A stretch of 64,000 nt of DNA from contig CBDUPA010000001.1 in NCBI GenBank assembly GCA_965368975.1, positions 64,001 through 128,000 on the forward strand, in the 5' to 3' direction. Source of the stretch: an uncultured bacterium. GTDB lineage: Bacteria > Acidobacteriota > Thermoanaerobaculia > Multivoradales > JAHZIX01. Position 1 is the stretch's first letter. Every line of letters begins with the position of its first letter. The notes beneath the pieces are model-generated. The model worked only from the letters and a program-made list of their open reading frames with translations. It was not told the origin of the DNA and ran no database searches. Positions 1 through 64,000 of the stretch are shown here, piece after piece. Made by a program: the position numbers and the translations under genes.

Positions 1-825
1 CTGCAGCCACCGCGGCAGGTCACCTACGCCCCCCACCCGGGCGTTGATCTGGCGGCCTTCGTTCAGCCCGAGCTGGTGCGTTTCCCCGCCCACGATGGCC
101 TGGAGTTGACCGGCTGGCTGTACCGGCCGCCGGGGGTCGAGGAACCGGCGCCCTACGTGCTCAGTTTTCACGGCGGACCGGAAGGCCAGGAGCGCCCGTG
201 GTTCCGTGCCGACTACCAAGCCTTGTTGAGCCGCGGCATCGGCGTGCTAGCACCCAATGTGCGCGGCTCGTCCGGCTTCGGAAAGCGCTTCGAGCACCTG
301 GACGATGGTGCCTTGCGCATGGAAAGCCTGAACGACATCGAGTCGACGGTGCGCTTTCTGGTCGACGCCGGTATCGGCGATCCCGCGCGCCTGGGCATCA
401 TGGGCGGCTCCTACGGCGGCTACATGACGATGGTCGGCCTCACCTGGTACCCACACCTCTTCGCAGCCGGCGTCAACCAGTACGGTATCTTCAACTTCCT
501 CACCTTCTTCGAGCACACGGAGCCCTACATCGCGGCGGTCTCGGTGACCGAGTATGGCGATCCGGCCACCGAGGAGCAGATGCTGCGGGACCTGTCACCG
601 ATCTTCAAGCTCGATCGTCTCGAGGATCCGACCCTGGTGCTGCACGGCGCCAACGACACCAACGTGCCGGTGGTCGAGGCCGAGCAGGTCGTCGAGCTGC
701 TGGCCGAGCGTGGTGTTCCCGTCGAGCTGGTGCTGTTTCCCGACGAGGGGCACGGCTTCCGCAAGACGGCGAACCGGATTCGCGCGACCGTCGAGATGGT
801 GCGCTGGTTCGAACGGTATCTATGA
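1..825 (+). CDS. S9 family (prolyl oligopeptidase/acylaminoacyl peptidase-like) serine peptidase, 5'-truncated by window edge
   Basis: Frame is open from base 1. Motifs HGGPE, nucleophile GGSYGG, NDTNV (Asp) and DEGHG (His) give the catalytic triad order typical of S9C peptidases. Confidence 0.9.
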   Translation: MQPPRQVTYAPHPGVDLAAFVQPELVRFPAHDGLELTGWLYRPPGVEEPAPYVLSFHGGPEGQERPWFRADYQALLSRGIGVLAPNVRGSSGFGKRFEHLDDGALRMESLNDIESTVRFLVDAGIGDPARLGIMGGSYGGYMTMVGLTWYPHLFAAGVNQYGIFNFLTFFEHTEPYIAAVSVTEYGDPATEEQMLRDLSPIFKLDRLEDPTLVLHGANDTNVPVVEAEQVVELLAERGVPVELVLFPDEGHGFRKTANRIRATVEMVRWFERYL

Positions 826-860
826 GTGCTCCGCCCCAGAATTTGGGTGCCCTGATCTGT

Positions 861-960
861 GTAGGGGCGGCCCCATGTGGCCGCCCTGGGCGGGGTGTGG
901 GTGGTTTGGATTCCGGATGCGGCGTTCCGCCGCAGGGCACCCACACGGGGGTGCCCCTAC
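861..960. repeat. GTAG-type REP doublet (REPIN-like) between convergent genes
   Basis: GTAGGGGCGGCCCCATGTGGCCGCCC (861-886) and an inverted partner GGGCACCCACACGGGGGTGCCCCTAC (935-960). Each is an imperfect palindrome with a terminal GTAG/CTAC. Confidence 0.8.
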
Positions 961-998
961 CCAGAGTACAGATCTGAAGTCCGGTGCCAGTGAGGGGT

Positions 999-2282
999 TC
1001 AGAGCGAATCCCGCTCGACCGGCATGGTCATGCAGTGCGGGCCGCCGCGGGCGCGCGAGAGTTCGTTGTCCCGCAGTGAGACGACCGTCTTCTCACCATT
1101 CAGCAGGTCGACGCCGCCCGCCAGGATCTCTTCGTCCGTCACCACGCGCCAGCCGCGACGCTGCAACTCGGTGACGGTGCGCCGGTTGCGACGGTAGAGC
1201 AGGATGACGCCGGGGGCGATGGCGAAGGAGTTGGCGCCATCGGTCCACTGCTCGCGCTGCTGGAAGATCAGATCGTCGGCACCGCCGCAGGGCACGATGT
1301 CGATGTCGACGCCGACCTCGGCCAGCGCCTGCACCATCGAGCTTCGCGGCGCCATGGCGAGCTCGTCGGCTTGCAGGTCCGTGTAGTAGACCCGCGCCGA
1401 CTGCGTGTGCCCGGCTTCGACCACCGGCGGGTAGCCCAGGCAGGTGTTGTGGTCGATGAAGGTGAAGACCGTGTCCAGGTGCATGAACGACCGCTGGGCT
1501 GGCAACTGCACGACCAGCAGGTGCTTCCAGGTCGTCTCGTGGCTGCGCAGGTACTCGGCGAACAGCTCGACGCCCTGCAGGTTGGTGCGAGCGCTGACGC
1601 CGACCATCACCAGCTCGGGACTCACCACCAGCACGTCGCCGCCTTCCAGCTCCGGATAGGGGAATTCGAGTTCACGTTCCGCCTCCCACGAGGTCGGCCA
1701 GTCGGCGTCGAGTTGGAAGCGGTCGCTGTGGTCCCTCAGGGCTGGGTGGTGCTCGAAGATCAGGCGTGCGATGAACGGCTCACGCTCGCGCGCTTCCGTG
1801 GCCATGGCGGACAGGATCACTCGATCACCGATCACCACCTGCGGGTCGCGCTGGAAGAAGTAGTTGGGCAGTGGCTCGAGCTCGAAGAAGCGCCGCCGGC
1901 GTCCGATCAGCGGATAGCCGTCGTAGCGAATGCCGCAAATCAGCGTCGCCGCCAGCTGCGGCGAGGGCAGGTCGCCCAGAGGCTTGCAGTCCTCGGCGTC
2001 GAGGCCATAGTCGTGCTCGAGCGCTTCCAGCACCTCGTTGCGCGCTGCCGGCTGCTCCAGGATGTCGGCCATCAGTTCCTGGGGGTCGAGAGTTTCGACC
2101 CCAGCAGAGTGCAGTACCCTACGAAACGTGTCGTGCTCCCGCTGTGCCTGCTTGAGGTCGAGGATGTCGTCGAACAGCAGTCGCTCCATCATCGCCGGCA
2201 CCATCCACTCGATTTCCAGCCCGGGGCGGTGCACCAGCACCCGGCGGAGCCTGCCGATTTCAGAGTCCACTCGCAGAGTCAT
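999..2282 (-). CDS. arcA: Arginine deiminase family protein
   Basis: Motifs VDSEIGRLRRVLVHRPG, LFDD, PNYFFQRDP, LEGGD, MHLDTVF, EQWTDGAN and ELSRARGGPHCMTMP (catalytic Cys). Start placed at ATG 2282. Confidence 0.85.
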   Translation of the reverse strand: MTLRVDSEIGRLRRVLVHRPGLEIEWMVPAMMERLLFDDILDLKQAQREHDTFRRVLHSAGVETLDPQELMADILEQPAARNEVLEALEHDYGLDAEDCKPLGDLPSPQLAATLICGIRYDGYPLIGRRRRFFELEPLPNYFFQRDPQVVIGDRVILSAMATEAREREPFIARLIFEHHPALRDHSDRFQLDADWPTSWEAERELEFPYPELEGGDVLVVSPELVMVGVSARTNLQGVELFAEYLRSHETTWKHLLVVQLPAQRSFMHLDTVFTFIDHNTCLGYPPVVEAGHTQSARVYYTDLQADELAMAPRSSMVQALAEVGVDIDIVPCGGADDLIFQQREQWTDGANSFAIAPGVILLYRRNRRTVTELQRRGWRVVTDEEILAGGVDLLNGEKTVVSLRDNELSRARGGPHCMTMPVERDSL

Positions 2283-2368
2283 AAAAGCTTTCCTATGTGT
2301 CACTTGCGGCCCAGGGAGATCCGGGCGGTAGGTCGAGGCAGGTGGGGATTGTAGCAGAGGACGGCGAC

Positions 2369-2779
2369 TCAGCTGAGTCGCCCGCGGACGACCTGGACGA
2401 ATTGCAGAAGGTCGTCTAGTCGATGCTCCGCGATCGAACGCACGACATCGAGATTGACGTCGTCATAGCCGTGTACCAGGATGTTGCGAAAGCTGATCAT
2501 CTTGGCTAGGTCCTCGGCTTGCGAGGCGTCGAACCATCCTTCCTGCGCCAGCAGGCGGAACAGGTCGCGATTGCTTTCTGGCTGCCCGAGGTTGTCGTCA
2601 GACACGATGTGGGAAGCGATGTCCTGAACCGCCTGGATCGCCTTCTGCAGCATCCGTTCGACGAAACTGCGGTGTTCCAGGTCGTTCTCGATCGCCTCCG
2701 GGCGCAGACGCTGCCGCAGTTGCTCGACGTACGTCTCGATGCTGGCGAGTTTCTTGAGGACGAGTGAACGATCCGTCAT
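2369..2779 (-). CDS. hepT: HEPN/DUF86 ribonuclease toxin (type VII TA, HepT-like)
   Basis: 136 aa with RNILVHGY (Rx4HxY) motif. Its start overlaps the upstream nucleotidyltransferase stop (ATGA at 2776-2779). Confidence 0.85.
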   Translation of the reverse strand: MTDRSLVLKKLASIETYVEQLRQRLRPEAIENDLEHRSFVERMLQKAIQAVQDIASHIVSDDNLGQPESNRDLFRLLAQEGWFDASQAEDLAKMISFRNILVHGYDDVNLDVVRSIAEHRLDDLLQFVQVVRGRLS

Positions 2780-3225
2780 CGCTCCGCCTCCGGCATCTTC
2801 CAACTGCGTCTGAGGATTGGTAGTGCATCCCAGTATTCGTTGCGCGCTCGGACTTCGAAGGCAATGCGGTGGCTGGGATTGGCTTCGACCAGCAAGATGC
2901 CATCGCGCAGAACACGAAACGCCAGGTCGGGCGAGGCAGTATTCAGTGTCACGATCTGGACTTCACGGTGGAGCAGTTCCTGCAGGTCGCTATCGAGGAG
3001 GAACGCCGGGTGATCGAGCGTCGAGGGCGGTGTCTCGGTGAACAAGACCGCCACGTCGACGTCACTGTGTGGCCGAGCGGTACCGCGGGCGAAGCTACCG
3101 AACAAGTAGACGGCATCGATACCGTCGTGGTGCTCTGTGAAGAAGGAACGCAGCGCATCGCGGACTTCAGCGGTCGTTGGGACCGGGGCAACTGTGGGAC
3201 GGGGTAGCGGAGCGACGCTGGCCAT
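2776..3225 (-). CDS. mntA: Minimal nucleotidyltransferase antitoxin (MntA-like)
   Basis: YLFGSFARGTARPHSDVDVAV matches the GSx10DxD motif. Translationally coupled to the HEPN gene. Confidence 0.85.
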   Translation of the reverse strand: MASVAPLPRPTVAPVPTTAEVRDALRSFFTEHHDGIDAVYLFGSFARGTARPHSDVDVAVLFTETPPSTLDHPAFLLDSDLQELLHREVQIVTLNTASPDLAFRVLRDGILLVEANPSHRIAFEVRARNEYWDALPILRRSWKMPEAER

Positions 3226-3418
3226 GATGACTCATTTTCACACAACGAAGGTGCGGAACGCGAAACGGCGGCCTCCGTCGAAGTCTCTTGGCTGCGTGCC
3301 GAGTCGTTCCTGTACACTCCGTCCAGGAGATCGACGTGGCAGCGAGATCGACAGGATGTCGCGACAGCAAGCGCAACTTGGGTTCTCGAGAATTGGGAAC
3401 GGATAGGGTTTTCTTGAC

Positions 3419-5767
3419 TTGACGGTTCTAGCCTCTGAACACACCGAAAGGCAAGGTATCGCTCTCGCGATGTCGATCTTCGAGAAGGTCGGCTTTCTGT
3501 TCCGAGAGCTGAGGGACCACGACCACGGCATCGACGCGGAAGCCGAGCCGGTCGAAGGCGGCCAGGCGACCAGTCAGTTGATTCGACTGCAGGTCAAGGC
3601 GGGGCCGAGCTTTTTCCGGGAGCGAGCCGAGACCGGCTTTGTTTTCCGCTTCGACGACAAGCACCATCGGTACTGGATGAACCACGCCCTGCCGGTAGTT
3701 TTGTTGCTGTGTGACCTCGACCACGGCAAGGTGTACTGGCAGGAGGTTTCAGAGCAGACGGTCGTTTCTACCGGTAAGGGGTGGAAGGTCGTCGTCCCGA
3801 GAAGGCAGATCGTGGATGCTTCCTCCAGGGCGGCTCTGGTGAGGCTGGCGGCCAGGAAGTCGACGGAGAGTGAGTTGGAAGAGACGCCGACCGAGCTGGA
3901 GGAGCTGTACGAGAAGCGTGCCGAGGCTCTTGCCTGCGGCGATGACACCAGCCACCTCGACGCCGAGATCCTGGCGATCAAGCGCAGGAACCGCGCTGGT
4001 GGCAATCTGCACACCGGGGACCTGCTGGCAGGACGCTACAAGCTGCGTGGGGTCCTCGGCGCCGGTGGCTTCGCGACGGTGTGGCAGGCCTACGACAAGA
4101 AGGCGCGGTGTGTTGTCGCGGTCAAGGCGCTGCATGCGCAGTACGCCAAGGACAAGACGCGCCGTGATCGGTTTTTCCGTGGTGCGCGGCTGATGGCCGA
4201 GCTGGAGCATCCGGGCATCGTGCGTGTGCTGGAGCAGCAGCTCGACGACGACGGGCACCACTTCTTCGTCATGGAACACCTTTCCGGTGGGGACTTGCAC
4301 AAGGCGGTGCTGGCGAAGAAGGTGGCGCGCGAGCAGGCGATCGAGCTGGTAAGGAAAGCCGGAGAAGCTCTGGCCTACGCCCACAGCAAGGGCGTGATCC
4401 ATCGGGACGTCAAGCCGGCGAATATCCTGCTGGCTGGCGACGGCCAGCCGAAGCTGACGGACTTCGATCTCGTCCGGGCCCAGGACACCACGGGCGGTAC
4501 GCGCACGGGAGCGATGGGGACCTTCGTGTATGCGGCGCCGGAGCAGCTGGAAGACGCCAAGGCAGCGGACGAGCGCGCGGACGTGTTCGGCTTGGGGATG
4601 ACGCTGGTCTTCGCTCTGTACCGGAAGAAGCTTCCGCCGAAGGTGCTGCGTGATCCGGATTCCGTGGTCGATGATTTGCGCTGTTCGATGGCGATCAAAG
4701 GGGCCCTGAAGAAGGCCGTCGACTGGGAGCTGGAGCAGCGATGGGGGAGCGTGGACGCGTTCTTGGCGGCGCTTCCATGGCCTCCTGCTGTGCAGCAGCC
4801 AGAGCCGAGGAGCCGAGTGCGAGTTGCTGCGGCGGGGGAGCCGGCGGTGATCGCGACGGCAGGGGTGGCACCGGAGGCCGGTGCCGTCAAGGAAGGGCCG
4901 TTCGGGATGCGCTTCCGGTTCATCCCGGCCGGGACCTACACCGCTGGCAGTCCTCAAGACGAGCCCGGAAGGCGCAGCCAGGAGTGGCCGCAGCACCCCG
5001 TCCAGCTGACGCGCGGCTTCTGGCTCGCCGAGACGCCGGTGACGCAGGCGCAGTGGTGCCGGCTGGTGTCGCGGAATCCGTCAGAGTTCCAGAAAGACGC
5101 CGAGAACCGGCCGGTCGAGCAGGTCAGCTGGTTGGACGCAGTCGCCTTCGCCAACCTCCTGTCGCAGCAGGCAGGGTTCCGGCCGTGCTACAAGCTGACC
5201 GAAAGGCATGGCGAGATCGGCAAGGATCTTGAGTGCGATAGCGTCGAGATCCTCGACTCTTGGGTGGGTGGCTTCCGCCTCCCCACGGAAGCGGAATGGG
5301 AGATTGCGGCCAGGGCTGGCACGAAGACGGCTGTCTATACCGGAGGTCTGACGCTGGAAGGCGAGAAGGGAGAGCGAGCCGAGGAGCTGGACGCCATCGC
5401 CTGGTATTCCGGGAACACTGGCTATGGAACGGAGCCCGTGAAGCAGAAGCTGGCGAACGCGTGGGGTCTCCATGACATGCTGGGCAACGTCTGGGAGTGG
5501 TGCTGGGATCTGCCGGGGCACGCCGAGACGGAGCAGCTGCGCGTCGATCCACGCGGAGGTAGCCAGGGCTCGGACCGGGTCGTCCGTGGCGGTTCCTGGT
5601 TCGGCCGCGCGCGCGACGTGCGCGCCGCGTACCGCGACTGGCACCACCCGGGCAGTCGCAGCCTCAACCTGGGCGTCCGCCTGGCCCAAGATCAGGAACA
5701 GCCAGCTGGGCCGGAGGCTCAGCCGGCTCCAGGACAAGACGGGGAGGCCGTGGCAAGGGCCCGATAG
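3419..5767 (+). CDS. Multidomain protein: DUF4365-like N-terminus + Hanks Ser/Thr kinase + FGE-sulfatase (CLec-fold) domain
   Basis: N-terminal DHGIDAEAE...LQVKAG...YWMNHALPVVLL resembles DUF4365 (PD-(D/E)xK-like). Kinase motifs GAGGFATV, VAVK, HRDVKPAN, DFD and APE. FGE motifs RLPTEAEWE, NAWGLHDMLGNVWEW and RVVRGGSW. TTG start is uncertain. Confidence 0.8.
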   Translation: MTVLASEHTERQGIALAMSIFEKVGFLFRELRDHDHGIDAEAEPVEGGQATSQLIRLQVKAGPSFFRERAETGFVFRFDDKHHRYWMNHALPVVLLLCDLDHGKVYWQEVSEQTVVSTGKGWKVVVPRRQIVDASSRAALVRLAARKSTESELEETPTELEELYEKRAEALACGDDTSHLDAEILAIKRRNRAGGNLHTGDLLAGRYKLRGVLGAGGFATVWQAYDKKARCVVAVKALHAQYAKDKTRRDRFFRGARLMAELEHPGIVRVLEQQLDDDGHHFFVMEHLSGGDLHKAVLAKKVAREQAIELVRKAGEALAYAHSKGVIHRDVKPANILLAGDGQPKLTDFDLVRAQDTTGGTRTGAMGTFVYAAPEQLEDAKAADERADVFGLGMTLVFALYRKKLPPKVLRDPDSVVDDLRCSMAIKGALKKAVDWELEQRWGSVDAFLAALPWPPAVQQPEPRSRVRVAAAGEPAVIATAGVAPEAGAVKEGPFGMRFRFIPAGTYTAGSPQDEPGRRSQEWPQHPVQLTRGFWLAETPVTQAQWCRLVSRNPSEFQKDAENRPVEQVSWLDAVAFANLLSQQAGFRPCYKLTERHGEIGKDLECDSVEILDSWVGGFRLPTEAEWEIAARAGTKTAVYTGGLTLEGEKGERAEELDAIAWYSGNTGYGTEPVKQKLANAWGLHDMLGNVWEWCWDLPGHAETEQLRVDPRGGSQGSDRVVRGGSWFGRARDVRAAYRDWHHPGSRSLNLGVRLAQDQEQPAGPEAQPAPGQDGEAVARAR

Positions 5768-5816
5768 GAGCAGCGGCCGGAGGCCGCAGCGAATCGGGAC
5801 CCGGCCTAGGCCGGGG
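5700..5816. other. Cluster of GC-rich hairpins (two with GGA triloops) just downstream of the FGE variable-region-like segment
   Basis: AGCCAGCTGGGCC-GGA-GGCTCAGCCGGCT (5700-5728), GCGGCC-GGA-GGCCGC (5773-5787) and palindrome CCCGGCCTAGGCCGGG (5800-5815). Confidence 0.6.
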
Positions 5817-5856
5817 TTGGGGGGGCGTCTCCCCCGCTGCGGATCTGGGCGCGCGC

Positions 5857-7125
5857 TCAGGTGTGGTGGAAGTCGAACTTGCGGCGCGTGACGACCAGCT
5901 GGTCCTTGGCCACCTCGTGGCGTACGTAGCCGAGCAAGTGGAAGAGTTCGACGGCGAACCAGCGGGCGACCTTGAGGTCGACCAGCAGGCTGCCTTCGAG
6001 TTCGGGGTGCTTGCGCACGCCAGGCAGCCAGTGAGCGATGCGGCCGACGCGGAGCCGGCGCATGACCTCGGAGAGCCGGAGCCAGGCAGGGCTGAACGGG
6101 CGCACGAGGAAGAAGCCGTCGGAACCCTGCTTCTGGTAGAGCGGCATCAGGATGCGGCCGCTCTCCGGACTGAGCACGTCACCGTGCTTGTCGACGGCCA
6201 GCGTTTCGCCCTCGGTGACGTAGTCGAAGCTCTTGTAGCCGAGGTTCATCACGAAGCCGTCACCCGGGCGCACGACGTGACGGTAGCGGGTCTCGCAGAT
6301 GCGTGGCAGGCCGCTGGAGACCTGGTTGAGCAGGGTGCGGCCGGTGGCGGCTTGACGGATCGGCTTGGGTAGCACGCCGGAGGCTTCGAGCGCGATCCAG
6401 ATCGCGGCTTCGATGCGGTCGACGGCTTCGGTGGCCTGGTGCTGGCCGCCTTCGAAGCCGATCGCGACGTGACCGAGTGTACACACGTAGTCGGTGAGCG
6501 TGCCTTTGAGTTCCTCTTCCAGGCCGACGATGATCGGCGCTGGGAAGTGCAGTGCGAAGGCGCGGTTGGGCAGAGTGTCGGCCATGGTGCCGAAGGCGAC
6601 GCTCTTGGCCGAGGTGGTGTGGAAGTCGATCAGGAAGACGGGGCCACGGGCGCGTTCGAAGATGGATTCGAGTTCACGTCGGAGCTCGTCGAGCTGACGA
6701 TCTTCGGGCACCAGACTGTCGGCCAGGGCGCCGGCGCGGCTGGCGACCACGCGGTCGCCGTGCCAGTGGCGGTTGAGGTCGGCTTCCAGATAGCGGTGAC
6801 CAGCCGCCAGTGCTTCCAGGTTGCCGCGCAGACCGACGAACTCGCCGTGCAGGTTCTGAGTCAGCTCGTCGGAGTTCTCGTCGAGCGTCTCGAAAACCCG
6901 CTCGAGTGCTGCGACGCCAGCATTCTCGTTGCCATGCAGGCCCCCGACGCATACCAGGGTGGCGCCGGCTTCATCGCCGACGAGATGTCCGATGAGGCGT
7001 TGCAAGGGGTGATGGGTTTCTTGTCGTGGGGTCGTGGGAGTCGCCGCGCGGGAGAACTCGGGGAGCTCGGGGTCGGCGACTTCGAGGTTGTGGCCAGGGG
7101 CCGGTCCTACATCGGATAAGTCCAT
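5857..7125 (-). CDS. Succinylglutamate desuccinylase/aspartoacylase family (M14-like zinc hydrolase)
   Basis: Motifs GGLHGNE (HxxE), DLNR, IDFHTTS and FEGGQH. Lies directly downstream of clpA. Confidence 0.8.
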   Translation of the reverse strand: MDLSDVGPAPGHNLEVADPELPEFSRAATPTTPRQETHHPLQRLIGHLVGDEAGATLVCVGGLHGNENAGVAALERVFETLDENSDELTQNLHGEFVGLRGNLEALAAGHRYLEADLNRHWHGDRVVASRAGALADSLVPEDRQLDELRRELESIFERARGPVFLIDFHTTSAKSVAFGTMADTLPNRAFALHFPAPIIVGLEEELKGTLTDYVCTLGHVAIGFEGGQHQATEAVDRIEAAIWIALEASGVLPKPIRQAATGRTLLNQVSSGLPRICETRYRHVVRPGDGFVMNLGYKSFDYVTEGETLAVDKHGDVLSPESGRILMPLYQKQGSDGFFLVRPFSPAWLRLSEVMRRLRVGRIAHWLPGVRKHPELEGSLLVDLKVARWFAVELFHLLGYVRHEVAKDQLVVTRRKFDFHHT

Positions 7126-7142
7126 CGAATCAGCTGTCCTCC

Positions 7143-9458
<2,316 letters not shown>

Positions 9459-9493
9459 GGTGATTCTCGCTCTGGAGTTTCTCCCGGGGCGCC

Positions 9494-9832
9494 TTACTCG
9501 CGTTCCAAGGTCAGCTGCAACGGCATACCGGCCTCGCGTGCCTCGCTGGTGACCTGATGGACCTTGGTCTCGGCCTCGTCGTAGGTGTAGACACCGGCGA
9601 CGCCTCGCCCTTTGTGGTGGACTTCGAGCATGATGTGGTTGGCCTCGGTCTCAGTCTTGTGGAAGTACTTCACCAGGACGTGGATGACGAACTCCATGCT
9701 GGTGTAGTCGTCATTGTGCAGGATCACGCGGTAACGCTTCGGGCGTCGGGTGCGCTTGCGTTCCTGGACGACCAGATGTTCTTCGAGGTCGGGCCGGGTG
9801 CGGTCGGGTATCTCGGGTGGCTTGTCGCTCAT
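9494..9832 (-). CDS. clpS: ATP-dependent Clp protease adaptor ClpS
   Basis: YRVILHNDDYTSMEFV...MLEVHHKGRGVAGVY. Directly upstream of clpA. Confidence 0.95.
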   Translation of the reverse strand: MSDKPPEIPDRTRPDLEEHLVVQERKRTRRPKRYRVILHNDDYTSMEFVIHVLVKYFHKTETEANHIMLEVHHKGRGVAGVYTYDEAETKVHQVTSEAREAGMPLQLTLERE

Positions 9833-10301
9833 AGTTCAGCGGGCAGCAGGCGGGCAGCGCATCAACCCTCGTCACCACTCTACGCAAGCTGAGCGAACGG
9901 GGCAAGCCCTGGAGGTCGCCTCTTACTGCGGTGGCTACGTGGGGGGTGATGCTTTCTGTATGTTCAAGTTTCAATAAGGGAGTTGTTGTTTCCTCCGGGT
10001 CTGCTATAGTTCATGGTAGACCAAAGCTTGAGGAATCCCCCCCTTCCATGCACGCACTGGTCATTCTTTGTATTTGACGATCGCTGAGAAAAACCAACGG
10101 AGATGGCGGTCCGCGGCCTCTTCCGGTATCGCTGGACTACTTTGTCCGAGAAGCGAGAAGCGCCCGTGTCCGGCAAGCACCTACACGGTCGACGGTGATC
10201 GATCATGTGCATCTTTCTATGTCGTCTGCTGTTACTCAGAAGTTCGCGAGGACTCGTGGCCGGTTGGGCCAGGGCTCGCGGTCGAAAGAAAGGGGTCCGA
10301 T

Positions 10302-11129
10302 GTGAGTGGTGGAAACACAACAGAGGTTCGAGCTCAGAAGGGGCGGCTGGGCTGCCCACCGGCGACTCCGCCCAAGGCCTACGAGCCGCCGCGGCAGTCC
10401 GAGATCTTCTTCGACGCCAAGGCGCCGTCGCACATGCATGAGCCGACGGGGATCGAGATGGTCTACATCCCCGGCGGTGTCTACACGATTGGTACCAACG
10501 ATCTCTCGGAGTGGGAGCGCCCGGCGCACCAAGAGACACTCGAATCGTTGTGGCTCGCCAAGTATCCGGTGACGCGCGAGCAGTATGCTCGCTTCCTGGC
10601 TGCCAATCCACGGCAGGCGCGGCCGTCAGGCTGGAACGCCACCAAGGACCCGCACCAGGCCGTGGTGGGCGTCAGTTGGGAGGATGCGCGCGACTTCTGT
10701 GATTGGGCGGGCCTGCGCTTGCCCCGGGAAAGTGAGTGGGAAGCCGCGGCGCGCGGACCCGAAGGTCGCGATTATCCGTGGGGCAACGCGGCGCCGGCTG
10801 CCTGGTTGGCCTGTTTCGCCGAGAACTGGCGCACCGGCATCGCCCCGAACGTCGATGCTCTGCCGACCGGCGAAGGTCCCTTCGGCACCATGGCACAGGC
10901 CGGACACGTCTGGGAATGGTGCGCGGACGTCTGGGACGCGAAGGCCTATCAGCACCGTGACATTTCCCTGGACCGCGATCCCCACGTCACCGACATCGAC
11001 CTGCGGCGCTTCGTGCTGCGCGGCGGTGCTTGGCTGAGTCCGGCGCGCCACTTGCGCTCAGCGTACCGCAGCTGCGGTGGCGCCAAGCTGCGCGAGGACA
11101 GCATCGGGTTCCGGGTGGCCTGCAGCTGA
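10302..11129 (+). CDS. Formylglycine-generating enzyme family (FGE-sulfatase/SUMF1 domain) protein
   Basis: Motifs KYPVT, GVSWEDA, RLPRESEWEAAARG, YPWG, GHVWEW, LRGGAW and IGFR. Start placed at GTG 10302 after AAAGGGG (alternative ATG ~10434). Confidence 0.8.
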   Translation: MSGGNTTEVRAQKGRLGCPPATPPKAYEPPRQSEIFFDAKAPSHMHEPTGIEMVYIPGGVYTIGTNDLSEWERPAHQETLESLWLAKYPVTREQYARFLAANPRQARPSGWNATKDPHQAVVGVSWEDARDFCDWAGLRLPRESEWEAAARGPEGRDYPWGNAAPAAWLACFAENWRTGIAPNVDALPTGEGPFGTMAQAGHVWEWCADVWDAKAYQHRDISLDRDPHVTDIDLRRFVLRGGAWLSPARHLRSAYRSCGGAKLREDSIGFRVACS

Positions 11130-12829
11130 TGGGACAAGTACCAGGTCGCGTGATGGTGGTGTCCCTGATGGCGGTGTCCCTGACCCTGGCCCTGGCCCCC
11201 GCCGAGGCGAGCACGCCCGGCCCGCCGCCCGCGAGTGCGGTGCACGGTCACTACGTCGTGCTGGGCCAGAGTGCCGGAGCGACCGTCGCCTATGCGCGTG
11301 CGGTGATCGAGCCAGGCTACGCTTGTCCGGCGCTGCAAGCCGCCTCGGGTGCGACCTCGGCTGGCGATTCATCAGTGGATCCGTCTACGGCCATGGTGAC
11401 GCGCGGCAACCCGCACGCCTTTCCGGTGATCGTCTGCGAAGCGCGCGTCGAGTTCGACACCACCTACACCCTGCAGCTCGATGGGGCGACGCTCGAGCTG
11501 CCACGAGTCCGGCGCAACCCGGCACGCTTGCTGGGCTTCGGTGACACCGGCTGCAAGGCGGGAGCGGCGTCGGAGGGCAAGTGCCCGTGGGGTACGCCCG
11601 CCGAGCCGCTCAAGACGCTGGCCGACGCGGCTGCCGCGGGGCCGGCGCCGGACCTGATCGTGCATGTTGGTGACTACAACTACCGCGGCACGCCGGGGCC
11701 GATTCTGTTCAGCCAGATCCACGACGGTGCCGGCAAGCAGGTTGCGCAGTGGCCCTACGACGCGGGTGATGACAGCACCGCCGAGCAGCACTGCGAGCAG
11801 GATCCCAACGACGCCTACTGGGACATGAATGCGTCCAACGCCAACTACCCGGATCATTGGGCGGCCTGGCGCGATGACTTCTTCACGCCCCTGGCCGCGT
11901 TGCTGCCAAAGGCGCCGTGGATCTTCGCGCGCGGCAACCACGAGCTGTGCAGCCGTGCCGGTCCTGGCTACTTTTACTTCCTGGACCCGGCGTCCAACCT
12001 GGCACCGGAAGGCCAGCGCTCGTGTCCGACACCGGACCCGCGGCGGCCGATCTTGGACAAGGTGGTGCTGGCCGATCCGTATGTAGTCGATCTCGGCACC
12101 TTCGCCCTGCTGGTGGTCGACTCGGCCAATGCCTGCGACTACTTCTCGAACGATGCGTTCACCGCGCAGTATCGGCGGCAACTCGGCCAGGCGACCGCCC
12201 TGCTGCCGCCCGAGCGGCCGACCTGGCTGGTCAGTCATCGGCCGATGTGGGGGCTCACCCAGTTCGACAGCGACGGCGGTACGACGACCGGATGCAGGGC
12301 CGGGGACGACACGTGGGGCTGCGTCAACAAGACGCTGCAGGCGGCGTCGAGCGACGGTGCCACGCTGCCGGCGCAGATCACCTTGCTGCTGGCTGGTCAC
12401 ATGCATCGCTTCCAGAGCACCACGTTCGCTGCTGACGACACGGCCGTTGCTGACGACACGGCCGGCCGTGCTGCCACCCTTGCCGCCGCGACGCACCGGG
12501 CTCCGACGCTGGTGATCGGCAACGGCGGTGTGGCGCTCGACGACCGGCCCCCGGCGGGCACGATCCAGGTCACCATCGCAGGGCAGGCGGCGCAGGTCCT
12601 GTCGCTGGCCAACCAAGTGCAGACGCCCAGTGGCATGCAAGACGCGTTCGGCTACCTGGACGCGACCCTGGCCTCGGACGGCGGCTGGAGCGGCACGATC
12701 GTCAATCCGGCGCGTGGCCTGACGCTGGCCGAATGCGGCAGCGCACGCGCGGCGCAGGGCTCGGTGTGTGAGCTGGCGTCAGGTGTGCAAGCGGCCCAGT
12801 TCGGAGCTTCTAACGTGACCGTTCCCTGA
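11129..12829 (+). CDS. Secreted calcineurin-like metallophosphoesterase
   Basis: Signal-peptide-like N-terminus (VVSLMAVSLTLALAPAEA). Motifs GDTG, GDYNY, GNHE, SH and GHMH. TGATG coupling with the upstream FGE gene. Confidence 0.8.
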   Translation: MGQVPGRVMVVSLMAVSLTLALAPAEASTPGPPPASAVHGHYVVLGQSAGATVAYARAVIEPGYACPALQAASGATSAGDSSVDPSTAMVTRGNPHAFPVIVCEARVEFDTTYTLQLDGATLELPRVRRNPARLLGFGDTGCKAGAASEGKCPWGTPAEPLKTLADAAAAGPAPDLIVHVGDYNYRGTPGPILFSQIHDGAGKQVAQWPYDAGDDSTAEQHCEQDPNDAYWDMNASNANYPDHWAAWRDDFFTPLAALLPKAPWIFARGNHELCSRAGPGYFYFLDPASNLAPEGQRSCPTPDPRRPILDKVVLADPYVVDLGTFALLVVDSANACDYFSNDAFTAQYRRQLGQATALLPPERPTWLVSHRPMWGLTQFDSDGGTTTGCRAGDDTWGCVNKTLQAASSDGATLPAQITLLLAGHMHRFQSTTFAADDTAVADDTAGRAATLAAATHRAPTLVIGNGGVALDDRPPAGTIQVTIAGQAAQVLSLANQVQTPSGMQDAFGYLDATLASDGGWSGTIVNPARGLTLAECGSARAAQGSVCELASGVQAAQFGASNVTVP

Positions 12830-12905
12830 AAAGCAGGTACAATGCCTCGGAGTCTGGCGGCCTGCGATCGGGCGGCCCTTTGGTACCAGTCCAGACCTCG
12901 TAACT

Positions 12906-13946
12906 ATGGCGACCAACTACCTGCAAGCTTACGGCGACCTGCTGCGTCGCATCGACGAGGCCGACTTCCACGTTTCGGAAGAAACGGAGAGGATCTCGCT
13001 GGTCGAAGACTTCGTGCCCAAGGTGTCGGAACTGCTGCAAGCCGGGGTCGATATGCTGCGCGAGACGCAGGCTTGGTACGAGTCTGACGACGCGCTGGAA
13101 GGCGCGGCCGACCGCGACGACGGGGATTCGCTGTCCGAAATCGGTGCGCTGATCTCCACCGAGCTGGCGGCCAGCAACATCGCCGACCTCGCTTTTGTCG
13201 CCCGCGGCGGTCTGCGGATCTGTCTCGATGAGCTGAAGTCTGCCGCCGCCAAGCGGCACATCTTCATGATCGCGTCCGGCTGCGACACCGGAATGCGCCG
13301 GCTGCGCAAAGCGCTGATGTCCGTCGAGTCGGCGATCGCCGAGTTCGAGGGCGCGCCGCAGCCGATGCACCGGCAAGAAGATCTCGAGACTTCGATCGAG
13401 ACGCGCCGCGCCTACGGTCGCCTGCGCCAATGCATCTTGGGGACGGGGCAGCCGGATGACCGTCAGCTCGGCCGGCGCCTGCAGGAGATCGCCGAGCATT
13501 TCGTCAAGCTGCGAACCCTGGCCATCTATCCGCTCATCCGTATCGGGGACCGTCTCGAGATGCGCGGCTTGTACAAGCGCATCCAGCTGTGGCGCCAGCA
13601 GCCAGATCGCGATCTGGTCGAAGGCCACCGCCTGTGGGTCGACCTCAGTGGCTTCGCGCGACTGATCCAGGAGATCAACAACCGCGAAGAACTCGGCGAG
13701 CACGACCGCCTGCTGCTCACCAAGGTCTGGCATCAACTGTTCGGCAAGCGTGATGTCAGCGAGGTCACCGCCGACCTGCTTGAAGAGCTGCGCCGCCTAG
13801 AAGGACGCGACGAGGACCTCGACCAGCTGCTCTCCGATCCCGGGGCGTATCCTGCCGAGGCCTGGCGCGAGACCCTGGAGCGCTTGCGTCGCACGCTGGA
13901 AGCCCAGCCACAGCAGCAACCCGTGCCAGTCGGAGCGCTCGGGTAA
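12906..13946 (+). CDS. Hypothetical, predominantly alpha-helical protein
   Basis: 346 aa ORF with normal high-GC codon usage and protein-like composition. No recognised motif. Confidence 0.7.
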   Translation: MATNYLQAYGDLLRRIDEADFHVSEETERISLVEDFVPKVSELLQAGVDMLRETQAWYESDDALEGAADRDDGDSLSEIGALISTELAASNIADLAFVARGGLRICLDELKSAAAKRHIFMIASGCDTGMRRLRKALMSVESAIAEFEGAPQPMHRQEDLETSIETRRAYGRLRQCILGTGQPDDRQLGRRLQEIAEHFVKLRTLAIYPLIRIGDRLEMRGLYKRIQLWRQQPDRDLVEGHRLWVDLSGFARLIQEINNREELGEHDRLLLTKVWHQLFGKRDVSEVTADLLEELRRLEGRDEDLDQLLSDPGAYPAEAWRETLERLRRTLEAQPQQQPVPVGALG

Positions 13947-14028
13947 GAGACCCGGTTCCCTGGTTCAGTTTCCTTGGCCTAGTTCCTCTGGCCCGGGGCC
14001 CCTGGCTGCGGGGCGTGTGCGGTCGAGA

Positions 14029-17000
14029 TCAGTCCTGCAACAACATCTCCAACCCGTCTCCCCCCGACAGCAGCGCTTCGGCTTCCTCGTCACTCATCGA
14101 TTCGAGACGCGCCAGTAGGGCTTGCAGCCGCCCCGGATCGGGAGCACCCGGCTTCGGGGGCGTGCGCCCTTGCAGCTGCCGGCGGTTGACCTTGCCGGTG
14201 CTGGTGAGGGGGAACTCGTCGAGCCACACCAGCTGGCTGGGGACCATGTAGCGCGGCAGGCGCTTGCTGAGGAACTGGCGTAGTTCGGACGTCTCGAGCG
14301 AGCGGTCGGGGTCGGTCAGCAGGTAGGCGACGAGGCGGCGGTGAGCACCGCCTTCGGGCACGATGACGACGGCCTGGCGGACTGCGGCGTGGGCTTCCAA
14401 GGCGTTCTCGATTTCGCCCGGTTCGACGCGATGGCCGTGCAGTTTGAGCTGGTAGTCGATCCGACCGAGGAACTCGAGGCTGGAGTCAGGGCGGCGGCGA
14501 ACCCGGTCGCCCGTGCGGTAGAGCCGGCCACCGGGGTGGTCGCTGAAGGGGTCGGGCACGAAGCTGCCGGCAGTGCGTGCCGGGCGCCCCAGGTAACCGC
14601 GCGCCAGGCCCTCGCCACCGATATAGAGCTCGCCTTCGGCAGCCAGCGGCAGCAGCGGGGCGGCTGGACCTCGCTGGGTGTCCAGGACATACAGGCGTGT
14701 GCCGCGGAGCGGCTGGCCGAGCGGCACTGGCAGTTGCCCTCCGCGCACTCGTTGCAGGCTCGACCAGACGGTGGTCTCGGTGGGGCCGTAGAGGTTCCAC
14801 AGTCGGGGTGCCGAGGTCGAAGCGCTGTTGCTTCTCTGCTTGGCGGCCGCGTGGCTGGTGGTCGAGGTGGTTGTCCTGGTGAGCCGTTCCGCCAGGTCGT
14901 CGGTCAGCGCTTCGCCGCCACACAGCAGCTTGAGGCCGGGTCGTTCGAGGCGTGACGGTGGCGTCCAGCCTGCGTCGAGCAGCAACCGCCAGGTGACCGG
15001 CGTTGCCTGCAGGACGGTGGCGCTGATGGCGCGTAAGCGCTGGCTCAGCAAGCGGCCGTCGCCGGCGGTCTCGTGGTCGACGACGTGGACGCGGGCGCCA
15101 GCGGCCAGTGGCAGCAGCAATTCGACGACCGAGATGTCGAAGGTCAGCGGGGTCACCGCGGCCACCGAGTCGGCGGGGTCGAAGCCGGGTTGGTGCAGCA
15201 GCGACGCTGCCAGGTTGGCGACGGACGCGTGGCACACCATGACGCCCTTGGGGCGGCCGGTGGAGCCGGAGGTATAGAGCACATAGGCCAGGTGGTCGCC
15301 GCTCGGAGGACCGAGCAGTGGCTCCCGTGGCTGTGCCGAACTCAGCGGTGCGTCGACGTCGAGCAGGGTGGGTACTGCATCGCCGCCGGCTGGCAGCTCG
15401 GGGCGCAGGCGTCGCAGTTGAGGGCCTTCGCCCAGCACGAGTGAGGGGCGTGCGTCGGCTACCAGGGCCCCCAGGCGGCGCGGCGGTAGCTGCGGATCGA
15501 GGGGCAGGTAGGCGGCACCGGCGCGCAGCACGGCCAGGGTTGCGACGACCAGCCGGGCCGAGCGCTCGAGGCACAGGCCGACCAGCGTCTCGGGACGCGC
15601 GCCGGCCGTGCGCAAGCGCGCCGCCAGGCGGCCACTCTCGTCCCATAGACGGCTGTAGTCGAAGTGCTCGACACCATCGTCGAGGGCGGGTTTTTCAGGG
15701 TGTGCTGTCGCCTGCGCGGCGATCAACTGCAGTAGCAGCGGGGCACTGCTGTCCGGGGGCCCATGCTTGGCGGTCTCGGTTCCCTGCACCTCGTGCAGTA
15801 GGAGCTGGGACTGCGCGGGGCTGAGCAAAACGCTGTGGGTGCAGTCGGCGTCCGGGTTCGCCAGCAGGCTCTGGACGGCCAGGGTGTACACCTCGCCGAT
15901 GGCGCGCAGCTGGGCGCCGGAGATGCGCGCCTCGTCGGCGACCAGGTCGAGGACCAGCGTGTCGGCCAGCGGGTTGCGCCGGAAATCGGCACGTAGAGCG
16001 AAGCTGGTGTGATCGAAGCCTTCGGCTTCGAGCGGTCGCAGGAAGTGCAGGTCGCTGAGTTCGTCGAGGGCGTGGAAGTGAGTGAAGTTGAACACCGTCT
16101 CGACCAGCCCGGTCTCGCCCAGCAGGCGCTGGATCTCGACCAGCGGCATGTGGCGGCTGGGGAGTAGTTCGCGCTCGGCCTCGAAGGCGGTGCGCACCAG
16201 GCCGAGCCAGCTACCGCTGGGCGTCAGCGCCAGCGGCAAGATGTTCATGTGCATGCCGAGCGTCTCTTCACTCCGCGGTAGGGCCGGCCGGCCGTTGGCT
16301 TCCAGGCCGGTCAGCACACTGCGCTGCCCGGTCAGGCGCTGCAGGGCTGCCAGGTGGGCGGCCAGCAGGGCGTGCTTGAGACTCACCTGAGCGCGACGTA
16401 CCAAGGCGCCAAAGTGCACGGGTGGTGGCAGCGGTAGGCTGAGGACGCGCACGCGCGGGGGGCCGGCTTGGGGTCGCCAGCGCGGCAATGGGGTCGCCTG
16501 GACGCCGGTCAGCTGCTGCTTCCACCAACGCCGCAGATGTGGGTTGCGCACGGCTTCCACCTCGCGTGCCACGAACTCGCGGAACACGACAGGCGGTGGC
16601 CCCAGCTGCAAGGGATTTCCGGCCAGCAGGCGATCGTAGCGGCGGAGCCACTCGGTACACAGGCGCGCCGTGCTCCAGCCGTCGAGCACGGCGTCGAAGA
16701 AGCTGAGGCCGACGGCGAATCCTTGTGCCAGGCGCAGCAGGTAGAAACCGACCAGCCCCGGCTCGCGCCAGGTGAGGGGCTGCGCCTTCTGCTCTTCCAG
16801 CCAGGTGGTGATCTCGGCTGCGGTCAAGTCCTCTACGCTGCTGAAGTCGACTTCGTGGAAGCGCACGGTGGTGCGGGCGTGTACCAGCTGCAGCGGTCGG
16901 CTGTACTCTGAAAGGTCGAAGGATGTGCGCAGCATCGGATGGCGGTCGACCAAGTCTTGCGCCGACTGGCACAACTGCGACGGGTGGAGCGGTCCTTGCA

Positions 17001-20000
17001 GGCGGCACAGGAAGATGTCGCGGTAGAGCGGGGCCCCCGGATCGTGCTGGATGTGGAAGACGATGCCGGTCTGTGTGGCGGTCAGCGGATAGGCGTCGAC
17101 ACACCCGGCCGGCAGGCGTTGCCGATCGTCGTCGCTGATCAGGCAGAACGGGTCGGGCGCCAGCACACGCGGTGCGCCGTGGCCCTCGTTCTGGCTGGCA
17201 TCTCCACGGCGCAGCCGCGGTGCCAGGGCGCGGATGGTCTGGTGACGGTAGAGGTCTTCCAGGGCCACGGTCCAGCCGCGTTCGGTCAGGCTGCCGCGCA
17301 CCTGCAGCGTGCGGATCGAGTCGCCGCCGAGTTCGAAGAAGTTGTCTTCGACGCCGATGTCGGGCAGGCCGAGAACGCGGCTCCACACGGCGGCAAGAGC
17401 ACGCTCGCGTTCGTCCTCGAGGACGTAGGTGTCGCCTGGCGGACGAGCTGGCGAGACGCCATCGCCAGCGTCCAGCGGCTGCCCCGTCAGCTGCCCGGCG
17501 GACTGCCTGCCGGCCGCCGGGCCGAGTTGCTGCAGCTGGCCACGGTCGACCTTGCCGCTCTGCGTGCGGGGCAAAGTGGTGAGTGGCACGAAGAGGCTGG
17601 GCAACAGCATTGCCGGTAGACGCTCGCCCAGGAAGGCGCGCAGTTCGGCGGCATCGGGAGCCTCCCCCTGGTAGGTGAACCACGCCACCAGCTGCGCCGG
17701 GGCGCGGTCGTGGCTGGCGAATGCCGGCAGGGCTTCGCCGCGAGGGGCTGCGCCAGCCTTGAAATGGCGCAGCTGGTTGGGCTCGGCAGTCGCTGCCGGA
17801 CTCCTACGGCCTTCGGCGCCGGACGGAGCTTGTGCCCTATCGGTAGGCCTGTGCGCGGGTTCGCTGGGATAGTGAAGGCCGACGATCGCGTCGGTGATCC
17901 GTGGATGCTCGCTCAGGGCGGCCTCCAACTCGCCGGCCTCGACGCGCAAACCCCGGATCTTGAGTTGGTGGTCGAGGCGCCCCAGGAAGAGCAGGGCGCC
18001 GTCCGGACGGTAGCGGACCAGATCACCCGTCCGGTACAGGCGTTCGCCCTGCTTGCCGGTGGGGTCGAGGATCAAGGAGGGGTCGGGTACGAAGGTGGCG
18101 GCGGTGCGTGCTGGAGCGCCCAGGTAGCCGCGCCCGAGACCGGCGCCTGCCAGTGCCAGCTCTCCAGGGATGCCCAGTGGCTGCAGGCGCAGCACGCGAT
18201 CGACAACGTGGCAACGTAGGTTGGCGATCGGCCGGCCAATCGGTACTTCGCGCAGCAGGTTCTGGCTCGGCCCGCCTCGTTGCTGCCGGTCGCCGCTGCA
18301 GTTCCAGGCGGTGACGTCGATGGCGGTCTCGGTGGGACCGTAGAGGTTTTCCAGCTGCACGCTGGGCAAGCGTTCCAGGCAAGCACGTGCCAGCGACGGA
18401 CTCAGCGCTTCGCCGCTGGCCACGATCCGGCGCAAGCTGCGGGCTTCACCTACCCCCGGCTCGTCAACGAAGGCGCGCAGCATGGACGGCACGAAGTGCA
18501 CCACGGTGACGCGCTCGCGGGCCGCCAGCCGGGCAAGTTGGCGGGGGTCGCGATGCACCCCGGGCGGGGCCACGATCAGTTGCGCCCCGGTCATCAGCGG
18601 CCAGAAGAACTCCCACACTGAGACGTCGAAGGTGAAGGGGGTTTTCTGCAGCACGCGGTCGTCGGCGCCGATCGGGTAGGCGAGTTGCATCCAGCGCAGG
18701 CGGTTGGCGAGGGCGAGGTGGCTGTTCATCGCCCCCTTGGGGCGGCCGGTGGAGCCGGAGGTGAACAAGACGTAGGCCAGCTGCCGTCCGTCCACGGGCC
18801 CTGGAGGCGCGTCGGCCTCCGAGGCTTCCCCCGGTCCCGGCAGCGTCTGGGGTTCGAGTTGGGCTCGGCCTTCTGGGTCCAGGCGCAGCAGCGGCGGCGT
18901 GGAGCGGGCAAGTGCCGGAGTCTCGGCGTCACCTAGCAGACACACGGGGGCGGCGTCGTCCAGCAGGGCTTCGAAGCGTCGCGCCGGCTGGTCCGGGTCG
19001 AGCGGCAAGAAAGCGGCACCGGCCTCGAGGACCGCGACCAGCGCCACCACGCGCGCTGCACTGCGCGGCAAGCACACGCCGACCAGGCGTTCAGGACCGG
19101 CTCCGAGAGCCCGCAGCTGCTGGGCCAGGGTCCGGCTGTGTGCGGCAAGCTGGGCGTAGGTCAATTCGACCGTCGGCACGTTGTGCTCTCCCGGGGCGCG
19201 CACGGCCAGCGCACCAGGGCTACGTTGCGCCTGAGCGCGGATGGCTTCGTGCACGAGTCCACCGAGTTGCCGGCGTGCCGCCCACGCGGCGCCAGCCCAC
19301 GCCGTGTCGTTGAACTCGTGGAGCAGCGCCTGGCGCTCTGCTGGCAGCAGGATCTTCAACTGGAGGCAGTCGATGGGGGCCTCGTGCGTCGGCAGGTCTC
19401 GGGCGAGCGCGACGAGCTGTCCAAGCCAGCTCTCGAATTGTCCTGCCCACCGCAGCACGGTGGTGGTGTCGAAGAGGTCCGTGCAGCCCTGCCAGTCGAG
19501 GAGTAGGCTGCCGCCAGGACCGTCAGCCAGGAACAGGGCCAGATCGAATTGCGCGGTCTGCGTGCGCAGGCGGAGCGGGCGCGCTGTCCAGGCAGCCAGC
19601 GGCAACTCGACGCGCTCGTCGGCGAGGGCGAATGCGGAGGTGCCCGCGGGCGAACCTGCCGGTGCGTGTTGCCAGCTGACCAGGATCTGGAACAGGGGCG
19701 AGCGGCTCGGGTCGCGGCGCGGCTGCAGCTGTTCGACCAGCTGGTGGAACGGGTAGCGGCGGTGGCGCAGGGTGGCCGCCAACTCGCCGCGCAGGCGGGC
19801 CAGACGCAGGGCGAAGGGATCGGAGCCGGAGATGCCGTGCAGCGCGGCGCGCAGGACCAGCGGGTTGACCAAGTAGCCGACGCGCTGGGCGTCCTCGACG
19901 CTGTCTCGGCCGTGGTACAGCGTCCCGAGTAGGGCTTGCTCGCTGTTGCTGACAGTGTTGCTGGCGACAGTACTGCTGGAGCTGAGGCCAACGGTGCGGC

Positions 20001-23000
20001 GGAGCCAGGCTTCGAAGGCCGTGAGCACCACCAGGAAGGGGGTCGCGCTGTGCCGGCGAGCCAAGTCGCGCAGGCCGCTGGCGGTGTCAGGCGGTACTTG
20101 CCGCAGCCAGCGCTCGCCGCGGTCGCTCTGCAGCGCGGGCCGTGGTCGATCGGAGGGGAGTTCGAGGGGAGGTGGCAGCTCCTGCTGCCTCGCTGTCTCT
20201 CTCTCGCCGTGACCGGGTAGCAGCGGTCGTAGATGCTGGACGGCAGCGGCTGCCATGTTGCGCGCGTCGGCGCTGCTCAGCCAGGCGCGCTGGCGCAGTA
20301 CCCAGGCAGCGTGGTCGCCGGGCACTGGTGGCAAGCGGCGGTCGGCGTAGAGGGCAGCCAGCTCCTGCAACAGCAGGGCGACCGAGCCGAAGTCGGCGAC
20401 CAGATGGTGGACGGTGAGGAGCAGGACGTCGCCGATCTGGGCTTCGTGGTCCTCCACTTTGGCCGGCATGGCAACGCCGCTCCACAGGTGTAGGCGGATC
20501 AGGGGGCCGCGTTCGAGGTCGAAAGGTCGGTGTGCCTGGTCGGTCATCTCTGCGCGCAGGGCTGGCAGCGAGCGGCCGGCGGCTTCTTGCACATCGACGG
20601 CTGGCGGTCGCGAGTCGCTGGCGGCGCGCCGCTGGCGCGGTGGACCGCCACCTGCGCGGAAGGTCATGCTCAGGCCGGAATGGCGCTGCAACAGCTGCTG
20701 GAAGGCTTGCCGCAGTGCGCCATGTTCGATCTGGCCAGGGATATGGACCGCCACCCATACGTTGTAGGCGGCGCTGCGCGGGTGCAGTTGCTGCAGGAAG
20801 AAGAGTGCTTCCTGGCCGGGGGTCAAGGGCAGGTCGATGGTGCTATCGACAGGGCTCTCGACGGTGCCGACGTCGGGTGCCGCGGTAGGCTCCTCGACAC
20901 GGGAAGCCGCGTCGAAACTCTCGTGCTGCATCGCGTCTTGCTGAGAAGTCTCCTGCTGAGAAGTCTCCTGCCGGTGGGGGGGCTCTTGCAGTTCAGCGCC
21001 CTGTGTCGCTGGCTGCGCCAGGTCGCGCAGACTGGCACCGCTGAGCAGGTCCGAGAGGTCGACGTCGAGGCCGTAGGTCGCCAGGCTCTGTTGGAGTTCG
21101 GCGGCGGCCAGCGAATCCAGCCCGTAGTGCAGCAGAGGGCGGTCAGGCTCGGGTGGTTGCGCCAGGCCCAAGCAGCGGGCCACCTCTTCGCCCAGCCGGT
21201 GCAGGCCGGGTGTGCCGAGTCTGGTGGCGGGCTTGCCGTTCTCGTCGATCCGTGTCTGATCGGCCGTTTCCTGGGGGGACGTTTCGCCGCCCGTTGGCAG
21301 GGCTGTCGCTTCGATCCGTGACGGGCCGTACCAGGCCGCGACGACTGGCAACTGGCCGTCGAGCCAGCCGAGCCGGCAGGCTCGACGCTGAACCTTGCCG
21401 CTGGAAGTGCGGGGCACGCCGCCGTGGCGCACCAGGAGGATGGCCCAGGCGGTCACCTGGTGTTCGGCTGCCAGCGCCTGGCTGATCGCCGCCCGGATCG
21501 GTGCCAGTCGTCGCTCGGGCGGCTCGCCGCTACTGGAGCCGGACCTGGCCTCGCCGCTGACGGCACCGATCTCGCGCAGGGCAGCCGCTTCGAGTTCCAG
21601 CACCAAGACCAGGCGTTCGCCGTCGCCATCGTCGAAACCGAAGGCCGCTGCGGCGCTGGGTCGTAGGGCGAAGTGACTCTCTTCAGCACTGCGCTCGAGA
21701 TCTTGCGGATGGTGGTTGCGGCCGCGCAGGATGATCAGATCCTTGAGACGGCTGGTGAGGAAGAGTTCGCCGCCGTGCAGGAAACCGAGGTCACCGGTGC
21801 GCAGGAAGCCCTGTGCTTCCTGAGCCGAGGATACGTCCGTAGTGCCCTTGCTCGTAGCGTCCTTGCTCGTAGTGCCCTTGCCCGAGGAGTTGTCTACCAA
21901 GCGGGCTTCGAAGATGCGCTGCGTCGCCTCGGGCTGGCCATGGTAGCCGGCGGTCACCGACGGACCGGCGAGCCAAACCTCGCCGACCTGACCTGGCGGG
22001 CATGCCTCCTTGGTTTGCGGATCGACAATTCGCACGCTGACGCCGGGGGCTGGTGTACCGCAGCTGACGAGGGTCTTGGTGAGTGCTGGTGGCGTGTGCG
22101 CGACAGTCGTCTCGACGGCCTGGTGATGTTCCAGAGCAGCTCGCTGGAACTGACGTACGACGGGGGGTTGGTCGGCCGGGCTACTACTGACGAGGAGCGT
22201 GGCTTCGGCCAGGCCGTAGCAGGGCAAGAAGGCGCTCTGGGCAAAACCACAGCGGCCAAAGCGGCGACCGAAGGCGGTGAGGCTGCCGGCCCGGACGGGC
22301 TCGGCGCCGTTGAAGGCGACGCGCCAGCTGCTGAGGTCGAGGCCTTCGAGGTCGGCGTCGGGGATGCGCCTCCGGCACAGGTCGTAGGCGAAGTCGGGGC
22401 CACCACTGGTGGTGCCGCCGAAGTGATGGATGGCACGCAGCCAACGCACCGGCCGGCGCAGGAAGGCCACCGGTGCCATCAGCACGCAGCGACCGCCGGC
22501 GTACAGGGGTTGCAACATGCCGCCAATCAAGCCCATGTCGTGGTAGAGCGGCAGCCAGCTGACGACCACGGTGTCAGCGTCGTGGCCGAAGGCTCGGTAG
22601 ATCATGGCCTGGTTGGCCAGCACGTGGCGGTGCGCGACCCGCACGCCGCGCGGCTGGGCAGTCGAGCCGGACGTGTACTGGAGGAAAGCGAGGTCGTCGG
22701 CGTCCGGGGTGTGGGGATGCCAGGATTCGGCAGCGGCGTCGTCGATCTGGTCGGTGGCCAGCCACTGCACGTCGGCCGGGGCTTCGATCGCCTTCTGTAG
22801 GCGCCGGGCGAGGCCCTCGGTGGTCAGTATGCAACGGGCGCCGGAGTCGCGCAGCAGGGTCTCGGTCCGTCCGGCTTCGCGCCGCTGGGGCGGGTAGGCG
22901 GGAACCGCGACGACACCGGCGTACAGGCAGCCGAAGAACGCGTTGACGAAGTCGGGGCCGGCGGGATAGAGGAGCAGGGCCCGCTGACCGCTCAGGCCGC

Positions 23001-23232
23001 GCGCCTGCAACTCGGCGGCGATGGCGCGCGCCGTGCCATCGAGGTCGCCGTAGCTGGAGCTCTCCGGCAGCTCGCTGTCGGCGGCCGCCTTGTCAGGGAT
23101 CTCACCATCGGCGAGAAAGGCATACAGAGGCCGCTCCGGGTGGCGCTGAGCCCGTTCACGGGTCAGAGTCACCAGGTCTCTGGCATCCGGCGGGAGCGCC
23201 GGGAAGTCTCTGGCGCCGTCGCGGGTGGTCAT
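14029..23232 (-). CDS. NRPS: FAAL-ACP-C-A(Ser)-PCP-C*(His-less)-A(Gly)-C-terminal docking helix, with no terminal PCP or TE
   Basis: [22 protein letters not shown]; ACP GLDSL; C1 HHLVAD; A1 code ~DVWHVSLIDK; PCP GGDSI; C2 SFFDAVLDGWS; A2 code ~DIVQLGLVWK with A10 TGK; ends LESMSDEEAEALL. Start placed at ATG 23232. Confidence 0.88.
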   Translation of the reverse strand: MTTRDGARDFPALPPDARDLVTLTRERAQRHPERPLYAFLADGEIPDKAAADSELPESSSYGDLDGTARAIAAELQARGLSGQRALLLYPAGPDFVNAFFGCLYAGVVAVPAYPPQRREAGRTETLLRDSGARCILTTEGLARRLQKAIEAPADVQWLATDQIDDAAAESWHPHTPDADDLAFLQYTSGSTAQPRGVRVAHRHVLANQAMIYRAFGHDADTVVVSWLPLYHDMGLIGGMLQPLYAGGRCVLMAPVAFLRRPVRWLRAIHHFGGTTSGGPDFAYDLCRRRIPDADLEGLDLSSWRVAFNGAEPVRAGSLTAFGRRFGRCGFAQSAFLPCYGLAEATLLVSSSPADQPPVVRQFQRAALEHHQAVETTVAHTPPALTKTLVSCGTPAPGVSVRIVDPQTKEACPPGQVGEVWLAGPSVTAGYHGQPEATQRIFEARLVDNSSGKGTTSKDATSKGTTDVSSAQEAQGFLRTGDLGFLHGGELFLTSRLKDLIILRGRNHHPQDLERSAEESHFALRPSAAAAFGFDDGDGERLVLVLELEAAALREIGAVSGEARSGSSSGEPPERRLAPIRAAISQALAAEHQVTAWAILLVRHGGVPRTSSGKVQRRACRLGWLDGQLPVVAAWYGPSRIEATALPTGGETSPQETADQTRIDENGKPATRLGTPGLHRLGEEVARCLGLAQPPEPDRPLLHYGLDSLAAAELQQSLATYGLDVDLSDLLSGASLRDLAQPATQGAELQEPPHRQETSQQETSQQDAMQHESFDAASRVEEPTAAPDVGTVESPVDSTIDLPLTPGQEALFFLQQLHPRSAAYNVWVAVHIPGQIEHGALRQAFQQLLQRHSGLSMTFRAGGGPPRQRRAASDSRPPAVDVQEAAGRSLPALRAEMTDQAHRPFDLERGPLIRLHLWSGVAMPAKVEDHEAQIGDVLLLTVHHLVADFGSVALLLQELAALYADRRLPPVPGDHAAWVLRQRAWLSSADARNMAAAAVQHLRPLLPGHGERETARQQELPPPLELPSDRPRPALQSDRGERWLRQVPPDTASGLRDLARRHSATPFLVVLTAFEAWLRRTVGLSSSSTVASNTVSNSEQALLGTLYHGRDSVEDAQRVGYLVNPLVLRAALHGISGSDPFALRLARLRGELAATLRHRRYPFHQLVEQLQPRRDPSRSPLFQILVSWQHAPAGSPAGTSAFALADERVELPLAAWTARPLRLRTQTAQFDLALFLADGPGGSLLLDWQGCTDLFDTTTVLRWAGQFESWLGQLVALARDLPTHEAPIDCLQLKILLPAERQALLHEFNDTAWAGAAWAARRQLGGLVHEAIRAQAQRSPGALAVRAPGEHNVPTVELTYAQLAAHSRTLAQQLRALGAGPERLVGVCLPRSAARVVALVAVLEAGAAFLPLDPDQPARRFEALLDDAAPVCLLGDAETPALARSTPPLLRLDPEGRAQLEPQTLPGPGEASEADAPPGPVDGRQLAYVLFTSGSTGRPKGAMNSHLALANRLRWMQLAYPIGADDRVLQKTPFTFDVSVWEFFWPLMTGAQLIVAPPGVHRDPRQLARLAARERVTVVHFVPSMLRAFVDEPGVGEARSLRRIVASGEALSPSLARACLERLPSVQLENLYGPTETAIDVTAWNCSGDRQQRGGPSQNLLREVPIGRPIANLRCHVVDRVLRLQPLGIPGELALAGAGLGRGYLGAPARTAATFVPDPSLILDPTGKQGERLYRTGDLVRYRPDGALLFLGRLDHQLKIRGLRVEAGELEAALSEHPRITDAIVGLHYPSEPAHRPTDRAQAPSGAEGRRSPAATAEPNQLRHFKAGAAPRGEALPAFASHDRAPAQLVAWFTYQGEAPDAAELRAFLGERLPAMLLPSLFVPLTTLPRTQSGKVDRGQLQQLGPAAGRQSAGQLTGQPLDAGDGVSPARPPGDTYVLEDERERALAAVWSRVLGLPDIGVEDNFFELGGDSIRTLQVRGSLTERGWTVALEDLYRHQTIRALAPRLRRGDASQNEGHGAPRVLAPDPFCLISDDDRQRLPAGCVDAYPLTATQTGIVFHIQHDPGAPLYRDIFLCRLQGPLHPSQLCQSAQDLVDRHPMLRTSFDLSEYSRPLQLVHARTTVRFHEVDFSSVEDLTAAEITTWLEEQKAQPLTWREPGLVGFYLLRLAQGFAVGLSFFDAVLDGWSTARLCTEWLRRYDRLLAGNPLQLGPPPVVFREFVAREVEAVRNPHLRRWWKQQLTGVQATPLPRWRPQAGPPRVRVLSLPLPPPVHFGALVRRAQVSLKHALLAAHLAALQRLTGQRSVLTGLEANGRPALPRSEETLGMHMNILPLALTPSGSWLGLVRTAFEAERELLPSRHMPLVEIQRLLGETGLVETVFNFTHFHALDELSDLHFLRPLEAEGFDHTSFALRADFRRNPLADTLVLDLVADEARISGAQLRAIGEVYTLAVQSLLANPDADCTHSVLLSPAQSQLLLHEVQGTETAKHGPPDSSAPLLLQLIAAQATAHPEKPALDDGVEHFDYSRLWDESGRLAARLRTAGARPETLVGLCLERSARLVVATLAVLRAGAAYLPLDPQLPPRRLGALVADARPSLVLGEGPQLRRLRPELPAGGDAVPTLLDVDAPLSSAQPREPLLGPPSGDHLAYVLYTSGSTGRPKGVMVCHASVANLAASLLHQPGFDPADSVAAVTPLTFDISVVELLLPLAAGARVHVVDHETAGDGRLLSQRLRAISATVLQATPVTWRLLLDAGWTPPSRLERPGLKLLCGGEALTDDLAERLTRTTTSTTSHAAAKQRSNSASTSAPRLWNLYGPTETTVWSSLQRVRGGQLPVPLGQPLRGTRLYVLDTQRGPAAPLLPLAAEGELYIGGEGLARGYLGRPARTAGSFVPDPFSDHPGGRLYRTGDRVRRRPDSSLEFLGRIDYQLKLHGHRVEPGEIENALEAHAAVRQAVVIVPEGGAHRRLVAYLLTDPDRSLETSELRQFLSKRLPRYMVPSQLVWLDEFPLTSTGKVNRRQLQGRTPPKPGAPDPGRLQALLARLESMSDEEAEALLSGGDGLEMLLQD

Positions 23233-23881
23233 GCTTTCTCTCGGGCTCTCCTGCTCTGTTGCTCTCCTCGGGATCTCGGCTGGCAACGAAAGGACGCTGG
23301 CGGGACCGGATGGAAAGTCAGCGTAGGCTGCACGCCTGACCTTGTCAACCTCAGATCAATCTTCAGTCGCACAAGAAAGGACGGGCAGAGATGAATTGCT
23401 ATCTTGTAACATTCAAATTTGGAAATGTGTCTAACATTGGCGATTGTGCATGGTTTGGCCAAGTTTTTTGTCCCGCTTCGAGAACACATCCACACCTTCA
23501 TAAACAAAGGGCTAGTCATAGAATGCCGCTGGTTGCGGTGGGACGCCGAGGTGTCGAGCTAGCCCGGAGTTCGCGAGAACTCTTCCCTTTCATTCGCCGG
23601 CGAGATCGGGCGCGATCCGCTGAAGCCGGAGACTCAACTGATTCCGAGGGATGGGCAGGAAGGTGGGCCCCCTTGTGGTGGACACTGATCAAATTCGTGC
23701 GTCAAAACAACTGGATCGCCAAAGTCGCCGCAGCTCGCACTCAGCCCGGAGTGTGGCGTACTGGAATGCCCCGCACTGGAATGCCCCGTACTGGAATACA
23801 CTGTCTCGGGATACTCCGTATAGGAACGCTTCGTCGAGGTCTGCCCCAGGTGGGGCGGACTCTGGTCGTGGGAGGTGGGTC
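23233..23881. promoter_or_regulatory. Divergent intergenic/promoter region of the NRPS-PKS cluster
   Basis: ~650 bp between head-to-head genes, with an AT-rich core at ~23390-23520 and a GGAGG RBS before ATG 23882. Confidence 0.55.
23757..23801. repeat. 15-nt tandem repeat (3 copies, followed by degenerate copies)
   Basis: CGTACTGGAATGCCC CGCACTGGAATGCCC CGTACTGGAATACAC. Confidence 0.8.
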
Positions 23882-25372
23882 ATGGCTGCATTGAGTACAG
23901 GTCAGGGTGTCGCCGGGCAAGCCGGTGCCGACCGCATCGAGGACATTTACGGTCTTTCGCCGTTGCAGCAGGGGATGCTCTTCCATATCCTGTCGGCTCC
24001 GGGGTCGCGGCTGTACCTGGACCAGACCCTGTGCACCCTCGACGGCGCGCTCGATGTCGACGCCTTCCAGCGCGCCTGGCAGACGGTGATCGACCGCCAC
24101 CCCGGCTTGCGGACCGCCTTCATGTGGGAAGGTCTGAGCAAGCCCGTGCAGGTGGTGTACCGTGAAGTGCCACTGCCTATCGAGCAGGCTGATTGGCGGC
24201 ACCTGAGCCCGAAGGCACAGGCGTCGCAGCTGCAGTCGTTCCTGGCCGAGGATCGCCGCCAGGCCTACGACCTGACCCGGCCGCCGCTGACCCGCCTGTA
24301 CCTGATCCGCATGAGCGACGACAGCTACCAGCTGGTCTGGTCGGTGTCGCACCTGGTGGTCGATGCGTGGTGCTCGTCGATCGTGCTGGACGAGGTGGTG
24401 CGTTTGTACGAAGCCTACCGCCAGGGCAGCCTGCCGGTGTTGCCGGCGGTGCACCCGTACCGGGATTACATTGCCTGGCTGCGGCGGCAGGAGCTGGCGC
24501 GCGCCGAGAGTTTCTGGAGCGACTACCTGCACGGCTTCAACGTGCCGACCGGGCTCAGTCTCGAAGATCCCAGTGGCACCTGGCCGGGGACCGCATCGGG
24601 CTTCCGCCAGGAGGATGCCACGTTGCCGGAACTCGATGTCGTGGCTCTGCGTAGCCGTGCCCGCGACCTGCAGGTGACGCTCAACACGCTGGTGCAGGCT
24701 GCCTGGTCGCTGGTGCTGGCGCACCGCACCGACCAGGCGGACGTCGTGTTCGGTACCGCGGTCAGCGGCCGGCCGCCGAGCTTGCCGGGGGTCGAGTCGA
24801 TCGTCGGCTTGTTCATCAACACCTTGCCGCACCGGGTCGGACTGCAGCAGGACGCGACGCTCGGTCCCTGGCTGCAGCAGGTGCAAGCGCGGCAAGTCGA
24901 GATTCGCCAGTACGAGCACACGCCGTTGGCCAAGATCCAGGGTTGGAGCGAGATTCCCGCCGGCTTGCCGCTGTTCGAGAGCTTGGTCGTGTTCCTCAAT
25001 ATCGTCGATCTCGAGCGCCAGGACACAGGCAGTCTCGACCTGCGCAATCTGCGCTACGTCGGCCGCCCACACTATCCGCTGACCCTGCAGGTGACACCGG
25101 GACGGCGCGAGTTGCGGTTGGAGGCGGTCTATGATGTGGCGCGCTTCCGGCAGATGACGGTGCTCGAAGTGCTGGGCCAGCTCAAAGCGGTGCTCGGCGT
25201 GCTCGCGATGCGACCGCATGCGACGACGACGATCAGCGATGTGCTCTCGCTCCTGGCGCGGTCGGATCGGGACCGTCAACTGCAGGAGACGCGGCGGCGG
25301 CGTGATTCCAATACCGGCAAGTTGCGTTTGACCAAGGCCATCAAGGTCAAGCTGCCTCCTTCCCGTTCCTGA
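23882..25372 (+). CDS. Stand-alone condensation domain protein (DCL-like)
   Basis: IEDIYGLSPLQQGMLFH, active-site variant SHLVVDAW, VSGRP and GLFINTLP. Basic C-terminal tail. No A or PCP domain. Confidence 0.88.
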   Translation: MAALSTGQGVAGQAGADRIEDIYGLSPLQQGMLFHILSAPGSRLYLDQTLCTLDGALDVDAFQRAWQTVIDRHPGLRTAFMWEGLSKPVQVVYREVPLPIEQADWRHLSPKAQASQLQSFLAEDRRQAYDLTRPPLTRLYLIRMSDDSYQLVWSVSHLVVDAWCSSIVLDEVVRLYEAYRQGSLPVLPAVHPYRDYIAWLRRQELARAESFWSDYLHGFNVPTGLSLEDPSGTWPGTASGFRQEDATLPELDVVALRSRARDLQVTLNTLVQAAWSLVLAHRTDQADVVFGTAVSGRPPSLPGVESIVGLFINTLPHRVGLQQDATLGPWLQQVQARQVEIRQYEHTPLAKIQGWSEIPAGLPLFESLVVFLNIVDLERQDTGSLDLRNLRYVGRPHYPLTLQVTPGRRELRLEAVYDVARFRQMTVLEVLGQLKAVLGVLAMRPHATTTISDVLSLLARSDRDRQLQETRRRRDSNTGKLRLTKAIKVKLPPSRS

Positions 25373-25595
25373 TTGATTCGAAAATGCAGGCCCGTGCTAC
25401 GTGCTTCTGCCGGCGTCCCGCGCCGCGACGGGGGACGTGTGCTGAAGTTGCGGCCGTACCTGGAGAAACGAGGCGAGAGAGGTGATCTGGAGCGATCCAT
25501 CCAACCAAGATCTGAGACGGGAATCGTCGGCCCAGGCTGGCGATCGATCGCTAGAGCAGGGTTGGGATCACCTGGGTGAGGTGGAACGAGAGATA

Positions 25596-28500
25596 ATGGA
25601 CGTCATGGGGCAGGGGAACGAGGTCGAGATCGAAGGCTTCCGGCTGTCCCCGCAGCAGGAGCAGGTCTGGCGACTACAGCGCGGAGGAAGCCTGGCACAC
25701 CAGGCTTGGCTCGGAGTGCGTCTTCTCGGCGACCTTGATCTCGACGTGCTCGAAGCCGCCCTGGTCGAAGTGACCCAGCGGCACGAGAGCTTGCGCTCGA
25801 GCTTCCTCGAGATACCGCACCTGCCGTTTCCGCTGCAAGTGGTGCACGAAGAGGCGCCGCAACGCTGGCGTCTGCTCGACCTGTCGCTGGTCGATCGCTA
25901 CCAGCAGGATCTGGAGGTCGAGGCCCTGCTGGAGCAGGAGACCACCCGTTCCTGGCGACTTGTCTCCCGCCAGCTGATGCGGATCACCCTGGTGCGTCTG
26001 GGTATTGCCGAGCACCTGCTGCTGCTGCACCTGCCGGCCCTGTGTGCGGACTATCACACGCTGGAGACCCTGATGGCCGAGCTGGCGACCTGCTACCAGC
26101 CGCACGAAGAAGTCGCCGCCTACGCACGCCCAATGCCCTACACGCAGTTCGCCGAGTGGCAGAAGCAGCTACTGGAACTCGACGAGGCGTCCGAAGAGCG
26201 TCAGTTCTGGGCGCAGAAGGACCTGGAGGGCTTCGGTTCGCTGCGCCTGCCGTTCGAGCACCGGCGACCGCTCGAGGCTCCCTTCTTGCCGCGCCACCTG
26301 CGCTGGGCGCTGTCGCCCACCACGCTCTACGAGATCGGTGCGTTCCTGGGGGCCGACAGTCACGCAACCGGGGCCTTTGCCTTCAGCACCTGGTTGATCC
26401 TGCTCGGCCGGCTGTGTGACCAGTCACGCGTCGGCGTCGCCTACCGCTCGAACGGACGTGCCTACGAGGATCTCGAGCAGACGCTCGGCTTGTTCGAGAA
26501 GTATCTGCCGGTGCAGGAGCAACTGCACGATGAACGCTCCTTCCTCGACCTGCTGCACCAGGTGCAGGCCACGTTGCAGGAGGTCGAAGACTGGCAGGAG
26601 TACTTCGAGTGGTCGCAGGTGTTCGACCAGGATCTGGCGCCCTTCTGCTTCGAGCTGCGGCATTGGCCGCGCAAGCTGGAGAGTGCCGACATCGAGTTCG
26701 AGGCCGCACGGCTGTATGCCTGCAGCCACCGCTTCAAGCTCAAGCTGAGTTGTGTCGTCAGCCACGATGGGCTCAGCTTCGAGCTGCACTACGACCCGGA
26801 AGTCTACCGTCGGCGCGACATCCAGCGACTGGCTGACGAGTACGAGACCCTGCTGCGCAGCGCCGGCTCCGATCCTGGGCGGCCGCTGCGCCAGCTCGAA
26901 CTGCTCAGTCAGGGGGAGCGCCAGGCACTGCTACGCGAGTTCACCGGCAAGGACGCCGCCGGCTATGCCCGCCGGCCGCTGCACGAGTGGATCCAGGAGA
27001 CCGTGCACCAATACCCCGAGCGCACGGCCGTGGTGTGCGGACACTATGCTGTCAGCTTCCGCGAGCTGGAGCAGCGCGCCAACCGCCTGGCGCACCTGTT
27101 GCAACACCTGGGGGCTGGTCCGGAGGTGCTGGTTGGCATCTCGATGGAGCGCTCGGCCGAGCTTGTGGTCGGTCTACTGGCGATCCTCAAGGCGGGGGCC
27201 GTGTACGTGCCGCTGGACCCGGAGTATCCGCGCCAGCGCCTCGAGTTCATGCTGCAGGACAGTCGAGTGCCGATCCTGCTGACGCAGGAACGGCTCGCCG
27301 TCAGTCTGCCGAGCCGCCGCACGACGCTGGTCCTGGTCGGCACCGATGGCACGGCCCAGGCGCTCGACCGTCGCAGCGAGGATGGCCTGGTGCCAGTGCC
27401 GCCGCCCGACCCGGGTGACGAGCAGGCGCCCGACGTCGATCTACGGGGCGATGCTGGAGCCTACGCGATCTACACCTCGGGCTCGACCGGCCAGCCGAAA
27501 GCAGCGCTGATCAGCCATGGCGCCATCGTCAATCGTCTGCAGTGGATGCAGGAGGCCTTCCACCTGGACGTTGACGACACGGTGATTCAGAAGACACCGT
27601 TCAGCTTCGACGTCTCCGTATGGGAGTTCTTCTGGCCGCTGATGACCGGCGCGCGCTTGGTGCTGGCCCGGCCCGGCGGCCACCGGGATGCTGCCTACCT
27701 GGTGCGGCTGGTACGTCGGCAGGCGGTGTCCGTCGTCCACTTCGTGCCGTCGATGCTGCAGTTCTTCGTCGGTGAAGCGGGCGTCGCCCACTGCGACACG
27801 CTACGGCTGGTCGTGTGCAGTGGTGAGCCCTTGCCGCCGGACCTGGAACAGCGCACCCTGCAGAGCCTGCAGGCCGACCTGTACAACCTCTACGGCCCCA
27901 CCGAGGCGGCGGTCGACGTCACCTCCTGGCGTTGTGTCGGCGAAGACGGCGAGGGCGACTCGGTGCCCATCGGCCGTCCGATCACCAATATCCGTATTCT
28001 GCTGCTGGACGAGGAATTGCAGCCGGTACCGGTGGGCGTGCCGGGCGAGCTGTACATCGCCGGCGCCGGCCTCGGTCGTGGCTATCTGGGCCGGCCGGCC
28101 CTGACCGCCCAGGCTTTCGTGCCCGACCCTTTCAGCACCAGCCTGGGGGACCGCATGTACCGCACGGGCGACCTGGCCCGTGGTCGCTCGGACGGCGCCA
28201 TCGACTTTCTCGGCCGCACCGACGCGCAGGTCAAGATCCGTGGCTTCCGGGTCGAGCCGGGCGAGATCGAGGCCGTGCTGTCGTTGCACGAGGGGCTGCG
28301 CCAGTGCGCCGTGGTGCCGCGCGAAGACCTGCCCGGGGATCTGCGGCTGGTGGCCTACTATGTGCCCTCGGACTCACCCTCCGCCGCGTCGATGCCCGGC
28401 GAAGCAGGCTCGGAGCCGGTGACGCCGCAGAGTCTGCGTGCCTGGCTCAGCCGTCAGGTGCCCGAGTACCTGGTTCCGGCCGCCTTTGTGCCGTTGCCGC

Positions 28501-31500
28501 AGTTGCCGCTCACACCCAGCGGCAAGCTCGACCGCAAGAGCCTGCCGGCGCCGGAGCGTGCCTTGGGACGCAGCGCCGCACCACCGCGCGACGCCACCGA
28601 AGAGCTGATGGTGGAAGTGTGGTGCAAGGTCTTGGGCCTGGACACGGTCGGCATCCACGACGATTTCCTGGAACTGGGCGGCGACTCCATCCTGTCGCTG
28701 CAAATCGTTGCCGCGGCCAATCAGGCCGGTCTGTCGCTGGTTCCCGCCCATCTCTTTCAGCATCGCACCATCGCCACCTTGGCCGAAGTTGCCGGTAGCG
28801 CGGCCATCGTCCAGGCCGAGCAGGAGCCGGTGGCAGGGCCGGTGCCGCTGACGCCGATCCAGCGCTGGTTCTTCGAGCGCCATACGCGGCGGCCCGAACA
28901 CTGGAACCAGAGCCTGCAACTGGTGCCCCGACATCGTCTCGAGAGCGTCCTGCTGTCCGCCGCGGTCAGTCGCCTGGAAGTACTCCATGATGCCCTGCGC
29001 CTGCGCTTCGAGCACGACAGCCACGGCTGGCACCAGCGCTGCCTGACGCTCGATGAAGCGGCGGCCGAAGGGGATCGCGTGCTGGCTGTTGACCTGAGCA
29101 CCCTGCCCCCCGCCGATCGTCCGGCTGCTCTTGCCGCCACCGCCGCACGGCTACAGGCGTCGCTGGCCCTGGGCGGTGGTCCGCTGCTGCGCTTGGCGCT
29201 GATCGAACTGGGCCAGCCAGACGGTGTCGATGCAGAGGCCGTTCATCCAGAGGGTGCCCATCCAGAGGGTGCCGACCCAGAGGGCCTGTACGGGCAGCGT
29301 CTGCTGATCATCCTGCACCACCTGGTGGTCGACGGCTTGTCCTGGCGCGTGCTGCTGTCGGACCTGGAGCAGCTCTACGCCGCACTCGAAGCTGGTGAGA
29401 CACCGCAGATGCCGGCCAAGACAGCCTCCTACCGGCAGTGGTCCGAGGCGCTGGCGCTACGCGCCCAAGAGCCGTCCGTGGCTGGCGAGCTGGAGTACTG
29501 GCTGGCCCTGCCCTGGGACGATATCGTGCCCCTGCCGCTGGACGCGTTTGTCGACGGTGAGTTGCTGGCCACCGGGCCCGCCGACGTCGAGGAGCTGGCG
29601 CAGTGCAACACGGTGGAGTCCGCCGAGACGCTGATTCTCGAGTTCTCGGCCGAGGACACGCACTCCCTGCTCACCGCCGTGCCGCGCGCCTACCGTACCG
29701 AGATCGACGATGTGCTGATCACCGCGCTGGCGAGGACGCTGTCGCGCTGGACCGGCTCGACCTCGCTGCTCTTCGACCACGAGGGGCACGGCCGCGGCGC
29801 CCTCGGCGACGCGCTCGACGTGTCGCGCACTGTTGGCTGGTTCACCTCGCTCTTCCCGGTGGTGCTCGACTTTGCGCAGGGGAGTGATCCAGGCGCTGCG
29901 CTGGTGTCGGTCAAGGAACAGCTACGGCGGCTGCCGGAAGGCGGCAGCGGCTACGGCATGCTGCGCTACCTGGACAGTCAGGGCGATGCGGCGCTACGAC
30001 TGCGTCAGCTGCCGGCGGCGCAGGTCCTGTTCAACTATCTCGGCCAGGTCGACCGCGGGCGCGACGAGGACAGCCAGTGGCAGCCCCTGCTCGCCGATAC
30101 CCTGACTCTCGGCGAGCGCGCCCCGGAAGGTCGTCGCAGCCATCCGCTGGAGGTCGATGCCTTGGTCCGAGAGGGCCGCCTGCGTGTGCGCTGGACCTAC
30201 AGCAAGAACTTGCACCGGCCCGAGACCATCGCCCGAGTGGCCGAGTTCTTCGACACCGCCCTGACGTCGCTGATCCGCCACTGCCTGGAGCCCGAGCGCG
30301 GCGGCTACACGGCTTCCGACTTCGCTGCCGCCGACCTGCCGGCGCCGCAGCTGGATGCGCTGCTGGCCGAGCTCGGCGGTGGTGCGGTGGTCGAGGACAT
30401 CTACCCACTGGCGACCTCGCAGGAGGGCATGCTGGTCTACTTGCTGCTGCAGGGTGAGCACACCGAGGTGTTCACCAACCAGCTGCACTGCCGGCTCTCC
30501 GGCCCACTCGACCTGGCGGCCTTCCAGCGCGCCTGGCAGCAGACCGTCGACCGGCACGCGGCGCTCCGCACGTTGTTCCGTTGGGAAGGACTCGAGCATC
30601 CGATCCAGGTAGTGCGCGACCGCGCCGAGCCGGAGTGGCAAATCGAGGACTGGCGGCAGGTACCGCCGGCTGAGCAGCGATACCGGCTGGACCGTTTCCT
30701 GGAGGACGACCGCGCGCGCTCCTTCGACCTGCGGCGGGCACCGCTGCTGCGTCTGACCCTGTTGCACACCGGTGAGCAGGTGTACCATTTCGTCTGGACC
30801 TACCACCATCTGGTGCTCGATGGCTGGTCGCTGTCGATGCTGCTCAAGGAGGTCTTCGAGCTCTACCGGGCGGCGTCGATCGGTCGCCAGGCACAGTTGC
30901 TGGCGGCGCAGCCCTACGGTGACTATGTGCGCCATGTGCGTGGCCAAGATCCGGCCGCGGAGGAGGCCTTTTGGCGCCAGGCGCTGGCTGGCTTGCAGGC
31001 ACCGCCGCCGCTGCGCATCGAGCGCCACGGGAGCGCTCTGCCGGAGGGCGAGCGCGAGCACGGTAGTGCCGATGTGCAGCTGTCCGAGGAAGCTACCAGC
31101 GCACTGCAGGCGGCGGCACGGCGCCAGCGCCTGACGCTCAACACTTTGTTCCAGGGTGCCTGGGCCCTGCTACTGCATCGCTACAGCGGCAGTCGCGACG
31201 TGGTTTTCGGTGCCGTCGTTTCGGGGCGCCAGATCGGCTTCCAGTCGGTGGTCGGTCTGTTCATCAATGCGCTGCCGGTGCGCCTGCATGTCGACCCCGA
31301 GATGCAACTCGCACCGTGGCTCGAAGAACTGCAGTCGCAGCAAGTGGAGCAGCGCGACTTCGAGCATGTGCCGCTAGAGCAGATCCAACGCTGGAGCGGG
31401 CTGCCGCGCGACACCGCACTGTTCGACAGCCTGGTGGTGTTCGAGAACTATCCCGTCGACGATTCGTTGCAGGAGGGGGCCGGCGACCCAGGGGCTGGCC

Positions 31501-34121
31501 GTCTGGAGGTCAGCGCCGTTGAAGTCGAGGAGAGCACCAACTATCCGCTGGCCCTGTTCGTTTTCCCCGGCTCGCGCCTGAGCGTGCGCCTGGTCTACGA
31601 GCGCGCCACCTACGACGCTGGAAGCATGCAGTTGCTGGCTGAACAGTTGGTGCGACAACTCGAACGCTGTGCTCTGTCGCCACGGGCCAGCCTGGCCGAG
31701 TTGCTGGCACCGCTGTCCGACGAGCGGCGGCGCGTGGTGCGGGACTGGAACCGCACCGAGACCCCATTCGACTATCACGGGGACCTGGTCGACCTGATCG
31801 ACCAGCAGGCGCAGACGCGGCCGGATGCGCTGGCTGTGCTCAGCGCCGAAGCCTCGGTGGCCGGTCCTGCCACCGGTGATCCGAGTCAGGCTCTCAGCTA
31901 CGCGCGCCTGGTGCGCTGGAGCCGCCAGCTGGCAGCCGGTTTGCACCACGAGTTGCAAGACCGTGGCGAGGGCGAGCGGGAGCCGGTGGTCGGCATCTGG
32001 TTGGAGCGCCGGCCCGAAGTGCTGCCTGTGTTGCTGGCCGCGCTGCGTGCGGGGATCGCCTATCTGCCGCTGGACCCCGACTGGCCGGTGCAGCGGGTGC
32101 AAGAGATCCTCGCCGACGCGGGAGCCAGCCTATTGCTGACCAGCCGCCAGCGGCTCGCCCAGCTCGACCTGCCGGAGTCTGTACGACCGGTGGTTCTGGA
32201 GTCGACCCAGGAGGCGGGTGCTGGTTGGTCGCTGCTCGAGGCACAAGGGAGCACGCGGCGGCTCGAGATCGTCGCCGGTGAGCCCAGCTACGAGCGTCCC
32301 GACCCCGCGAGCCTGGCCTACATCATCTACACCTCCGGCACCACCGGCCGGCCGCGCGGCGTCATGGTGCACCGCGGTGCGCTCGACAACTTCGTGCGCG
32401 ACGCGGCCAATGCTTTTGACGTGGGCCCGCAGGACCGAGTGCTGCAGTTCGCCTCGCTGGCGTTCGACGCGTCGGTGGAAGAGATCTTCCCGGCACTCAT
32501 TCGCGGGTCCACACTGAGCCTGCGCGACGACGCCATGCTGGAGTCGCCGGCTGCCTTCCACGAGGCTTGCTACCGGCGCCACATTACCGTGCTCGACTTG
32601 CCGACCGCCTGGTGGCACCGGCTGGTGGCCGCGGACCGCGGTCGTGTACCGGTGCCGAGCTGCGTGCGCCTGATCATCCTGGGCGGCGAGCGGGCGCGGC
32701 CCGAACACGTCTTGTCCTGGCGCCGGCACGTCGGGGAGCGTGTGCGCCTGGTCAATACCTATGGGCCGACCGAGGCGACGGTCGTGGCGACGCGCGCTGA
32801 ACTGACCGCCGCCGACGATGTCAGTGGCGCTGCCAGCGACGAACTGGCGGCTGGCGGCGAGGTGCCGATCGGCCGGCCGATCGCCAACGTGTGCGCCTAC
32901 GTCCTCGACGCCGGGTTGCAGCCGCAGGAAGTCGGCATGCCGGGCGAGCTGTGCCTGGGCGGGGCCGGTGTCGCCCGCGGCTATCTGGGCTTGGCGAGCC
33001 GCACGGCGACATCATTCTTGCCTGACCCGTTCGCGGCCGAGATCGAAGAGGACAGCATCGGTTCTGCGTCCGGCGTCCTGACGGGAGCCGGCCTGGCCAT
33101 CGGTGCCCGCCTGTATCGCACCGGCGATCTGGTGCGATGGCAACCGTCGGGGCAGCTGGAGTTCCTCGGTCGCCTGGACCAGCAGATCAAGGTGCGCGGC
33201 TACCGTATCGAGCCGGACGAAGTTTCTCTGCGCCTGGAGATGCACCCGCAGGTGCACGAAGCCGCTGTCGTCGCCTTGCCCGATCCGCTGGCCGACAGCC
33301 CGGGCGAAGCACGGCTGGTGGCCTATGTCGTGTTCGCGTCGCAGGGCGCGACAGGCGAGCCAGCTTCGGACGGTCTCGACGAAGGGCGCTTGCGCACCTG
33401 GCTGCGCACGCAGCTGCCGGCCTACATGGAACCGGCCAGCTTCGTCGAGTTGGCGCAGCTGCCGCGCACCGCCGGAGGCAAGGTCGACCAGCGCGCGCTG
33501 CCAGCGCCGGACGAAGAGCCGGGAGAGCGCGGCAACTACGTGGCGCCGCGCAACGAGACGGAAGAAGCGGTCGCCGCCATCTTCTCGATGGTGCTGGGTG
33601 TCGAGCGTGTCGGCGCCTTTGACGACTTCTTCGCCCTCGGGGGCCACTCTCTGCTCGCCACCCAGCTGGTGGCGCAGGTCCGTGACGCCTTCGAGGTCGA
33701 CTTGCCGCTACGCCTGATGTTCGAGGCGCCGACCGTCGCGCGTTTGGCCGCCGAGATCGCCAGCCTGATCCTCGAGCAGTTGGAGCAGATGGACCTCGAG
33801 GAGCTGGAGCTGGACGCTTCTCCGGCCGAAGAGCCGTTGGCCGCCGAGCCGTCCGCTGACGAGCCGTTCGCTGACGAGCCGTCCGCTGAAGAGCCGTTCG
33901 CTGAAGAGTCCTTGATGGACGAGCCGCTGGCCGCCGAGACCCGCGGCGAGTCGGCTGTGGAGACACCCGCGGTGGACGACGCGGATTCCGCCCAAGTCGA
34001 CCTCTCGCAGCTGGAGCTCGCAGACCTGGATCTGTCGCAAGTAGACCTGGATCAGCTCGACGAAGACGAGCTGGCCGCCCTGGAAGAAGCTTTGCAGGAC
34101 GAACTGCAGGACGAACTATGA
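25596..34121 (+). CDS. NRPS: interface-type C (I)-A(Ser)-PCP-E-C-A(Lys/Orn/Arg-like)-PCP + acidic tail
   Basis: N-terminal EGFRLSPQQ and LPALCAD replace HHxxxDG. A1 ~DVWHVSLVDK; PCP GGDSI; E domain HHLVVDGLSW/EGHGR/SRTVGWFT/FNYLG; C HHLVLDGWS; A2 ~DAEDIGTVVK; PCP GGHSL. Start ATG 25596 or 25605. Confidence 0.9.
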   Translation: MDVMGQGNEVEIEGFRLSPQQEQVWRLQRGGSLAHQAWLGVRLLGDLDLDVLEAALVEVTQRHESLRSSFLEIPHLPFPLQVVHEEAPQRWRLLDLSLVDRYQQDLEVEALLEQETTRSWRLVSRQLMRITLVRLGIAEHLLLLHLPALCADYHTLETLMAELATCYQPHEEVAAYARPMPYTQFAEWQKQLLELDEASEERQFWAQKDLEGFGSLRLPFEHRRPLEAPFLPRHLRWALSPTTLYEIGAFLGADSHATGAFAFSTWLILLGRLCDQSRVGVAYRSNGRAYEDLEQTLGLFEKYLPVQEQLHDERSFLDLLHQVQATLQEVEDWQEYFEWSQVFDQDLAPFCFELRHWPRKLESADIEFEAARLYACSHRFKLKLSCVVSHDGLSFELHYDPEVYRRRDIQRLADEYETLLRSAGSDPGRPLRQLELLSQGERQALLREFTGKDAAGYARRPLHEWIQETVHQYPERTAVVCGHYAVSFRELEQRANRLAHLLQHLGAGPEVLVGISMERSAELVVGLLAILKAGAVYVPLDPEYPRQRLEFMLQDSRVPILLTQERLAVSLPSRRTTLVLVGTDGTAQALDRRSEDGLVPVPPPDPGDEQAPDVDLRGDAGAYAIYTSGSTGQPKAALISHGAIVNRLQWMQEAFHLDVDDTVIQKTPFSFDVSVWEFFWPLMTGARLVLARPGGHRDAAYLVRLVRRQAVSVVHFVPSMLQFFVGEAGVAHCDTLRLVVCSGEPLPPDLEQRTLQSLQADLYNLYGPTEAAVDVTSWRCVGEDGEGDSVPIGRPITNIRILLLDEELQPVPVGVPGELYIAGAGLGRGYLGRPALTAQAFVPDPFSTSLGDRMYRTGDLARGRSDGAIDFLGRTDAQVKIRGFRVEPGEIEAVLSLHEGLRQCAVVPREDLPGDLRLVAYYVPSDSPSAASMPGEAGSEPVTPQSLRAWLSRQVPEYLVPAAFVPLPQLPLTPSGKLDRKSLPAPERALGRSAAPPRDATEELMVEVWCKVLGLDTVGIHDDFLELGGDSILSLQIVAAANQAGLSLVPAHLFQHRTIATLAEVAGSAAIVQAEQEPVAGPVPLTPIQRWFFERHTRRPEHWNQSLQLVPRHRLESVLLSAAVSRLEVLHDALRLRFEHDSHGWHQRCLTLDEAAAEGDRVLAVDLSTLPPADRPAALAATAARLQASLALGGGPLLRLALIELGQPDGVDAEAVHPEGAHPEGADPEGLYGQRLLIILHHLVVDGLSWRVLLSDLEQLYAALEAGETPQMPAKTASYRQWSEALALRAQEPSVAGELEYWLALPWDDIVPLPLDAFVDGELLATGPADVEELAQCNTVESAETLILEFSAEDTHSLLTAVPRAYRTEIDDVLITALARTLSRWTGSTSLLFDHEGHGRGALGDALDVSRTVGWFTSLFPVVLDFAQGSDPGAALVSVKEQLRRLPEGGSGYGMLRYLDSQGDAALRLRQLPAAQVLFNYLGQVDRGRDEDSQWQPLLADTLTLGERAPEGRRSHPLEVDALVREGRLRVRWTYSKNLHRPETIARVAEFFDTALTSLIRHCLEPERGGYTASDFAAADLPAPQLDALLAELGGGAVVEDIYPLATSQEGMLVYLLLQGEHTEVFTNQLHCRLSGPLDLAAFQRAWQQTVDRHAALRTLFRWEGLEHPIQVVRDRAEPEWQIEDWRQVPPAEQRYRLDRFLEDDRARSFDLRRAPLLRLTLLHTGEQVYHFVWTYHHLVLDGWSLSMLLKEVFELYRAASIGRQAQLLAAQPYGDYVRHVRGQDPAAEEAFWRQALAGLQAPPPLRIERHGSALPEGEREHGSADVQLSEEATSALQAAARRQRLTLNTLFQGAWALLLHRYSGSRDVVFGAVVSGRQIGFQSVVGLFINALPVRLHVDPEMQLAPWLEELQSQQVEQRDFEHVPLEQIQRWSGLPRDTALFDSLVVFENYPVDDSLQEGAGDPGAGRLEVSAVEVEESTNYPLALFVFPGSRLSVRLVYERATYDAGSMQLLAEQLVRQLERCALSPRASLAELLAPLSDERRRVVRDWNRTETPFDYHGDLVDLIDQQAQTRPDALAVLSAEASVAGPATGDPSQALSYARLVRWSRQLAAGLHHELQDRGEGEREPVVGIWLERRPEVLPVLLAALRAGIAYLPLDPDWPVQRVQEILADAGASLLLTSRQRLAQLDLPESVRPVVLESTQEAGAGWSLLEAQGSTRRLEIVAGEPSYERPDPASLAYIIYTSGTTGRPRGVMVHRGALDNFVRDAANAFDVGPQDRVLQFASLAFDASVEEIFPALIRGSTLSLRDDAMLESPAAFHEACYRRHITVLDLPTAWWHRLVAADRGRVPVPSCVRLIILGGERARPEHVLSWRRHVGERVRLVNTYGPTEATVVATRAELTAADDVSGAASDELAAGGEVPIGRPIANVCAYVLDAGLQPQEVGMPGELCLGGAGVARGYLGLASRTATSFLPDPFAAEIEEDSIGSASGVLTGAGLAIGARLYRTGDLVRWQPSGQLEFLGRLDQQIKVRGYRIEPDEVSLRLEMHPQVHEAAVVALPDPLADSPGEARLVAYVVFASQGATGEPASDGLDEGRLRTWLRTQLPAYMEPASFVELAQLPRTAGGKVDQRALPAPDEEPGERGNYVAPRNETEEAVAAIFSMVLGVERVGAFDDFFALGGHSLLATQLVAQVRDAFEVDLPLRLMFEAPTVARLAAEIASLILEQLEQMDLEELELDASPAEEPLAAEPSADEPFADEPSAEEPFAEESLMDEPLAAETRGESAVETPAVDDADSAQVDLSQLELADLDLSQVDLDQLDEDELAALEEALQDELQDEL
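33828..33932 (+). repeat. Coding 15-nt tandem repeat x7 in the acidic NRPS tail
   Basis: EEPLA AEPSA DEPFA DEPSA EEPFA EESLM DEPLA; unit GAxGAGCCGTxCGCT. Confidence 0.8.
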
Positions 34122-34179
34122 GCCGATCCAGACTCGATGATGTGAGATGCAACCCGCAGACGAAGAAGGAACTGGTGCA

Positions 34180-37100
34180 ATGAGCCGAAACATGGAAGCA
34201 TTTTCTGATCTGGTCAGTCTGGGGCGTCATCGGGCCCAGCATCAGGCAGATCGCAAGGCCTATACATTCCTGGTCGACGGCGACGAAGAAGGTGCGTCGT
34301 ACGACTACGCCCAGCTCGACCTGCGCGCGCGGGCCATCGCCGCCCGTCTGCAGCAGATCGCCGAGCCGGGCGCCCGCGTGCTGTTGCTCTATCCGCCGGG
34401 TCTCGAAGTGCTGGCCGGCTTCTTGGGTTGCTTGTACGCCGGACTCGTTGCCATTCCGGCACCGCCACCCGACGGCGCGCGCCTGAAGCGCTCCTTACCG
34501 CGTCTGCAGTCGATCGTCGACGATTCCGGGGCCAGCATCCTGTGTACCACTGGCAACATCGACGAGCTGATCGACAAGCTCGGCGATCGCGTGCCGCAGT
34601 TCCAGCGCATGCAGCGCCTGGATACCGAAGCCCTGCCCAGCAGCCTGGCCGAAGCCTGGCGCATGCCCGACCTGCGTCCTGACTCCCTCGCCTACTTGCA
34701 GTACACCTCCGGCTCGACCTCCGCCGCCAAGGGTGTGATGATCAGCCATCGCAACGTGATGGCCAACCTGGCCTACAACCGCCAGCAGTGGCAGTACGAC
34801 GACAACAGCGTGGCGGTGACCTGGATGCCCTACTTTCACGACTACGGGCTGGTCGAGGGCTTACTACAGCCGCTGTTCTCGGGCATCCCCAGCTACGTCA
34901 TGTCGCCGCTCGCCTTCCTACGCCGGCCGCTGCGCTGGCTGGGTGCGATCGCCAAGTATCGCGCGACGCACAGCGCGGCGCCCAACTTCGGCTACGACCA
35001 CTGCGTGCAGCGCGCCAACGTCAAAGCCCTGGCCGGACTCGACCTGTCCAGCTGGCGCGTCGCCAGCACCGGTGCCGAGATGGTGCGCATCGCGACGCTA
35101 GAGCGCTTCGCCGACACCTTCAGCGTCTACGGTTTCCGCCCCGAAGCCTTCTTCCCCTCCTTCGGTCTCGCCGAGGCGACGTTGCTGTGCACCACCAAGC
35201 ACCGGCCCGAGCTGCCGCCGGCCTGCTTGCGCGTGCGCGCCCGGGCGCTCGAGCAGGGCTGGGTGGTGGCGGCTGGCGATAGTGACGAGCAGGCGTCGAG
35301 CGTGACGCTGGTCGGCTGTGGCACAGTCGGGCCCGGCGGGCTGCACGGCAGCGCGCGCATCGCCATCGTCGATCCCGAGACGCGCCGCCGCCGTTCAGCC
35401 GACGAGGTGGGCGAGATCTGGATCGGCGGTCCGTTCATCGCCGAGGGCTACTGGCAGAAGCCCGACCTGTCCGAGGAGACCTTCCGCGCCCGCCTGGCCG
35501 ACGATCCCGACGCTGGCACCTTCCTGCGCACCGGAGATCTCGGCTTTCTGCGCGACGACGAGCTGTACATTGTCAGCCGCATCAAGGACATGATCGTCAT
35601 CCGCGGCTACAACCACTATCCGCAGGACATCGAGGTGACGGTCGAGAATGCGCATCCGCTGCTGCGCACCAACTGCTCCGCCGTGTTCTCGGTCGAAGCC
35701 GATGGCGAGGAGCGCTTGGTGGTCGCCGCCGAGGTCGAACGCGGCTTCCGAGCCCAGCAGCTCGACGAGCTTGCCGACGCCATCCGCCAGGCGGTGCTGG
35801 AGAGCCACGAGTTGCAGGTCTATGCTCTGCGCCTGCTGCGGCGCGGCACGGTGCCCAAGACCTCCTCGGGCAAGGTGCAACGGCGCGCTGCCAAGGACGC
35901 CTTCCAGAAGGGCACGCTGGACGTGGTCGCCGAACTGACCGAGCGGGCCACCGAGGTGCGCTTCCCGACCGGCGATCTGACCGCCACCGGACCGTCCGAG
36001 AACTACACGACGCTGGTCGAACTGCTGCAGTACCAGGCGCGCCGCCATCCCGACCGCGTCGCCTACACGTTCCTCGAAGACGGCGAGCGCGAGGGCGACC
36101 GCATCACCTATGGCGAGCTCGACCGCGATGCCCGCTCGCTGGCGGCGTTGCTGCAGCAATTGGGGCAGCCGGGTGAGCGCGCGCTGCTGGTCTATCCCAA
36201 CGGTATCGAGTTCCTGGTCGCCTTCTTCGGTAGCCTCTATGCCGGCTTCACCGCCGTGCCGGCGCCGCCCCCCGAGGGCATCCGCCTGCAGCGCACGCTG
36301 CCGCGCCTGGAGGCGATCGCCAAGAACGCCGAACCGGTGGTCGTGCTGACCACTGCCCGCATCCTGGGCATGATCGACCAGTTCCTGGCCCACTCGCCGG
36401 CGCTCGAATCGGCGCGCTGGATCGCCACCAACTCGCTGGAAGCCGATCTGTCCAGCCAGTGGCAAGATCTGCGCGTGCGGCCAAGCAATCTGGCGGTGCT
36501 GCAGTACACGTCCGGCTCTACCGGCACGCCGCGCGGTGTCATGGTCAGCCACCGCAAGATCTTGCGCCACTGTGCCTTCATCGCCAGCGGCCTGGGCTAC
36601 GACGAAACCAGCGTCGAGTTGACCTGGGTCCCCAACTTCCACGACTACGGCCTGATGGAAGGCCTGCTGCAGCCCATGTACCAGGGCAGCCAGGGCCTCA
36701 TCATGGCGCCGCAGGACTTCATCCAGCACCCCGATCGCTGGCTGCGCGCGCTCAGCAAATTCCGCGTCACAAATAGTGGCGGCCCCAACTTCGCCTACGA
36801 GCTGGCGCTGGCCAGGACGCGTCCCGAGCAGCTCGAAGGCATCGACCTGAGCGGCATTCGCTCGCTGATCAACGCCGCCGAGCCGGTGCATGCCGAAACG
36901 ATGAAGAGGTTCTACGAGCGCTTCAAGGACCACGGCCTGCGCTGGCAGGCGCTGTTCCCGGCCTTCGGTCTGGCCGAGGCGACACTGGTGGTGACCGGCA
37001 AGGGACCGCAGGCCGATGGCCCGATCTTGACCCACGTCGAAGTCGAGCCCCTGGAGAAGGAAGGGCGCATCGTCGAGGCCGACGAGCCGAGCGACAGCAC

Positions 37101-40100
37101 GCGCACCTTCGTTGGCTGCGGCCGGCCGGTGCTCAACACCAAGGTGGTGATCGTCGACGCCGAGACGCAGACGCGCCGCGGTGACGACCGTGTAGGCGAG
37201 ATCTGGGTTTCGTCGTCGTCGATCCCGCGCGGCTACTGGCGCAATGCGGGAGCCACCGCCGAGACCTTCCAGGCCTACCTGGAGGACACCGGCGAAGGGC
37301 CGTTCCTGCGCACCGGCGACCTCGGTTTTCTGCGCCATGGAGAGCTGCACATCACCGGCCGTCTCAAGGATCTGATCATCATCCGCGGCCAGAACTACTA
37401 TCCGTCGGACATCGAGTGGACGCTCGAACACAGCCACCAGAACCTGCGGCCCGGCTGCTCGGCGGCCTTCTCGGTCGAGGCCGGCGGCGAGGAGCGCCTG
37501 GTGGTGATGGCCGAGGTGCGGCGCTGGCAGGAAGAGAGCGGCGAGCGCGTCGATCTCGATCCAGTGATCCAGGCGATTCGCGAAGAGGTGGTGGCGACCC
37601 ACGGCGTCGAGGTGTTCGCGGTCGAGCTGATCAAGGCGCGTGAGCTGATCAAGACATCGAGCGGCAAGATCGCCCGCGCCGCCTGCAAGCGCGCCTTCCT
37701 GGAAGGCACTGCCGACATGGTGCAGCGCTGGACGCAGGCTTTCGAGAGCGTCCGCCGGCAGAGCCAGGAAGAGCAGCGCGAACTGCTGCAGCGCCTGGAA
37801 CAGGCCGCCGCCGACGACGCCGCGCGCGCCGAGGCGAGCCAGCCGGCGAGTGGCAGCGAGGCCCAGATCCGCGCCTGGCTGGTGCAGCGCCTGGCGGCCC
37901 TGCTGCAGGTCGACGCCGCGGCGATCGACGTCACCGCGCCGTTCGCACGCTACGGCATGGACTCGGCGCGCTCGGTCAGCCTCTCCGGTGAGCTCGAAGA
38001 CTGGCTGAGCCGGCGCCTGCCGACCACCTTGCTGTACCAGTATCCGACGGTCGAGGCGCTGAGCCGCCACCTGGCTGGTGGCGACGCGGTGACTGCCGCC
38101 GCCAGCCGCGTCGCGGTGCGGGCCTCGCAGCACGAGCCGGTGGCCATCGTCGGCGTCGGCTGTCGCTTCCCCGGAGCCACCGGGCCAGACGCCTACTGGC
38201 GCCTGCTGTCCGAGGGCGTCGATGCGATCTCCGAGGTGCCGGCCGAGCGCTGGGACCTGGAGCGCCTCTACAACGCCGACCTGCAACCCGGCAAGATGAC
38301 CACCCGCTGGGGCGGGTTCCTCGACGATGTCGCCGGCTTCGACGCCTACTTCTTCGGCATCTCACCGCGCGAGGCGGTGCGCGTCGATCCGCAGCAGCGC
38401 TTGCTCCTGGAGGTCGCCTGGGAAGCGCTGGAGAACGCCGGCCTGGCCGCGGACCGCCTGGCCGGCAGCGACGCCAGCGTCTTCGTCGGCATCTCGCTCT
38501 CGGACTACGGCCTGCTACAACTGTCCGCCGGCCGCGATCGTCTGAACGCCTACACCGGCACCGGCACCGCGTTGTCGATCGCCGCGAACCGTCTCTCCTA
38601 CCAGCTCGACTTCCATGGTCCCAGTGTCGCCATCGATACCGCCTGCTCGTCGTCGCTGGTCGCGGTCCACCAGGCGGTGCAGGCACTGCGTCGCGGCGAG
38701 ACCAGCCTGGCGCTGGCCGGCGGCGTCAACCTGATGCTGTTGCCGGAGTGGCACATCACCTTCTCGCAGGCACAGATGATGGCTGCCGACGGCCGCTGCA
38801 AGACCTTCGACGCCAGCGCCGATGGCTATGTGCGCGGCGAAGGTTGCGGCCTGGTGGTGCTCAAGCGCCTGTCCGACGCGCACCGCGATGGCGACCCGAT
38901 CCTGGCTGTCGTTGCCGGTTCGGCGGTCAACCAGGACGGCCGTAGCAACGGCCTGTCGGCACCCAACGGCCTGGCGCAGCAGCAAGTCGTGCTGCAGGCG
39001 CTGCAAGACGCGCGGGTGAAGCCGGCGGATATCGACTACGTCGAGGCCCACGGCACCGGTACCGCGCTCGGTGATCCGATCGAAGTGCAGGCCCTGGGAG
39101 CCGTGCTGAGCGACGAACGCAGCCCTGAGCGTCCGGTCCTGCTCGGCTCGGCCAAGACCAACATTGGCCATCTCGAATCGGCTGCCGGCATTGCCGGTCT
39201 GATCAAGGTCGTGCTGTCACTGCAGCACCAGAAGCTGCCGCCGCACCTGCACTTCCGCCAACCCAACCCACACATTCCGTGGGATGATCTGCCGGTGCGC
39301 GTCACCGCCAGCGGCAGCGGCTGGACGCGCGGCGAGCGTCGCCGGGTGGCCGGCGTCAGCTCCTTTGGCTTCGGCGGCACCAACAGTCACGTCATCGTCG
39401 CCGAGGCTCCGGCGTCGGACGCCCGCGCGCAGACCCCGTCCTCGAGTCCGCGACCGCTGCAACTGCTGTGCCTGTCGGCACGCAGTGAAGGCGCCCTGCG
39501 CAAGCTCGCCGAGCGCTACGGCCGCTGGCTCGACGGCCATCCCGAGGCGTCGCTGGTCGACGTGTGCTACACGGCGCACACCGGCCGCGCGGCGCTGCCG
39601 TACCGCCTGGCGGTGACCGCAGCCGATGCGGCCTCGATGGCGGCGCAGCTGCGTGCTTTCGCCGACGCCAGCTCCGATCCGGAGCTGACCGCTGGCGTGC
39701 AGTTCGCCGGGCCGGCACCGCAGGAAGCGCCGAAAGTCGGCTTCCTGCTCAGCGGCCAGGGCAGTCAGTACGCCGGCATGGGCGCGCAGCTCTACGCCAC
39801 GCAGGCGGATTTCCGCGCCGCCTTCGACCAGGCGGCCGAGCTGCTCGGTCAGGCGATGTCGCTGCCGCGCTCGCTCGCCGACGTGGTCTTTGATCGCGGC
39901 GGCAACCCGAACGAGAGCGGCCAGTTGGTGACCACGGCCAACACCGACTTGCTGGCGCGCACCGACGTGACGCAGCCCGCCTTGTTCGCCCTCGAATGGG
40001 CGCTGGCCAAGCTCTGGGCGTCGTGGGGTATCGAGCCGGACGCGTTGCTCGGTCACAGCGTTGGTGAGTACGTCGGTGCCAGCCTGGCCGGCGCGCTGCC

Positions 40101-42486
40101 GATCGACGATGCGCTACCGCTGATCGCAACCCGTGGACGCCTGTTCGGGGCACTGCCGGCCGGCGGCGCGATGGCCGCCGCCTTCGCCTCCGAGGCGCAG
40201 GTGAAGCCGGTCGTCGAAGTCTACGGAGAGCGGCTGGCGATTGCCGCGGTCAATGGTCCGGCCAGCGTCACCATCTCGGGGCATGCCGACGCGGTGACCC
40301 AGGCGCGCCAGCAGTTGGAAGCGGCCGGCATCGAGACGCGGCCGATGAGCGTCTCGCACGCCTTCCACTCGGTGCTGCTCGAACCGGCGCTCGACGACTT
40401 CGAACAAGCGGCGCGCCGCCTGCGCGTGACGCCGCCCAATCGCCTGCTGGTGTCCAACGTCAGTGGTGACGTCTTCGGCGCTGGCGAGCTGCCCGATGCC
40501 GCCTACTGGCGTCGCCATGCCCGCTCGCCGGTGCGCTTCGCCGATGGCGTTGCGACACTGCGCCGCCTGGGCTGCGACGTGCTGCTGGAAGTCGGTCCGC
40601 ACCCGGCGCTGGCGGGCATGGCCAAGCGCTGCTTGCAGGCGGGTGAGGCCGTTCTACTCCCTAGCCTCAAGCGCAAGCAGGACGACTGGCAGATCGTGCT
40701 GCGCAGCCTCGGCGCGCTCTTCCTGCACGGTGTCGAGATCGACTGGCAAGGCTTCCATCGCCACGACCAGGCGCGCCGCATCGCGCTGCCGACCTATGCC
40801 TTCGAGCACCAGCGCTACTGGCTCGAAGCGCTGCCCGCCAACGCCTTCGAGGCGCGTCGCGAAGCCGCCGCGGCAGCCACCGGCAGCGGTTCGACGGTGA
40901 CCGACGCGGCGGCGGCGGTGCGCGCCGAGAGCGCGGCCATGGGTGCCCCGATGCAGGTACCGATGCAGGGCACCGCGGTCCAAGAAGTCGCGGCGGCCGA
41001 CGCCAAGCTCGAGCTGGCGCCCGAGGACGACGTGCTGCGGCGTTACTACCAGAGCCTGTCCGCCAGCTCGACCTACAGCGGGGAAGAAGGCGAGGCCGAG
41101 GCCTACCTGCACTTCGCCCCCTTCCTGGAGCCGGATCCCAACTTCTCGTGGACGGTGGTGCTGGCCGAGCCCGACAAGCACCCGATCGACGCCCAGCGGG
41201 TACGCGACAACGATGAAGAGATGCGGCGCGTGATGTTCTGCGGCGTCGACTTCTCGCGCGTGCGCCGGGTGCTCGACTTCGGCTGCGGCTACGGCACCGA
41301 CCTGATCGACCTGGCCAAGCAGCACGCGCACCTGCACCTCGACGGCTTCACCATCTCGCCCGAGCAGGTGGCCATCGGTCGCCGTCGCGCCGAGCGCATG
41401 GGCTTCTCCGATCGCCTGCGCTTCTTCAACTGCGACAGCACCAAGGACGAGTTCCCGGAGAGCTACCAGCTGATCCTCGGCTCGCAGGTGCTGCACCACA
41501 TCCGTGAAAAGCAGAAGGCGCTGGCCAACATCAGCCGTCACCTGGAGCCGGGCGGCCTGCTGGTGCTCGCCGAAGTGCTGTCGAACGTCGAAGGCTCGAT
41601 CGATCACGACGAGTCCTCGGCCCACTTCACGCCGCTGTCGCAGTGGGCCGAGCAACTCGCCGACCACGGCTTGCGCCTGCTCGAAGGTGTCGACGTGTCG
41701 CGCGAGATCGGCATCTTCCTTGACGATCCGCGCTTCGACGAGCACATGCAGCGCTATGCCGCCGAGGGCATGGAAGAGATGAAGATGGCTCACCTGGAAG
41801 GGCCGCAGCATCTCGGCAAGCTGCTGCGCAAGGGCCTGGCGCTGTATGGCCTGCTGACAGCGCAGCGCGATCCCTTCCTCGATCGCGACACCTTGCTGCG
41901 TCTCAACCGCGAAGCCTTCGCCCGCCTGGTGCCGTATCCGAAGGCGCTAGTCGACCTGGGAGCGGTGGCGCCCGAGCAGGCGGCAGCGGTGGTGCCAGCC
42001 GCCGCCCCGGTGGCGCGCGCCCCGGAGGTCGCGGCCATTCTCGACGCCACCGACGAGGACGAGCGGCGCACCCAGGTCGAAGGCTACCTGCGCACGCACG
42101 TCGCCCGAGTGCTGGAGCTGCCGCCATCGCAGGTCGAGGTGGCGACGCCGTTCACTCAGCTTGGCCTCGACTCGCTGATGGGCCTGGAACTGAAGAAGGC
42201 GATCGAGAGCGACTTCAACGTCGTCATCCCGGTGGTCAAGTTCTTCGAGGGGGTCGGCGTGCGGCAGCTGACGGACGAGCTGACCCGCCAGCTCGGTGAA
42301 GCCGCCCAGGCTCCCGCGGCCCCGGACGCCGGTGCGCTCGACGCGTCGCTCGAGGGGCAGCTTGGAGGTCAACTCGGTGGGCATCTCGATGCCCGCTCCG
42401 CCGAGAACCTGGCGGCACGGGTCGACCAGCTGAGCGACGAGCAGGTCGAAGCCCTGCTGGGCCAGCTGGCGAAGGAAAACAACTAG
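34180..42486 (+). CDS. Starter PKS: FAAL-FAAL-ACP-KS-AT(malonyl)-MT-ACP
   Basis: Two complete FAALs (LQYTSGST...HDYGL...KTSSGK twice); ACP GMDS; KS DTACSSS/HGTGT/GHLE; AT GHSVG/HAFHS; SAM motif VLDFGCGYG; ACP GLDSL; ends [10 protein letters not shown]. No KR or DH. Alternative start 34147. Confidence 0.9.
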
Positions 42487-42534
42487 ATACACCGTCCGAT
42501 GCTTGATTTGTCCTGTCTTGGAGGAGGTAGACCC

Positions 42535-45500
42535 ATGTCCCGTACCCTGACCGCGGAGGAGAAGCGACAGCTGCTCGCCGAAGTGCTGCGTCGCAAGGCC
42601 GCCGACGCACGCCGCGAGTTCCCGCTCAGCCACGGCCAGCAGGCACTCTGGTACCTGTACCGCCTGCGTCCGGAGGACACCTCCTACAATGCCCTGTTCG
42701 CGGTCCGCTTGCGCTCCGATTTCGATCGCGTGAAGCTGCGGGCCGCGTTCCAGGAGCTGGTCGACCGGCATCCGAGCCTGCGCACGGTGTACGGGGCAGG
42801 GCAGCAGGCCGGCGCGCCGGGCGGGGCTGCGCCGGGCGGGGCCGCGCCGGTGGTCGTGCAGCAGGTGCGGGACAAGGCTGTAGTGGCGTTTCGCGAGCAC
42901 GCGCTGGATGTCGACCTGAGCGAGGAAGAGATCCTCGAGCGGGTGCGCGCCGCGGCCTATCAGCCTTTCGATCTCGAGTCTGGGCCAGTTTTCCGGGTCG
43001 ACCTCTTCGTACGGACGCCCACGGATGCGGTACTGCTGTTCACCGCTCACCACATCGGGATCGACTTCTGGTCCTTCGGCATCATGCTCGAAGATGTGCT
43101 CGGGTTCTACCAGGCACGCACCGGCGGCGCCGATCGTCAGCGGCTGCCCGGATCGCCGTACGCCGACTTCGTGGAACGCCAGCGCACCTTGCTTGGCGGT
43201 CCCGAGGGAGAGCGCCTGTGGGCTTATTGGCAGCAGCGGCTGCAGGCACCACGTCCGGTGCTCGACTTGCCTACGGATCGTCCCCGACCCGCGGTGCAGA
43301 GCCACAACGGAGCGAGCCAGCCGCTGCCGCTCGATGCCCGCCGGACCGCCGCCTTGCGCCAGCTTGCCAAGAGTTGTCAGGCGACCTCCAATGCGGCCCT
43401 CTTGGCGGTGTTCTACGTGCTGCTGCAGCGCTACAGCGGGCAGCACGACCTGTTGGTGGGCTCGCCGATGGCCGGACGCACGCGCTCCGAGTTCGAACGC
43501 ACTGTCGGGCTGTTCGTCAATCTGGTCGTGTTGCGTGGCGATCTGAGCGGCGACCCGAGCTTCAGCGAGCTGATTCGGCGCACGCGTACGACCCTGCTCG
43601 GGGCCCTCGAACACCAGGAAGCTCCGTTCGCCTGGCTGGTCGAGAAGCTGGGGGTCGAGCGTGATCCCAGCCGTGGTCCGCTGGTGGATGTCGCCTTCGC
43701 CCTCGAGTCGAGTCGCATGGATCGACAGGGGATCTCGGCCCTGATGCTGGGCGAGGCCGAAGACCCGAACGCGGGCAAGGCGCGCGCCAGGCTGGCCGGT
43801 CTGGAACTCGAAGCCATGGACGTGACGCAGCAGGAGGGGCAGTTCGATCTGACCTTCCACTTGATGGAGCTGGGGGAGCGCATCGTCGGCGTCGCCAACT
43901 ACAACCGGGACCTGTTCGACGCGGCGACCATCGACCGCATGGCCGGCCACCTGCGCAACCTGCTGTCGGCTGCCGCGGACGATCCCGAGGCTCCGCTTTC
44001 GGCGCTGTCCATGCTCGCCGTCGCAGAGCGCGCGCAGCTGGTGCGTGATTTCAACCGGGAGAACCCGCCTCCCGCGATCTCCGCGGCGGATGCCACGGAG
44101 CTGCTACGGACCTCGGGCGCCCTCTTTTTTCCTGACCTCTTCGAGGCCCGCGCCGCAGCCTCACCCGACGCTCGGGCGGTGGTGGCGCCGTCCGAACGGC
44201 TGAGCTACCGTCAGCTCGATCGTCGGGCCAATGCTCTGGCCACGCGGCTGCGTCAGCGAGGTGTTGGTCCCGACGTGCCGGTCGGTGTCTACGCCACGCG
44301 CGATGCCGGCCTGGTCGTGGCTCTGATGGCAATCCTCAAAGCTGGCGGTGCCTACCTGCCGCTCGCTCCTGCCTATCCCGCCGATCGGCTGCGCTACATG
44401 CTCGCTGACTCCGGCGTGCGCTTGGTACTGAGCGAACAGGCGCTGGTTGGACGCTTGCCGGTCGTCGAAGGGGTTGATGTCCTGCTCCTGGACTCTGGTG
44501 CCTCGGCGGCCACCGGCCCACGGGCTGCCGAGGCCGCCACGCCGCCCGTGCGCCGGCTGGACGGCGAGCAACTCGCCTACGTCATCTACACCTCGGGGTC
44601 GACCGGTAAGCCCAAGGGCGTGATGCTGCGGCACGCGGGTCTGGCCAACCTGATGCGCGAACACCTGCGTTTGTTCGGCCTTGGGCCGAACGACCGTGTG
44701 TTGCAGTTCTCCTCGATCGGTTTCGACGCCTCGGTATGGGAGATGGTCAAGACGCTGGCCGCCGGTGCCGCTTTGCACCTGGCACCACGTGAAGCCATGC
44801 TGCCCGGACCGGACTTGATGGCCCTGCTGCAGGAGCGTGGCATCTCGATGGCGACGCTGACGCCCTCGGTCCTGGCTGTTCTGGAGCCTGAGAAGCTGCC
44901 ACGATTGCGCCAGATCGTGGCGGCTGGCGAGGCGTTGCCACCGTCGCTGGCGGCGCGTTGGAGTCGGGCGCTGACGGAACACGGTGGGCGCTTCGTCAAT
45001 GCCTACGGTCCCACCGAGACGACGGTGTGCACGACGCTGACCGTGGTGCCCGCCGAGGCCGACGTCAAGTTGACCATCGGCCGGCCGCTGGCCGGATTTC
45101 ACACGCTGGTGCTCGATCGGCACCAGCAACTGCAGCCGATCGGCGTACCCGGAGAGCTGTGCGCGGGTGGCGAAGGTCTGGCGCGCGGCTATCTGGGACA
45201 GCCCCGTCGCACCGCACTGGCCTTCGTGCCCGATCCCTACGCCGGTGAGGTCACGCTGGCAGGCAGTGAGCTGGCAGGCGGTGAGCTGGCAGGCGGTGAG
45301 CCGGTTGGTGGCGGTCGTCTCTACCGTACCGGCGACCTCGTTCGTCAGCTACCGGATGGGCGCATCGACTACCTCGGGCGCATTGACCACCAGGTCAAGC
45401 TACGAGGCTTCCGCATCGAGCTGGGCGAGATCGAGTCGGCTCTGCGGACGCAGGATGCCGTTGCCGAATGCCTGGTACTGGTCCACGAGATCGGCCGGCG

Positions 45501-48500
45501 CAAGGACTTGGTGGCGTTCGTCGTGGTGGTGCCGGAGCAGGCTCCACAGGCCGCGGCCACCGCAGCTTCCCTGCGTGATGCCCTTGGCGCCGACCTGCCC
45601 GAGTACATGGTGCCGGCGCGCATCGTGTTTCTCGACGAGTTGCCGGTCAACGCCAATGGCAAAGCTGATCGCCAAGCCCTGATCCGCCGCCTGGACGAGG
45701 AAGCTGCCAGCACCCGGGACCTGCGCCACGAGGTCGCGGCAGGAGCCGTCGGCGCTGCTGGTGCCGATGGGGAGGAGGCGTCGACGGGTACCTCTGGACC
45801 GGGCCACCAGGTGGTTACGGCGTCTGTCGCCACCGACCCGACGCTGCGCGGCCGCCTGGTGCGCATCGTCTCCGAGATCTGGTGCGACCTCTTGGGTCTT
45901 GACAGCGTGCGTCCGGGGGACAATTTTTTCGAGATCGGTGGCCACTCGCTGCTGCTCGCCGAGATGCAGCAGCTGCTGCAGCCGCGCCTTGATGAGTTGC
46001 AGCTGCAGCATCGCCTGAGCGCTGTCGAGTTGCTGCAGCACACCACGGTCAACAGCCTGGCGGCACACCTGACGTCGATGGCGCCGGCAGCTGCCGTGGC
46101 GACGGCTGCCGCCAGTAGCCCAGCACCGGTGACCGGGACGACGGCCGCCGCCGACGAGCCGATCGCCATCGTCGGCATGGCGGGGCGCTTCCCCGGCGCT
46201 GCCTCGGTGGACGAGTTCTGGAGCAACCTGCGCCAGGGGGTCGAGTCGATCACCTTCTTCGAGCGCGACGAGATCGAACTCGGGGGTCTGCTCGATGCCG
46301 ACCCCGATCACCCAGACTTTGTGGGCGCGGGTGGCGTGCTCGACGACATCGAGGGGTTCGACGCCGAGCTCTTCGGCTACAACCCGCGTGAAGCGGAAAT
46401 CCTCGACCCGCAGCAGCGCCTGTTCCTCGAACAGGCTTGGCGCGCTCTCGAGGCGGCGGCGCTCGATCCGAGCAGCTACCCGGGGCGCATCGGTGTTTTC
46501 GGCGGCGTCGGGGCGAGCACCTACTGGCAGTTCAACCTGGCCCTCAATCCGCAGTTGATGCGCTCGGTGGGTGGCTTCCAGGCTCTGGTCGGCAACGACA
46601 AGGACTTCCTGCCGACACGCGTCGCCTACAAGCTGGGCCTCACCGGACCGGCGGTCAACGTGCAGACGGCGTGTTCGACCTCGCTGGTCGCTGTGCACCT
46701 GGCGTGCGAGAGCCTGCGCCGCGGTGAGTGTGAGGTGGCGATGGCCGGCGGTGCCGCGGTACGCGTGCCGCACAAGAGTGGCTATGTCTATGCGCCGGGC
46801 ATGATCCTGTCGCGCGACGGTCACTGCCGGGCCTTCGACGCTGACGCCAGCGGTACGGTGGGCGGCAACGGCGTCGCCCTGGTGGTGCTCAAGCCGCTGA
46901 GCCGGGCGCTGGCGGACGGCGACCATGTGCACGCGGTGATCCGCGGCAGTGCAATCAACAACGATGGCGACCACAAGCTCGGCTATACCGCGCCCAGTGT
47001 CGAGGGGCAGGCCACCGTCATCCGCGCCGCCCTCGAGGCGGCGCAGGTCGACCCGGGCACGATCGGCTACGTCGAGGCCCACGGCACGGGCACCGAGCTG
47101 GGCGATCCGATCGAAGTCGAAGCCCTACACCGAGCCTGGCGCTCGCGGACACCGGATCTGCCGGCCGGGACTTGCGCGCTCGGCGCGGTCAAGACCAACG
47201 TCGGCCACTTGGACGCCGCGGCCGGCGTTACCGGTTTGATCAAGGCGGCACTGGCGATCGAGCACGGTGAACTGCCGCCCAGCCTCAATTTTCAGGCCCC
47301 CAATCCCAAGATCGACTTTGCCTCGACGCCCTTCTACGTCAATCGCGAACTGACGTCCTGGCGCATGGCGCCGGGGCCGGCCGCGCAGGAACTGGCCGCG
47401 CCGCGCCGGGCGGCGGTGAGTTCTTTCGGCATCGGTGGCACCAACGTCCACGCCATTCTCGAACAGGCACCGGCGGCGGTGACTTCGCAGCCGTTCGGAC
47501 GCGTCGACGCGCGGCCGGCACGCCTGCTGGTGTTGTCGGCGCACAAGCCCGCCGTGCTGGAGACCGCGCAGACGCAGCTGGCTGCTTGGCTCGAAGCGCA
47601 TCCGGACGCCGACCTGGCCGACGTCGCCTTCACGCTGCAAACCGGTCGTCGACCGCTCGAACATCGTCGAGCCTTGGTGGTGCGGGATCGCGGCGACGCC
47701 CTGGCGGTCCTGCGTGGCGAGGGCGAGGCGGTCGAGCGCCTGCTGGCCGGCCGTGGCGCCGGGCCGCGCCCGGTGGCGTTCTTGTTCCCGGGCCAGGGTT
47801 CGCAGCATCCCGGCATGGGGCGTGAGCTGTACGACATCGAGCCCGTGTTCCGGCAGGTGGTCGACGTCTGTGCCGAGGGGCTGCAGGCGCACATCGGTCT
47901 GGATCTACGCGACCTCCTCTTCCCGCCCTTGCAGGATGCGACCTCGCAGCAAGGGGTCTCGCCGGAGGCCGCCGCCCAGCGCTTGCGCGACACGCGTTTC
48001 ACGCAGCCGGCGCTGTTCACCATCGAGTTGGCCTGGGCGCGGCTGTGGCAGAGCTGGGGGGTCGAGCCGGTGGCGATGCTGGGTCACAGCATTGGTGAGT
48101 TCGTGGCCGCTCATCTGGCCGGGGTCTTCGACCTCGAGACCGCGCTGTCGCTGGTGGCGGCGCGCGGTGGCTTGATGGCCGAGCTCGAACCCGGCGCCAT
48201 GCTGAGTGTCGAACTGGACGAGGAGGTCTTGCGCGGCCGTCTGCAGTTGGCACCGGGCCTGGACTTGGCGGCGCTCAATGCGTCGGGGCTCTGCGTGGTG
48301 TCCGGACCGGCCGCCGAGGTCGACGCTTTCGCCGAGAGCCTGGACGCTGACGGTATCGAGAACCGGCGTCTGCACACCTCGCACGCTTTCCACTCGCGCT
48401 CGATGGAGCCTGCCGTGGCCGCCTTCCGCACGCTGGTGGCGAGCCGCCAGCTGAGCCCGCCGACCCGCCCCTTCATCTCCAACGTGACCGGGACCTGGAT

Positions 48501-51465
48501 CACGGCCGAGCAGGCGACGGCTGCCGACTACTGGGCGGGGCACCTGCGGCAGGCGGTGCGCTTCGCCGACGGCGTCGCGACGCTGCTGCAAGACCCTGAC
48601 ACGGTGCTGCTGGAAGTGGGACCCGGCAAGACGCTGAGCAGCTTGGCACGGCGCGTCGAGATGCCGGTGGCAGCCCGCGTGACGGCGATCGCCTCGGCCC
48701 GCCATCCGCGCGATGTCGACGGTGAGTTGGGCAGCGATGTTCTGCCGCAGTTGACCGCGCTGGCACGTCTGTGGCTGGCCGGTGTCGATGTCGCGTGGCC
48801 GGCTCTCTACGCGCAGACGAAGGATGACAGCGGTGGTCACGGGAGGTCCCAGGGCAGGCGTGCGCCGCGCCGGCTGCAGCTGCCTGGCTATCCCTTCCAG
48901 CGCCAGCGCCACTGGGTCGAGCCGACGGTGCGCTTGACGGATGTCGGTGTCGAGATCGTCACGGCTGCGCCCGGTGTCTCGACGGCTGGGGCTGGAGATA
49001 CGGCCGCGGCTTCCGCGCCGACCGCTGAGCTGCCCCCGGGACGCAACAACCGCCCCGAGTTGCCGACGGTCTACGCTGAGGCGCGCGATCCCGTCGAGGC
49101 GACACTGGTCCTGGTGTGGCAGGAACTGTTGGGCGTCGACCCGATCGGCGTCCACGACGACTTCCTCGACCTCGGTGGTCACTCGCTGCTCGGCACGCGT
49201 ATGCTGGCCCGCGTTCGCGACCGCTACGGCGTCGAGGTGCCGCTCGGTTCTTTGCTGCGCAAGCCGACCGTGTCGGCCCTGGCGTCCCTGATCGTTGATG
49301 CGCTGCCGCCCGAGCAGGCCGAGCGTGCGCTGTCAGCGTCGATGCAGGACACCGCCGCTGTCGCGACGCCCGCACCCGCCGCGGCGGGCGAGCCGGTCGT
49401 GAGTTCGGTACAGGTCGAGGGACCAGCGGCTGGTGGCGATGCTGCGCTGCTGGCGCCCGAGGCGACGCGAGAAGCGCGCGCCGACCTGGCCGACTGGTTC
49501 TACCGCTCCGCCTGGCGCCGAGATGCGCTACCCGTGACCGCCTGGCAGGCTCCGGCCGGCCTCGATTGGCTGATCTTCGTCGACTCCGGCGGTCTTGGAG
49601 AGGTGTTGACCGCACGGCTGCGTCGCGAAGGCCAACGTGTCACCACCGTGCAGGCCGGCCCGGGCTTTCACCGGCTCGGGGACGACACCTTCGTGGTGGC
49701 CCCGGAGACAGCCGAAGACCATCGTCGCCTGCTGCGCGACCTGGCCACCGCTGGCCGTCGGCCGCAGCGGATCGTCCACCTGTGGAGCTTCGACGCCGCA
49801 GTCGAAGCGACAGCCGCTACCGCTGCCGACTCGTCGCAGGGGACGCCTGCTGTCGCCAGTGTAGAGGCCCGTCTAGAGGGGACCAGTTCAAAGGGAACCA
49901 GTTCAAAGGGAACAAGTCTCGAAACCGTCGTGGCACGGTTGGAGCGGCAAGCCCAGCGCACGTTCTTCGCCCCCCTACACCTGTTGCAGGCGCTCGAAGA
50001 GATGCGTGACGATCAGCCGCTGCAGCTCAACTTCCTGGCTACCGGTCTGCAGCACTTGCAGGCAGGCGATCGCGTGCTCCCCGAGCAAGCTCTGCTGCTC
50101 GGTCCCGCCCGCGTGGCGCCGATCGAAGATCCGCGCTTGGCCTGCCGCGTGCTGGATCTCGAGGCCGCGGTTGCCTGGTCGGACAGTGCACACCTCGATC
50201 GTCTACTCGCCGAGTTGGGCGTACCGGTCGCCGCAGGGGAGATGGAGCTGGTGGCGTTGCGCGCCGGCGAACGCTGGTGCGAGGCCTTCGAGCCGCTGCA
50301 CCTCGAGGTTCCAGCCGAGGAGACCGTGCCCCTGCGGGCTGGCGGGACCTACGTGGTCACCGGTGGTCTCGGCGGCATCGGCTTCACCCTGGCGCGTCAC
50401 CTGGCGGAGCACTACCAGGCACGCTTGGTCCTCACTGGTCGCTCCGACCTCGGGCCCGAGGCCACCTGGCAGCAGCGCCATGACGATCCGGCCACATCAC
50501 CGGCCCAGCGGCGCAAGCTGGCGCGTCTGCTCGAACTGCGCCGCCTGGGAGCGGTGGTCGACGTGCGCACCGCGGACGTCACCGACGCCTCGCAGATGCG
50601 CTCGGTGCTGGCGCGTGCGCTCGAGCACCACGGCCGCGTCGACGGTGTGATCCATGCCGCCGGGGTCCCCGGTGGTGGCACCCTGCAACGCAAGCGAGAC
50701 GACGACGCGCGCTCGGTGCTGGCGCCCAAGGTCAGTGGCACCGTGGTGCTCGCGGCCCTGCTGTCTGAACTCACCGGCGTGTCCGAGCAGCGGCCCTTCC
50801 TGCTGCTGTGCTCGTCGCTGGCGACCAGCTGCGGCGTCTTCGGCCAGGGCGACTACAGCGCCGCCAATGCCTTCCAGGACGCCTGGGCCCAGGCCCACGG
50901 GGCTTCGACGGCGGCGGGCTCGGCCGATGGGCCGCGCGTGCTGGCGATCGACTGGGACAGCTGGCGCGAGCTGGGGATGGCCGCCGAGTCCGAGGTCCCA
51001 CCCGACTTGCGCGCGGCACAACAGGCAATGCTCGCCAACGCCGTTGCACCTACCGAGGGAGCCGAGGTCTTCCGCCGGGCTCTCGCCAGCCGCGAGAGCC
51101 GGCTGCTGGTGGCAACCGTCGACTTGCAGGCCCGTGGCCGGCAGCTGCGGGGCCTGGATCCCGGTACGGCCGGTGCAGCAGGCACCGCGACGGTGCCGCC
51201 GCCGGCTACCGTCGATGCCTCCGCAGGCGACGCGCCGGCGGCCGCCCCGGCGCCAGTTCAGCCAGCAACCGTCCCGCCGGCGACCTTCCGGCCAGCAAAC
51301 GTGGGCGCCACCTCCGCCCCGGCAGGCTTGGGTGCCGGTGTGGCCGATCTGGTCGATCTCGACAGTACCGACGATGACTTGATCCCGGATATCGGGGATC
51401 TCGCCGACGAGCAGGTCGATGCCCTGCTGGTTGGCTTGTTGCAGCAACAGGAGCCGAGTGCATGA
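42535..51465 (+). CDS. Hybrid NRPS-PKS: C-A(Phe-like)-PCP-KS-AT-ACP-KR
   Basis: GGAGGAGG RBS; N-terminal LTAEEKRQLL; C HHIGID; A ~DAWTVAAVCK; PCP GGHSL; KS QTACSTS; AT GHSIG/HAFHS; carrier FLDLGGHSL at ~49160 precedes the KR (GGLGGIG, SS, YSAAN); ends LADEQVDALL. Confidence 0.9.
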   Translation: MSRTLTAEEKRQLLAEVLRRKAADARREFPLSHGQQALWYLYRLRPEDTSYNALFAVRLRSDFDRVKLRAAFQELVDRHPSLRTVYGAGQQAGAPGGAAPGGAAPVVVQQVRDKAVVAFREHALDVDLSEEEILERVRAAAYQPFDLESGPVFRVDLFVRTPTDAVLLFTAHHIGIDFWSFGIMLEDVLGFYQARTGGADRQRLPGSPYADFVERQRTLLGGPEGERLWAYWQQRLQAPRPVLDLPTDRPRPAVQSHNGASQPLPLDARRTAALRQLAKSCQATSNAALLAVFYVLLQRYSGQHDLLVGSPMAGRTRSEFERTVGLFVNLVVLRGDLSGDPSFSELIRRTRTTLLGALEHQEAPFAWLVEKLGVERDPSRGPLVDVAFALESSRMDRQGISALMLGEAEDPNAGKARARLAGLELEAMDVTQQEGQFDLTFHLMELGERIVGVANYNRDLFDAATIDRMAGHLRNLLSAAADDPEAPLSALSMLAVAERAQLVRDFNRENPPPAISAADATELLRTSGALFFPDLFEARAAASPDARAVVAPSERLSYRQLDRRANALATRLRQRGVGPDVPVGVYATRDAGLVVALMAILKAGGAYLPLAPAYPADRLRYMLADSGVRLVLSEQALVGRLPVVEGVDVLLLDSGASAATGPRAAEAATPPVRRLDGEQLAYVIYTSGSTGKPKGVMLRHAGLANLMREHLRLFGLGPNDRVLQFSSIGFDASVWEMVKTLAAGAALHLAPREAMLPGPDLMALLQERGISMATLTPSVLAVLEPEKLPRLRQIVAAGEALPPSLAARWSRALTEHGGRFVNAYGPTETTVCTTLTVVPAEADVKLTIGRPLAGFHTLVLDRHQQLQPIGVPGELCAGGEGLARGYLGQPRRTALAFVPDPYAGEVTLAGSELAGGELAGGEPVGGGRLYRTGDLVRQLPDGRIDYLGRIDHQVKLRGFRIELGEIESALRTQDAVAECLVLVHEIGRRKDLVAFVVVVPEQAPQAAATAASLRDALGADLPEYMVPARIVFLDELPVNANGKADRQALIRRLDEEAASTRDLRHEVAAGAVGAAGADGEEASTGTSGPGHQVVTASVATDPTLRGRLVRIVSEIWCDLLGLDSVRPGDNFFEIGGHSLLLAEMQQLLQPRLDELQLQHRLSAVELLQHTTVNSLAAHLTSMAPAAAVATAAASSPAPVTGTTAAADEPIAIVGMAGRFPGAASVDEFWSNLRQGVESITFFERDEIELGGLLDADPDHPDFVGAGGVLDDIEGFDAELFGYNPREAEILDPQQRLFLEQAWRALEAAALDPSSYPGRIGVFGGVGASTYWQFNLALNPQLMRSVGGFQALVGNDKDFLPTRVAYKLGLTGPAVNVQTACSTSLVAVHLACESLRRGECEVAMAGGAAVRVPHKSGYVYAPGMILSRDGHCRAFDADASGTVGGNGVALVVLKPLSRALADGDHVHAVIRGSAINNDGDHKLGYTAPSVEGQATVIRAALEAAQVDPGTIGYVEAHGTGTELGDPIEVEALHRAWRSRTPDLPAGTCALGAVKTNVGHLDAAAGVTGLIKAALAIEHGELPPSLNFQAPNPKIDFASTPFYVNRELTSWRMAPGPAAQELAAPRRAAVSSFGIGGTNVHAILEQAPAAVTSQPFGRVDARPARLLVLSAHKPAVLETAQTQLAAWLEAHPDADLADVAFTLQTGRRPLEHRRALVVRDRGDALAVLRGEGEAVERLLAGRGAGPRPVAFLFPGQGSQHPGMGRELYDIEPVFRQVVDVCAEGLQAHIGLDLRDLLFPPLQDATSQQGVSPEAAAQRLRDTRFTQPALFTIELAWARLWQSWGVEPVAMLGHSIGEFVAAHLAGVFDLETALSLVAARGGLMAELEPGAMLSVELDEEVLRGRLQLAPGLDLAALNASGLCVVSGPAAEVDAFAESLDADGIENRRLHTSHAFHSRSMEPAVAAFRTLVASRQLSPPTRPFISNVTGTWITAEQATAADYWAGHLRQAVRFADGVATLLQDPDTVLLEVGPGKTLSSLARRVEMPVAARVTAIASARHPRDVDGELGSDVLPQLTALARLWLAGVDVAWPALYAQTKDDSGGHGRSQGRRAPRRLQLPGYPFQRQRHWVEPTVRLTDVGVEIVTAAPGVSTAGAGDTAAASAPTAELPPGRNNRPELPTVYAEARDPVEATLVLVWQELLGVDPIGVHDDFLDLGGHSLLGTRMLARVRDRYGVEVPLGSLLRKPTVSALASLIVDALPPEQAERALSASMQDTAAVATPAPAAAGEPVVSSVQVEGPAAGGDAALLAPEATREARADLADWFYRSAWRRDALPVTAWQAPAGLDWLIFVDSGGLGEVLTARLRREGQRVTTVQAGPGFHRLGDDTFVVAPETAEDHRRLLRDLATAGRRPQRIVHLWSFDAAVEATAATAADSSQGTPAVASVEARLEGTSSKGTSSKGTSLETVVARLERQAQRTFFAPLHLLQALEEMRDDQPLQLNFLATGLQHLQAGDRVLPEQALLLGPARVAPIEDPRLACRVLDLEAAVAWSDSAHLDRLLAELGVPVAAGEMELVALRAGERWCEAFEPLHLEVPAEETVPLRAGGTYVVTGGLGGIGFTLARHLAEHYQARLVLTGRSDLGPEATWQQRHDDPATSPAQRRKLARLLELRRLGAVVDVRTADVTDASQMRSVLARALEHHGRVDGVIHAAGVPGGGTLQRKRDDDARSVLAPKVSGTVVLAALLSELTGVSEQRPFLLLCSSLATSCGVFGQGDYSAANAFQDAWAQAHGASTAAGSADGPRVLAIDWDSWRELGMAAESEVPPDLRAAQQAMLANAVAPTEGAEVFRRALASRESRLLVATVDLQARGRQLRGLDPGTAGAAGTATVPPPATVDASAGDAPAAAPAPVQPATVPPATFRPANVGATSAPAGLGAGVADLVDLDSTDDDLIPDIGDLADEQVDALLVGLLQQQEPSA

Positions 51466-54400
51466 GTGATCGACCGCGTCCGGAGCAGCTGTCTCCGGCA
51501 GAGAAGAGAGAGCTGTTGGCGAAGTTGATGCGTCAGCGTGACCAGGGTGGCCCGCGCTTTCATCCACTTTCCTTCGCCCAGCAGCGACTGTGGTTCCTCG
51601 ATCGCCTCGATCCTTCGGGCCGTCACCATCGCATCTACCAGGCGTTCCAGCTGCGTGGCGCCTTGCGACCGCAGTTCCTGCACCGCGCGCTGCAGGCCAT
51701 CGTCGACCGGCACGACAGTCTGCGCACCTTCTTCGTCACCACTGCGGGCAAGCCGGCCGCGGCGGTGGCACCAGGGCTGCGCCTGCGTCTGCCCGTGCTC
51801 GACCTGCACCTGACAACGTGGGCAAAGCCGGGCGACGCGCAGCAGACGGAAGAAGCCGTCCTGCAACGAGCGCTCGAGCGCCCCTTTCAGCTCGACCGCG
51901 GGCCGCTGCTGCGCTGCACTCTGCTGCGCTGCTCCGAGGACCGGCACCTGCTGCTGGTGGAGATGCACCACATCATTTCCGATGCCTGGTCGGTCGGTGT
52001 GCTGCTGCGCGAGCTGGCGGCACTCTACGATGCACAGGTGCGCGCCGCGACCAGCCAGCAAGCACCGGCCCCAGGTCTGGCCGACGCTCTGCCACCGCTG
52101 CGCGCGCAGTATCCGAGCTACGCTCGCTGGCAGCGCCAGCGCCTGCAGGGGGACTTGCTGGCCGAGAACTTGGCCTGGTGGCGCCAGCAGCTGGCGGCGC
52201 TGCCAGCGCTGCTCGAGTTGCCGCTCGATCGACCGCGACCGCCGGTACAGAGCCACCATGGCGGCGTGCTGCCGGTGCACTGGCCGGCGCACCTCTACGA
52301 GCGCGTGCGCGAGCTGGGGCGGCGCAACGGTGCTAGTGCCTTCGTCGTGCTGCTGGCCGCCTTCCAGGCCTTCCTCGGCCGCCTGACCGGCGCCCGCGAC
52401 CTCGCCGTTGGCACACCGGTGGCGGGCCGCGACCGCTCGGAGCTGGAAGGGCTGATCGGCTTCTTCATCAACAGCTTGGTGCTGCGCGCCAATCTGCAGG
52501 GCGACTCCCCGGCCGGCCCTGGCTTCGACAGCTTCCTGCGGCGCACGCGCGACGCCTTCCTGGGCGCGTTCGACCACTCCCAGGTACCCTTCGATCGGCT
52601 GGTCGAAGAACTCAAGCCCGAGCGCAACCTGAGCTACCATCCGCTGTACCAGGTCGACTTCCAGCTACAGGCCGAGCCGGTGCCGCCGCTGGAGCTGAGT
52701 GGCCTGGTGATCGAGCCGCGCTTCCTCGACGCCGGTCTCACTGGTTTCGACCTTGCGGTGCAGCTGGAGGCGCAGCCGGACGGCTCGGTCGCCGGTTGGG
52801 TCCAGCACGGCACCGCCATCCTCGACCGCAGCACGGTCGAGCGCTGGCTGCGCGGCTACCGCACGCTGGTCGAGTCGGCCCTCGACACTCCCGCCGGTTG
52901 CCTGTTCGAGCTGTCCGTGCTGACCGCAGCCGAGCGGCACCAGCTGGTGCGCGAGTGGAACGACACCGAAACGGCGTTCGAGGACCTCTTCGAGGATCCG
53001 TCGCACGGTGCCTTCGTGCGCGAGACGCTGCTGCACCGGGCCTTTGAAGCGCAGGCGGCGGCAGTACCCGACGCGCCGGCACTGACCTTCCGCGGCGACA
53101 CCTGGAGCTACCGTCAGCTCGACCAGCGGGCCAATCGCCTGGCCCACTACCTGCGGCGCCTCGGCGTCAGACGGGAAACCCGCGTCGCGGTGTGCCTGGA
53201 GCGCAGCCACGAACTGGTGGTAGCCCTCTACGCCGTGCTCAAGGCCGGCGGCGCCTACGTGCCGGTGGATCCTGGCTATCCCGCCGAGCGCCTGGAGTTC
53301 CTGCTGCGCGACGCCGCGGCGCCAGTTCTGCTGACGCAAGAGCGCCTGCTTGGGGATCTGGGGCTCGAGGATCAGGGCGTCGAGGGCCTGTGCCTGGATC
53401 GCGACTGGCCGCGCATCGAGCAGGCCGTCGACGCGACACGCGCCGAGGAACCGCCGCGCGTCGAGCTACAGCCGGAGAACGCCGCCTACGTCATCTACAC
53501 CTCGGGCTCGACCGGCCAGCCCAAGGGCGCCGTCAACCGTCACCTGAGCATCGACAACCGCCTGGCCTGGATGCAGCGGGCCTACCCGCTCGACGCCAGC
53601 GACGTGGTGCTGCAGAAGACACCGTTCAGCTTCGACGTCTCGGTGTGGGAGTTCTTCTGGCCGCTGCGCCAGGGCGCCCGCCTGGTGATGGCTGAACCCG
53701 GCGGCCACCAGGATCCGGCGTACTTGATTCGCACCGTCGCCGCCGAGGGCGTCACGACGATGCACTTCGTGCCCTCGATGCTGCAGTTGTTCGTCGATCA
53801 CCCGCGAGCCGCCGACGCGAACGCGGCGCTGCGGCGGGTCTTCTGCAGTGGAGAAGCACTACCGCCGGAGCTGGTGCAGCGTTTCTTCGAACGCGTCGGG
53901 GTGCGTCCAGGGCAGACTGCGATCGAGCTGCACAACCTCTACGGTCCGACCGAGGCGGCGGTCGACGTCACGTACGAACCGTGTTCTCCGGGCAAGATCG
54001 GCCACTCGGTGGCGATCGGCCGGCCAGTGGCCAACACCAGCGTGGTGGTGCTCGACTCAGCACGCCGGCCGCTGCCGATCGGCGTCGCCGGTGAGCTGTT
54101 CCTGGGCGGTGTGCAACTGGCGCGCGGCTACCACCGACGTCCCAGCCTGACGGCCCAGCGCTTCGTGCCCGACCCGCTGGCCACTTCTGGACCCGGAAGT
54201 CGCCTCTACGCCACCGGCGATGAGACGCGGCTGCTGCCCGATGGCCGCGTCGAGTTCCTCGGGCGCATCGACTTCCAGGTCAAGCTGCGCGGTCTGCGCA
54301 TCGAGCTGGGTGAGATCGAGGCGGCGCTGCGCACGGCCGAGGTCGACGGACGAACTCTGGTGCACGAGGCACTGGTCTTGGTGCTCGACGCAGCCTCCGG

Positions 54401-57400
54401 TGAGGGTCACAAGGACCAGCGGTTGGTCGCCTACGTGCAGCCGGAAGGCCTGCCGGCCGAGCGCTTCGACGCCGCACCGGTGCTGGTACAGCTGCGCGAG
54501 CGCCTGCCCGAGTACATGGTGCCGTCGCAGCTGATCGCCCTCGACGCCTGGCCGCTGACCGCCAACGGCAAGCTCGATCGCAAGGCGTTGATGCAGCGGC
54601 CCCTACCCAGGCAAGAGGCGGCGTCGGCGTCGGACCAGACGGCAAGCCCCGCCGGGCACCCGAGCGGCGTGCCGGAAGACCTGGAAGCGAGCATCACCGC
54701 TATCTGGCGCGACGTGCTGGGTGTCGACAAGATCGGTGCCGAGCAGAGCTTCTTCGACCTCGGCGGTCACTCGTTGTTGCTGGCGCAGGTGCAGGCGCGC
54801 CTGCTCGAAGACCTGGGACGCGAGCTACCCCTGGTCGAGCTCTTCCAGCACCCGACGGTGCGCTCGTTGGCCCGTCACCTCAGTCCGCGCGGTGCCGAGG
54901 CCGTGCAGGCGCGCGTCAGCCGGCGCGGCGACGAGGACGCCGATGTCGCGGTGATTGGCGTCGCCGGTCGCTTCCCGGGTGCCGCCGATGTCGACCAGCT
55001 GTGGCACAACCTCGAGCAGGCGGTCGAGAGCATCGCCTTCTTCGAGCGCGACGAGGTGGAGGAAAGCCCTTTCGGCTTCGGCGACCCCGACAACCCGAAC
55101 TTCGTGCTTGCCGGCGGCCTGCTCGACGACCCCGATCTCTTCGACGCCGACTTCTTCGGCTACACACCGCGCGAGGCGCAGCTGCTCGATCCGCAGCAGC
55201 GCCTGTTCCTGGAAGCGTGCTGGCAGCTGCTGGAGCGTGCCGGCATCGACCCCGCGCGCTTCGCCGGCCGCGTCGGCGTCTTCGGCGGCACCGGGATCAG
55301 CGCCTACTTCAGCTACAACTTGATGAGCCGGCCCGACATCGTCGCCTCGGCCGGTGCCTTCCAGTTGTTGACCTCGTCGGACAAGGATTTCCTGCCCACG
55401 CGTGTGTCCTACAAGTTCAACCTGCGCGGACCGGCGGTCAACGTCCAGACCGCCTGCTCGACCTCCCTGGTCGCCGCGCACCTGGCCTATGAAAGTCTGC
55501 TGCGCGGCGAGTGCGACGTCGCCCTGGCCGGTGGTGTCAGTCTGCGCGTGCCGCAGCGCACCGGCTACCTCTATCAGCCCGGCATGATCCTGTCGCCGGA
55601 CGGTCACTGCCGCGCCTTCGACGCCGATGCCGCCGGCACGATCTTGGGCAGCGGCGTGGCGGTACTGGCCTTCAAGCGGCTGTCGGCGGCGCTCGCGGAT
55701 GGTGACCCCGTGCTGGCGGTGATCAAGGGTTCGGCGATCAACAACGACGGCTCGGACAAGGTTGGTTTCACCGCTCCCAGCGTCGACGGCCAGACCCAGG
55801 TGATCACCGACGCCCTGGCCAATGCCGGCGTCGACGCGCGTTCGATCGGCTATGTCGAGGCGCACGGCACGGGCACCGACCTGGGCGATCCGATCGAGGT
55901 GGCGGCGCTGACCCAGGCGTACCGCGCGCACACCGACGAGCGCGGCTTCTGTGCCCTCGGCTCGCTGAAGACCAACGTCGGGCACCTGGATACCGCGGCT
56001 GGCGCCGCCAGCTTGATCAAGACGGTGCTCAGCCTGCAGCACGCGGTGATCCCTGCCAGCCTGCACTACCAGCAGCCGAACCCGCAGATCGACTTCGACG
56101 CCAGTCCCTTCTTCGTCGCCGCCGAAACGCGTGCGTGGCCGGCACCGTCCGACGGCACCCCGCGGCGGGCGGGCGTTAGCTCCTTCGGCATCGGTGGCAC
56201 CAACGTCCACATGGTGCTCGAAGAGCCGCCGGCGCGGTCGCCCGGGGGGCAGGGGGCGTCCGGGTCGTCGCGGTCAGCACAGCTGCTCGTGCTGTCGGCC
56301 CGCTCCGACACCGCTCTCGAGGCCGCCACGGAGCGGCTGCACGGCTTCCTCGAAGCGCACCCCGAGGTGCCGTTGGCCGACGTCGCCTGGACGCTGCAGC
56401 ACGGTCGCCATCGCTTCGACTACCGGCGGGCTCTGGTGGTGCACGATCACGAGGACGCGCTGGCGGTGCTCTGCGGCGAGCACGGCAAGCGCCTGATCGG
56501 TCGTCACGACGGGGAGAGCGGCCGGCCCGTCGCCTTCCTGTTCCCTGGGCAGGGCGCCCAGTATCCCGGCATGGGCCGGCAGCTCTACGCGTTGGAAGCT
56601 GCCTACCGCGATGCCGTCGACGCGTGCGCCGAGCTGCTCCAGCCCCACCTGGCGGACACGGACTCCGACGGAGATATTCGCACGCTTCTGATGCCGCCGC
56701 TCGAAGACCTGGCGAGCGAGGCCGCTGAGCGGCTGGCTGCCGATCGCCTGGCTGCTGATCGACTGCGCCAGACACGTTTCGCGCAACCGGCATTGTTCGT
56801 CGTCGAGTACGCACTGGCGCAGCTGTGGCGCAGCTGGGGCATCGAGCCGCGCGCGCTGATCGGGCACTCGATTGGCGAGTATGTCGCCGCTTGCCTGGCC
56901 GGCGTCTTGACGCTGCCCGAGGCTCTGCGCCTGGTGGCGGCGCGCGGCCGCTTGATGCAAGGCCTGCCGGCCGGGGCCATGCTCAGCGTACCGTGCTCGG
57001 AGGCCGACCTGGAGGCGAGGCTGGCGAGTTGGCGCGATCAAGGCCGTCATACCGACGTCTGCGTCGCGACGATCAATGCGCCAGATCTGTGTGTGCTCGC
57101 CGGACCGATTCCGTCGATCGACGCCGTGCAGGCCGATCTGGAGGGCGAAGGTCTGGAAGTGCGCCGCTTGCACACCTCGCACGCCTTCCACTCGGCGATG
57201 ATGGAGCCGGTACTGTCGGCGTTCGGCGCCGAAGTGAAGAAGGCACAGCTGCAGGCGCCACGTCTGCCCTTCGTCTCCAACGTCACCGGCACTTGGATCC
57301 GCGCCGAGGAGGCGACCGATGCGGGCTATTGGGTGCGCCATCTGCGGCACGCGGTGCGCTTCGGCGACGGTGCAGCGCTGCTGCTCGAAGACGAGCGACT

Positions 57401-60400
57401 GGCACTGATCGAAGTCGGTCCCGGGCGGGGGCTGCGTACCCTGCTGCGCCGTCAGCCGGCGTTCCAGCAGTCGGACCCCAAGGAGGCCGGTCGCGTCCTG
57501 GCCGGCTCGCTGCGGGGTCCCAAGGACGAGGCCGCCGATCTCGAGTTCCTCCTGACCGAGCTGAGCCGCCTGTGGCTGGGCGGCGTCGATGTCGACTGGA
57601 GGGCGTTCCGGGGGCAGGAGACCCGGCACTCCGTCATCCTGCCGACCTACCCTTTCGAGCGCAAACGCCACTGGGTCGAACCGGGGGCCGGTCCCCAGCG
57701 GCTCGTGACGGGTGGTGCGACGGATCGACTGCCGCGGCTGGGCGATTGGGTCCACGTGCCGGCCTGGCGGCAGCAGCCACTGGCGGCGCGTGCCGCCGGT
57801 GTCGAGCGCCGGCGCGGTCCCTGGTTGGTGCTAGCCTTCGCCGGCGCTGCGCGCGACGCGTCCACCAAGCTGGCCGAGACGCTGGTGGCGGCCTTGCGGC
57901 GGCATGGTCACGAGGCTGACGTGCGCCTGCTGGAGAGTGCCAGCGTGCAGAGTGCCAGCGTGGACAGTCTTGGTGTGGACGGTATCAGCGCGAGTCCGGA
58001 CGCAGCCACCTGGCGCGCCGAGTTCGACGCAAGGGTCGGCGATGACAGCCTGCCGGCCGGCATTGTCGATCTACGTCCCTTCTGGTCCGCCGACCACCAG
58101 GAAGATGGACCCAAGGCCACCTCTGAGGCCGTTTCCGAGGCGAGCTTCCATGGTCCGCTGCAACTCCTGCAGGCCTTCGCCGGCTGCCTCGGTGAGCGGG
58201 GTACAGAGGCGGACAGCACGGCTCCGGGGCACCTCTACCTGGCGGTCAGCCGTGGCGCGCTGGCGATCGACGAGACCGAGGTGATGGCGGTCGAGCCCGA
58301 GCGCAGTGCGCTGCTCGGTCTGCTCACCGTCACCCAGCAGGAGAATCCGGACCTCGCCTGCCGCTTGCTCGATGTCGGCGCCACGAGCGGTGGCGCACAG
58401 GCGCTGGCCGAGATGCTGGTGCAGGAGCTGGAACGTGGCGACGAACTGGTGGTTGCCCGCCGTGGGCGCAGGGGGCGCTGGCTGCCCTCGCCGCGGTGTC
58501 TGCCCCTGCCGCCCGCCGAGCAGCGACCCGCGCTGCTGCGCGAGCAAGGGGTCTATCTGCTCACCGGCGGTCTGGGTGGTGTCGGCTTGGTGCTGGCGCG
58601 CTACCTGGCCCAGCGGGTCCCAGGCGTTCGCCTGGCACTCCTTGGACGCAGCGGCTTGCCGCCGCGCGCACACTGGGACGCTTTCGAGGCGGAGCACCAG
58701 GCGAACGACCGCCAGAGTCGAGCGATCGAGGCGGTGCGCGAGTTGGAGCAGCAGGGCGCCGAGGTCGAGGTGGTGGTCGCCGATGTGGCTGATCGGCAGG
58801 CGATGGCCGAGGCACTGGCCGCCGTGCGTCGACGTTTCGGGGCTCTCCATGGCGTGATCCATGCAGCGGGCCTGTCCGGGGAAGCTGCCTTCCGGCCCCT
58901 TGGCCAGCTGGACCGTGCTGCCTGTGAAGCGCAGTTCCGGCCCAAGATCACCGGCACGCGGGTGCTCGCCGAGCTCCTGCACGGGGGCTCGACTGCCGAT
59001 CCAGCCGCAGATCCCGCTCCCGACTTCGTCATGGTGACCTCGTCGATCTCCACCGTGCTGGGTGGTATTGGTTTCGCTGCTTACGCCGCTGCCAATCTCG
59101 GGCAAGATGCCCTTGTCCAGGACCAGGAAGCCCAGCAACAAGCCAGAGAAGCGGCGCCAGCGAGCACCACGCGCTGGCTGAGCATCGATTGGGACGCCTG
59201 GAATCTGGAAGCGGTGGCAGGCACGCAGTTGGCGCTGACGCCAGAAGAAGGTCAGGAACTGCTCGACCGCGTGCTGGCGCATGCCAGCAGTGGAGGAGAG
59301 GGGCACGTCGTCATCTCGGTCGGCGCCCTGGCGGCACGCATGCAGCGTTGGTGCACCGTCGAAGAGCTGCGTCGAGCCCGCGACGAACATCGTCGGGAAG
59401 CTGCCTCGGCGGCGTCCGGCGATGGGGACCGGCCGCAACTGGACACCGCCTACGTGGCGCCGCGCAGCGATGCCGAGACGGCCCTGGCGGCGATCTGGAG
59501 CGAGCTGCTGGGCATCGACCGCATCGGCATCCACGATGACTTCTTCGAGCTTGGCGGTCACTCGCTGCTGGTGACCCAGTTGCTGACCCGCATCCGGGAC
59601 CAGCTCGGTGCCGAGCTGGAAATGGCGATGGTCTTCTCGCGCCCGACAGTCGCCGAGCTGGCCGTCAGCCTGGCAGACGAGCTGCCGGCGGGCACGCGTC
59701 AGCTCGAGGCACCACCGATCGTACCGGTGCCGCGCGACCAGCCGCTGCGCTTGTCCTTTGGCCAGGAGCGCTTCTGGTTCCTGCAGCGTCTAGATCCCGA
59801 GAGCATCGCCTACAATCTGCCGGCGGCCATCCGCCTGCTCGGCCGGCTGGACGTGAGGGCACTGCAACTTTCCTTCGACGCCATCGCTTGCCGCCACGAG
59901 ATGCTGCGCACGCGCTTCGTGGAACGAGACGGCAAGCCGTTCCAGCTCGTCGAGCCTCGCCTGCGCTACCCGTTGCCAGTGGTCGACCTCAGTGCTCTCG
60001 AAGCCGCACGCCGTGAGCAGCTGGTCTATGCCCTCGCCTTCCGCTACGCCGACGATCCCTTCGATCTTGCGGCTCTGCCGCTGCTGCGCAACTGCCTGCT
60101 GCGGCTAGCGGTCGGCGAGCACACCTTCCTGACCGTCGGGCATCACATCATCTCCGATGGTTGGTCGGGCATTCTCTTCGTCCAGGAGCTGGGGGAGCAC
60201 TATCGCACCTTCCACGGGAAGCAGTCTGCAGACAGTGGACCTGCCAGCGTCGAGATGCCCGAGGCGTTGCCGTTGCAGTATGGCGATTATGCCGTCTGGC
60301 AGCGCGATTGGTTGCAGGGCGAGGTGCTGCAACAGCAGATCGACTTCTGGTGCCGCCAGCTGGAGCCGCCACCGCCGGCGCTGCGCCTGCCCTACGACCG

Positions 60401-62645
60401 GCCGCGCGTCAGTGGGGAGACGGCGCCCGCCGGGCGACTGTCGACCCGTGTCCAAGCGCCCGTGCTGTCGAAGCTACGCAGCCTGGCGCTGAACTTCTCT
60501 GCACGCGAGGGCGAAGCGCAGGCGCACGGCATCACCTTGTTCATGATCCTGATGGCAGCCTACTTCACGCTGCTGTATCGCTACAGCGGTCAGAGTGACC
60601 TCGCCGTCGGTACTCCGATCGCCAATCGTCACCGCTCCGGGACCGAGGGCCTGGTGGGCTTGTTCATCAATACGCTGGTCTTGCGGTTGCATCTCGACGC
60701 GGCGTCGTCGGATGGTGGTGCGCTTCGGTTCCCGCGCCTGGTCCAGCAGCTGCAGCAGGTCTCGCTCGCCGCCTACGATCAGCAGGACTTGCCGTTCGAC
60801 GAGCTGATCAAGCGACTGCCGGCAGACGGCGGCGAGCGGCGTACGCAGCGATCGCTGTTCACCACCATGCTCGCCTTCAACCACGAGCCGCCGCCGGCTC
60901 TGCAGCTACCGGAGTTGGAGATCGGCCTGGTCGACCTCGATCAGCGGCGTGTCGAAGCGATGTACGACTTCGTCCTCGGCATGACCGACTTCGGCGATCA
61001 TCTCTACGTTTCGGTCGAGTACGATCGCTCGCGCTTCGACGCGACGTCGGCGCAGCGCTTCAGCGAGGCCTACCTGCGCGTGCTGGGAGAGATCGCCACG
61101 GACGCCGAGCGCAGCCTCATCGAATTGCCGGTGCTAGGGGCCGGTGAGCGTCACCAGTTGCTGGTCGAGAACCGGCGCGCAGATGCAGCCTGGGTCGGAC
61201 GCCACCGCGACCGGTTGCCGTCGCAGTGGAGCGGACAAGCCTTGCGAGGCGTCTACGTGCTCGATCCCCAAGCCGGCCTGACGCCCATGGGGGCCGTCGG
61301 TGAGTTGTACGTCGAGGCCGAGGACCAGCCGTCGCTGACGCCGGTACCCGAGGGGCAGCCCGTACGACCCCGCTTCGCACCCGACCTGCAGCTCTGGCCG
61401 ACCGGTGTACGAGTGCAGCGGCGGGCCAGCGGCGAGCTGCAATTGCCTGGCGAAGCCAACTATCCTTTCGTCGACCTCGGCCGGCGCGCTCGCGGCAGTG
61501 CCGACAACGAAGAAGAGCGGCGGCAGGAAGAACAGGCGGCCGATCAAGTGTGGAGCCAGGTCAGCAGCCGGCAGGAGAAGCTCTCAGCCAAGAAGAAGGC
61601 CATGCTCGCAGCCCGCTTGCGCGGTGCCCTGCGCTCCAAGACCGCGAATGCCGAGGCGGCTGGATCGGCACGACCGAAGACCACGGCAGGAGCTTCTGCG
61701 CCGTCCCGCGTGCGCGACCTGGAGGCCGTCAAGGCGGCCCTGGCACGCAAGCGTGCCGCCGCCGCCCAAATGCGCTCAGAGGACTCCCTGCTCCTCAAGA
61801 TCCAGCCGGCCGGAGAGCAGCCGGCCGTAGCCTGTGTACATGCGATCGCCGGTGACGTCACCTGCTATCTGGCGCTGGCCGACCATCTCGGTCGAGACCG
61901 GCCGGTCTACGGTCTGCAAGCTGAGGGTCTCGATGGCAGCCGCCAACCGCTGCGCCGCGTCGAGGACATGGCTGCCCGGTACCTGGACATCCTCCGACGG
62001 GAGCAGCCGGCAGGCCCTTACCTGCTCGTCGGCTGGTCCATGGGTGGGGTCATCGCGCTGGAAATGGCGCAGCAGCTGGGCGCGGCCGGCGAGAACGTGC
62101 CGTTGCTCGTGCTGCTGGAACCGTCTGTACCCGGAATCCAGGTGCCGCTGGACGATACCGGCATCGTCGAGTCGCTGGCTCGTGACCTCGAGAGCGCTCT
62201 CGACCAGCCGCTGGATGTGACCCTCGAGCAGCTGCTGGAGAAAGATCTGGAAACTCAGCTGACCACATTGTTCGAACAGGTCAAGCGCCACGGTCTGCCG
62301 TTCTTCGATTTCGACCGCTCGGCGCTGTCCTCACTCTTCCGCCTCTACAAGGCCAACGTCGCGGCCCTGCAGGACTACCGCCCACAGCCCTACGCCGGCC
62401 GCAGCGCCGTGTTCATCGCCCGCGAGCGGCCGCCGGCCACCGAGCCGGAGCCGTCCGATTTCTGGACCGGGGGGTTACTACAGGATCACCAGCGGGTCGA
62501 CGTCGGCGGCGGCCACACCTCGATGCTGCAAGAGCCGCACGTACGGGATCTGGCGCGCCGTTTGACGCGACTTTTCACCCAGGCGGCCGAGGATCTTGAC
62601 CCTGCAGCCAAGGACGCTGATGCCGCGGAGTCAATTCGTGATTGA
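51462..62645 (+). CDS. Hybrid NRPS-PKS terminal protein: C-A(Ser)-PCP-KS-AT-KR-ACP-C-(A remnant)-TE
   Basis: N-terminal LSPAEKRELL; C HHIISD; A DVWHFSLVDK; KS QTACSTS; AT HAFHS; KR GGLGGVG/YAAAN; carrier GGHSL; C HHIISDG; decayed A fragment GAVGELYV; TE GWSMGG and GHTSML. ATGA overlap with the upstream gene. Confidence 0.9.
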   Translation: MSDRPRPEQLSPAEKRELLAKLMRQRDQGGPRFHPLSFAQQRLWFLDRLDPSGRHHRIYQAFQLRGALRPQFLHRALQAIVDRHDSLRTFFVTTAGKPAAAVAPGLRLRLPVLDLHLTTWAKPGDAQQTEEAVLQRALERPFQLDRGPLLRCTLLRCSEDRHLLLVEMHHIISDAWSVGVLLRELAALYDAQVRAATSQQAPAPGLADALPPLRAQYPSYARWQRQRLQGDLLAENLAWWRQQLAALPALLELPLDRPRPPVQSHHGGVLPVHWPAHLYERVRELGRRNGASAFVVLLAAFQAFLGRLTGARDLAVGTPVAGRDRSELEGLIGFFINSLVLRANLQGDSPAGPGFDSFLRRTRDAFLGAFDHSQVPFDRLVEELKPERNLSYHPLYQVDFQLQAEPVPPLELSGLVIEPRFLDAGLTGFDLAVQLEAQPDGSVAGWVQHGTAILDRSTVERWLRGYRTLVESALDTPAGCLFELSVLTAAERHQLVREWNDTETAFEDLFEDPSHGAFVRETLLHRAFEAQAAAVPDAPALTFRGDTWSYRQLDQRANRLAHYLRRLGVRRETRVAVCLERSHELVVALYAVLKAGGAYVPVDPGYPAERLEFLLRDAAAPVLLTQERLLGDLGLEDQGVEGLCLDRDWPRIEQAVDATRAEEPPRVELQPENAAYVIYTSGSTGQPKGAVNRHLSIDNRLAWMQRAYPLDASDVVLQKTPFSFDVSVWEFFWPLRQGARLVMAEPGGHQDPAYLIRTVAAEGVTTMHFVPSMLQLFVDHPRAADANAALRRVFCSGEALPPELVQRFFERVGVRPGQTAIELHNLYGPTEAAVDVTYEPCSPGKIGHSVAIGRPVANTSVVVLDSARRPLPIGVAGELFLGGVQLARGYHRRPSLTAQRFVPDPLATSGPGSRLYATGDETRLLPDGRVEFLGRIDFQVKLRGLRIELGEIEAALRTAEVDGRTLVHEALVLVLDAASGEGHKDQRLVAYVQPEGLPAERFDAAPVLVQLRERLPEYMVPSQLIALDAWPLTANGKLDRKALMQRPLPRQEAASASDQTASPAGHPSGVPEDLEASITAIWRDVLGVDKIGAEQSFFDLGGHSLLLAQVQARLLEDLGRELPLVELFQHPTVRSLARHLSPRGAEAVQARVSRRGDEDADVAVIGVAGRFPGAADVDQLWHNLEQAVESIAFFERDEVEESPFGFGDPDNPNFVLAGGLLDDPDLFDADFFGYTPREAQLLDPQQRLFLEACWQLLERAGIDPARFAGRVGVFGGTGISAYFSYNLMSRPDIVASAGAFQLLTSSDKDFLPTRVSYKFNLRGPAVNVQTACSTSLVAAHLAYESLLRGECDVALAGGVSLRVPQRTGYLYQPGMILSPDGHCRAFDADAAGTILGSGVAVLAFKRLSAALADGDPVLAVIKGSAINNDGSDKVGFTAPSVDGQTQVITDALANAGVDARSIGYVEAHGTGTDLGDPIEVAALTQAYRAHTDERGFCALGSLKTNVGHLDTAAGAASLIKTVLSLQHAVIPASLHYQQPNPQIDFDASPFFVAAETRAWPAPSDGTPRRAGVSSFGIGGTNVHMVLEEPPARSPGGQGASGSSRSAQLLVLSARSDTALEAATERLHGFLEAHPEVPLADVAWTLQHGRHRFDYRRALVVHDHEDALAVLCGEHGKRLIGRHDGESGRPVAFLFPGQGAQYPGMGRQLYALEAAYRDAVDACAELLQPHLADTDSDGDIRTLLMPPLEDLASEAAERLAADRLAADRLRQTRFAQPALFVVEYALAQLWRSWGIEPRALIGHSIGEYVAACLAGVLTLPEALRLVAARGRLMQGLPAGAMLSVPCSEADLEARLASWRDQGRHTDVCVATINAPDLCVLAGPIPSIDAVQADLEGEGLEVRRLHTSHAFHSAMMEPVLSAFGAEVKKAQLQAPRLPFVSNVTGTWIRAEEATDAGYWVRHLRHAVRFGDGAALLLEDERLALIEVGPGRGLRTLLRRQPAFQQSDPKEAGRVLAGSLRGPKDEAADLEFLLTELSRLWLGGVDVDWRAFRGQETRHSVILPTYPFERKRHWVEPGAGPQRLVTGGATDRLPRLGDWVHVPAWRQQPLAARAAGVERRRGPWLVLAFAGAARDASTKLAETLVAALRRHGHEADVRLLESASVQSASVDSLGVDGISASPDAATWRAEFDARVGDDSLPAGIVDLRPFWSADHQEDGPKATSEAVSEASFHGPLQLLQAFAGCLGERGTEADSTAPGHLYLAVSRGALAIDETEVMAVEPERSALLGLLTVTQQENPDLACRLLDVGATSGGAQALAEMLVQELERGDELVVARRGRRGRWLPSPRCLPLPPAEQRPALLREQGVYLLTGGLGGVGLVLARYLAQRVPGVRLALLGRSGLPPRAHWDAFEAEHQANDRQSRAIEAVRELEQQGAEVEVVVADVADRQAMAEALAAVRRRFGALHGVIHAAGLSGEAAFRPLGQLDRAACEAQFRPKITGTRVLAELLHGGSTADPAADPAPDFVMVTSSISTVLGGIGFAAYAAANLGQDALVQDQEAQQQAREAAPASTTRWLSIDWDAWNLEAVAGTQLALTPEEGQELLDRVLAHASSGGEGHVVISVGALAARMQRWCTVEELRRARDEHRREAASAASGDGDRPQLDTAYVAPRSDAETALAAIWSELLGIDRIGIHDDFFELGGHSLLVTQLLTRIRDQLGAELEMAMVFSRPTVAELAVSLADELPAGTRQLEAPPIVPVPRDQPLRLSFGQERFWFLQRLDPESIAYNLPAAIRLLGRLDVRALQLSFDAIACRHEMLRTRFVERDGKPFQLVEPRLRYPLPVVDLSALEAARREQLVYALAFRYADDPFDLAALPLLRNCLLRLAVGEHTFLTVGHHIISDGWSGILFVQELGEHYRTFHGKQSADSGPASVEMPEALPLQYGDYAVWQRDWLQGEVLQQQIDFWCRQLEPPPPALRLPYDRPRVSGETAPAGRLSTRVQAPVLSKLRSLALNFSAREGEAQAHGITLFMILMAAYFTLLYRYSGQSDLAVGTPIANRHRSGTEGLVGLFINTLVLRLHLDAASSDGGALRFPRLVQQLQQVSLAAYDQQDLPFDELIKRLPADGGERRTQRSLFTTMLAFNHEPPPALQLPELEIGLVDLDQRRVEAMYDFVLGMTDFGDHLYVSVEYDRSRFDATSAQRFSEAYLRVLGEIATDAERSLIELPVLGAGERHQLLVENRRADAAWVGRHRDRLPSQWSGQALRGVYVLDPQAGLTPMGAVGELYVEAEDQPSLTPVPEGQPVRPRFAPDLQLWPTGVRVQRRASGELQLPGEANYPFVDLGRRARGSADNEEERRQEEQAADQVWSQVSSRQEKLSAKKKAMLAARLRGALRSKTANAEAAGSARPKTTAGASAPSRVRDLEAVKAALARKRAAAAQMRSEDSLLLKIQPAGEQPAVACVHAIAGDVTCYLALADHLGRDRPVYGLQAEGLDGSRQPLRRVEDMAARYLDILRREQPAGPYLLVGWSMGGVIALEMAQQLGAAGENVPLLVLLEPSVPGIQVPLDDTGIVESLARDLESALDQPLDVTLEQLLEKDLETQLTTLFEQVKRHGLPFFDFDRSALSSLFRLYKANVAALQDYRPQPYAGRSAVFIARERPPATEPEPSDFWTGGLLQDHQRVDVGGGHTSMLQEPHVRDLARRLTRLFTQAAEDLDPAAKDADAAESIRD

Positions 62646-62702
62646 TCGCACAAGAGGCGCCCCGACACGGCGGCGCAAGCGGCTGCGATCGCGGGCTCTT
62701 CA

Positions 62703-62762
62703 GCTCGACTCTCTCCAGTGCTGTGGTATACACTGTCGTTGTTCCACAGACGAAAGGAGAGA
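62703..62762 (+). promoter_or_regulatory. Putative sigma70-type promoter and RBS of the beta-barrel gene
   Basis: CTCGAC-17 nt-TATACA with TG upstream of the -10-like hexamer; AAAGGAGA before ATG 62767. Confidence 0.35.
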
Positions 62763-62766
62763 CGTT

Positions 62767-64000
62767 ATGTTAGATGGGAGTGTACGTGGGAGCATAACTG
62801 TCGTGGTTCTGATTGGCCTTCTGGTCTGGGCGCCGTGCGCCTGGGCAGAAGAGCTCGGAACCATCGACACGGCTGCCTACCTCGCTAGTCAGAGTCCGCT
62901 TCTAAGTGTAGCTTCCGACGACGGAGGTTCCGGTTCCGATGCCGCCAGCTATTGGGAAGACCACTTCTCGTTGCACGGCTACCTGACCACGGCCTACGCG
63001 GATGCCAGTTTCGACGACAACGCAACGGGTCCGTCATCCGAGGAAGTCATCATCGGTATCCCCGAGGATGGCACCTGGGAGTATCGTATCGCCGCCTTGC
63101 AGTTGCGCTACGATCCGCACCCCAAGCACACCTTCCTGGTGCAGCTGGCGCATCGCAAATTCGACGACAGTCCGCTGGAGACCGCGGACGACGACATCAA
63201 CCTGGACTGGGCCTTTTACCAGTACCGCTTCACCGATCACAGCTCGTTGCGTCTCGGTCGCTTCGCGGTGCCTCAGGGCATCTTCAACGAGATCCGCGAC
63301 GTGGGTGTGATCCTGCCGTTCTTCCGCCCGTCCTACAACTTCTACCGTGAAGGTGGTTTCGTCAGCGAGACCATCGACGGCATCAGCCTGTCGCACCAGT
63401 TCAACTCCGATGGCGACTGGAGTCTGGATGCCGACGTCTACTACGGCGAGTACACCCTGCTCGAGCAGGGCACGAACCTGGCCGGTGACCAGGAAGCCGA
63501 AGAAGTGGACGTCGAGGATGCCTACGGTTTCCAGGTGTGGCTCAACACCCCGGTTCCTGGGTTGCGCTTTGGTGGTGGCTACCAAGAGTACACGGTCATC
63601 GGTTCGCTCAACGGCGGCAGCGACCTCAACCTCGCTGACTCCGACTGGGAGACGTGGTTGGTGTCGGCCGACGGCAACTTTGATCGCTGGGTGGCACGTG
63701 CCGAGTTCAAGCGCATCAAGTTCCCGATCAACAACCCCTCCTTCCCAGACGGTGAGGCGGAAATCGATGCCTACTACTTCCAGCTAGGCTTCCACATCAC
63801 GCCGCAGCTCAGCATCTACGCCCAGTCGGAATACAGCGACGGGCGGCAGAGCGCTCCCATCCTGTTCGAGGATGAGGACTTCAACCAACGCCAGGACGAC
63901 GGCATTTCTTTGGTCTACGCTTTCCGGCCCGACATCGTGCTGAAGGCCGAGTATCACGAGACGTCGTACGACTTGGGAAGCGCCGCGCTCGTCTTCCCGC
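62767..64000 (+). CDS. Outer-membrane beta-barrel/porin-like protein, 3'-truncated by window edge
   Basis: Not in the ORF track (no stop in window). Translates MLDGSVRGSITVVVLIGLLVWAPCAWA (signal peptide), then FSLHGYLT, LDWAFYQYRF, LRLGRF..PQGIFNEIRDVG and amphipathic aromatic strands. Confidence 0.75.
   Translation, partial: MLDGSVRGSITVVVLIGLLVWAPCAWAEELGTIDTAAYLASQSPLLSVASDDGGSGSDAASYWEDHFSLHGYLTTAYADASFDDNATGPSSEEVIIGIPEDGTWEYRIAALQLRYDPHPKHTFLVQLAHRKFDDSPLETADDDINLDWAFYQYRFTDHSSLRLGRFAVPQGIFNEIRDVGVILPFFRPSYNFYREGGFVSETIDGISLSHQFNSDGDWSLDADVYYGEYTLLEQGTNLAGDQEAEEVDVEDAYGFQVWLNTPVPGLRFGGGYQEYTVIGSLNGGSDLNLADSDWETWLVSADGNFDRWVARAEFKRIKFPINNPSFPDGEAEIDAYYFQLGFHITPQLSIYAQSEYSDGRQSAPILFEDEDFNQRQDDGISLVYAFRPDIVLKAEYHETSYDLGSAALVFP

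Follow-up and report, generated by a model that had tools for sequence, protein, structure and literature searches.

The window, i.e. the whole stretch of 64,000 nucleotides that was analysed, contains an ORF of 782 aa with a TTG start (3419..5767, from the translation), which lies on the forward strand like all features of the window described below. The protein database holds an entry of 765 aa with 100 % identity, which fits an ATG start at 3470. The original prediction had named a fusion of DUF4365, kinase and FGE-type C-type lectin (CLec), and Pfam indeed finds all three domains in this one ORF. The N-terminal DUF4365 domain (3446..3847, aa 10-143) is supported by a Pfam profile search (PF14280; 112.5 bits, cut-off 24.3), and it aligns with the DREN-APAZ protein PDB 9jsb_D (E 5.9e-6) including the GID...QxK motif. 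The predicted catalytic residues D39 (3533-3535), Q58 and K60 align with D41, Q60 and K62 of the solved DREN, which are given as the catalytic residues of the NbaSPARDA DREN in the parts of PMC12205087 considered here. Judged by family match and motifs, the domain is a DREN-type PD-(D/E)xK nuclease with its predicted catalytic D/Q/K residues kept, as had been put forward. It is followed by a Hanks-type Ser/Thr kinase domain (4037..4702, aa 207-428; PF00069, 141.8 bits), whose translation shows the motifs GAGGFA (Gly-loop), VAVK, HRDVKPAN, DFD and AAPE, with DFD standing for DFG due to an exchange of Gly to Asp. The C-terminus is formed by an FGE-type C-type-lectin domain (4919..5686, aa 501-756; FGE-sulfatase PF03781, 167.4 bits), which carries a variable-repeat-like block at its 3' end. 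Its closest solved relative is TvpA of Treponema denticola (2Y3C, query 46-276, E 2.3e-33, compared with 5.8e-20 for true FGEs), and the C-terminal segment RVxRGGSW...GxRLA of both proteins can be aligned residue for residue. TvpA stands alone as a variable protein of lipoprotein type, whereas the lectin described here forms the tail of a nuclease-kinase fusion that looks cytoplasmic. A catalytic FGE was rejected, as in the alignment to 5nxl_A the query has a gap of three residues and lacks a Cys opposite the FGE sequence ...lchesyC..., i.e. after the GGS motif, where the active-site Cys pair of FGEs presumably sits. The lectin domain is thus regarded as non-enzymatic and TvpA-like.

The variable-repeat-like block and its partner

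The block comprises 135 nt (5564..5698) and matches C13:178212-178346(-), which is located inside a multi-FGE gene, except at 17 sites. These differences are distributed over codon position 1 (nine) and codon position 2 (eight), and none is found among the 45 third positions, so that 12 of the 45 codons differ between the candidate and C13, every one of them nonsynonymously. In the 141 nt upstream, where the identity is only ~61 %, 55 differences are present, of which 26 fall on third positions (Fisher p 2.7e-4 for the third-position contrast between block and upstream flank). Among 325 pairs of FGE C-termini, the candidate and C13 diverge least at the third positions of the block (0/36 codons versus 12/24 upstream), and pairs of verified variable repeats (VRs) are also found near the top of this ranking. 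Furthermore, 10 of 11 differing codons lie on columns where TR16, a verified template repeat (TR) of this genome, has adenine codons (17/36 columns qualify; hypergeometric p 6e-4), and at 11 of 16 differing sites one copy has an A, compared with 0.347 in other pairs (p 0.006). The block starts about three codons ahead of RVxRGGS and ends shortly after GxRL, which is also the span of TR16 and its VRs. From these comparisons we infer that the variation is confined to adenine-type sites at codon positions 1 and 2, the rest being invariant. The claim that the segment was written by a diversity-generating retroelement (DGR) therefore gains support from the VR-versus-VR footprint shared with C13, but not from the codon bias originally brought in as evidence, which is non-discriminating.

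This becomes apparent from the codon composition. Codons ending with C or T make up 31 of 45 codons in 5566-5700, compared with a fraction of 0.47 over the entire ORF (binomial p 0.0026), and for seven residues in the list of the original prediction (F, D, Y, D, H, H, N) the genetic code offers NNY codons only. Counted over the 17 columns with adenine codons in TR16, the NNY score of the candidate is 14/17, and the richness in NNC and NNT codons was thus correctly seen. However, the 26 FGE C-termini of the genome range from 7/17 to 15/17, and since paralogues without a template reach up to 15/17, while the verified VRs score 15, 12, 10, 9, 8 and 7, the richness cannot be taken as a sign of A-to-N mutation. 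The other FGE gene in the window, which was thought to lack both features, has no GGA hairpin, but an NNY score of 12/17.

Two hairpins with a GGA loop are present downstream of the block, as had been described. The one at 5700..5728 is GC-rich, is located inside the ORF, 2 nt after the block, and is imperfect, with 12 pairs instead of the 13 bp claimed, including one G-T pair and one internal mismatch (-9.8 kcal/mol). The other one at 5773..5787 lies 6 nt past the stop codon and has a perfect 6-bp stem (-9.1 kcal/mol). The folding of each is modest alone, with z -1.8 and 8 of 200 shuffles folding equally well for the former, and z -2.7 and 2 of 200 shuffles for the latter. The motif CAGCCAG-NN-GGGNC GGA GNCNC of the hairpin at 5700-5728 is common to C12a, C12b and C14, and C12a and C12b contain GGCGGC GGA GCCGCC at the site equivalent to 5773-5787, whereas the C13 partner has no hairpin comparable to 5700-5728 at its block. 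GGA-triloop hairpins occur downstream of 5 of the 26 FGE domains (the candidate, the C13 partner, C14, C12a and C12b), and nine with a stem of at least 5 bp are seen versus ~0.05 expected from the hairpin density of the genome (0.029 per kb per strand). This distribution is a stronger point than the folding of either hairpin alone. Directly adjacent, a conserved 3' module AGCGAATCGGG-ACCCGGCCTAGGCCGGGG-TTGGGGGG (5788..5830) was recognised from its copies in the genome. Its 18-nt palindromic core has three exact genome copies (C1, C12 and C14), and a further one with one mismatch is found at C1:502779. Changes on both sides are present in 5 of 48 predicted pairs of the module, from which no structure is claimed, since only four sequences, three of them close, are compared. 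For the phage BPP-1, a hairpin just downstream of the VR is needed for retrohoming, and phage DGR hairpins have as consensus a stem of 7-10 bp and a 4-nt GRNA loop at 4-34 bp from the VR, as given in the parts of PMC3240598 considered here. The GGA loop of the candidate differs from GRNA, a consensus of phage DGRs, and the verified VRs of this genome are followed ~68 nt downstream by hairpins with a CTTG loop and a GGGCT loop. It can be assumed that the hairpin at 5700-5728 may have served as a DGR target-recognition structure.

Templates and retroelement cassettes in the genome

The assembly consists of 59 contigs and is scored 99.3 % complete, with the candidate located on C1 at ~69.7 kb. 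It harbors three DGR-type reverse transcriptases (RTs) and two templates, TR16 and TR15, and the remaining two RTs of the genome are group II intron maturases. The C16 DGR comprises bAvd, TR, an RT of 371 aa and two NACHT-CLec targets, and the C15 DGR comprises an HTH protein, TR, an RT of 337 aa and two targets. In these two DGRs, 22/27, 22/37, 10/11 and 7/7 of the mismatches between TR and VR fall at template adenines. The C9 locus contains an RT that is 91 % identical to the C15 RT and an HTH N-terminus, but no TR, and of the mismatches between its two VRs and TR15, 9/9 and 17/25 fall on adenines. At C2, two convergent genes have the same footprint, and all that is left in the gap between them is an HTH N-terminus together with the C-terminal 78 aa of an RT. 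Thus, cassettes have demonstrably been lost at two other loci of the genome (C9 and C2), and the cassettes are found as complete, template-less, remnant only or with nothing left. Altogether, four sets of VRs (nine genes of the 26 FGE domains, the candidate included) have no template in the genome. In all four sets the non-variable sites are in exact register and differences occur at adenine-type sites only, with an A in one copy at 43 of 57 differing sites when pooled, compared with 0.347. A sharply bounded block recurs in the three other sets, one of which is located on a decayed DGR cassette.

With 5400-5830 as query, a BLAST search of the entire assembly (word size 7, E up to 10) yielded paralogues only, and the expected match in the genome that differs from the block at adenines only was not among them. 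An adenine-bias screen of the 26 FGE C-termini, which flagged five of the six verified VRs (the sixth has 0.59), gave at most 0.35 for the candidate, and in a scan of the genome for AAC/AAT-rich windows TR16 was the sole FGE-like template. TR16 and TR15 themselves were both recovered by these assembly screens. Searching the DNA of 41 genomes (relatives and the own genome) revealed no template-like copy of the block, and the relatives G001 and G002 have own TR/VR pairs at DGR loci, none of them of the candidate's type. Exact scans of the collections metagenome_contigs (34-mer and 30-mer) and genome_contigs (34-mer), which may not include the window's own genome, gave no match. The locus is represented to a small extent in two metagenome runs from a single study (0.15 and 0.05 of the sampled words). 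In run X1 two Logan contigs are identical to 3419-3720 and 3743-3897, and no contig of either run extends over 5660-5900. Using tblastn with RT16, RT15, Avd16 and HTH15, no RT or accessory remnants were found near C1:69.7 kb or C13:178 kb, and the sole matches near both blocks are weak, of FGE type, and go back to that part of the HTH15 ORF which the template encodes. As no matching template was found, we file the candidate as an orphan VR and not as a demonstrated target.

Possible origins of the block

That the segment is a remote target of a DGR of this genome, as claimed in the original prediction, is in its strict sense contradicted by both known templates, and the probability that the C16, C15 or C9 DGR is currently active on it is close to negligible. 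Three DGR-type RTs are present, and the use of a remote template in trans is plausible, since the VRs of C9 differ from TR15 mostly at adenines although C9 has no TR; according to the parts of PMC10907252 considered here, such a use has also been proposed for Thiohalocapsa. However, TR16 is identical to the block at 61 of 99 positions (61.6 %) and 18 of the 38 mismatches are found at non-adenines, so that it cannot have written the candidate. Moreover, the GGTTTTCGTGTTG...CTCCTC 3' homology, which is kept by both real VRs, is missing, TR15 gives a local match of 25 nt only, and the downstream hairpins are unlike those of both verified DGRs. Alternatively, C1 and C13 could be ordinary paralogues that underwent a short gene conversion, which made the 135-nt segment identical, followed by ordinary point mutation under strong diversifying selection on ligand-contact codons only, without any retroelement. 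The absence of a template from the assembly and the NNY-rich composition, which is general to these C-termini, would both fit, and about four pairs of changes in the same codon can be estimated for 17 changes in ~17 contact codons. Nevertheless, this explanation is unlikely, as none of the 17 differences is synonymous while the flanks are saturated, and it is also opposed by the excess of adenines at differing sites in this pair and in the pooled sets, by the recurrence of the bounded block in the other three sets, and by its extent, which equals that of the verified TR/VR pairs.

It is also conceivable that the writing of dispersed targets takes place entirely in trans, either from a template on an unassembled mobile element or from partner transcripts, with the GGA-hairpin module as address, but we regard this as clearly improbable. 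Even less probable is a template-less or partner-templated hypermutation that keeps the dispersed VR sets in register and diversifies them without a dedicated TR, in which for example an RT would copy the transcript of one VR gene into its partner. The four VR sets without a template in a genome of such completeness speak for it, and so does the 3' module, which apart from the candidate and set B (C12/C14) is found almost nowhere else. One copy as donor of the other was rejected, though, because at the 20 BLAST mismatches adenines are split into seven for C13 and six for the candidate, and neither is a one-step donor. Additionally, the C2 set shows plain cassette deletion, and thus the orphan sets need no new mechanism. 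Priming by the known DGR RTs relies on RNA elements on either side of the TR, and target mRNAs are not known to have such elements.

Considering the domains with their intact catalytic motifs, the footprint shared with C13, the missing cognate template and the decay seen at other cassettes, the protein is probably a conflict-type nuclease-kinase-lectin sensor with a DGR-written tip, whose template is absent from the assembly and whose repeat is an orphan, as the template is missing from all 59 contigs. Reverse transcription of a template-repeat RNA would have introduced errors at adenines, and the resulting cDNA would have replaced the 135-nt segment 5564-5698, i.e. the putative ligand-binding tip, while a second segment in the C13 multi-FGE gene would have been written from the same template. 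The cassette with the template would then have been lost or would be located on unassembled DNA, although unassembled contigs alone are a strained account, given four template-less VR sets and a genome that is 99.3 % complete. Binding of a ligand at the variable tip may switch on the kinase and this in turn the nuclease. By analogy to SPARDA, where the nuclease step needs tetramerisation, the outcome might be an abortive-infection-like collateral cleavage of nucleic acids.

A nuclease head on a known kind of sensor

DREN (DUF4365) is the collateral nuclease of SPARDA systems. The DREN-APAZ protein of SPARDA (9jsb; PMC12205087, in the parts considered here) has the N-terminal DUF4365/DREN family in common with the candidate. 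However, a SPARDA system was rejected, since the protein contains neither APAZ nor PIWI and no Argonaute is encoded in the eight flanking ORFs scanned, and sensing would rely on a lectin tip that binds proteins, together with a kinase, instead of a guide-loaded Argonaute. Kinase-FGE fusions with swappable effector heads are a large known class, and together with the intact nuclease motifs this upholds the reading as an immune-like conflict sensor. In Thiohalocapsa PB-PSB1 (Dore et al., 2024; PMC10907252), judged by the parts of the article considered here, a VR-bearing FGE-type CLec is likewise found at the C-terminus of proteins with NACHT, kinase, TIR, caspase or metallophosphatase modules. 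Several DGR loci, incomplete loci, remote targets and variable codon positions 1-2 are further features common to the two genomes, and for the VRs of the DGR 7 targets of Thiohalocapsa the reference genome contains no template that matches perfectly. The host described here instead appears to be an uncultured Acidobacteriota/Thermoanaerobaculia-like bacterium, to judge from named ClpA relatives with an identity of 62-69 %, and the DREN/DUF4365 head is mentioned nowhere in the main text of PMC10907252. The cyanobacterial remote kinase-CLec proteins (Vallota-Eastman et al., 2020; PMC7517822) are described, in the parts considered here, as Ser/Thr kinases with a C-terminal CLec, whose paralogues are dispersed off the DGR cassette and carry VR-like segments at the 3' end, similar to the candidate but without its nuclease head. 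A gene is called "remote" there if its VR identity is 50 % or more, a value that the candidate exceeds with respect to TR16 even though this template cannot have written it.

The candidate is therefore an orphan within an already known kind of bacterial immune-like sensor. Among the best 120 of 3042 relatives (out of 8000 scored candidates, E <= 0.001), DUF4365 is present only on the window's own protein, and our literature search yielded no paper combining DUF4365 with a diversity-generating retroelement, so a DREN-type collateral nuclease is added here as an effector head for kinase-lectin sensors. Neither codon bias nor a 50 % identity rule picks out remote DGR targets, whereas comparing paralogous repeats with each other does identify them, no matter whether the template is missing. 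If writing wholly in trans should be true, it would constitute a mode of DGR action in which no cassette is linked. Since DGR cassettes are present in this genome in every state of decay, our findings suggest that a frozen repertoire of diversified immune-like receptors can arise through seeding by retroelements.

Domain architecture and genomic surroundings

The candidate gene is a single open frame of 782 amino acids on the forward strand (window 3419-5767). Because the protein database holds a gene call of 765 amino acids (P0002), consistent with an ATG at 3470, its start is uncertain by 17 codons. Pfam HMMs place a DUF4365 domain at residues 10-143, a protein kinase domain at 207-428 and an FGE-sulfatase domain (formylglycine-generating-enzyme-type fold) at 501-756, all far over the curated cut-offs, which confirms the DUF4365-kinase-FGE/C-type lectin (CLec) fusion of the original prediction, DUF4365 included. 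Among solved structures, the N-terminus matches chains named “DREN-APAZ” (9jsb_D, E 5.9e-6) as well as two PDB entries named “DUF4365 domain-containing protein”. The SPARDA structure paper describes DREN as DUF4365 with a PD-(D/E)xK fold and catalytic residues D41, Q60, and K62; D41A and Q60A abolish the collateral nuclease, K62A impairs it, and activity requires DREN tetramerisation (PMC12205087). Since D39, Q58, and K60 of the candidate align with these three residues (HMMER alignment), its nuclease head looks competent, and the predicted “putative PD-(D/E)xK nuclease” was correct and can be named more exactly as DREN. The only other DUF4365 domain of the genome lies within a 454-aa open frame (contig C6 of our assembly, C6:166654-167052, reverse strand). 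The kinase motifs read from the translation are complete: the Gly-loop, the VAVK lysine, HRDVKPAN, APE and, in DFD instead of DFG, the metal-binding Asp. The best solved relative of the lectin is TvpA, the variable protein of a diversity-generating retroelement (DGR) in Treponema denticola (2Y3C, E 2.3e-33), whereas true formylglycine-generating enzymes reach only 5.8e-20. In the cysteine-bearing FGE segment after GGS the candidate shows a 3-residue gap and no cysteine; the domain is probably a binding domain and not an enzyme.

The neighbours are all ordinary: arginine deiminase, a toxin-antitoxin pair of a HepT-like RNase and an MNT-type nucleotidyltransferase on the opposite strand about 200 nt upstream (window 2369-3225), an AstE-like enzyme, ClpA and ClpS. 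The named relatives of this ClpA are from Acidobacteriota and Thermoanaerobaculia MAGs (62-69 % identity). Farther along (window 10068-12829, forward strand), the gene for an FGE-only protein of 353 aa extends into the start of a gene for a 599-aa calcineurin-like metallophosphatase. Neither a reverse transcriptase (RT) nor a template was found in the vicinity of the candidate.

A variable-repeat footprint shared with a second gene

The best genome match of the candidate is C13:178198-178344, inside the ORF of a 1166-aa protein (C13:177150-180653, reverse strand) with two FGE domains and no further Pfam hit; the matching block is not at its C-terminus. Pfam (E <= 1e-4) leaves about 590 N-terminal residues of this partner unassigned, the next ORF contains a third FGE domain, and similar multi-FGE arrays occur in three relatives' genomes (G001-G003). 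Over the 135-nt block (window 5564-5698) the two copies differ at 17 sites and are otherwise identical, and the differences fall on codon positions 1, 2, and 3 as 9, 8, and 0. Twelve of the 45 codons differ, each with a changed amino acid: F/I, G/Y, R/D, D/Y, D/N, H/R, H/P, S/D, S/F, L/S, and N/H in the core, and Q/L at the block edge. The 141 nt directly upstream, in contrast, hold 55 differences, 26 of them at third positions (Fisher p 2.7e-4). Identity is about 97 % at non-variable sites, and three codons before RVVRGGSW it falls abruptly to about 61 %; at the other end the block stops just short of the hairpin. Ranked against all 325 pairings of FGE C-termini, this one comes out as most extreme (third-position differences 0/36 in the block vs. 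12/24 upstream), with verified variable-repeat (VR) pairs of common template ranking just behind. Within the 36-column core 11 codons differ, and 10 of these fall on the 17 columns where TR16, the template repeat on contig C16, has adenine codons (p 6e-4); one copy carries adenine at 11 of 16 differing sites, against 35 % in other pairs (p 0.006). Copies in same-family relatives (best 80 % identity) diverge ordinarily, with many third-position changes. Judged by sequence, the two blocks have the appearance of variable repeats written from one template, and we know of no mechanism other than such DGR writing that produces this pattern.

The codon clue on which the original prediction was built did not carry the same weight. 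Codons ending in C or T do make up 31/45 of the segment, compared to 47 % in the whole ORF. When every FGE C-terminus of the genome (26 domains) is aligned with TR16 and scored over the 17 columns where TR16 carries adenine at codon position 1 or 2, the candidate reaches 14/17 codons ending in C or T. However, two template-less paralogues on C7 reach 15/17, several others 13-14/17, and the six verified variable repeats span 7/17 to 15/17. The clue therefore does not discriminate; this richness reflects the amino-acid make-up of the fold region in a GC-rich genome. The FGE-only gene of the window, which has no VR partner, had been said to lack both features; it has no GGA hairpin, but scores 12/17.

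Both predicted GGA hairpins are present, each alone just modestly better than shuffles. Where they occur says more: GGA-triloop hairpins follow 5 of the 26 FGE domains (candidate, C13, C14, and the two C12 loci C12a and C12b), and those with a stem of at least 5 bp number 9 vs. about 0.05 expected. The candidate and the C12/C14 set have a 3′ module in common: CAGCCAG-NN-GGGNC GGA GNCNC, which adjoins the block and contains one C-G/G-C swap that is compensatory; a further GGA hairpin (GCGGCC/GGCCGC vs. GGCGGC/GCCGCC); and AGCGARTCGGRACCCGGCCWAGGCCGGGG, whose 18-nt core has three exact genome copies and one with a single mismatch. This covariation comes from four sequences only, three of them close, and cannot settle the role of the hairpins. 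In the C13 partner there is just a GGA hairpin of 5 bp, 62 nt downstream of the block. At the verified repeats the hairpins lie about 68 nt downstream and are specific to each cassette, with a 9-bp stem and CTTG loop in both C16 targets and a 7-8-bp stem and 5-nt loop (GGGCT or CGGCT) in three of the four C15/C9 targets. Retrohoming of phage BPP-1 is described to need a GC-rich hairpin just past the VR, the consensus being a 7-10-bp stem with a GRNA loop 4-34 bp away (PMC3240598); the candidate hairpin would suit such a role by its position, but not by its loop. At C35:1-81 and C53:8067-8180, in one case at the end of the contig, three to four closely spaced copies of the unit GACCGG GGA CCGGTC may represent a tandem or CRISPR-like repeat.

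DGR cassettes, templates and probable orphan repeats

Of the five RVT_1 matches in the genome, three are DGR-sized; the other two have a GIIM domain and belong to group II intron maturases. The complete C16 cassette comprises a NACHT-CLec target, the accessory gene bAvd, the template (C16:92586-92716), the RT and a second NACHT-CLec target; 22/27 and 22/37 template/VR mismatches lie on template adenines. On C15, an HTH accessory gene, the template TR15 (7183-7341, minus strand) and the RT are flanked by SIR2-NACHT-CLec and Mrr-NACHT-CLec targets (10/11 and 7/7). The C9 locus (C9:138650-140900) is a copy of the C15 locus (C15:5700-8250) with 1165 nt identical, in which the N-terminal part of the HTH gene and an RT sharing 91 % identity with that of C15 remain, but the template is missing. 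Its two variable repeats mismatch TR15 on adenines at 9/9 and 17/25 sites, and this template-less locus is possibly served in trans. Same-family relatives carry their own DGRs with adenine-specific template/VR pairs (G002:C6:159500-167000, G002:C4:1-5000, and G001:C201:4000-11500) and therefore DGRs appear to be common in this lineage; in the second of these, the 15 sites that separate repeats 1555-1700 and 3222-3367 are all plus-strand T.

The search for the candidate's own template, expected beside a DGR RT, failed: the assembly (7.13 Mb in 59 contigs, marker-gene completeness 99.3 %) gave paralogues only, and a homology-free scan for AAC/AAT-rich windows gave TR16 as the sole FGE-like template. 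Both TR16 and TR15 fail as templates for the candidate. Over the 99 nt along which TR16 aligns, 61 positions are identical and 38 are mismatched, 18 of the mismatches being non-adenine, and the alignment ends short of the 3′ homology that both real variable repeats retain; TR15 matches over 25 nt only. In BLAST alignments the adenine fraction is 0.59-1.00 for all six verified repeats and at most 0.35, against a paralogue, for the candidate. The templates that G001 and G002 carry for their own DGRs are all of other types than the candidate's. Two invariant stretches of the block, scanned for exact matches in public contigs from metagenomes and genomes, gave none in collections that may omit this genome, and public runs yielded only low-coverage contigs of the organism, none spanning the repeat.

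Three further sets in the genome show the same block identity with differences at positions 1 and 2, likewise without templates: C12a, C12b, and C14 (C12:229393-234440, C14:31380-33836; kinase-CLec, TIR/SEFIR-kinase-CLec, and one with the FGE domain alone recognised), two tandem C7 genes (C7:35311-38766), one with a caspase domain, and two convergent C2 genes for metallophosphatase-NACHT-CLec and TIR/SEFIR-kinase-CLec proteins. C12a and C12b show 2 differences in 26 upstream codons and 18 differing sites in the 36-codon block. With all four sets pooled, adenine is involved at 43/57 differing sites (p 4e-10). The 660-nt gap between the C2 genes (C2:345999-346663) holds two pieces with nothing between them, the N-terminal ~70 aa of a C15-like HTH accessory gene (E 1.6e-8) and the C-terminal 78 aa of a DGR RT (E 1e-8 in a local search, 4.4e-4 across the genome). 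It is a decayed DGR cassette from which the template and most of the RT were deleted, and explains the origin of such orphan repeats. Since third positions differ at 0/36 even in the C2 set, such perfect register is no proof of present-day activity. The Thiohalocapsa study likewise reports repeats (DGR 7) that match no template perfectly in the reference genome, and other loci that are served in trans (PMC10907252).

A DREN head on a probable variable sensor

The DGR reading of the original prediction stands on the DGR-type footprint shared with C13 and lacks a template in the assembly; the observation is partly confirmed and its interpretation partly supported. The candidate is likely a DREN-kinase-CLec sensor that carries an orphan variable repeat written by a DGR. 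Nuclease, kinase and lectin are joined in one polypeptide: the predicted active site of the first and the motifs of the second are intact, and the third provides a variable, TvpA-like tip. By analogy with models already established for NLR-like and kinase-CLec conflict proteins of bacteria (PMC10907252, PMC7517822, PMC7159879) and, for the DREN step, the SPARDA work (PMC12205087), the tip would bind an invader-derived ligand, binding would relieve autoinhibition or drive oligomerisation via the kinase, and the DREN head would then cleave nucleic acids collaterally. The present tip sequence would be one draw from a DGR-generated repertoire.

Kinase-FGE fusions are abundant (3042 proteins at E <= 0.001 among 8000 candidates scored). 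The best 120 of these 3042 carry TIR, SEFIR, caspase, CHAT, Mrr, and other heads, and among them PF14280 was found in the window's own protein alone. A search with residues 1-175 among proteins of 430-1369 aa gave one other protein, which is not a kinase-FGE fusion. No paper joining “DUF4365” and “diversity-generating retroelement” was found in the literature searched, though supplements of key papers may list such heads. CLec sensors of conflict proteins that DGRs diversify are already known as a class, with remote targets and targets lacking a template among them; new here is the DREN/DUF4365 head on a sensor of that class.

Follow-up and report, generated by a model that had tools for sequence, protein, structure and literature searches.

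A single intact hybrid peptide-polyketide gene cluster, equipped with one release enzyme and two separate units for loading fatty acids, occupies positions 14029-62645 of the window, the 64,000-nucleotide stretch of an uncultured Acidobacteriota contig analysed here (CBDUPA010000001.1, positions 64,001 to 128,000). The cluster is conserved within its family, and its most likely product, proposed with somewhat less than even confidence, is a two-tailed (doubly lipidated) peptide-polyketide made by convergent assembly.

All six cluster ORFs are open and full length. Together they encode three FAAL, six amino-acid A, ten carrier and nine C-like domains, as well as three KS-AT pairs, two KR domains, one C-methyltransferase (cMT) and one thioesterase (TE). 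Domain positions were set with HMMs built from the cluster's own domains, and the Pfam matches (AMP-binding, Condensation, PP-binding, KS, AT, KR, methyltransferase and thioesterase) have E-values from 1e-17 to 1e-221; chance is no concern for ORFs of 2,700-3,700 codons at such scores. NRPS domains (C, A and carrier) and PKS domains (KS, AT and carrier) occur together, at Pfam scores far above the cut-offs, which makes this a hybrid NRPS/type I PKS cluster. The PKS parts show Cys/His/His in the KS, GHSxG and HAFH in the AT, and a Rossmann motif and Tyr in the KR; the HAFH motif of statine-type modules is taken as malonyl-specific. Ten pocket positions were read in the A domains, placed by GrsA anchors, and the substrate names, which follow from pocket signatures, are putative. 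The three FAAL domains all score best against fatty-acid--AMP ligase NCBIfam models (400-440 bits, under the full-protein cut-offs), with an ACP directly after the FAAL in gene 1 and gene 4. The HHxxxDG histidines are missing or altered in three of the nine C-like domains, and a scan of all frames of 70 aa or more across the whole window turned up no further carrier domain. These domain calls confirm the inventory in a preliminary description of this DNA (five A domains with a carrier, one without, one TE, a stand-alone C domain and a terminal C domain without A-T), and its substrate guesses (Ser/Gly, D-Ser and Lys; Phe-derived and Ser-derived statine-type units) are consistent with the pocket residues.

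Gene 1 (P0001; 14029..23286, minus strand) encodes FAAL-ACP-C-A(Ser)-T-CmodAA-A(Gly) and an acidic tail, as judged from the ORF, Pfam and HMM matches and pocket reading. Its likely start is the ATG at 23232, which is also the start of the 3067 aa database record. The FAAL (21337..23160; HMM match, best NCBIfam families fatty-acid--AMP ligases, below cut-offs) is followed by an ACP (21010..21168; weak HMM match with a visible DSL serine motif) and a first C domain (19333..20835), which keeps HHxxxD and is predicted to acylate Ser with the FAAL-loaded chain. The Ser-type A domain (17551..19239; HMM and pocket residues) and its GGDSI-type carrier (17212..17400; HMM) precede a second C domain (15787..17097) and an A domain with a Gly-type pocket (14191..15720), which is complete to motif A10 and has no carrier behind it. 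A predicted acidic docking tail (14032..14190) closes the protein, all of these features lying on the minus strand. The carrier-less Gly-type A domain and the acidic tail are present in all six gene 1 copies, and the pocket residues are conserved in the five copies in which they were read (5/5). Gene 1 appears to act in trans, because it is inverted in the window and lies alone, still intact, on another contig in one relative (G002).

The C domain ahead of the carrier-less Gly-type A domain is assigned, by alignment, PDB relatives and motif, to the CmodAA (dehydrating) type in a form without both active-site histidines. Among relatives with solved structures it scores best against McyA (8jbr, 237 bits) and AmbE (7r9x, 169 bits), with PvdL next at 99 bits and others at 99 bits or less. 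The hallmarks of CmodAA domains, as given in sections of PMC11342130, are [K/R]SVLLAAH ahead of C5 and a conserved DG in the active-site motif. This DG is kept in gene 1, and the subtype motif [K/R]xxLLAAH (seen as K..LLA(A/V)H) occurs in all five gene 1 C2 copies and in 0/43 other aligned C-like domains. Both histidines are absent from the same five copies, replaced by Phe/Leu/Val plus Asp. The residue written as Ser* in the preliminary description is best read as Ser that would be converted to dehydroalanine by the CmodAA domain, as the PDB relatives and the subtype motif suggest.

The His-less CmodAA domain before a Gly-type A domain gives gene 1 a resemblance to the starts of Crz1 and BlmVI. 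We take the domain order of BlmVI to be acyl ligase-ACP-C-A(Ser)-T followed by CmodAA, as in gene 1. The architecture had earlier been described as unlike any characterised cluster; for gene 1 this no longer holds, as it parallels both Crz1, missing carrier included, and the N-terminal part of BlmVI (PMC11342130, in part). Crz1 (corallorazine, Corallococcus coralloides) shares with gene 1 the run C(acylating)-A(Ser)-T-CmodAA-A(Gly), the lack of a carrier in the second module and the logic of converting acyl-Ser to acyl-dehydroalanine, as far as the relevant sections of PMC11342130 describe it. Gene 1 differs in having FAAL-ACP fused in front, a Gly-type A domain without N-methyltransferase and a CmodAA domain without both histidines, and in being part of a six-gene hybrid line. 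No carrier-reductase gene (Crz2-like T-reductase) or small carrier ORF was found in the window and related loci. Membership of the crz cluster family was considered and rejected because the N-methyltransferase in A2 and the Crz2 T-reductase ORF are absent. CmodAA domains of the bleomycin type also lack both histidines (Phe plus Gly/Ala in Blm, Tlm and Zbm, against the Phe/Leu/Val plus Asp of gene 1), and in these systems an amine is proposed to attack a transient dehydroalanine instead of forming a normal peptide bond (PMC11342130 and PMC10880069, each in part). Unlike in BlmVI, the next A domain of gene 1 is Gly-type and carrier-less, and there is no pyrimidine-forming context.

Gene 2 (P0002; 23882..25372 from Met78, longest ORF from 23651; plus strand) is a stand-alone DCL-like C domain, which retains the second His and has a conserved basic C-terminal tail. 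It is the only domain with a catalytic His between the gene 1 and gene 3 carriers. Gene 3 (P0003; 25482..34121, plus strand) encodes C'-A(Ser)-T-E-C-A(Lys-like)-T and an acidic tail. Its very divergent N-terminal C-like domain (25626..26924, plus strand) has neither histidine in any of the six copies. The epimerisation domain (28842..30302, plus strand; TIGR01720, 112.5 bits against a cut-off of 74.2) bears the E signature and the next C domain has the D-clade N-terminal motif, as in an E domain followed by a DCL domain. The last A domain of gene 3 with its carrier (31800..33758, plus strand) is the proposed junction point. Its Lys-like pocket is identical in 5/5 clusters and is acidic at positions three and four of the ten (GrsA 239 and 278). 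In none of the six genomes do genes 1-3 encode a TE, a reductase or any terminal release domain.

Gene 4 (P0004; 34147..42486, plus strand) encodes FAAL-FAAL-ACP-KS-AT-cMT-ACP and a tail, with core motifs intact in both of the tandem FAALs (34225..37746, plus strand; 34225-35946 and 36028-37746). The window copy has the C-methyltransferase and no KR, while a KR is present in the four relatives that include gene 4. Gene 5 (P0005; 42499..51465, plus strand) encodes head-C-A(Phe-type)-T-KS-AT-T-KR and a tail, the carrier being placed ahead of the KR. Hybrid modules of the statine type (A-T-KS-AT-KR-carrier) occur in the pathways of thalassospiramides, didemnins and related compounds. The same set of domains, with a malonyl-type AT, is found here, in gene 5 in the order KS-AT-T-KR. 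As in those systems, genes 5 and 6 are each predicted to join an amino acid and one malonate and to reduce the ketone, which predicts 4-amino-3-hydroxy acids from Phe and Ser; they differ in that the carriers after AT/KR are PCP-like, the gene 5 carrier stands before the KR and the assembly logic is not the same.

Gene 6 (P0006; 51462..62645, plus strand) encodes head-C-A(Ser)-T-KS-AT-KR-T-C-linker-TE. Its terminal C domain (59739..61154, plus strand) keeps HHxxxDG intact, lacks an A-T to go with it, and falls among ordinary LCL domains. The 224 aa linker between this C domain and the sole TE domain of the cluster (61827..62564, plus strand) contains a decayed A-domain fragment (approximately 61239..61451, plus strand, read by eye) and a docking-head-like motif, WSQVSSRQEKLSAKKKAMLAARLRGAL (61551..61631, plus strand). 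This motif is of the N-terminal docking type, is conserved in 4/4 clusters and is the third of its kind, besides the two N-terminal heads of genes 5 and 6, just ~25-35 aa ahead of a C domain. A loose head pattern matches 15 times in the whole genome (seven N-terminal before a C domain, seven inside A or C domains and one in a linker), and the only linker match is the one in gene 6. The same motif is found at the N-terminus of five of seven small TE proteins fetched from a profile search, suggesting that head plus TE forms a recurring trans-docking unit. Docking domains are known to occur at the N-terminus of TE domains (PMC9113145, in part). The gene 6 head-TE unit differs from these free-standing TEs in being fused behind a C domain, and the heads here, probably short helices, do not evidently match the beta-hairpin docking fold set out in that portion of PMC9113145.

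The translations bear out the earlier quotation of four acidic tails and a pair of L(S/T)xxEKRxLL heads. Within the window, an acidic tail closes gene 3 as well as gene 4, and N-terminal heads occur only on genes 5 and 6. In G001, G002 and G005, gene 3 has a short or poorly conserved tail that is not of the LSxEEVxxLL type kept by genes 1, 4 and 5; judged on conservation of the motif alone, the internal head would be better matched by the tail of gene 1 than by that of gene 3.

The architecture recurs in all five other family genomes examined (G001 to G005), as far as their assemblies show. Genes 1 to 6 are colinear on one strand in G003 and G005, as are genes 1 to 5 in G001, whose contig then ends; G004 contributes an 11 kb fragment with genes 1-3 only, and in G002 gene 1 is at a separate locus. 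Orthologues of the cluster proteins are 40-59% identical across their full lengths, and ClpA is 68-73% identical. Gene 2 has one orthologue in each of the five genomes (48-53% identity, next-best C domains at most 46%), in open frames of 520-585 aa, the match in G001 passing one TAG. Among 300 genomes of the order, full-length stand-alone gene 2 orthologues occur solely in this family (6/6, including the window genome); the four remaining strong matches are embedded domains in three cases and, in the fourth, a 679 aa frame that lacks the tail. The T-C-linker-TE end is found in all four complete gene 6 copies, and the His-less motifs of gene 1 C2 and gene 3 C1 are retained across the relatives. 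Because they are conserved in this way, the oddities of the layout are probably functional. The presence of gene 2 in all five genomes and the adjacency of the lipid-primed halves in G001, G003 and G005 argue for a single cluster over two chance neighbours. The halves were not found apart among the genomes examined: they are side by side in these three, G002 has an intact gene 1 on another contig, and G004 is represented by its fragment. Retention of the cluster in every family genome examined, at ClpA identities of ~70%, argues that the product matters to these bacteria.

The proposed assembly has two lipid-primed lines converging on a carrier-bound Lys, with the single TE releasing the product in trans; we favour it tentatively, at rather less than an even chance. 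In arm A (genes 1-3), the FAAL would load a fatty acid, the first C domain would place the acyl chain on Ser and the CmodAA domain would dehydrate acyl-Ser to acyl-dehydroalanine. The gene 2 C domain may then hand the chain to the Ser on gene 3, which would be epimerised before extension to the carrier-bound Lys. In arm B (genes 4-6), a second fatty acid, loaded by one of the two tandem FAALs, would be extended with malonate and C-methylated, and Phe-derived and then Ser-derived gamma-amino-beta-hydroxy (statine-type) units would join. The last carrier of gene 3 (Lys) is envisaged to dock at the orphan C/head/TE end of gene 6, providing in trans the A-T lost from the terminal module; Lys would take one arm per amine, two in total, and the TE would release the product. 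We infer the order of events, the docking partner, the Lys side-chain acylation and the release step.

The Lys-like pocket shared by 5/5 clusters, the intact LCL-type terminal C domain and the linker head conserved in 4/4 are consistent with the action of the terminal C domain on the arm A lysine, and in this respect the convergent or branched interpretation of the preliminary description is partly supported, the branching itself staying conditional. Precedents are MxcG, which acylates both amines of a carrier-bound Lys (PMC8400222, in part), and icosalide dual priming (PMC6553374, in part). However, the literature surveyed contains no documented case of an LCL domain acylating the side-chain amine of a peptidyl-Lys on another protein. 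The poor conservation of the gene 3 tail in three relatives also speaks against convergence on Lys, as does the fact that it assigns no role to the conserved Gly-type A domain and gives two His-less C-like domains nothing beyond dehydration and scaffolding. The His-less CmodAA domain could instead catalyse conjugate addition to dehydroalanine, by analogy with the bleomycin proposal (PMC11342130 and PMC10880069, each in part), which would put the branch at dehydroalanine and not at Lys.

The same parts can be arranged in other ways. Gene 3 C1 is very divergent, and neither histidine is present in any of its six copies, so a working C domain in cis is missing for the first Ser of that gene. This would suit a permuted line, which we consider unlikely, in which genes 4, 5 and 6 assemble the main chain and, through the terminal C domain of gene 6, transfer it to that Ser; gene 3, docked at the internal head, contributes D-Ser-Lys, release is by the TE, and the acyl-dehydroalanine(-Gly) of genes 1 and 2 is put on the Lys side chain by the stand-alone C domain or by Michael addition. 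The position of the head motif before the TE, the mobility of gene 1 (inverted in the window and unlinked in G002), which would mark genes 1 and 2 as the rearranging parts, and the association of His-less CmodAA domains with conjugate addition in sections of PMC11342130 agree with such an order. On the other hand, ~1,700 residues would separate the docked tail from the carrier that the terminal C domain has to reach, three genomes place genes 1-3 before genes 4-6, and all the conjectural steps of convergence on Lys are shared. Several relatives have a short gene 3 tail or none, which weakens the earlier suggestion of competition between the arms for shared modules. In its full form, arm A and the gene 4 starter would both dock on the gene 5 head and feed the same modules to give two product series, with the terminal C domain and internal head as relics or release-only elements. 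The window's acidic tails on genes 3 and 4, its N-terminal heads on genes 5 and 6 only, and lipopeptides with shared modules or alternative starters such as laxaphycins (PMC7524897, in part) and puwainaphycins (PMC4219810, in part) lend it some appeal, but G001, G002 and G005 lack on gene 3 the tail type kept elsewhere and an intact, conserved terminal C domain and head would be left without purpose; we regard it as improbable.

Two separate products are a little less probable again: genes 1-3 would make a small lipopeptide (acyl-Dha-D-Ser-Lys type) released otherwise, and genes 4-6 a lipo-statine, the halves being co-inherited for co-regulation or synergy. Gene 1 alone does look like the corallorazine lipodipeptide synthetase Crz1 (PMC11342130, in part) and has a separate locus in G002, but genes 1-3 have no release domain in any of the six genomes, gene 6 has a surplus C domain and docking head, and both halves are kept in all six genomes wherever the assembly allows a check. 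The gene order of G001, G003 and G005 and the KR of gene 4 in four relatives, which would yield a beta-hydroxyacyl unit, recall icosalide, in which an elongating C domain stands beside a second initiating one (PMC6553374, in part). A strictly colinear 1-to-6 line would then esterify arm A to the beta-hydroxyl of the gene 4 acyl chain before continuing. We give this only a slim chance: gene 4 of the window, in an otherwise intact cluster, offers no hydroxyl because the C-methyltransferase is present and the KR absent, no C domain lies between genes 3 and 4, and the terminal C domain has no explanation. Least probable by our estimate, and very much so, is partial decay to a non-productive cluster, with the missing carrier, the dead C domains and the A remnant as damage. 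The degenerate A-domain fragment in the C-TE linker and three non-canonical C-like domains might be read in this way, but all six ORFs are open, each oddity is common to relatives whose ClpA is only 68-73% identical, and the pocket residues of the carrier-less A domain are conserved 5/5.

Returning to convergence on the lysine, its nearest relatives differ in where and how the lipids are joined. In the icosalide NRPS (Burkholderia gladioli), one pathway with two lipid starts gives a single two-tailed product, as proposed here, and the second chain-initiating C domain is embedded in one protein (PMC6553374, in part); here the second start is a FAAL-ACP-KS-AT module on a separate protein, and the arms are proposed to join where the line ends. 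Icosalide-type dual priming was therefore not assigned: the second start is FAAL-ACP-KS on gene 4, and the C-like domain after the stand-alone C domain is without both histidines. In MxcG (myxochelin), carrier-bound Lys is acylated on both primary amines before release, as proposed here, by one C domain using the same small aryl donor twice, followed by a reductase (PMC8400222, in part), in contrast to the two C domains on two proteins, two long chains and TE suggested for this cluster.

It is possible, if doubtful, that the cluster represents a termination module completed in trans, in which two complete, separately lipid-primed lines meet on one carrier-bound lysine, the head between the orphan C domain and the TE, of a kind ordinarily N-terminal, recruits the last carrier of the other line, two different C domains on two proteins acylate one residue for release with two tails, and a trans-acting, carrier-less Gly-activating protein that has a docking tail itself also takes part, outside current NRPS rules. 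If the lines do converge as proposed, they would be joined in a non-textbook manner, with an internal head lending a foreign carrier to an orphan C-TE pair, and the engineering of branched or doubly lipidated peptides would find a natural template in the cluster. The predicted chemistry would bring two lipid tails, a cationic Lys and a reactive dehydroalanine together with two statine units like those of protease inhibitors. The conserved carrier-less Gly-type A domain is a clean puzzle on how A domains find carriers.

Downstream of gene 6, a conserved candidate porin-like gene (gene 7; 62596..64000, plus strand) continues beyond the window end, and is followed, just outside the window, by a conserved ADOP duplicated permease; both are assigned to the cluster.

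The cluster is a hybrid NRPS-PKS lipopeptide assembly line, a known kind, in which an unusual combination of parts is conserved. Its six very large ORFs (genes 1-6, 14029-62645; G+C content of the window ∼68%) have no internal stops on translation, and Pfam scans return the full NRPS and type I PKS family set, with E-values down to 1e-221. Domain copies were placed with HMMs built from the best Pfam stretches and searched against the six proteins. Gene 1, on the minus strand and divergent from gene 2, encodes FAAL-ACP-C-A-T-C-A. The closely spaced plus-strand genes 2-6 (with a 4-base overlap between genes 5 and 6) encode, in order, a C domain alone, C-A-T-E-C-A-T, FAAL-FAAL-ACP-KS-AT-cMT-ACP, C-A-T-KS-AT-T-KR, and C-A-T-KS-AT-KR-T-C-(224 aa)-TE. 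The HMM placement reproduces the layout proposed in the preliminary description, with a carrier-less A domain, a single TE, a stand-alone C and a terminal C lacking A-T, and the translated proteins carry the four acidic C-terminal docking-like ends (tails) and the two N-terminal L(S/T)xxEKRxLL docking motifs (heads) that it reported.

Several of the ORFs have peculiarities of their own. The longest ORF of gene 2 has 77 extra codons (23651-23881) before the conserved part, containing an odd WNAP(H/Y)WN repeat; since this stretch is not kept in relatives, the true start is probably near 23882. Gene 3 ends in a long acidic low-complexity extension (33759-34118) of Asp/Glu-Pro-Phe/Leu-Ala repeats followed by Leu/Asp/Glu repeats, which is absent from relatives, whose gene 3 ends shortly past the carrier. 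In gene 5 a second carrier lies between AT and KR (KS-AT-T-KR-tail, 49102-50967); the order is KS-AT-KR-T in three genomes of the same family (G002, G003 and G005), and in a fourth (G001) the 360 residues separating AT from T gave no KR match. In both genes 5 and 6, the carrier that follows the PKS part shows a PCP-like GGHSL motif.

A search with gene 4 across 41 genomes (the window's own and 40 related) gives no close orthologue, and finds FAAL-ACP-KS-AT proteins of 55-60% identity in two same-family genomes; the loci of these matches, once fetched, contain the whole cluster. In each of the other five family genomes (G001-G005), the stand-alone C domain of gene 2 has a single clear orthologue (48-53% identity), in open frames of 520-585 aa, with the G001 match crossing one TAG, and all remaining C domains in these five genomes are at most 46% identical to it. 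Among 300 genomes of the order, full-length orthologues of the stand-alone C are confined to the window's family, and a contig search with its alignment yielded nothing beyond generic C domains of DCL-like type, spread over many phyla (40-49% identity), the family orthologues not being among them. All six genes follow one another from 1 to 6 on a single strand in G003 and G005, while G001 has genes 1 to 5 in order on one strand up to the contig end, and an 11 kb fragment of G004 carries genes 1-3. The G004 copy of gene 1 (locus L021, contig C376) is split over two frames, with a run of masked bases. In G002, genes 2-6 lie together and an intact gene 1 (3,053 residues) is on another contig, adjoining chemotaxis-receptor and GGDEF-EAL genes that also flank gene 1 in G003 and G005 (the receptor only in G001). 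Orthologous cluster proteins are 40-59% identical, compared with 68-73% for ClpA.

The conserved parts are both lipid starts, the final, carrier-less A domain of gene 1 with its acidic tail, the stand-alone C and the T-C-linker-TE end, together with heads on genes 5 and 6 and tails on genes 1, 4 and 5. Traits confined to the window are the inversion of gene 1, the second FAAL of gene 4 and the carrier before the KR of gene 5; in addition, gene 4 has a C-methyltransferase in place of the KR of the four relatives that include this gene, and gene 6 has one C-A-T module fewer than in relatives. Searching 1.84 billion representatives with a profile of the gene 6 end gives at least four more proteins with the whole C-linker-TE or linker-TE arrangement (P0129, P0131, P0132 and P0157).

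Aligned with one another, 48 C-like domains taken from the six clusters show three conserved departures from HHxxxDG, in the second C of gene 1 (C2), in gene 2 and in the first C of gene 3 (C1). Gene 1 C2 has both histidines replaced, by Phe/Leu/Val and Asp, and retains the DG; in gene 2 C only the second histidine remains, and the domain carries a conserved basic tail at its C-terminus; gene 3 C1 lacks both. In sequence searches of solved structures, gene 1 C2 matches McyA (237 bits) and the dehydrating domain of AmbE (169 bits), with all others at 99 bits or less; gene 2 C falls among ordinary D-clade domains and the gene 6 terminal C among ordinary LCL domains, and the best match of gene 3 C1 does not exceed 70 bits. 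The motif [K/R]SVLLAAH, defined in the corallorazine paper as specific to CmodAA, a dehydrating/modifying C-domain subtype (PMC11342130), is present in all five copies of gene 1 C2 and in 0/43 other C-like domains. The same paper describes the corallorazine synthetase Crz1 as C-A(Ser)-T-CmodAA-A(Gly)-nMT, with its own carrier missing and encoded on the next ORF (PMC11342130). Gene 1 thus amounts to a Crz1-like unit fused to a FAAL-ACP. The Ser predicted as the first residue of gene 1 is most likely converted to dehydroalanine, as judged from these motifs. CmodAA domains of the bleomycin family that lack both histidines are described as linked to conjugate addition rather than peptide-bond formation (PMC11342130). 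The myxoglucamide cluster (PMC13638107) also has atypical C domains but a different architecture, and was rejected as a relative. No characterised cluster of the overall architecture seen in the window was found in the full texts of the open-access library searched; the supplementary lists of corallorazine-like clusters in PMC11342130 might include relatives of gene 1.

The Gly-type A domain at the end of gene 1 is complete, with a conserved pocket and the conserved docking tail attached. A carrier for it is absent from the cluster in every one of the genomes, and a search of the window and the related loci, covering frames from 70 aa upwards, gave no hidden carrier. The whole window genome has a single small carrier-only frame, on another contig and with no link to the cluster found. 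A homologue search with the CmodAA-A(Gly)-tail region matched generic multimodular NRPSs (31-45% identity) and did not reveal a partner carrier.

For the substrates, ten pocket residues per A domain were taken from the alignment in columns anchored on motifs, without a substrate predictor; the GrsA numbering of these motifs and the substrate names attached to the pocket signatures are our working assumptions. On this basis, the gene 1 A domains have a Ser-type and then a Gly-type pocket (5/5 copies examined). In gene 3, the first A has a Ser-type pocket (5/5 complete copies) and is followed by an E domain scoring above the TIGR01720 cut-off, and the last A has one identical Lys-like pocket in 5/5, with acidic residues at the third and fourth positions (GrsA 239 and 278). 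The pocket of the gene 5 A domain differs among genomes and is Phe-type in the window, and a Ser-type pocket is found in the last gene 6 A domain (4/4 copies). All three AT domains have the motif HAFH, which we take to indicate malonyl specificity. The pockets and AT motifs therefore predict Phe- and Ser-derived 4-amino-3-hydroxy acids for genes 5 and 6, in agreement with the statine units suggested in the preliminary description.

The tandem FAAL-FAAL before one ACP (34225-37746) occurs only in the window among the five copies of gene 4 (window, G001, G002, G003 and G005), and core motifs are intact in both FAALs. The first shares 69% identity with a FAAL of another cluster in the window genome (contig C14) and 54-59% with its gene 4 counterparts in G001 and G002; the other FAAL is about equidistant from all those compared (43-48%). 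The 69% match suggests a recent intragenomic acquisition and a choice between two starter acids.

The C-TE linker of gene 6 (160-220 residues, aligned from four clusters) contains the decayed remnant of an A domain and, after it, a conserved stretch, WSQVSSRQEKLSAKKKAMLAARLRGAL in the window (61551-61631), whose pattern is that of the heads at the N-termini of genes 5 and 6. A relaxed form of the head pattern has 15 matches over all NRPS/PKS frames of the window genome, of which seven are true N-terminal heads before C, seven are core or linker motifs inside A or C, and the sole match in an interdomain linker is that of gene 6. A profile search with the linker and TE gives several free-standing TE proteins (∼320-350 residues) among the best 150 matches, and the head motif opens five of the seven that were fetched. 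Docking domains do occur N-terminal to TE domains, according to a review of docking (PMC9113145). Head plus TE thus appears to be a unit that is as a rule served in trans by a partner ending in a carrier; in gene 6 it is fused behind an orphan C. A predicted complex of the gene 6 head and TE with the gene 1 tail has an ipSAE of 0.01 (run without controls) and is taken as evidence neither for nor against their docking.

The docking and release parts thus comprise four tails (genes 1, 3, 4 and 5; several relatives have only a short one on gene 3), three heads (gene 5, gene 6 and the internal head of gene 6), one TE and one orphan LCL C, and genes 1-3 end at a predicted Lys carrier with no downstream C or release domain. 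The assignment that leaves no counted part idle would pair gene 4 with gene 5, gene 5 with gene 6, the internal gene 6 head with the final gene 3 carrier, and gene 1 with either gene 2 or gene 3. The gene 6 terminal C would take its donor from the gene 6 carrier and use Lys on the gene 3 carrier as acceptor, the other Lys amine would be acylated by the DCL domain of gene 3 itself, and the two-tailed product would be released by the single TE. Two known systems provide precedents, MxcG for double acylation of carrier-bound Lys (PMC8400222) and icosalide for dual lipid priming (PMC6553374). We tentatively favor this convergent model as a whole, at somewhat below even chances, each step beyond domain identification being inferred.

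Other readings divide the same parts differently. Genes 4-6 with gene 3 might form the main line, with genes 1-2 decorating a side chain, possibly by addition to the predicted dehydroalanine; we consider this close variant of the convergent model unlikely. It is improbable that the two lipid starts are competing starters for one line, and slightly more so that the cluster makes two separate products. The preliminary description named separate occurrence of the two halves in other genomes as evidence against its own reading; in the genomes examined this was not seen. An ester insertion as in icosalide is hard to square with a window gene 4 that has no KR, and we give it little credence. The least probable reading is decay, to which the missing carrier of gene 1 might be ascribed; the A domain concerned is complete and its pocket conserved. 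Both in assembly-line logic and in chemistry the cluster is a strong candidate for novelty, everything beyond its architecture being prediction.

In relatives G002, G003 and G005, as in the window genome, gene 6 is followed by a gene whose product (∼450-495 aa) has only porin-like leads, and by an ADOP permease gene. In the window genome these are gene 7 (62596-64000, running past the window end, with porin-like leads only) and an ADOP-family duplicated MacB/FtsX permease (L102:2231-4681 = G000:C1:128231-130681; 946 bits against a cut-off of 622), likely an export pair for the cluster product. Directly after the permease, G002, G003 and G005 have a penicillin-amidase family gene of ∼980-1,190 aa (in G003, L013:6372-9323 = G003:C47:16372-19323). 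Its closest homologues in the window genome (48% and 45% identity) are off-cluster on contig C10, with neighbours resembling ordinary flanking genes. The gene may encode a PvdQ-like deacylase acting on one lipid tail after export, or may reflect mere flanking synteny.

In the window genome assembly (7.13 Mb; the window is C1:64001-128000), the Condensation family is matched 119 times and NRPS/PKS domains occur in 117 frames, among them frames of 14,804, 13,272 and 12,957 residues, and because it is so rich in such frames an odd-looking cluster is unsurprising in itself. Modules that are split or act in trans seem to be common here. Several of the organism's other megasynthases (contigs C2, C3, C8, C16 and C47) include C-T modules without A, and some end in C or C-A; another NRPS-PKS of 5,738 residues ends ∼2.4 kb before the window start. 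To the left of 14029 are genes unrelated to the pathway, encoding an S9 peptidase, an arginine deiminase, a kinase-FGE fusion (DUF4365, Ser/Thr protein kinase and FGE-sulfatase domains, 3419-5767), ClpA, a second FGE-sulfatase domain protein (10068-11129) and a phosphoesterase. Two further kinase-TPR genes lie just outside the window.

Follow-up and report, generated by a model that had tools for sequence, protein, structure and literature searches.

A BlmVI-like initiation subunit in an uncultured acidobacterium: a putative dehydrating condensation domain with a displaced histidine and a candidate carrier encoded on another contig

The conjugate addition proposed for the start of bleomycin assembly is itself only a hypothesis. 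To set the present locus beside BlmVI and BlmV, we compared it with their homologues on pAMDE1 (NC_019394; PMC3777966). There, the BlmVI homologue runs FAAL/AL-ACP-C-A(Ser)-PCP-C2-A and ends in a docking tail without a carrier, and the following protein brings a docking head, a PCP and a C domain. Its C2 is likewise of the CmodAA type and lacks the catalytic histidines (PMC11342130). A [K/R]SVLLAAH-type motif before C5 and an R(R) that opens C6 are the reported marks of CmodAA domains (PMC11342130). In module 5 of NocB, dehydration is followed by addition of an amine at the beta carbon (PMC10880069). A similar gene set lies on plasmid C of Trichormus variabilis ATCC 29413 (NC_007412), for which no characterisation was found in the literature. 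Its first protein reads FAAL-ACP-C-A(Ser-type)-PCP-C(no second His)-A-tail, and is followed by a gene for a 146-aa docking-head GGDSI PCP and then by one for a C-domain protein.

Here, we analyzed a window (the whole stretch of DNA under study, 64,000 nucleotides) from an uncultured acidobacterium. Gene A in this window (Table 1) encodes the subunit that carries out lipo-initiation in a hybrid NRPS/PKS line, and it has a BlmVI-like build. Comparison of the translation with the protein record revealed that the recorded protein has 3067 aa and starts at M19 of the longest frame, at position 23232. Domains were called with Pfam and NCBIfam, and the specificity codes of both adenylation domains were extracted by motif position; on the basis of Stachelhaus codes, we take A1 to select Ser and A2 to select Gly. 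The GGDSI motif of PCP1 is found at residues 1987–1991 (17314–17328). A2 is complete, with A3 at residue 2672, YRTGD at 2923, AMP-binding_C at 2958–3032 and the A10 lysine within GKVNRR (3031–3036). The domain search detected no methyltransferase or reductase domain in gene A and no carrier domain after A2, and a purpose-built carrier HMM found no small-ORF carrier within the window. A preliminary description of this DNA had reported the arrangement A(Ser)-PCP(GGDSI)-C*-A(Gly-type)-docking tail, where C* is the condensation domain between PCP1 and A2, and translation, domain calls and motif codes all agreed with it; the last adenylation domain is intact as claimed (A3, YRTGD and A10 Lys were all found), the position given for SFFDAVLDGWS (16672–16704, residues 2195–2205) is exact, and the likeness to the domain order of BlmVI was borne out by the pAMDE1 homologue. 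Its statement that there is no free PCP gene holds for the window but fails for the genome.

Table 1. Positions of gene A, its domains and the associated genes (window coordinates unless another contig is given)
Feature	Residues	Position	Strand	Remarks
Gene A, BlmVI-like initiation NRPS		14029..23286	(-)	longest frame 3085 aa
FAAL	37-648	21343..23178	(-)	FAAL families NF004509, NF038339
ACP	697-758	21013..21198	(-)	GLDSL
Starter-position C domain	819-1293	19408..20832	(-)	HHLVADFGS
A1	1350-1916	17539..19239	(-)	code DVWHVSLIDK, presumably Ser-type
PCP1	1963-2022	17221..17400	(-)	predicted donor carrier for C*
C*	2065-2500	15787..17094	(-)	putative CmodAA-type condensation domain
A2	2518-3040	14167..15735	(-)	code DIVQLGLVWK, presumably Gly-type; all core motifs present
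C-terminal docking tail, LLARLESMSDEEAEALL		14032..14166	(-)	45 residues, directly after A2
Gene B, stand-alone C domain		23651..25372	(+)	SHLVVDAWC; DCL clade
Gene C		25482..34121	(+)	C(no His)-A(Ser-type)-PCP(GGDSI)-E-C-A-PCP
Stand-alone docking-head PCP		G000:C10:73186-73833		contig other than that of gene A

Both C3 histidines are absent from C*, whose C3 motif reads SFFDAVLDGWS with Asp2198 encoded at 16693–16695. The C5 motif, TLGMHMNILPL, contains His2346 (codon 16249–16251); a KHALLAAH-type motif precedes it at 16354–16383, and C6 opens with RH (RR in the orthologues). The pattern [F/L/V]D-A-[VL]-LDGWS was kept in all five gene A orthologues at 40–49% identity over C*, and thus the C3 Asp variant is not a product of chance or decay; four genomes of the same family also have gene A without a PCP, and the C3 Asp was kept in five out of five. 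The best PDB matches of C* were McyA (8jbr; 3.1e-77, 263 bits) and AmbE (7r9x; 2.9e-50, 175 bits), and the next, PvdL, was far weaker (2e-28, 103 bits). McyA and AmbE share with C* the KxxLLAAH-type motif, the R that opens C6 and DGWS, but they keep HH in C3 and Phe in C5 where C* has F-D and His. Phylogenetic analysis, with the pAMDE1 homologue representing BlmVI-type C2, placed C* in a clade (n=16, support 0.999) together with the modAA domains of pAMDE1. This clade was sister to the after-E (DCL) clade, and C* stood apart from DCL, LCL and E domains. The [K/R]xxLLxxH motif was present in 9 out of 10 clade members and in none of 235 other C/E domains. The donor should be a Ser-type residue on a GGDSI carrier, as expected for CmodAA, on the evidence of the motif code and its presumed assignment. 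To judge by these marks and its clade, C* belongs with the dehydrating condensation domains of the CmodAA type and is not an ordinary DCL or LCL. Heterocyclisation (Cy) domains have DxxxxD in place of HHxxxD, and C* was also considered as such a domain and rejected on its spacing, D-xxx-D, and its clade placement. A GGDSI carrier ahead of such a C domain is a known pattern, represented by T4 of NocB, and C* resembles the C domain of NocB module 5 in its D-clade membership and in receiving its donor from a Ser-bearing GGDSI carrier (PMC10880069). In contrast with the HHHxxxDG of NocB C5, in which the first and third histidines are essential, the C3 site of C* reads FFDAVLDG and contains none. 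C* also differs from BlmVI-type C2, both in possessing the C5 His and in its C3 pair, which is F-D in gene A, Phe plus Gly or Ala in the BlmVI type (PMC11342130) and S-E in the pAMDE1 homologue.

Further investigation of 93 CmodAA domains revealed that the second C3 histidine was kept in 55 of them and that its loss was confined to one 38-member clade. A C5 histidine was observed in 23 domains, all of which lacked the second C3 histidine, and in none of the 55 that kept it (the clades with this swap had supports of 0.928 and 0.976 in the tree). Within the six-member clade containing C*, the C3 Asp and the C5 His were invariant, and across the wider multi-phylum subclade the second C3 position was D, N or T. 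Loci with the swap were titled as Acidobacteriota, cyanobacteria, Herpetosiphon, actinomycetes and a deltaproteobacterial MAG. Where upstream sequence was visible, subclade members were always located behind a fatty-acyl-loaded Ser/Thr module, and the upstream A domain had a presumed Ser- or Thr-type code. As far as sequence can tell, this is a multi-phylum and uncharacterised subclade that has lost the second C3 His and gained a His in C5. It should be noted that the function of BlmVI is not transferable to C* by close kinship, since the pAMDE1 homologue of BlmVI-C2 was basal to all sampled CmodAA domains and outside the 38-member clade. In addition, as the characterised dehydrating C domains all retain HHxxxDG and the equivalent His is essential in NocB C5 (PMC10880069), activity of C* without a C3 His is an assumption.

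A genome-wide search with the carrier HMM identified a sole NRPS-type small-ORF PCP, a stand-alone gene with an N-terminal docking head on another contig (Table 1). Its neighbours are lon, a MacB-type permease and a DAO-type oxidase, accompanied in relatives by a carbamoyltransferase. Among the docking tails in the genome, 13 out of 14 follow a PCP and only that of gene A follows an A domain. Of the 15 docking heads, 14 stand ahead of a C domain, and the head of the stand-alone gene is the one exception, with a PCP behind it. Orthologues of this PCP (54–58% identity, head included) were found in four relatives, the very ones that also carry gene A, and in none of the other 36 genomes searched. 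The two genes thus co-occur in five out of five genomes, a count that overstates independence because the relatives are kin. A split-module architecture with a trans carrier for gene A is therefore very probable; the PCP could also serve its own operon, instead of or alongside gene A. The same evidence contradicts the proposal of the preliminary description that no extra carrier is needed and that PCP1 itself retains the adduct, as do the docking head-PCP-C protein encoded next in pAMDE1 and the docking-head PCP gene that directly follows in Trichormus.

Gene B, whose true start is probably near 23882, corresponds by analogy to the C half of BlmV, and colinear order in relatives makes gene C the next subunit. 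The same cluster contains a truncated A-domain remnant in gene F. BlmV is probably represented here by separate PCP and C genes, with the PCP gene on a different contig, whereas a fused head-PCP-C follows the NRPS in pAMDE1 and in three same-order genomes, and the three Trichormus genes are adjacent; in the Herpetosiphon homologue, the PCP is fused in cis. The Trichormus counterpart of C* has H-N in C3 and no C5 His, and its A2 code is DSALIAEVWK. Gene A differs from BlmVI in its second code, which is Gly-type and not Asn-type, and the downstream modules of its line are unrelated to bleomycin pyrimidine/bithiazole formation. Corallorazine Crz1/Crz2 is alike in its lipo-initiated Ser module, CmodAA domain, Gly A domain and carrier on another protein (PMC11342130). 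However, Crz has an N-methyltransferase inside A2 and A9-A10 on Crz2, while A2 of gene A is whole and the carrier stands alone; moreover, Crz2 ends in a reductase and its line stops after two residues, whereas the line of gene A continues.

We propose that FAAL-ACP and the first C domain would place N-acyl-Ser on PCP1 and that the last module of gene A may be an ordinary C-A-PCP module from which the carrier has become detached. A2 would adenylate Gly and load it in trans onto the stand-alone PCP, the N-terminal helix of which is predicted to dock with the C-terminal tail that closes gene A. C* would then convert acyl-Ser-S-PCP1 to acyl-dehydroalanine and couple it to the amine of Gly-S-PCP, and gene B, a DCL-type C domain forming half of a split BlmV, would hand the chain to gene C. 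We give this scheme as a whole a probability of about 0.6. With regard to the bond, attack on the beta carbon, as in the conjugate addition proposed for BlmVI, is modestly preferred over a plain amide and would yield an N-beta-substituted diaminopropionate, although for beta-carbon attack by the Gly amine itself our confidence falls a little short of even. Such a Michael adduct would leave PCP1 and the trans carrier joined to each other, and a further step would be required to release PCP1.

That step is avoided if C* performs ordinary CmodAA chemistry as in corallorazine, that is, dehydration and a normal amide bond to give N-acyl-dehydroalanyl-Gly on the trans carrier, with the C5 His replacing that of C3. 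Crz1 in fact has the order C-A(Ser)-T-CmodAA-A(Gly), and the T domain for its Gly module is located on a second protein (PMC11342130). C* bears the CmodAA motifs, and the observation that a C5 His occurs strictly where the C3 His has been lost is in keeping with a catalytic residue that has moved. On the other hand, retention of the second His in 55 of the 93 domains and its loss in a single clade suggest a changed reaction and not a neutral swap, and the sole His-less CmodAA domains whose reaction has been assigned from a product (BlmVI, TlmVI and ZbmVI-C2) are credited with conjugate addition (PMC11342130). We consider the amide a serious but rather unlikely alternative. The bridging of two carriers might also be relieved by ring closure in the manner of NocB, in which, after conjugate addition, the secondary amine attacks the PCP1 thioester to form a beta-lactam and the chain moves to the trans carrier. 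The GGDSI-type donor carrier and D-clade C* recall NocB module 5, but C5 of NocB depends on H790 and H792 (PMC10880069) where C* has FD, and no further beta-lactam-related gene was seen within the window, so that this outcome appears very improbable.

Two other explanations take the missing parts at face value. In the preliminary description, Gly not bound to a carrier attacks dehydroalanine, and N-carboxymethyl-diaminopropionate remains on PCP1 with no use of a second carrier; this would suit a C* devoid of both C3 histidines and a gene and window without a carrier after A2. We regard it as highly improbable in view of the dedicated docking-head PCP that accompanies gene A, the adjacent or fused carriers of homologous systems and the transfer from BlmVI-type protein to PCP-C protein seen in the pAMDE1 homologue; besides, an intact and conserved adenylation domain would be pointless for a nucleophile that reacts via its amine. 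The absence of canonical histidines and of a PCP in cis, together with the A-domain remnant in gene F of the same cluster, could also mean that the C*-A didomain is no more than a relic in decay or a scaffold and that gene B performs the sole real condensation. However, five genomes at 40–49% identity have kept the didomain with every core motif of the A domain and an unchanged Gly-type code, the six-member clade does not vary in its C3 Asp and C5 His, and two condensations are required before the second module of gene C, whose first C domain lacks histidines altogether. There is thus very little chance that the didomain is idle.

If the BlmVI-like scheme with a trans carrier is extended to the whole swap subclade, its members might form a C-beta to N bond and no amide, with the Asp and the relocated His as a new catalytic pair and, in this lineage, a free, remotely encoded acceptor carrier recruited by a docking helix. 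The products might then carry head groups of N-acyl, N-beta-substituted diaminopropionate or diaminobutyrate, which may bind metals as in bleomycin; we offer this extension tentatively, as it is rather more doubtful than probable. Should the overall reading of the locus hold, the combination of G-x-H-x-N in C5 with Asp, Asn or Thr as the second C3 residue would provide a sequence rule for the step of bleomycin-type initiation that is least understood, along with many natural variants in which that step can be tested. It would also imply that the 'missing' carrier of an NRPS may be a docking-helix PCP far from the cluster, overlooked by cluster-based genome mining, and that Acidobacteriota and cyanobacteria harbour an unexplored lipopeptide family. 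One homologue lies beside siderophore uptake genes: the cluster on Trichormus plasmid C adjoins genes for a TonB-dependent siderophore receptor and an ABC transporter.

Judged by its sequence, gene A, the minus-strand NRPS of the window, is a split initiation module of the BlmVI/BlmV type. It is encoded by a single long frame at 14029-23286 (window ORFs, translation); the recorded protein of 3067 aa starts at M19 of the longest frame, and its domains were called by Pfam and NCBIfam scans of the translation (see the table below). The observation made in the preliminary description is confirmed: SFFDAVLDGWS was located in the second C domain (C*) at residues 2195-2205 (16672-16704), the GGDSI carrier (PCP1) stands ahead of it, the last A domain (A2) is intact with its A3, A7 and A10 motifs, and the domain scans detected no carrier behind it. 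A search of the window for a small-ORF carrier with an HMM of its own carriers found none, and none was found at the start of any other window protein; the region 825-14029 was examined and is not biosynthetic. The specificity codes of the two A domains, taken by motif position, are those that we take to be Ser and Gly by the Stachelhaus codes. The feature is real and interesting and its analogue was rightly named, whereas the reason offered for the missing carrier is wrong.

Features of gene A, of the neighboring assembly-line genes B to F and of the stand-alone PCP
Feature	Location	Strand	Remarks
FAAL	gene A residues 37-648	minus	Pfam/NCBIfam
ACP	gene A residues 697-758	minus	Pfam/NCBIfam
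First C	gene A residues 819-1293	minus	Pfam/NCBIfam
First A	gene A residues 1350-1916	minus	Pfam/NCBIfam; code DVWHVSLIDK
PCP (PCP1)	gene A residues 1963-2022	minus	Pfam/NCBIfam; GGDSI at window 17314-17328
Second C (C*)	gene A residues 2065-2500	minus	Pfam/NCBIfam
Last A (A2)	gene A residues 2518-3040	minus	Pfam/NCBIfam; code DIVQLGLVWK
C-terminal tail, 45 residues	gene A, after last A	minus	
Gene B	window 23651-25372	plus	stand-alone C domain, SHLVVDAWC
Gene C		plus	C without histidines-A-PCP-E-C-A-PCP
Gene D		plus	FAAL-FAAL-ACP-KS-AT-cMT-ACP
Gene E		plus	C-A-PCP-KS-AT-carrier-KR
Gene F		plus	C-A-PCP-KS-AT-KR-ACP-C-(A remnant)-TE
Stand-alone PCP, part 1			N-terminal helix LLHRIDGLSPAKRKLLALCLQ
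Stand-alone PCP, part 2			GGDSI carrier
Stand-alone PCP, part 3			C-terminal LRPEDFPEAELTSDDL stretch, similar to the last part of an E domain where a DCL domain follows (cf. gene C)

When the genomes of 40 relatives were searched with C*-A as query, matches of 41-48% identity were obtained in four genomes of the same family, comprising frames of 3043, 3053 and 2776 aa that matched over the full length, tail included, and one fragment cut by the contig end. In all four, gene A reads FAAL-ACP-C-A-PCP-C-A-tail with no carrier. The order A, B, C, D, E is colinear in three relatives and gene A stands alone in the fourth; in the genome of the window, gene A is inverted relative to genes B-F. The C3 motifs of C* and its orthologues begin with SFFD, SFLD, SFFD, SFFD and TFVD and continue in every case with A-[VL]-LDGWS; thus, the Asp at the catalytic position is kept in five of five. 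On this comparison of sequences, the feature is conserved rather than decayed. A separate protein search with C*-A showed only relatives of 31-42% identity, but its ranking, by summed bits of multi-module proteins, is not evidence against orthologues, which the genome search found. The nearest named loci of the gene A lineage carry Acidobacteriota titles.

The comparison with BlmVI was made through pAMDE1, described in PMC3777966 as bearing a bleomycin-related cluster. Its NRPS of 2721 aa, FAAL-ACP-C-A-PCP-C-A with the tail LVSQIESLSDEEVEKLL, has the same domain order as gene A, which makes BlmVI the right analogue, and the following gene encodes docking head-PCP-C. This gene order indicates that in the BlmVI-type family the missing carrier simply lies on the next protein. 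Fused head-PCP-C proteins of 643-970 aa occurred in three genomes of the same order, and in Trichormus variabilis plasmid C the NRPS is followed by a gene for a 146-aa GGDSI PCP with a docking head and then by a C-domain gene. The position of the carrier varied across 79 loci: it was fused in cis in Herpetosiphon and had its own gene next door in several cyanobacteria; elsewhere it was joined to the following domain or lay nowhere in the vicinity. In some cyanobacterial loci (L041, L044 and L045), an E-type domain beginning PLTPIQxWFFEQ lies behind the carrier that follows the His-less C domain. The Trichormus cassette (NC_007412, 1-45000) adjoins a TonB-dependent siderophore receptor, an ABC importer and an iron-uptake porin; such siderophore-uptake neighbors hint at a metal chelator as the product of at least this member. 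Cyanochelin and myxoglucamide were considered as known products and rejected, their architectures, as far as given in PMC12628792 and PMC13638107, being different.

A genome search for a stand-alone PCP with an N-terminal docking motif, as proposed earlier, gave one. The source genome, G000 (7.1 Mb), is extremely rich in assembly lines, with single frames of 12957, 13272 and 14804 residues, and a scan of all six reading frames with an HMM of the window's carriers recovered 258 carrier domains in 89 frames. The only NRPS-type carrier in a small frame was G000:C10:73186-73833, on the minus strand (Pfam PP-binding, 8.8e-18). Its DFPEAEL tail may be the leftover of an E domain such as those in L041, L044 and L045. 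Docking tails and heads of the NRPS/PKS frames of G000 were scored with fixed patterns: of 14 tails, 13 follow a carrier and only that of gene A follows an A domain, and of 15 heads, 14 precede a C domain and only that of the stand-alone PCP precedes a carrier. Thus, the claim that Gly adds to Dha on PCP1 and stays there, so that no further carrier is needed, did not hold, as related systems have this carrier on the next protein and G000 has a matching free PCP.

Orthologues of the stand-alone PCP (54-58% identical, head included; frames of 196-266 aa) occurred in exactly the four relatives possessing gene A, and the other 36 genomes, among them one of the same family without gene A, yielded none with this query; as the genomes compared are kin, this co-occurrence is suggestive rather than statistical. 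Interaction prediction between the C-terminal 135 residues of gene A and the stand-alone PCP, with alignments of five rows each, scored 0.16 and 0.15 (mark, 0.32), values that count neither for nor against docking. In G000 and its relatives, the PCP gene has lon as a constant, divergently oriented neighbor. Behind it lie genes for a MacB/FtsX (MacB-type) permease and a DAO-type FAD oxidoreductase, and in G000 also an amidase (G000:C10:63000-82999); two relatives have a carbamoyltransferase and an 800-aa GDSL-like protein between the PCP gene and the permease. These neighbors may tailor or export a carrier-bound intermediate.

With regard to the class of C*, its best matches among all PDB chains were McyA (8jbr, 3.1e-77) and AmbE (7r9x, 2.9e-50), both dehydrating or modifying C domains, followed by PvdL (2e-28). 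In a tree of C and E domains from G000, its relatives and two plasmids (245 domains, later 265), C* and its orthologues grouped with the modAA domains of pAMDE1 and with three further G000 domains (support 1.0 for 10 members, 0.913 for 15 and 0.999 for 16). The sister group of this clade was the after-E (DCL) clade, to which gene B belongs. The motif [K/R]SVLLAAH before C5, given as specific to CmodAA (modified-amino-acid, dehydrating) domains by Dreckmann et al. (PMC11342130), reads KHALLAAH in C* and was shared by 9 of the 10 members of the clade and by none of 235 other domains. Placement and motif thus put C* in a separate CmodAA-type clade and not among the ordinary DCL and LCL domains, a grouping that the preliminary description had named as counting against its proposal. 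A Cy domain (D...D motif) was ruled out by the spacing of the D residues and the clade placement.

The loss of the second C3 His in C* appears within a wider pattern. Over the 79 loci, this position was occupied by H (49), D (20), N (5), T (2), E (2) and A (1). In alignment columns of 93 CmodAA domains, a His in C5 (G-x-H-x-N; Phe in others) was present in 23 domains, all lacking the second C3 His, and in none of the 55 that keep it; both histidines were absent from 15. The His-less domains formed one clade of 38 (support 0.928), 37 without the second C3 His, and outside it 54 of 55 keep this residue, the exception being the pAMDE1 BlmVI-C2 homologue. Of the domains with the C5 His, 21 fell into one 23-member subclade (support 0.976), in which C* belongs to a six-member clade (support 1.0) with Asp and the C5 His in every member. 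In C*, these two residues are Asp2198 and His2346; from work on VibH, C5 is reported to lie near the active site. Where the upstream region was visible, His-less domains followed FAAL-ACP-C-A-PCP with a Ser- or Thr-type A code. A limited literature search found no published description of this C3/C5 swap, and the supplement of PMC11342130 may include H-D type domains. Gene A is new in three respects: its carrier is encoded remotely, its acceptor is of Gly type, and its C* belongs to a His-swapped CmodAA subclade not described before.

Alongside the observed architecture, clade and unique matching carrier of gene A, a route can be proposed in which N-acyl-Ser would be made on PCP1 and A2 would load Gly onto the docked free PCP. 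C* would then dehydrate the donor, as known CmodAA domains are described to do (PMC10880069), and join it to the Gly amine, and gene B would condense the chain onward. Formation of a C-beta to N bond by conjugate addition, and not of a plain amide, is a tentative reading that we place somewhat below even odds. The second C3 His is lost clade-wide, and the only His-less CmodAA domains with an assigned product are Blm-type; however, the Blm step is itself hypothetical and the homologue from pAMDE1 does not branch as a close sister of C*. Moreover, a Michael adduct would link two carriers to each other, and HH is retained in every dehydrating C domain that has been tested.

Several other features of the assembly line were observed. 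The C3 motif of gene B, S/Y-H-LVVDAWC (first His lost, DG to DA, Ser to Cys), is kept in three of four orthologues, and its C-terminal tail, RRRRDSN(S/T)G.LR.TK, is likewise conserved; the first 77 codons of its frame are a low-complexity YWNAPHWNAPYWN stretch, probably not coding. The first C-like domain of gene C (25482-26981) has HLPALCAD at C3, with P-A replacing HH and P-S or P-A in orthologues; it is a conserved histidine-free domain, possibly of interface type. Gene D begins with two tandem FAAL-type adenylating domains before its first ACP (34147-38136), and the orthologues in relatives have one. The C-terminal part of gene E (48646-51462) shows the unusual order KS-AT-carrier (GGHSL)-KR, with a docking tail directly behind KR rather than behind a carrier. 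In the last module of gene F (59748-62645, residues 2763-3727), a C domain is followed by an A remnant of ~100 residues with A6/A7-like stretches only, a linker and a TE. A search for a hidden carrier at this end of gene F gave none at E 0.05 or better; thus, here too, no carrier stands in cis with the final C domain and the TE. The open-ended frame behind gene F (62596-63999), with no Pfam match, has a hydrophobic N-terminal stretch and then Asp-/Tyr-rich repeats resembling an outer-membrane barrel.
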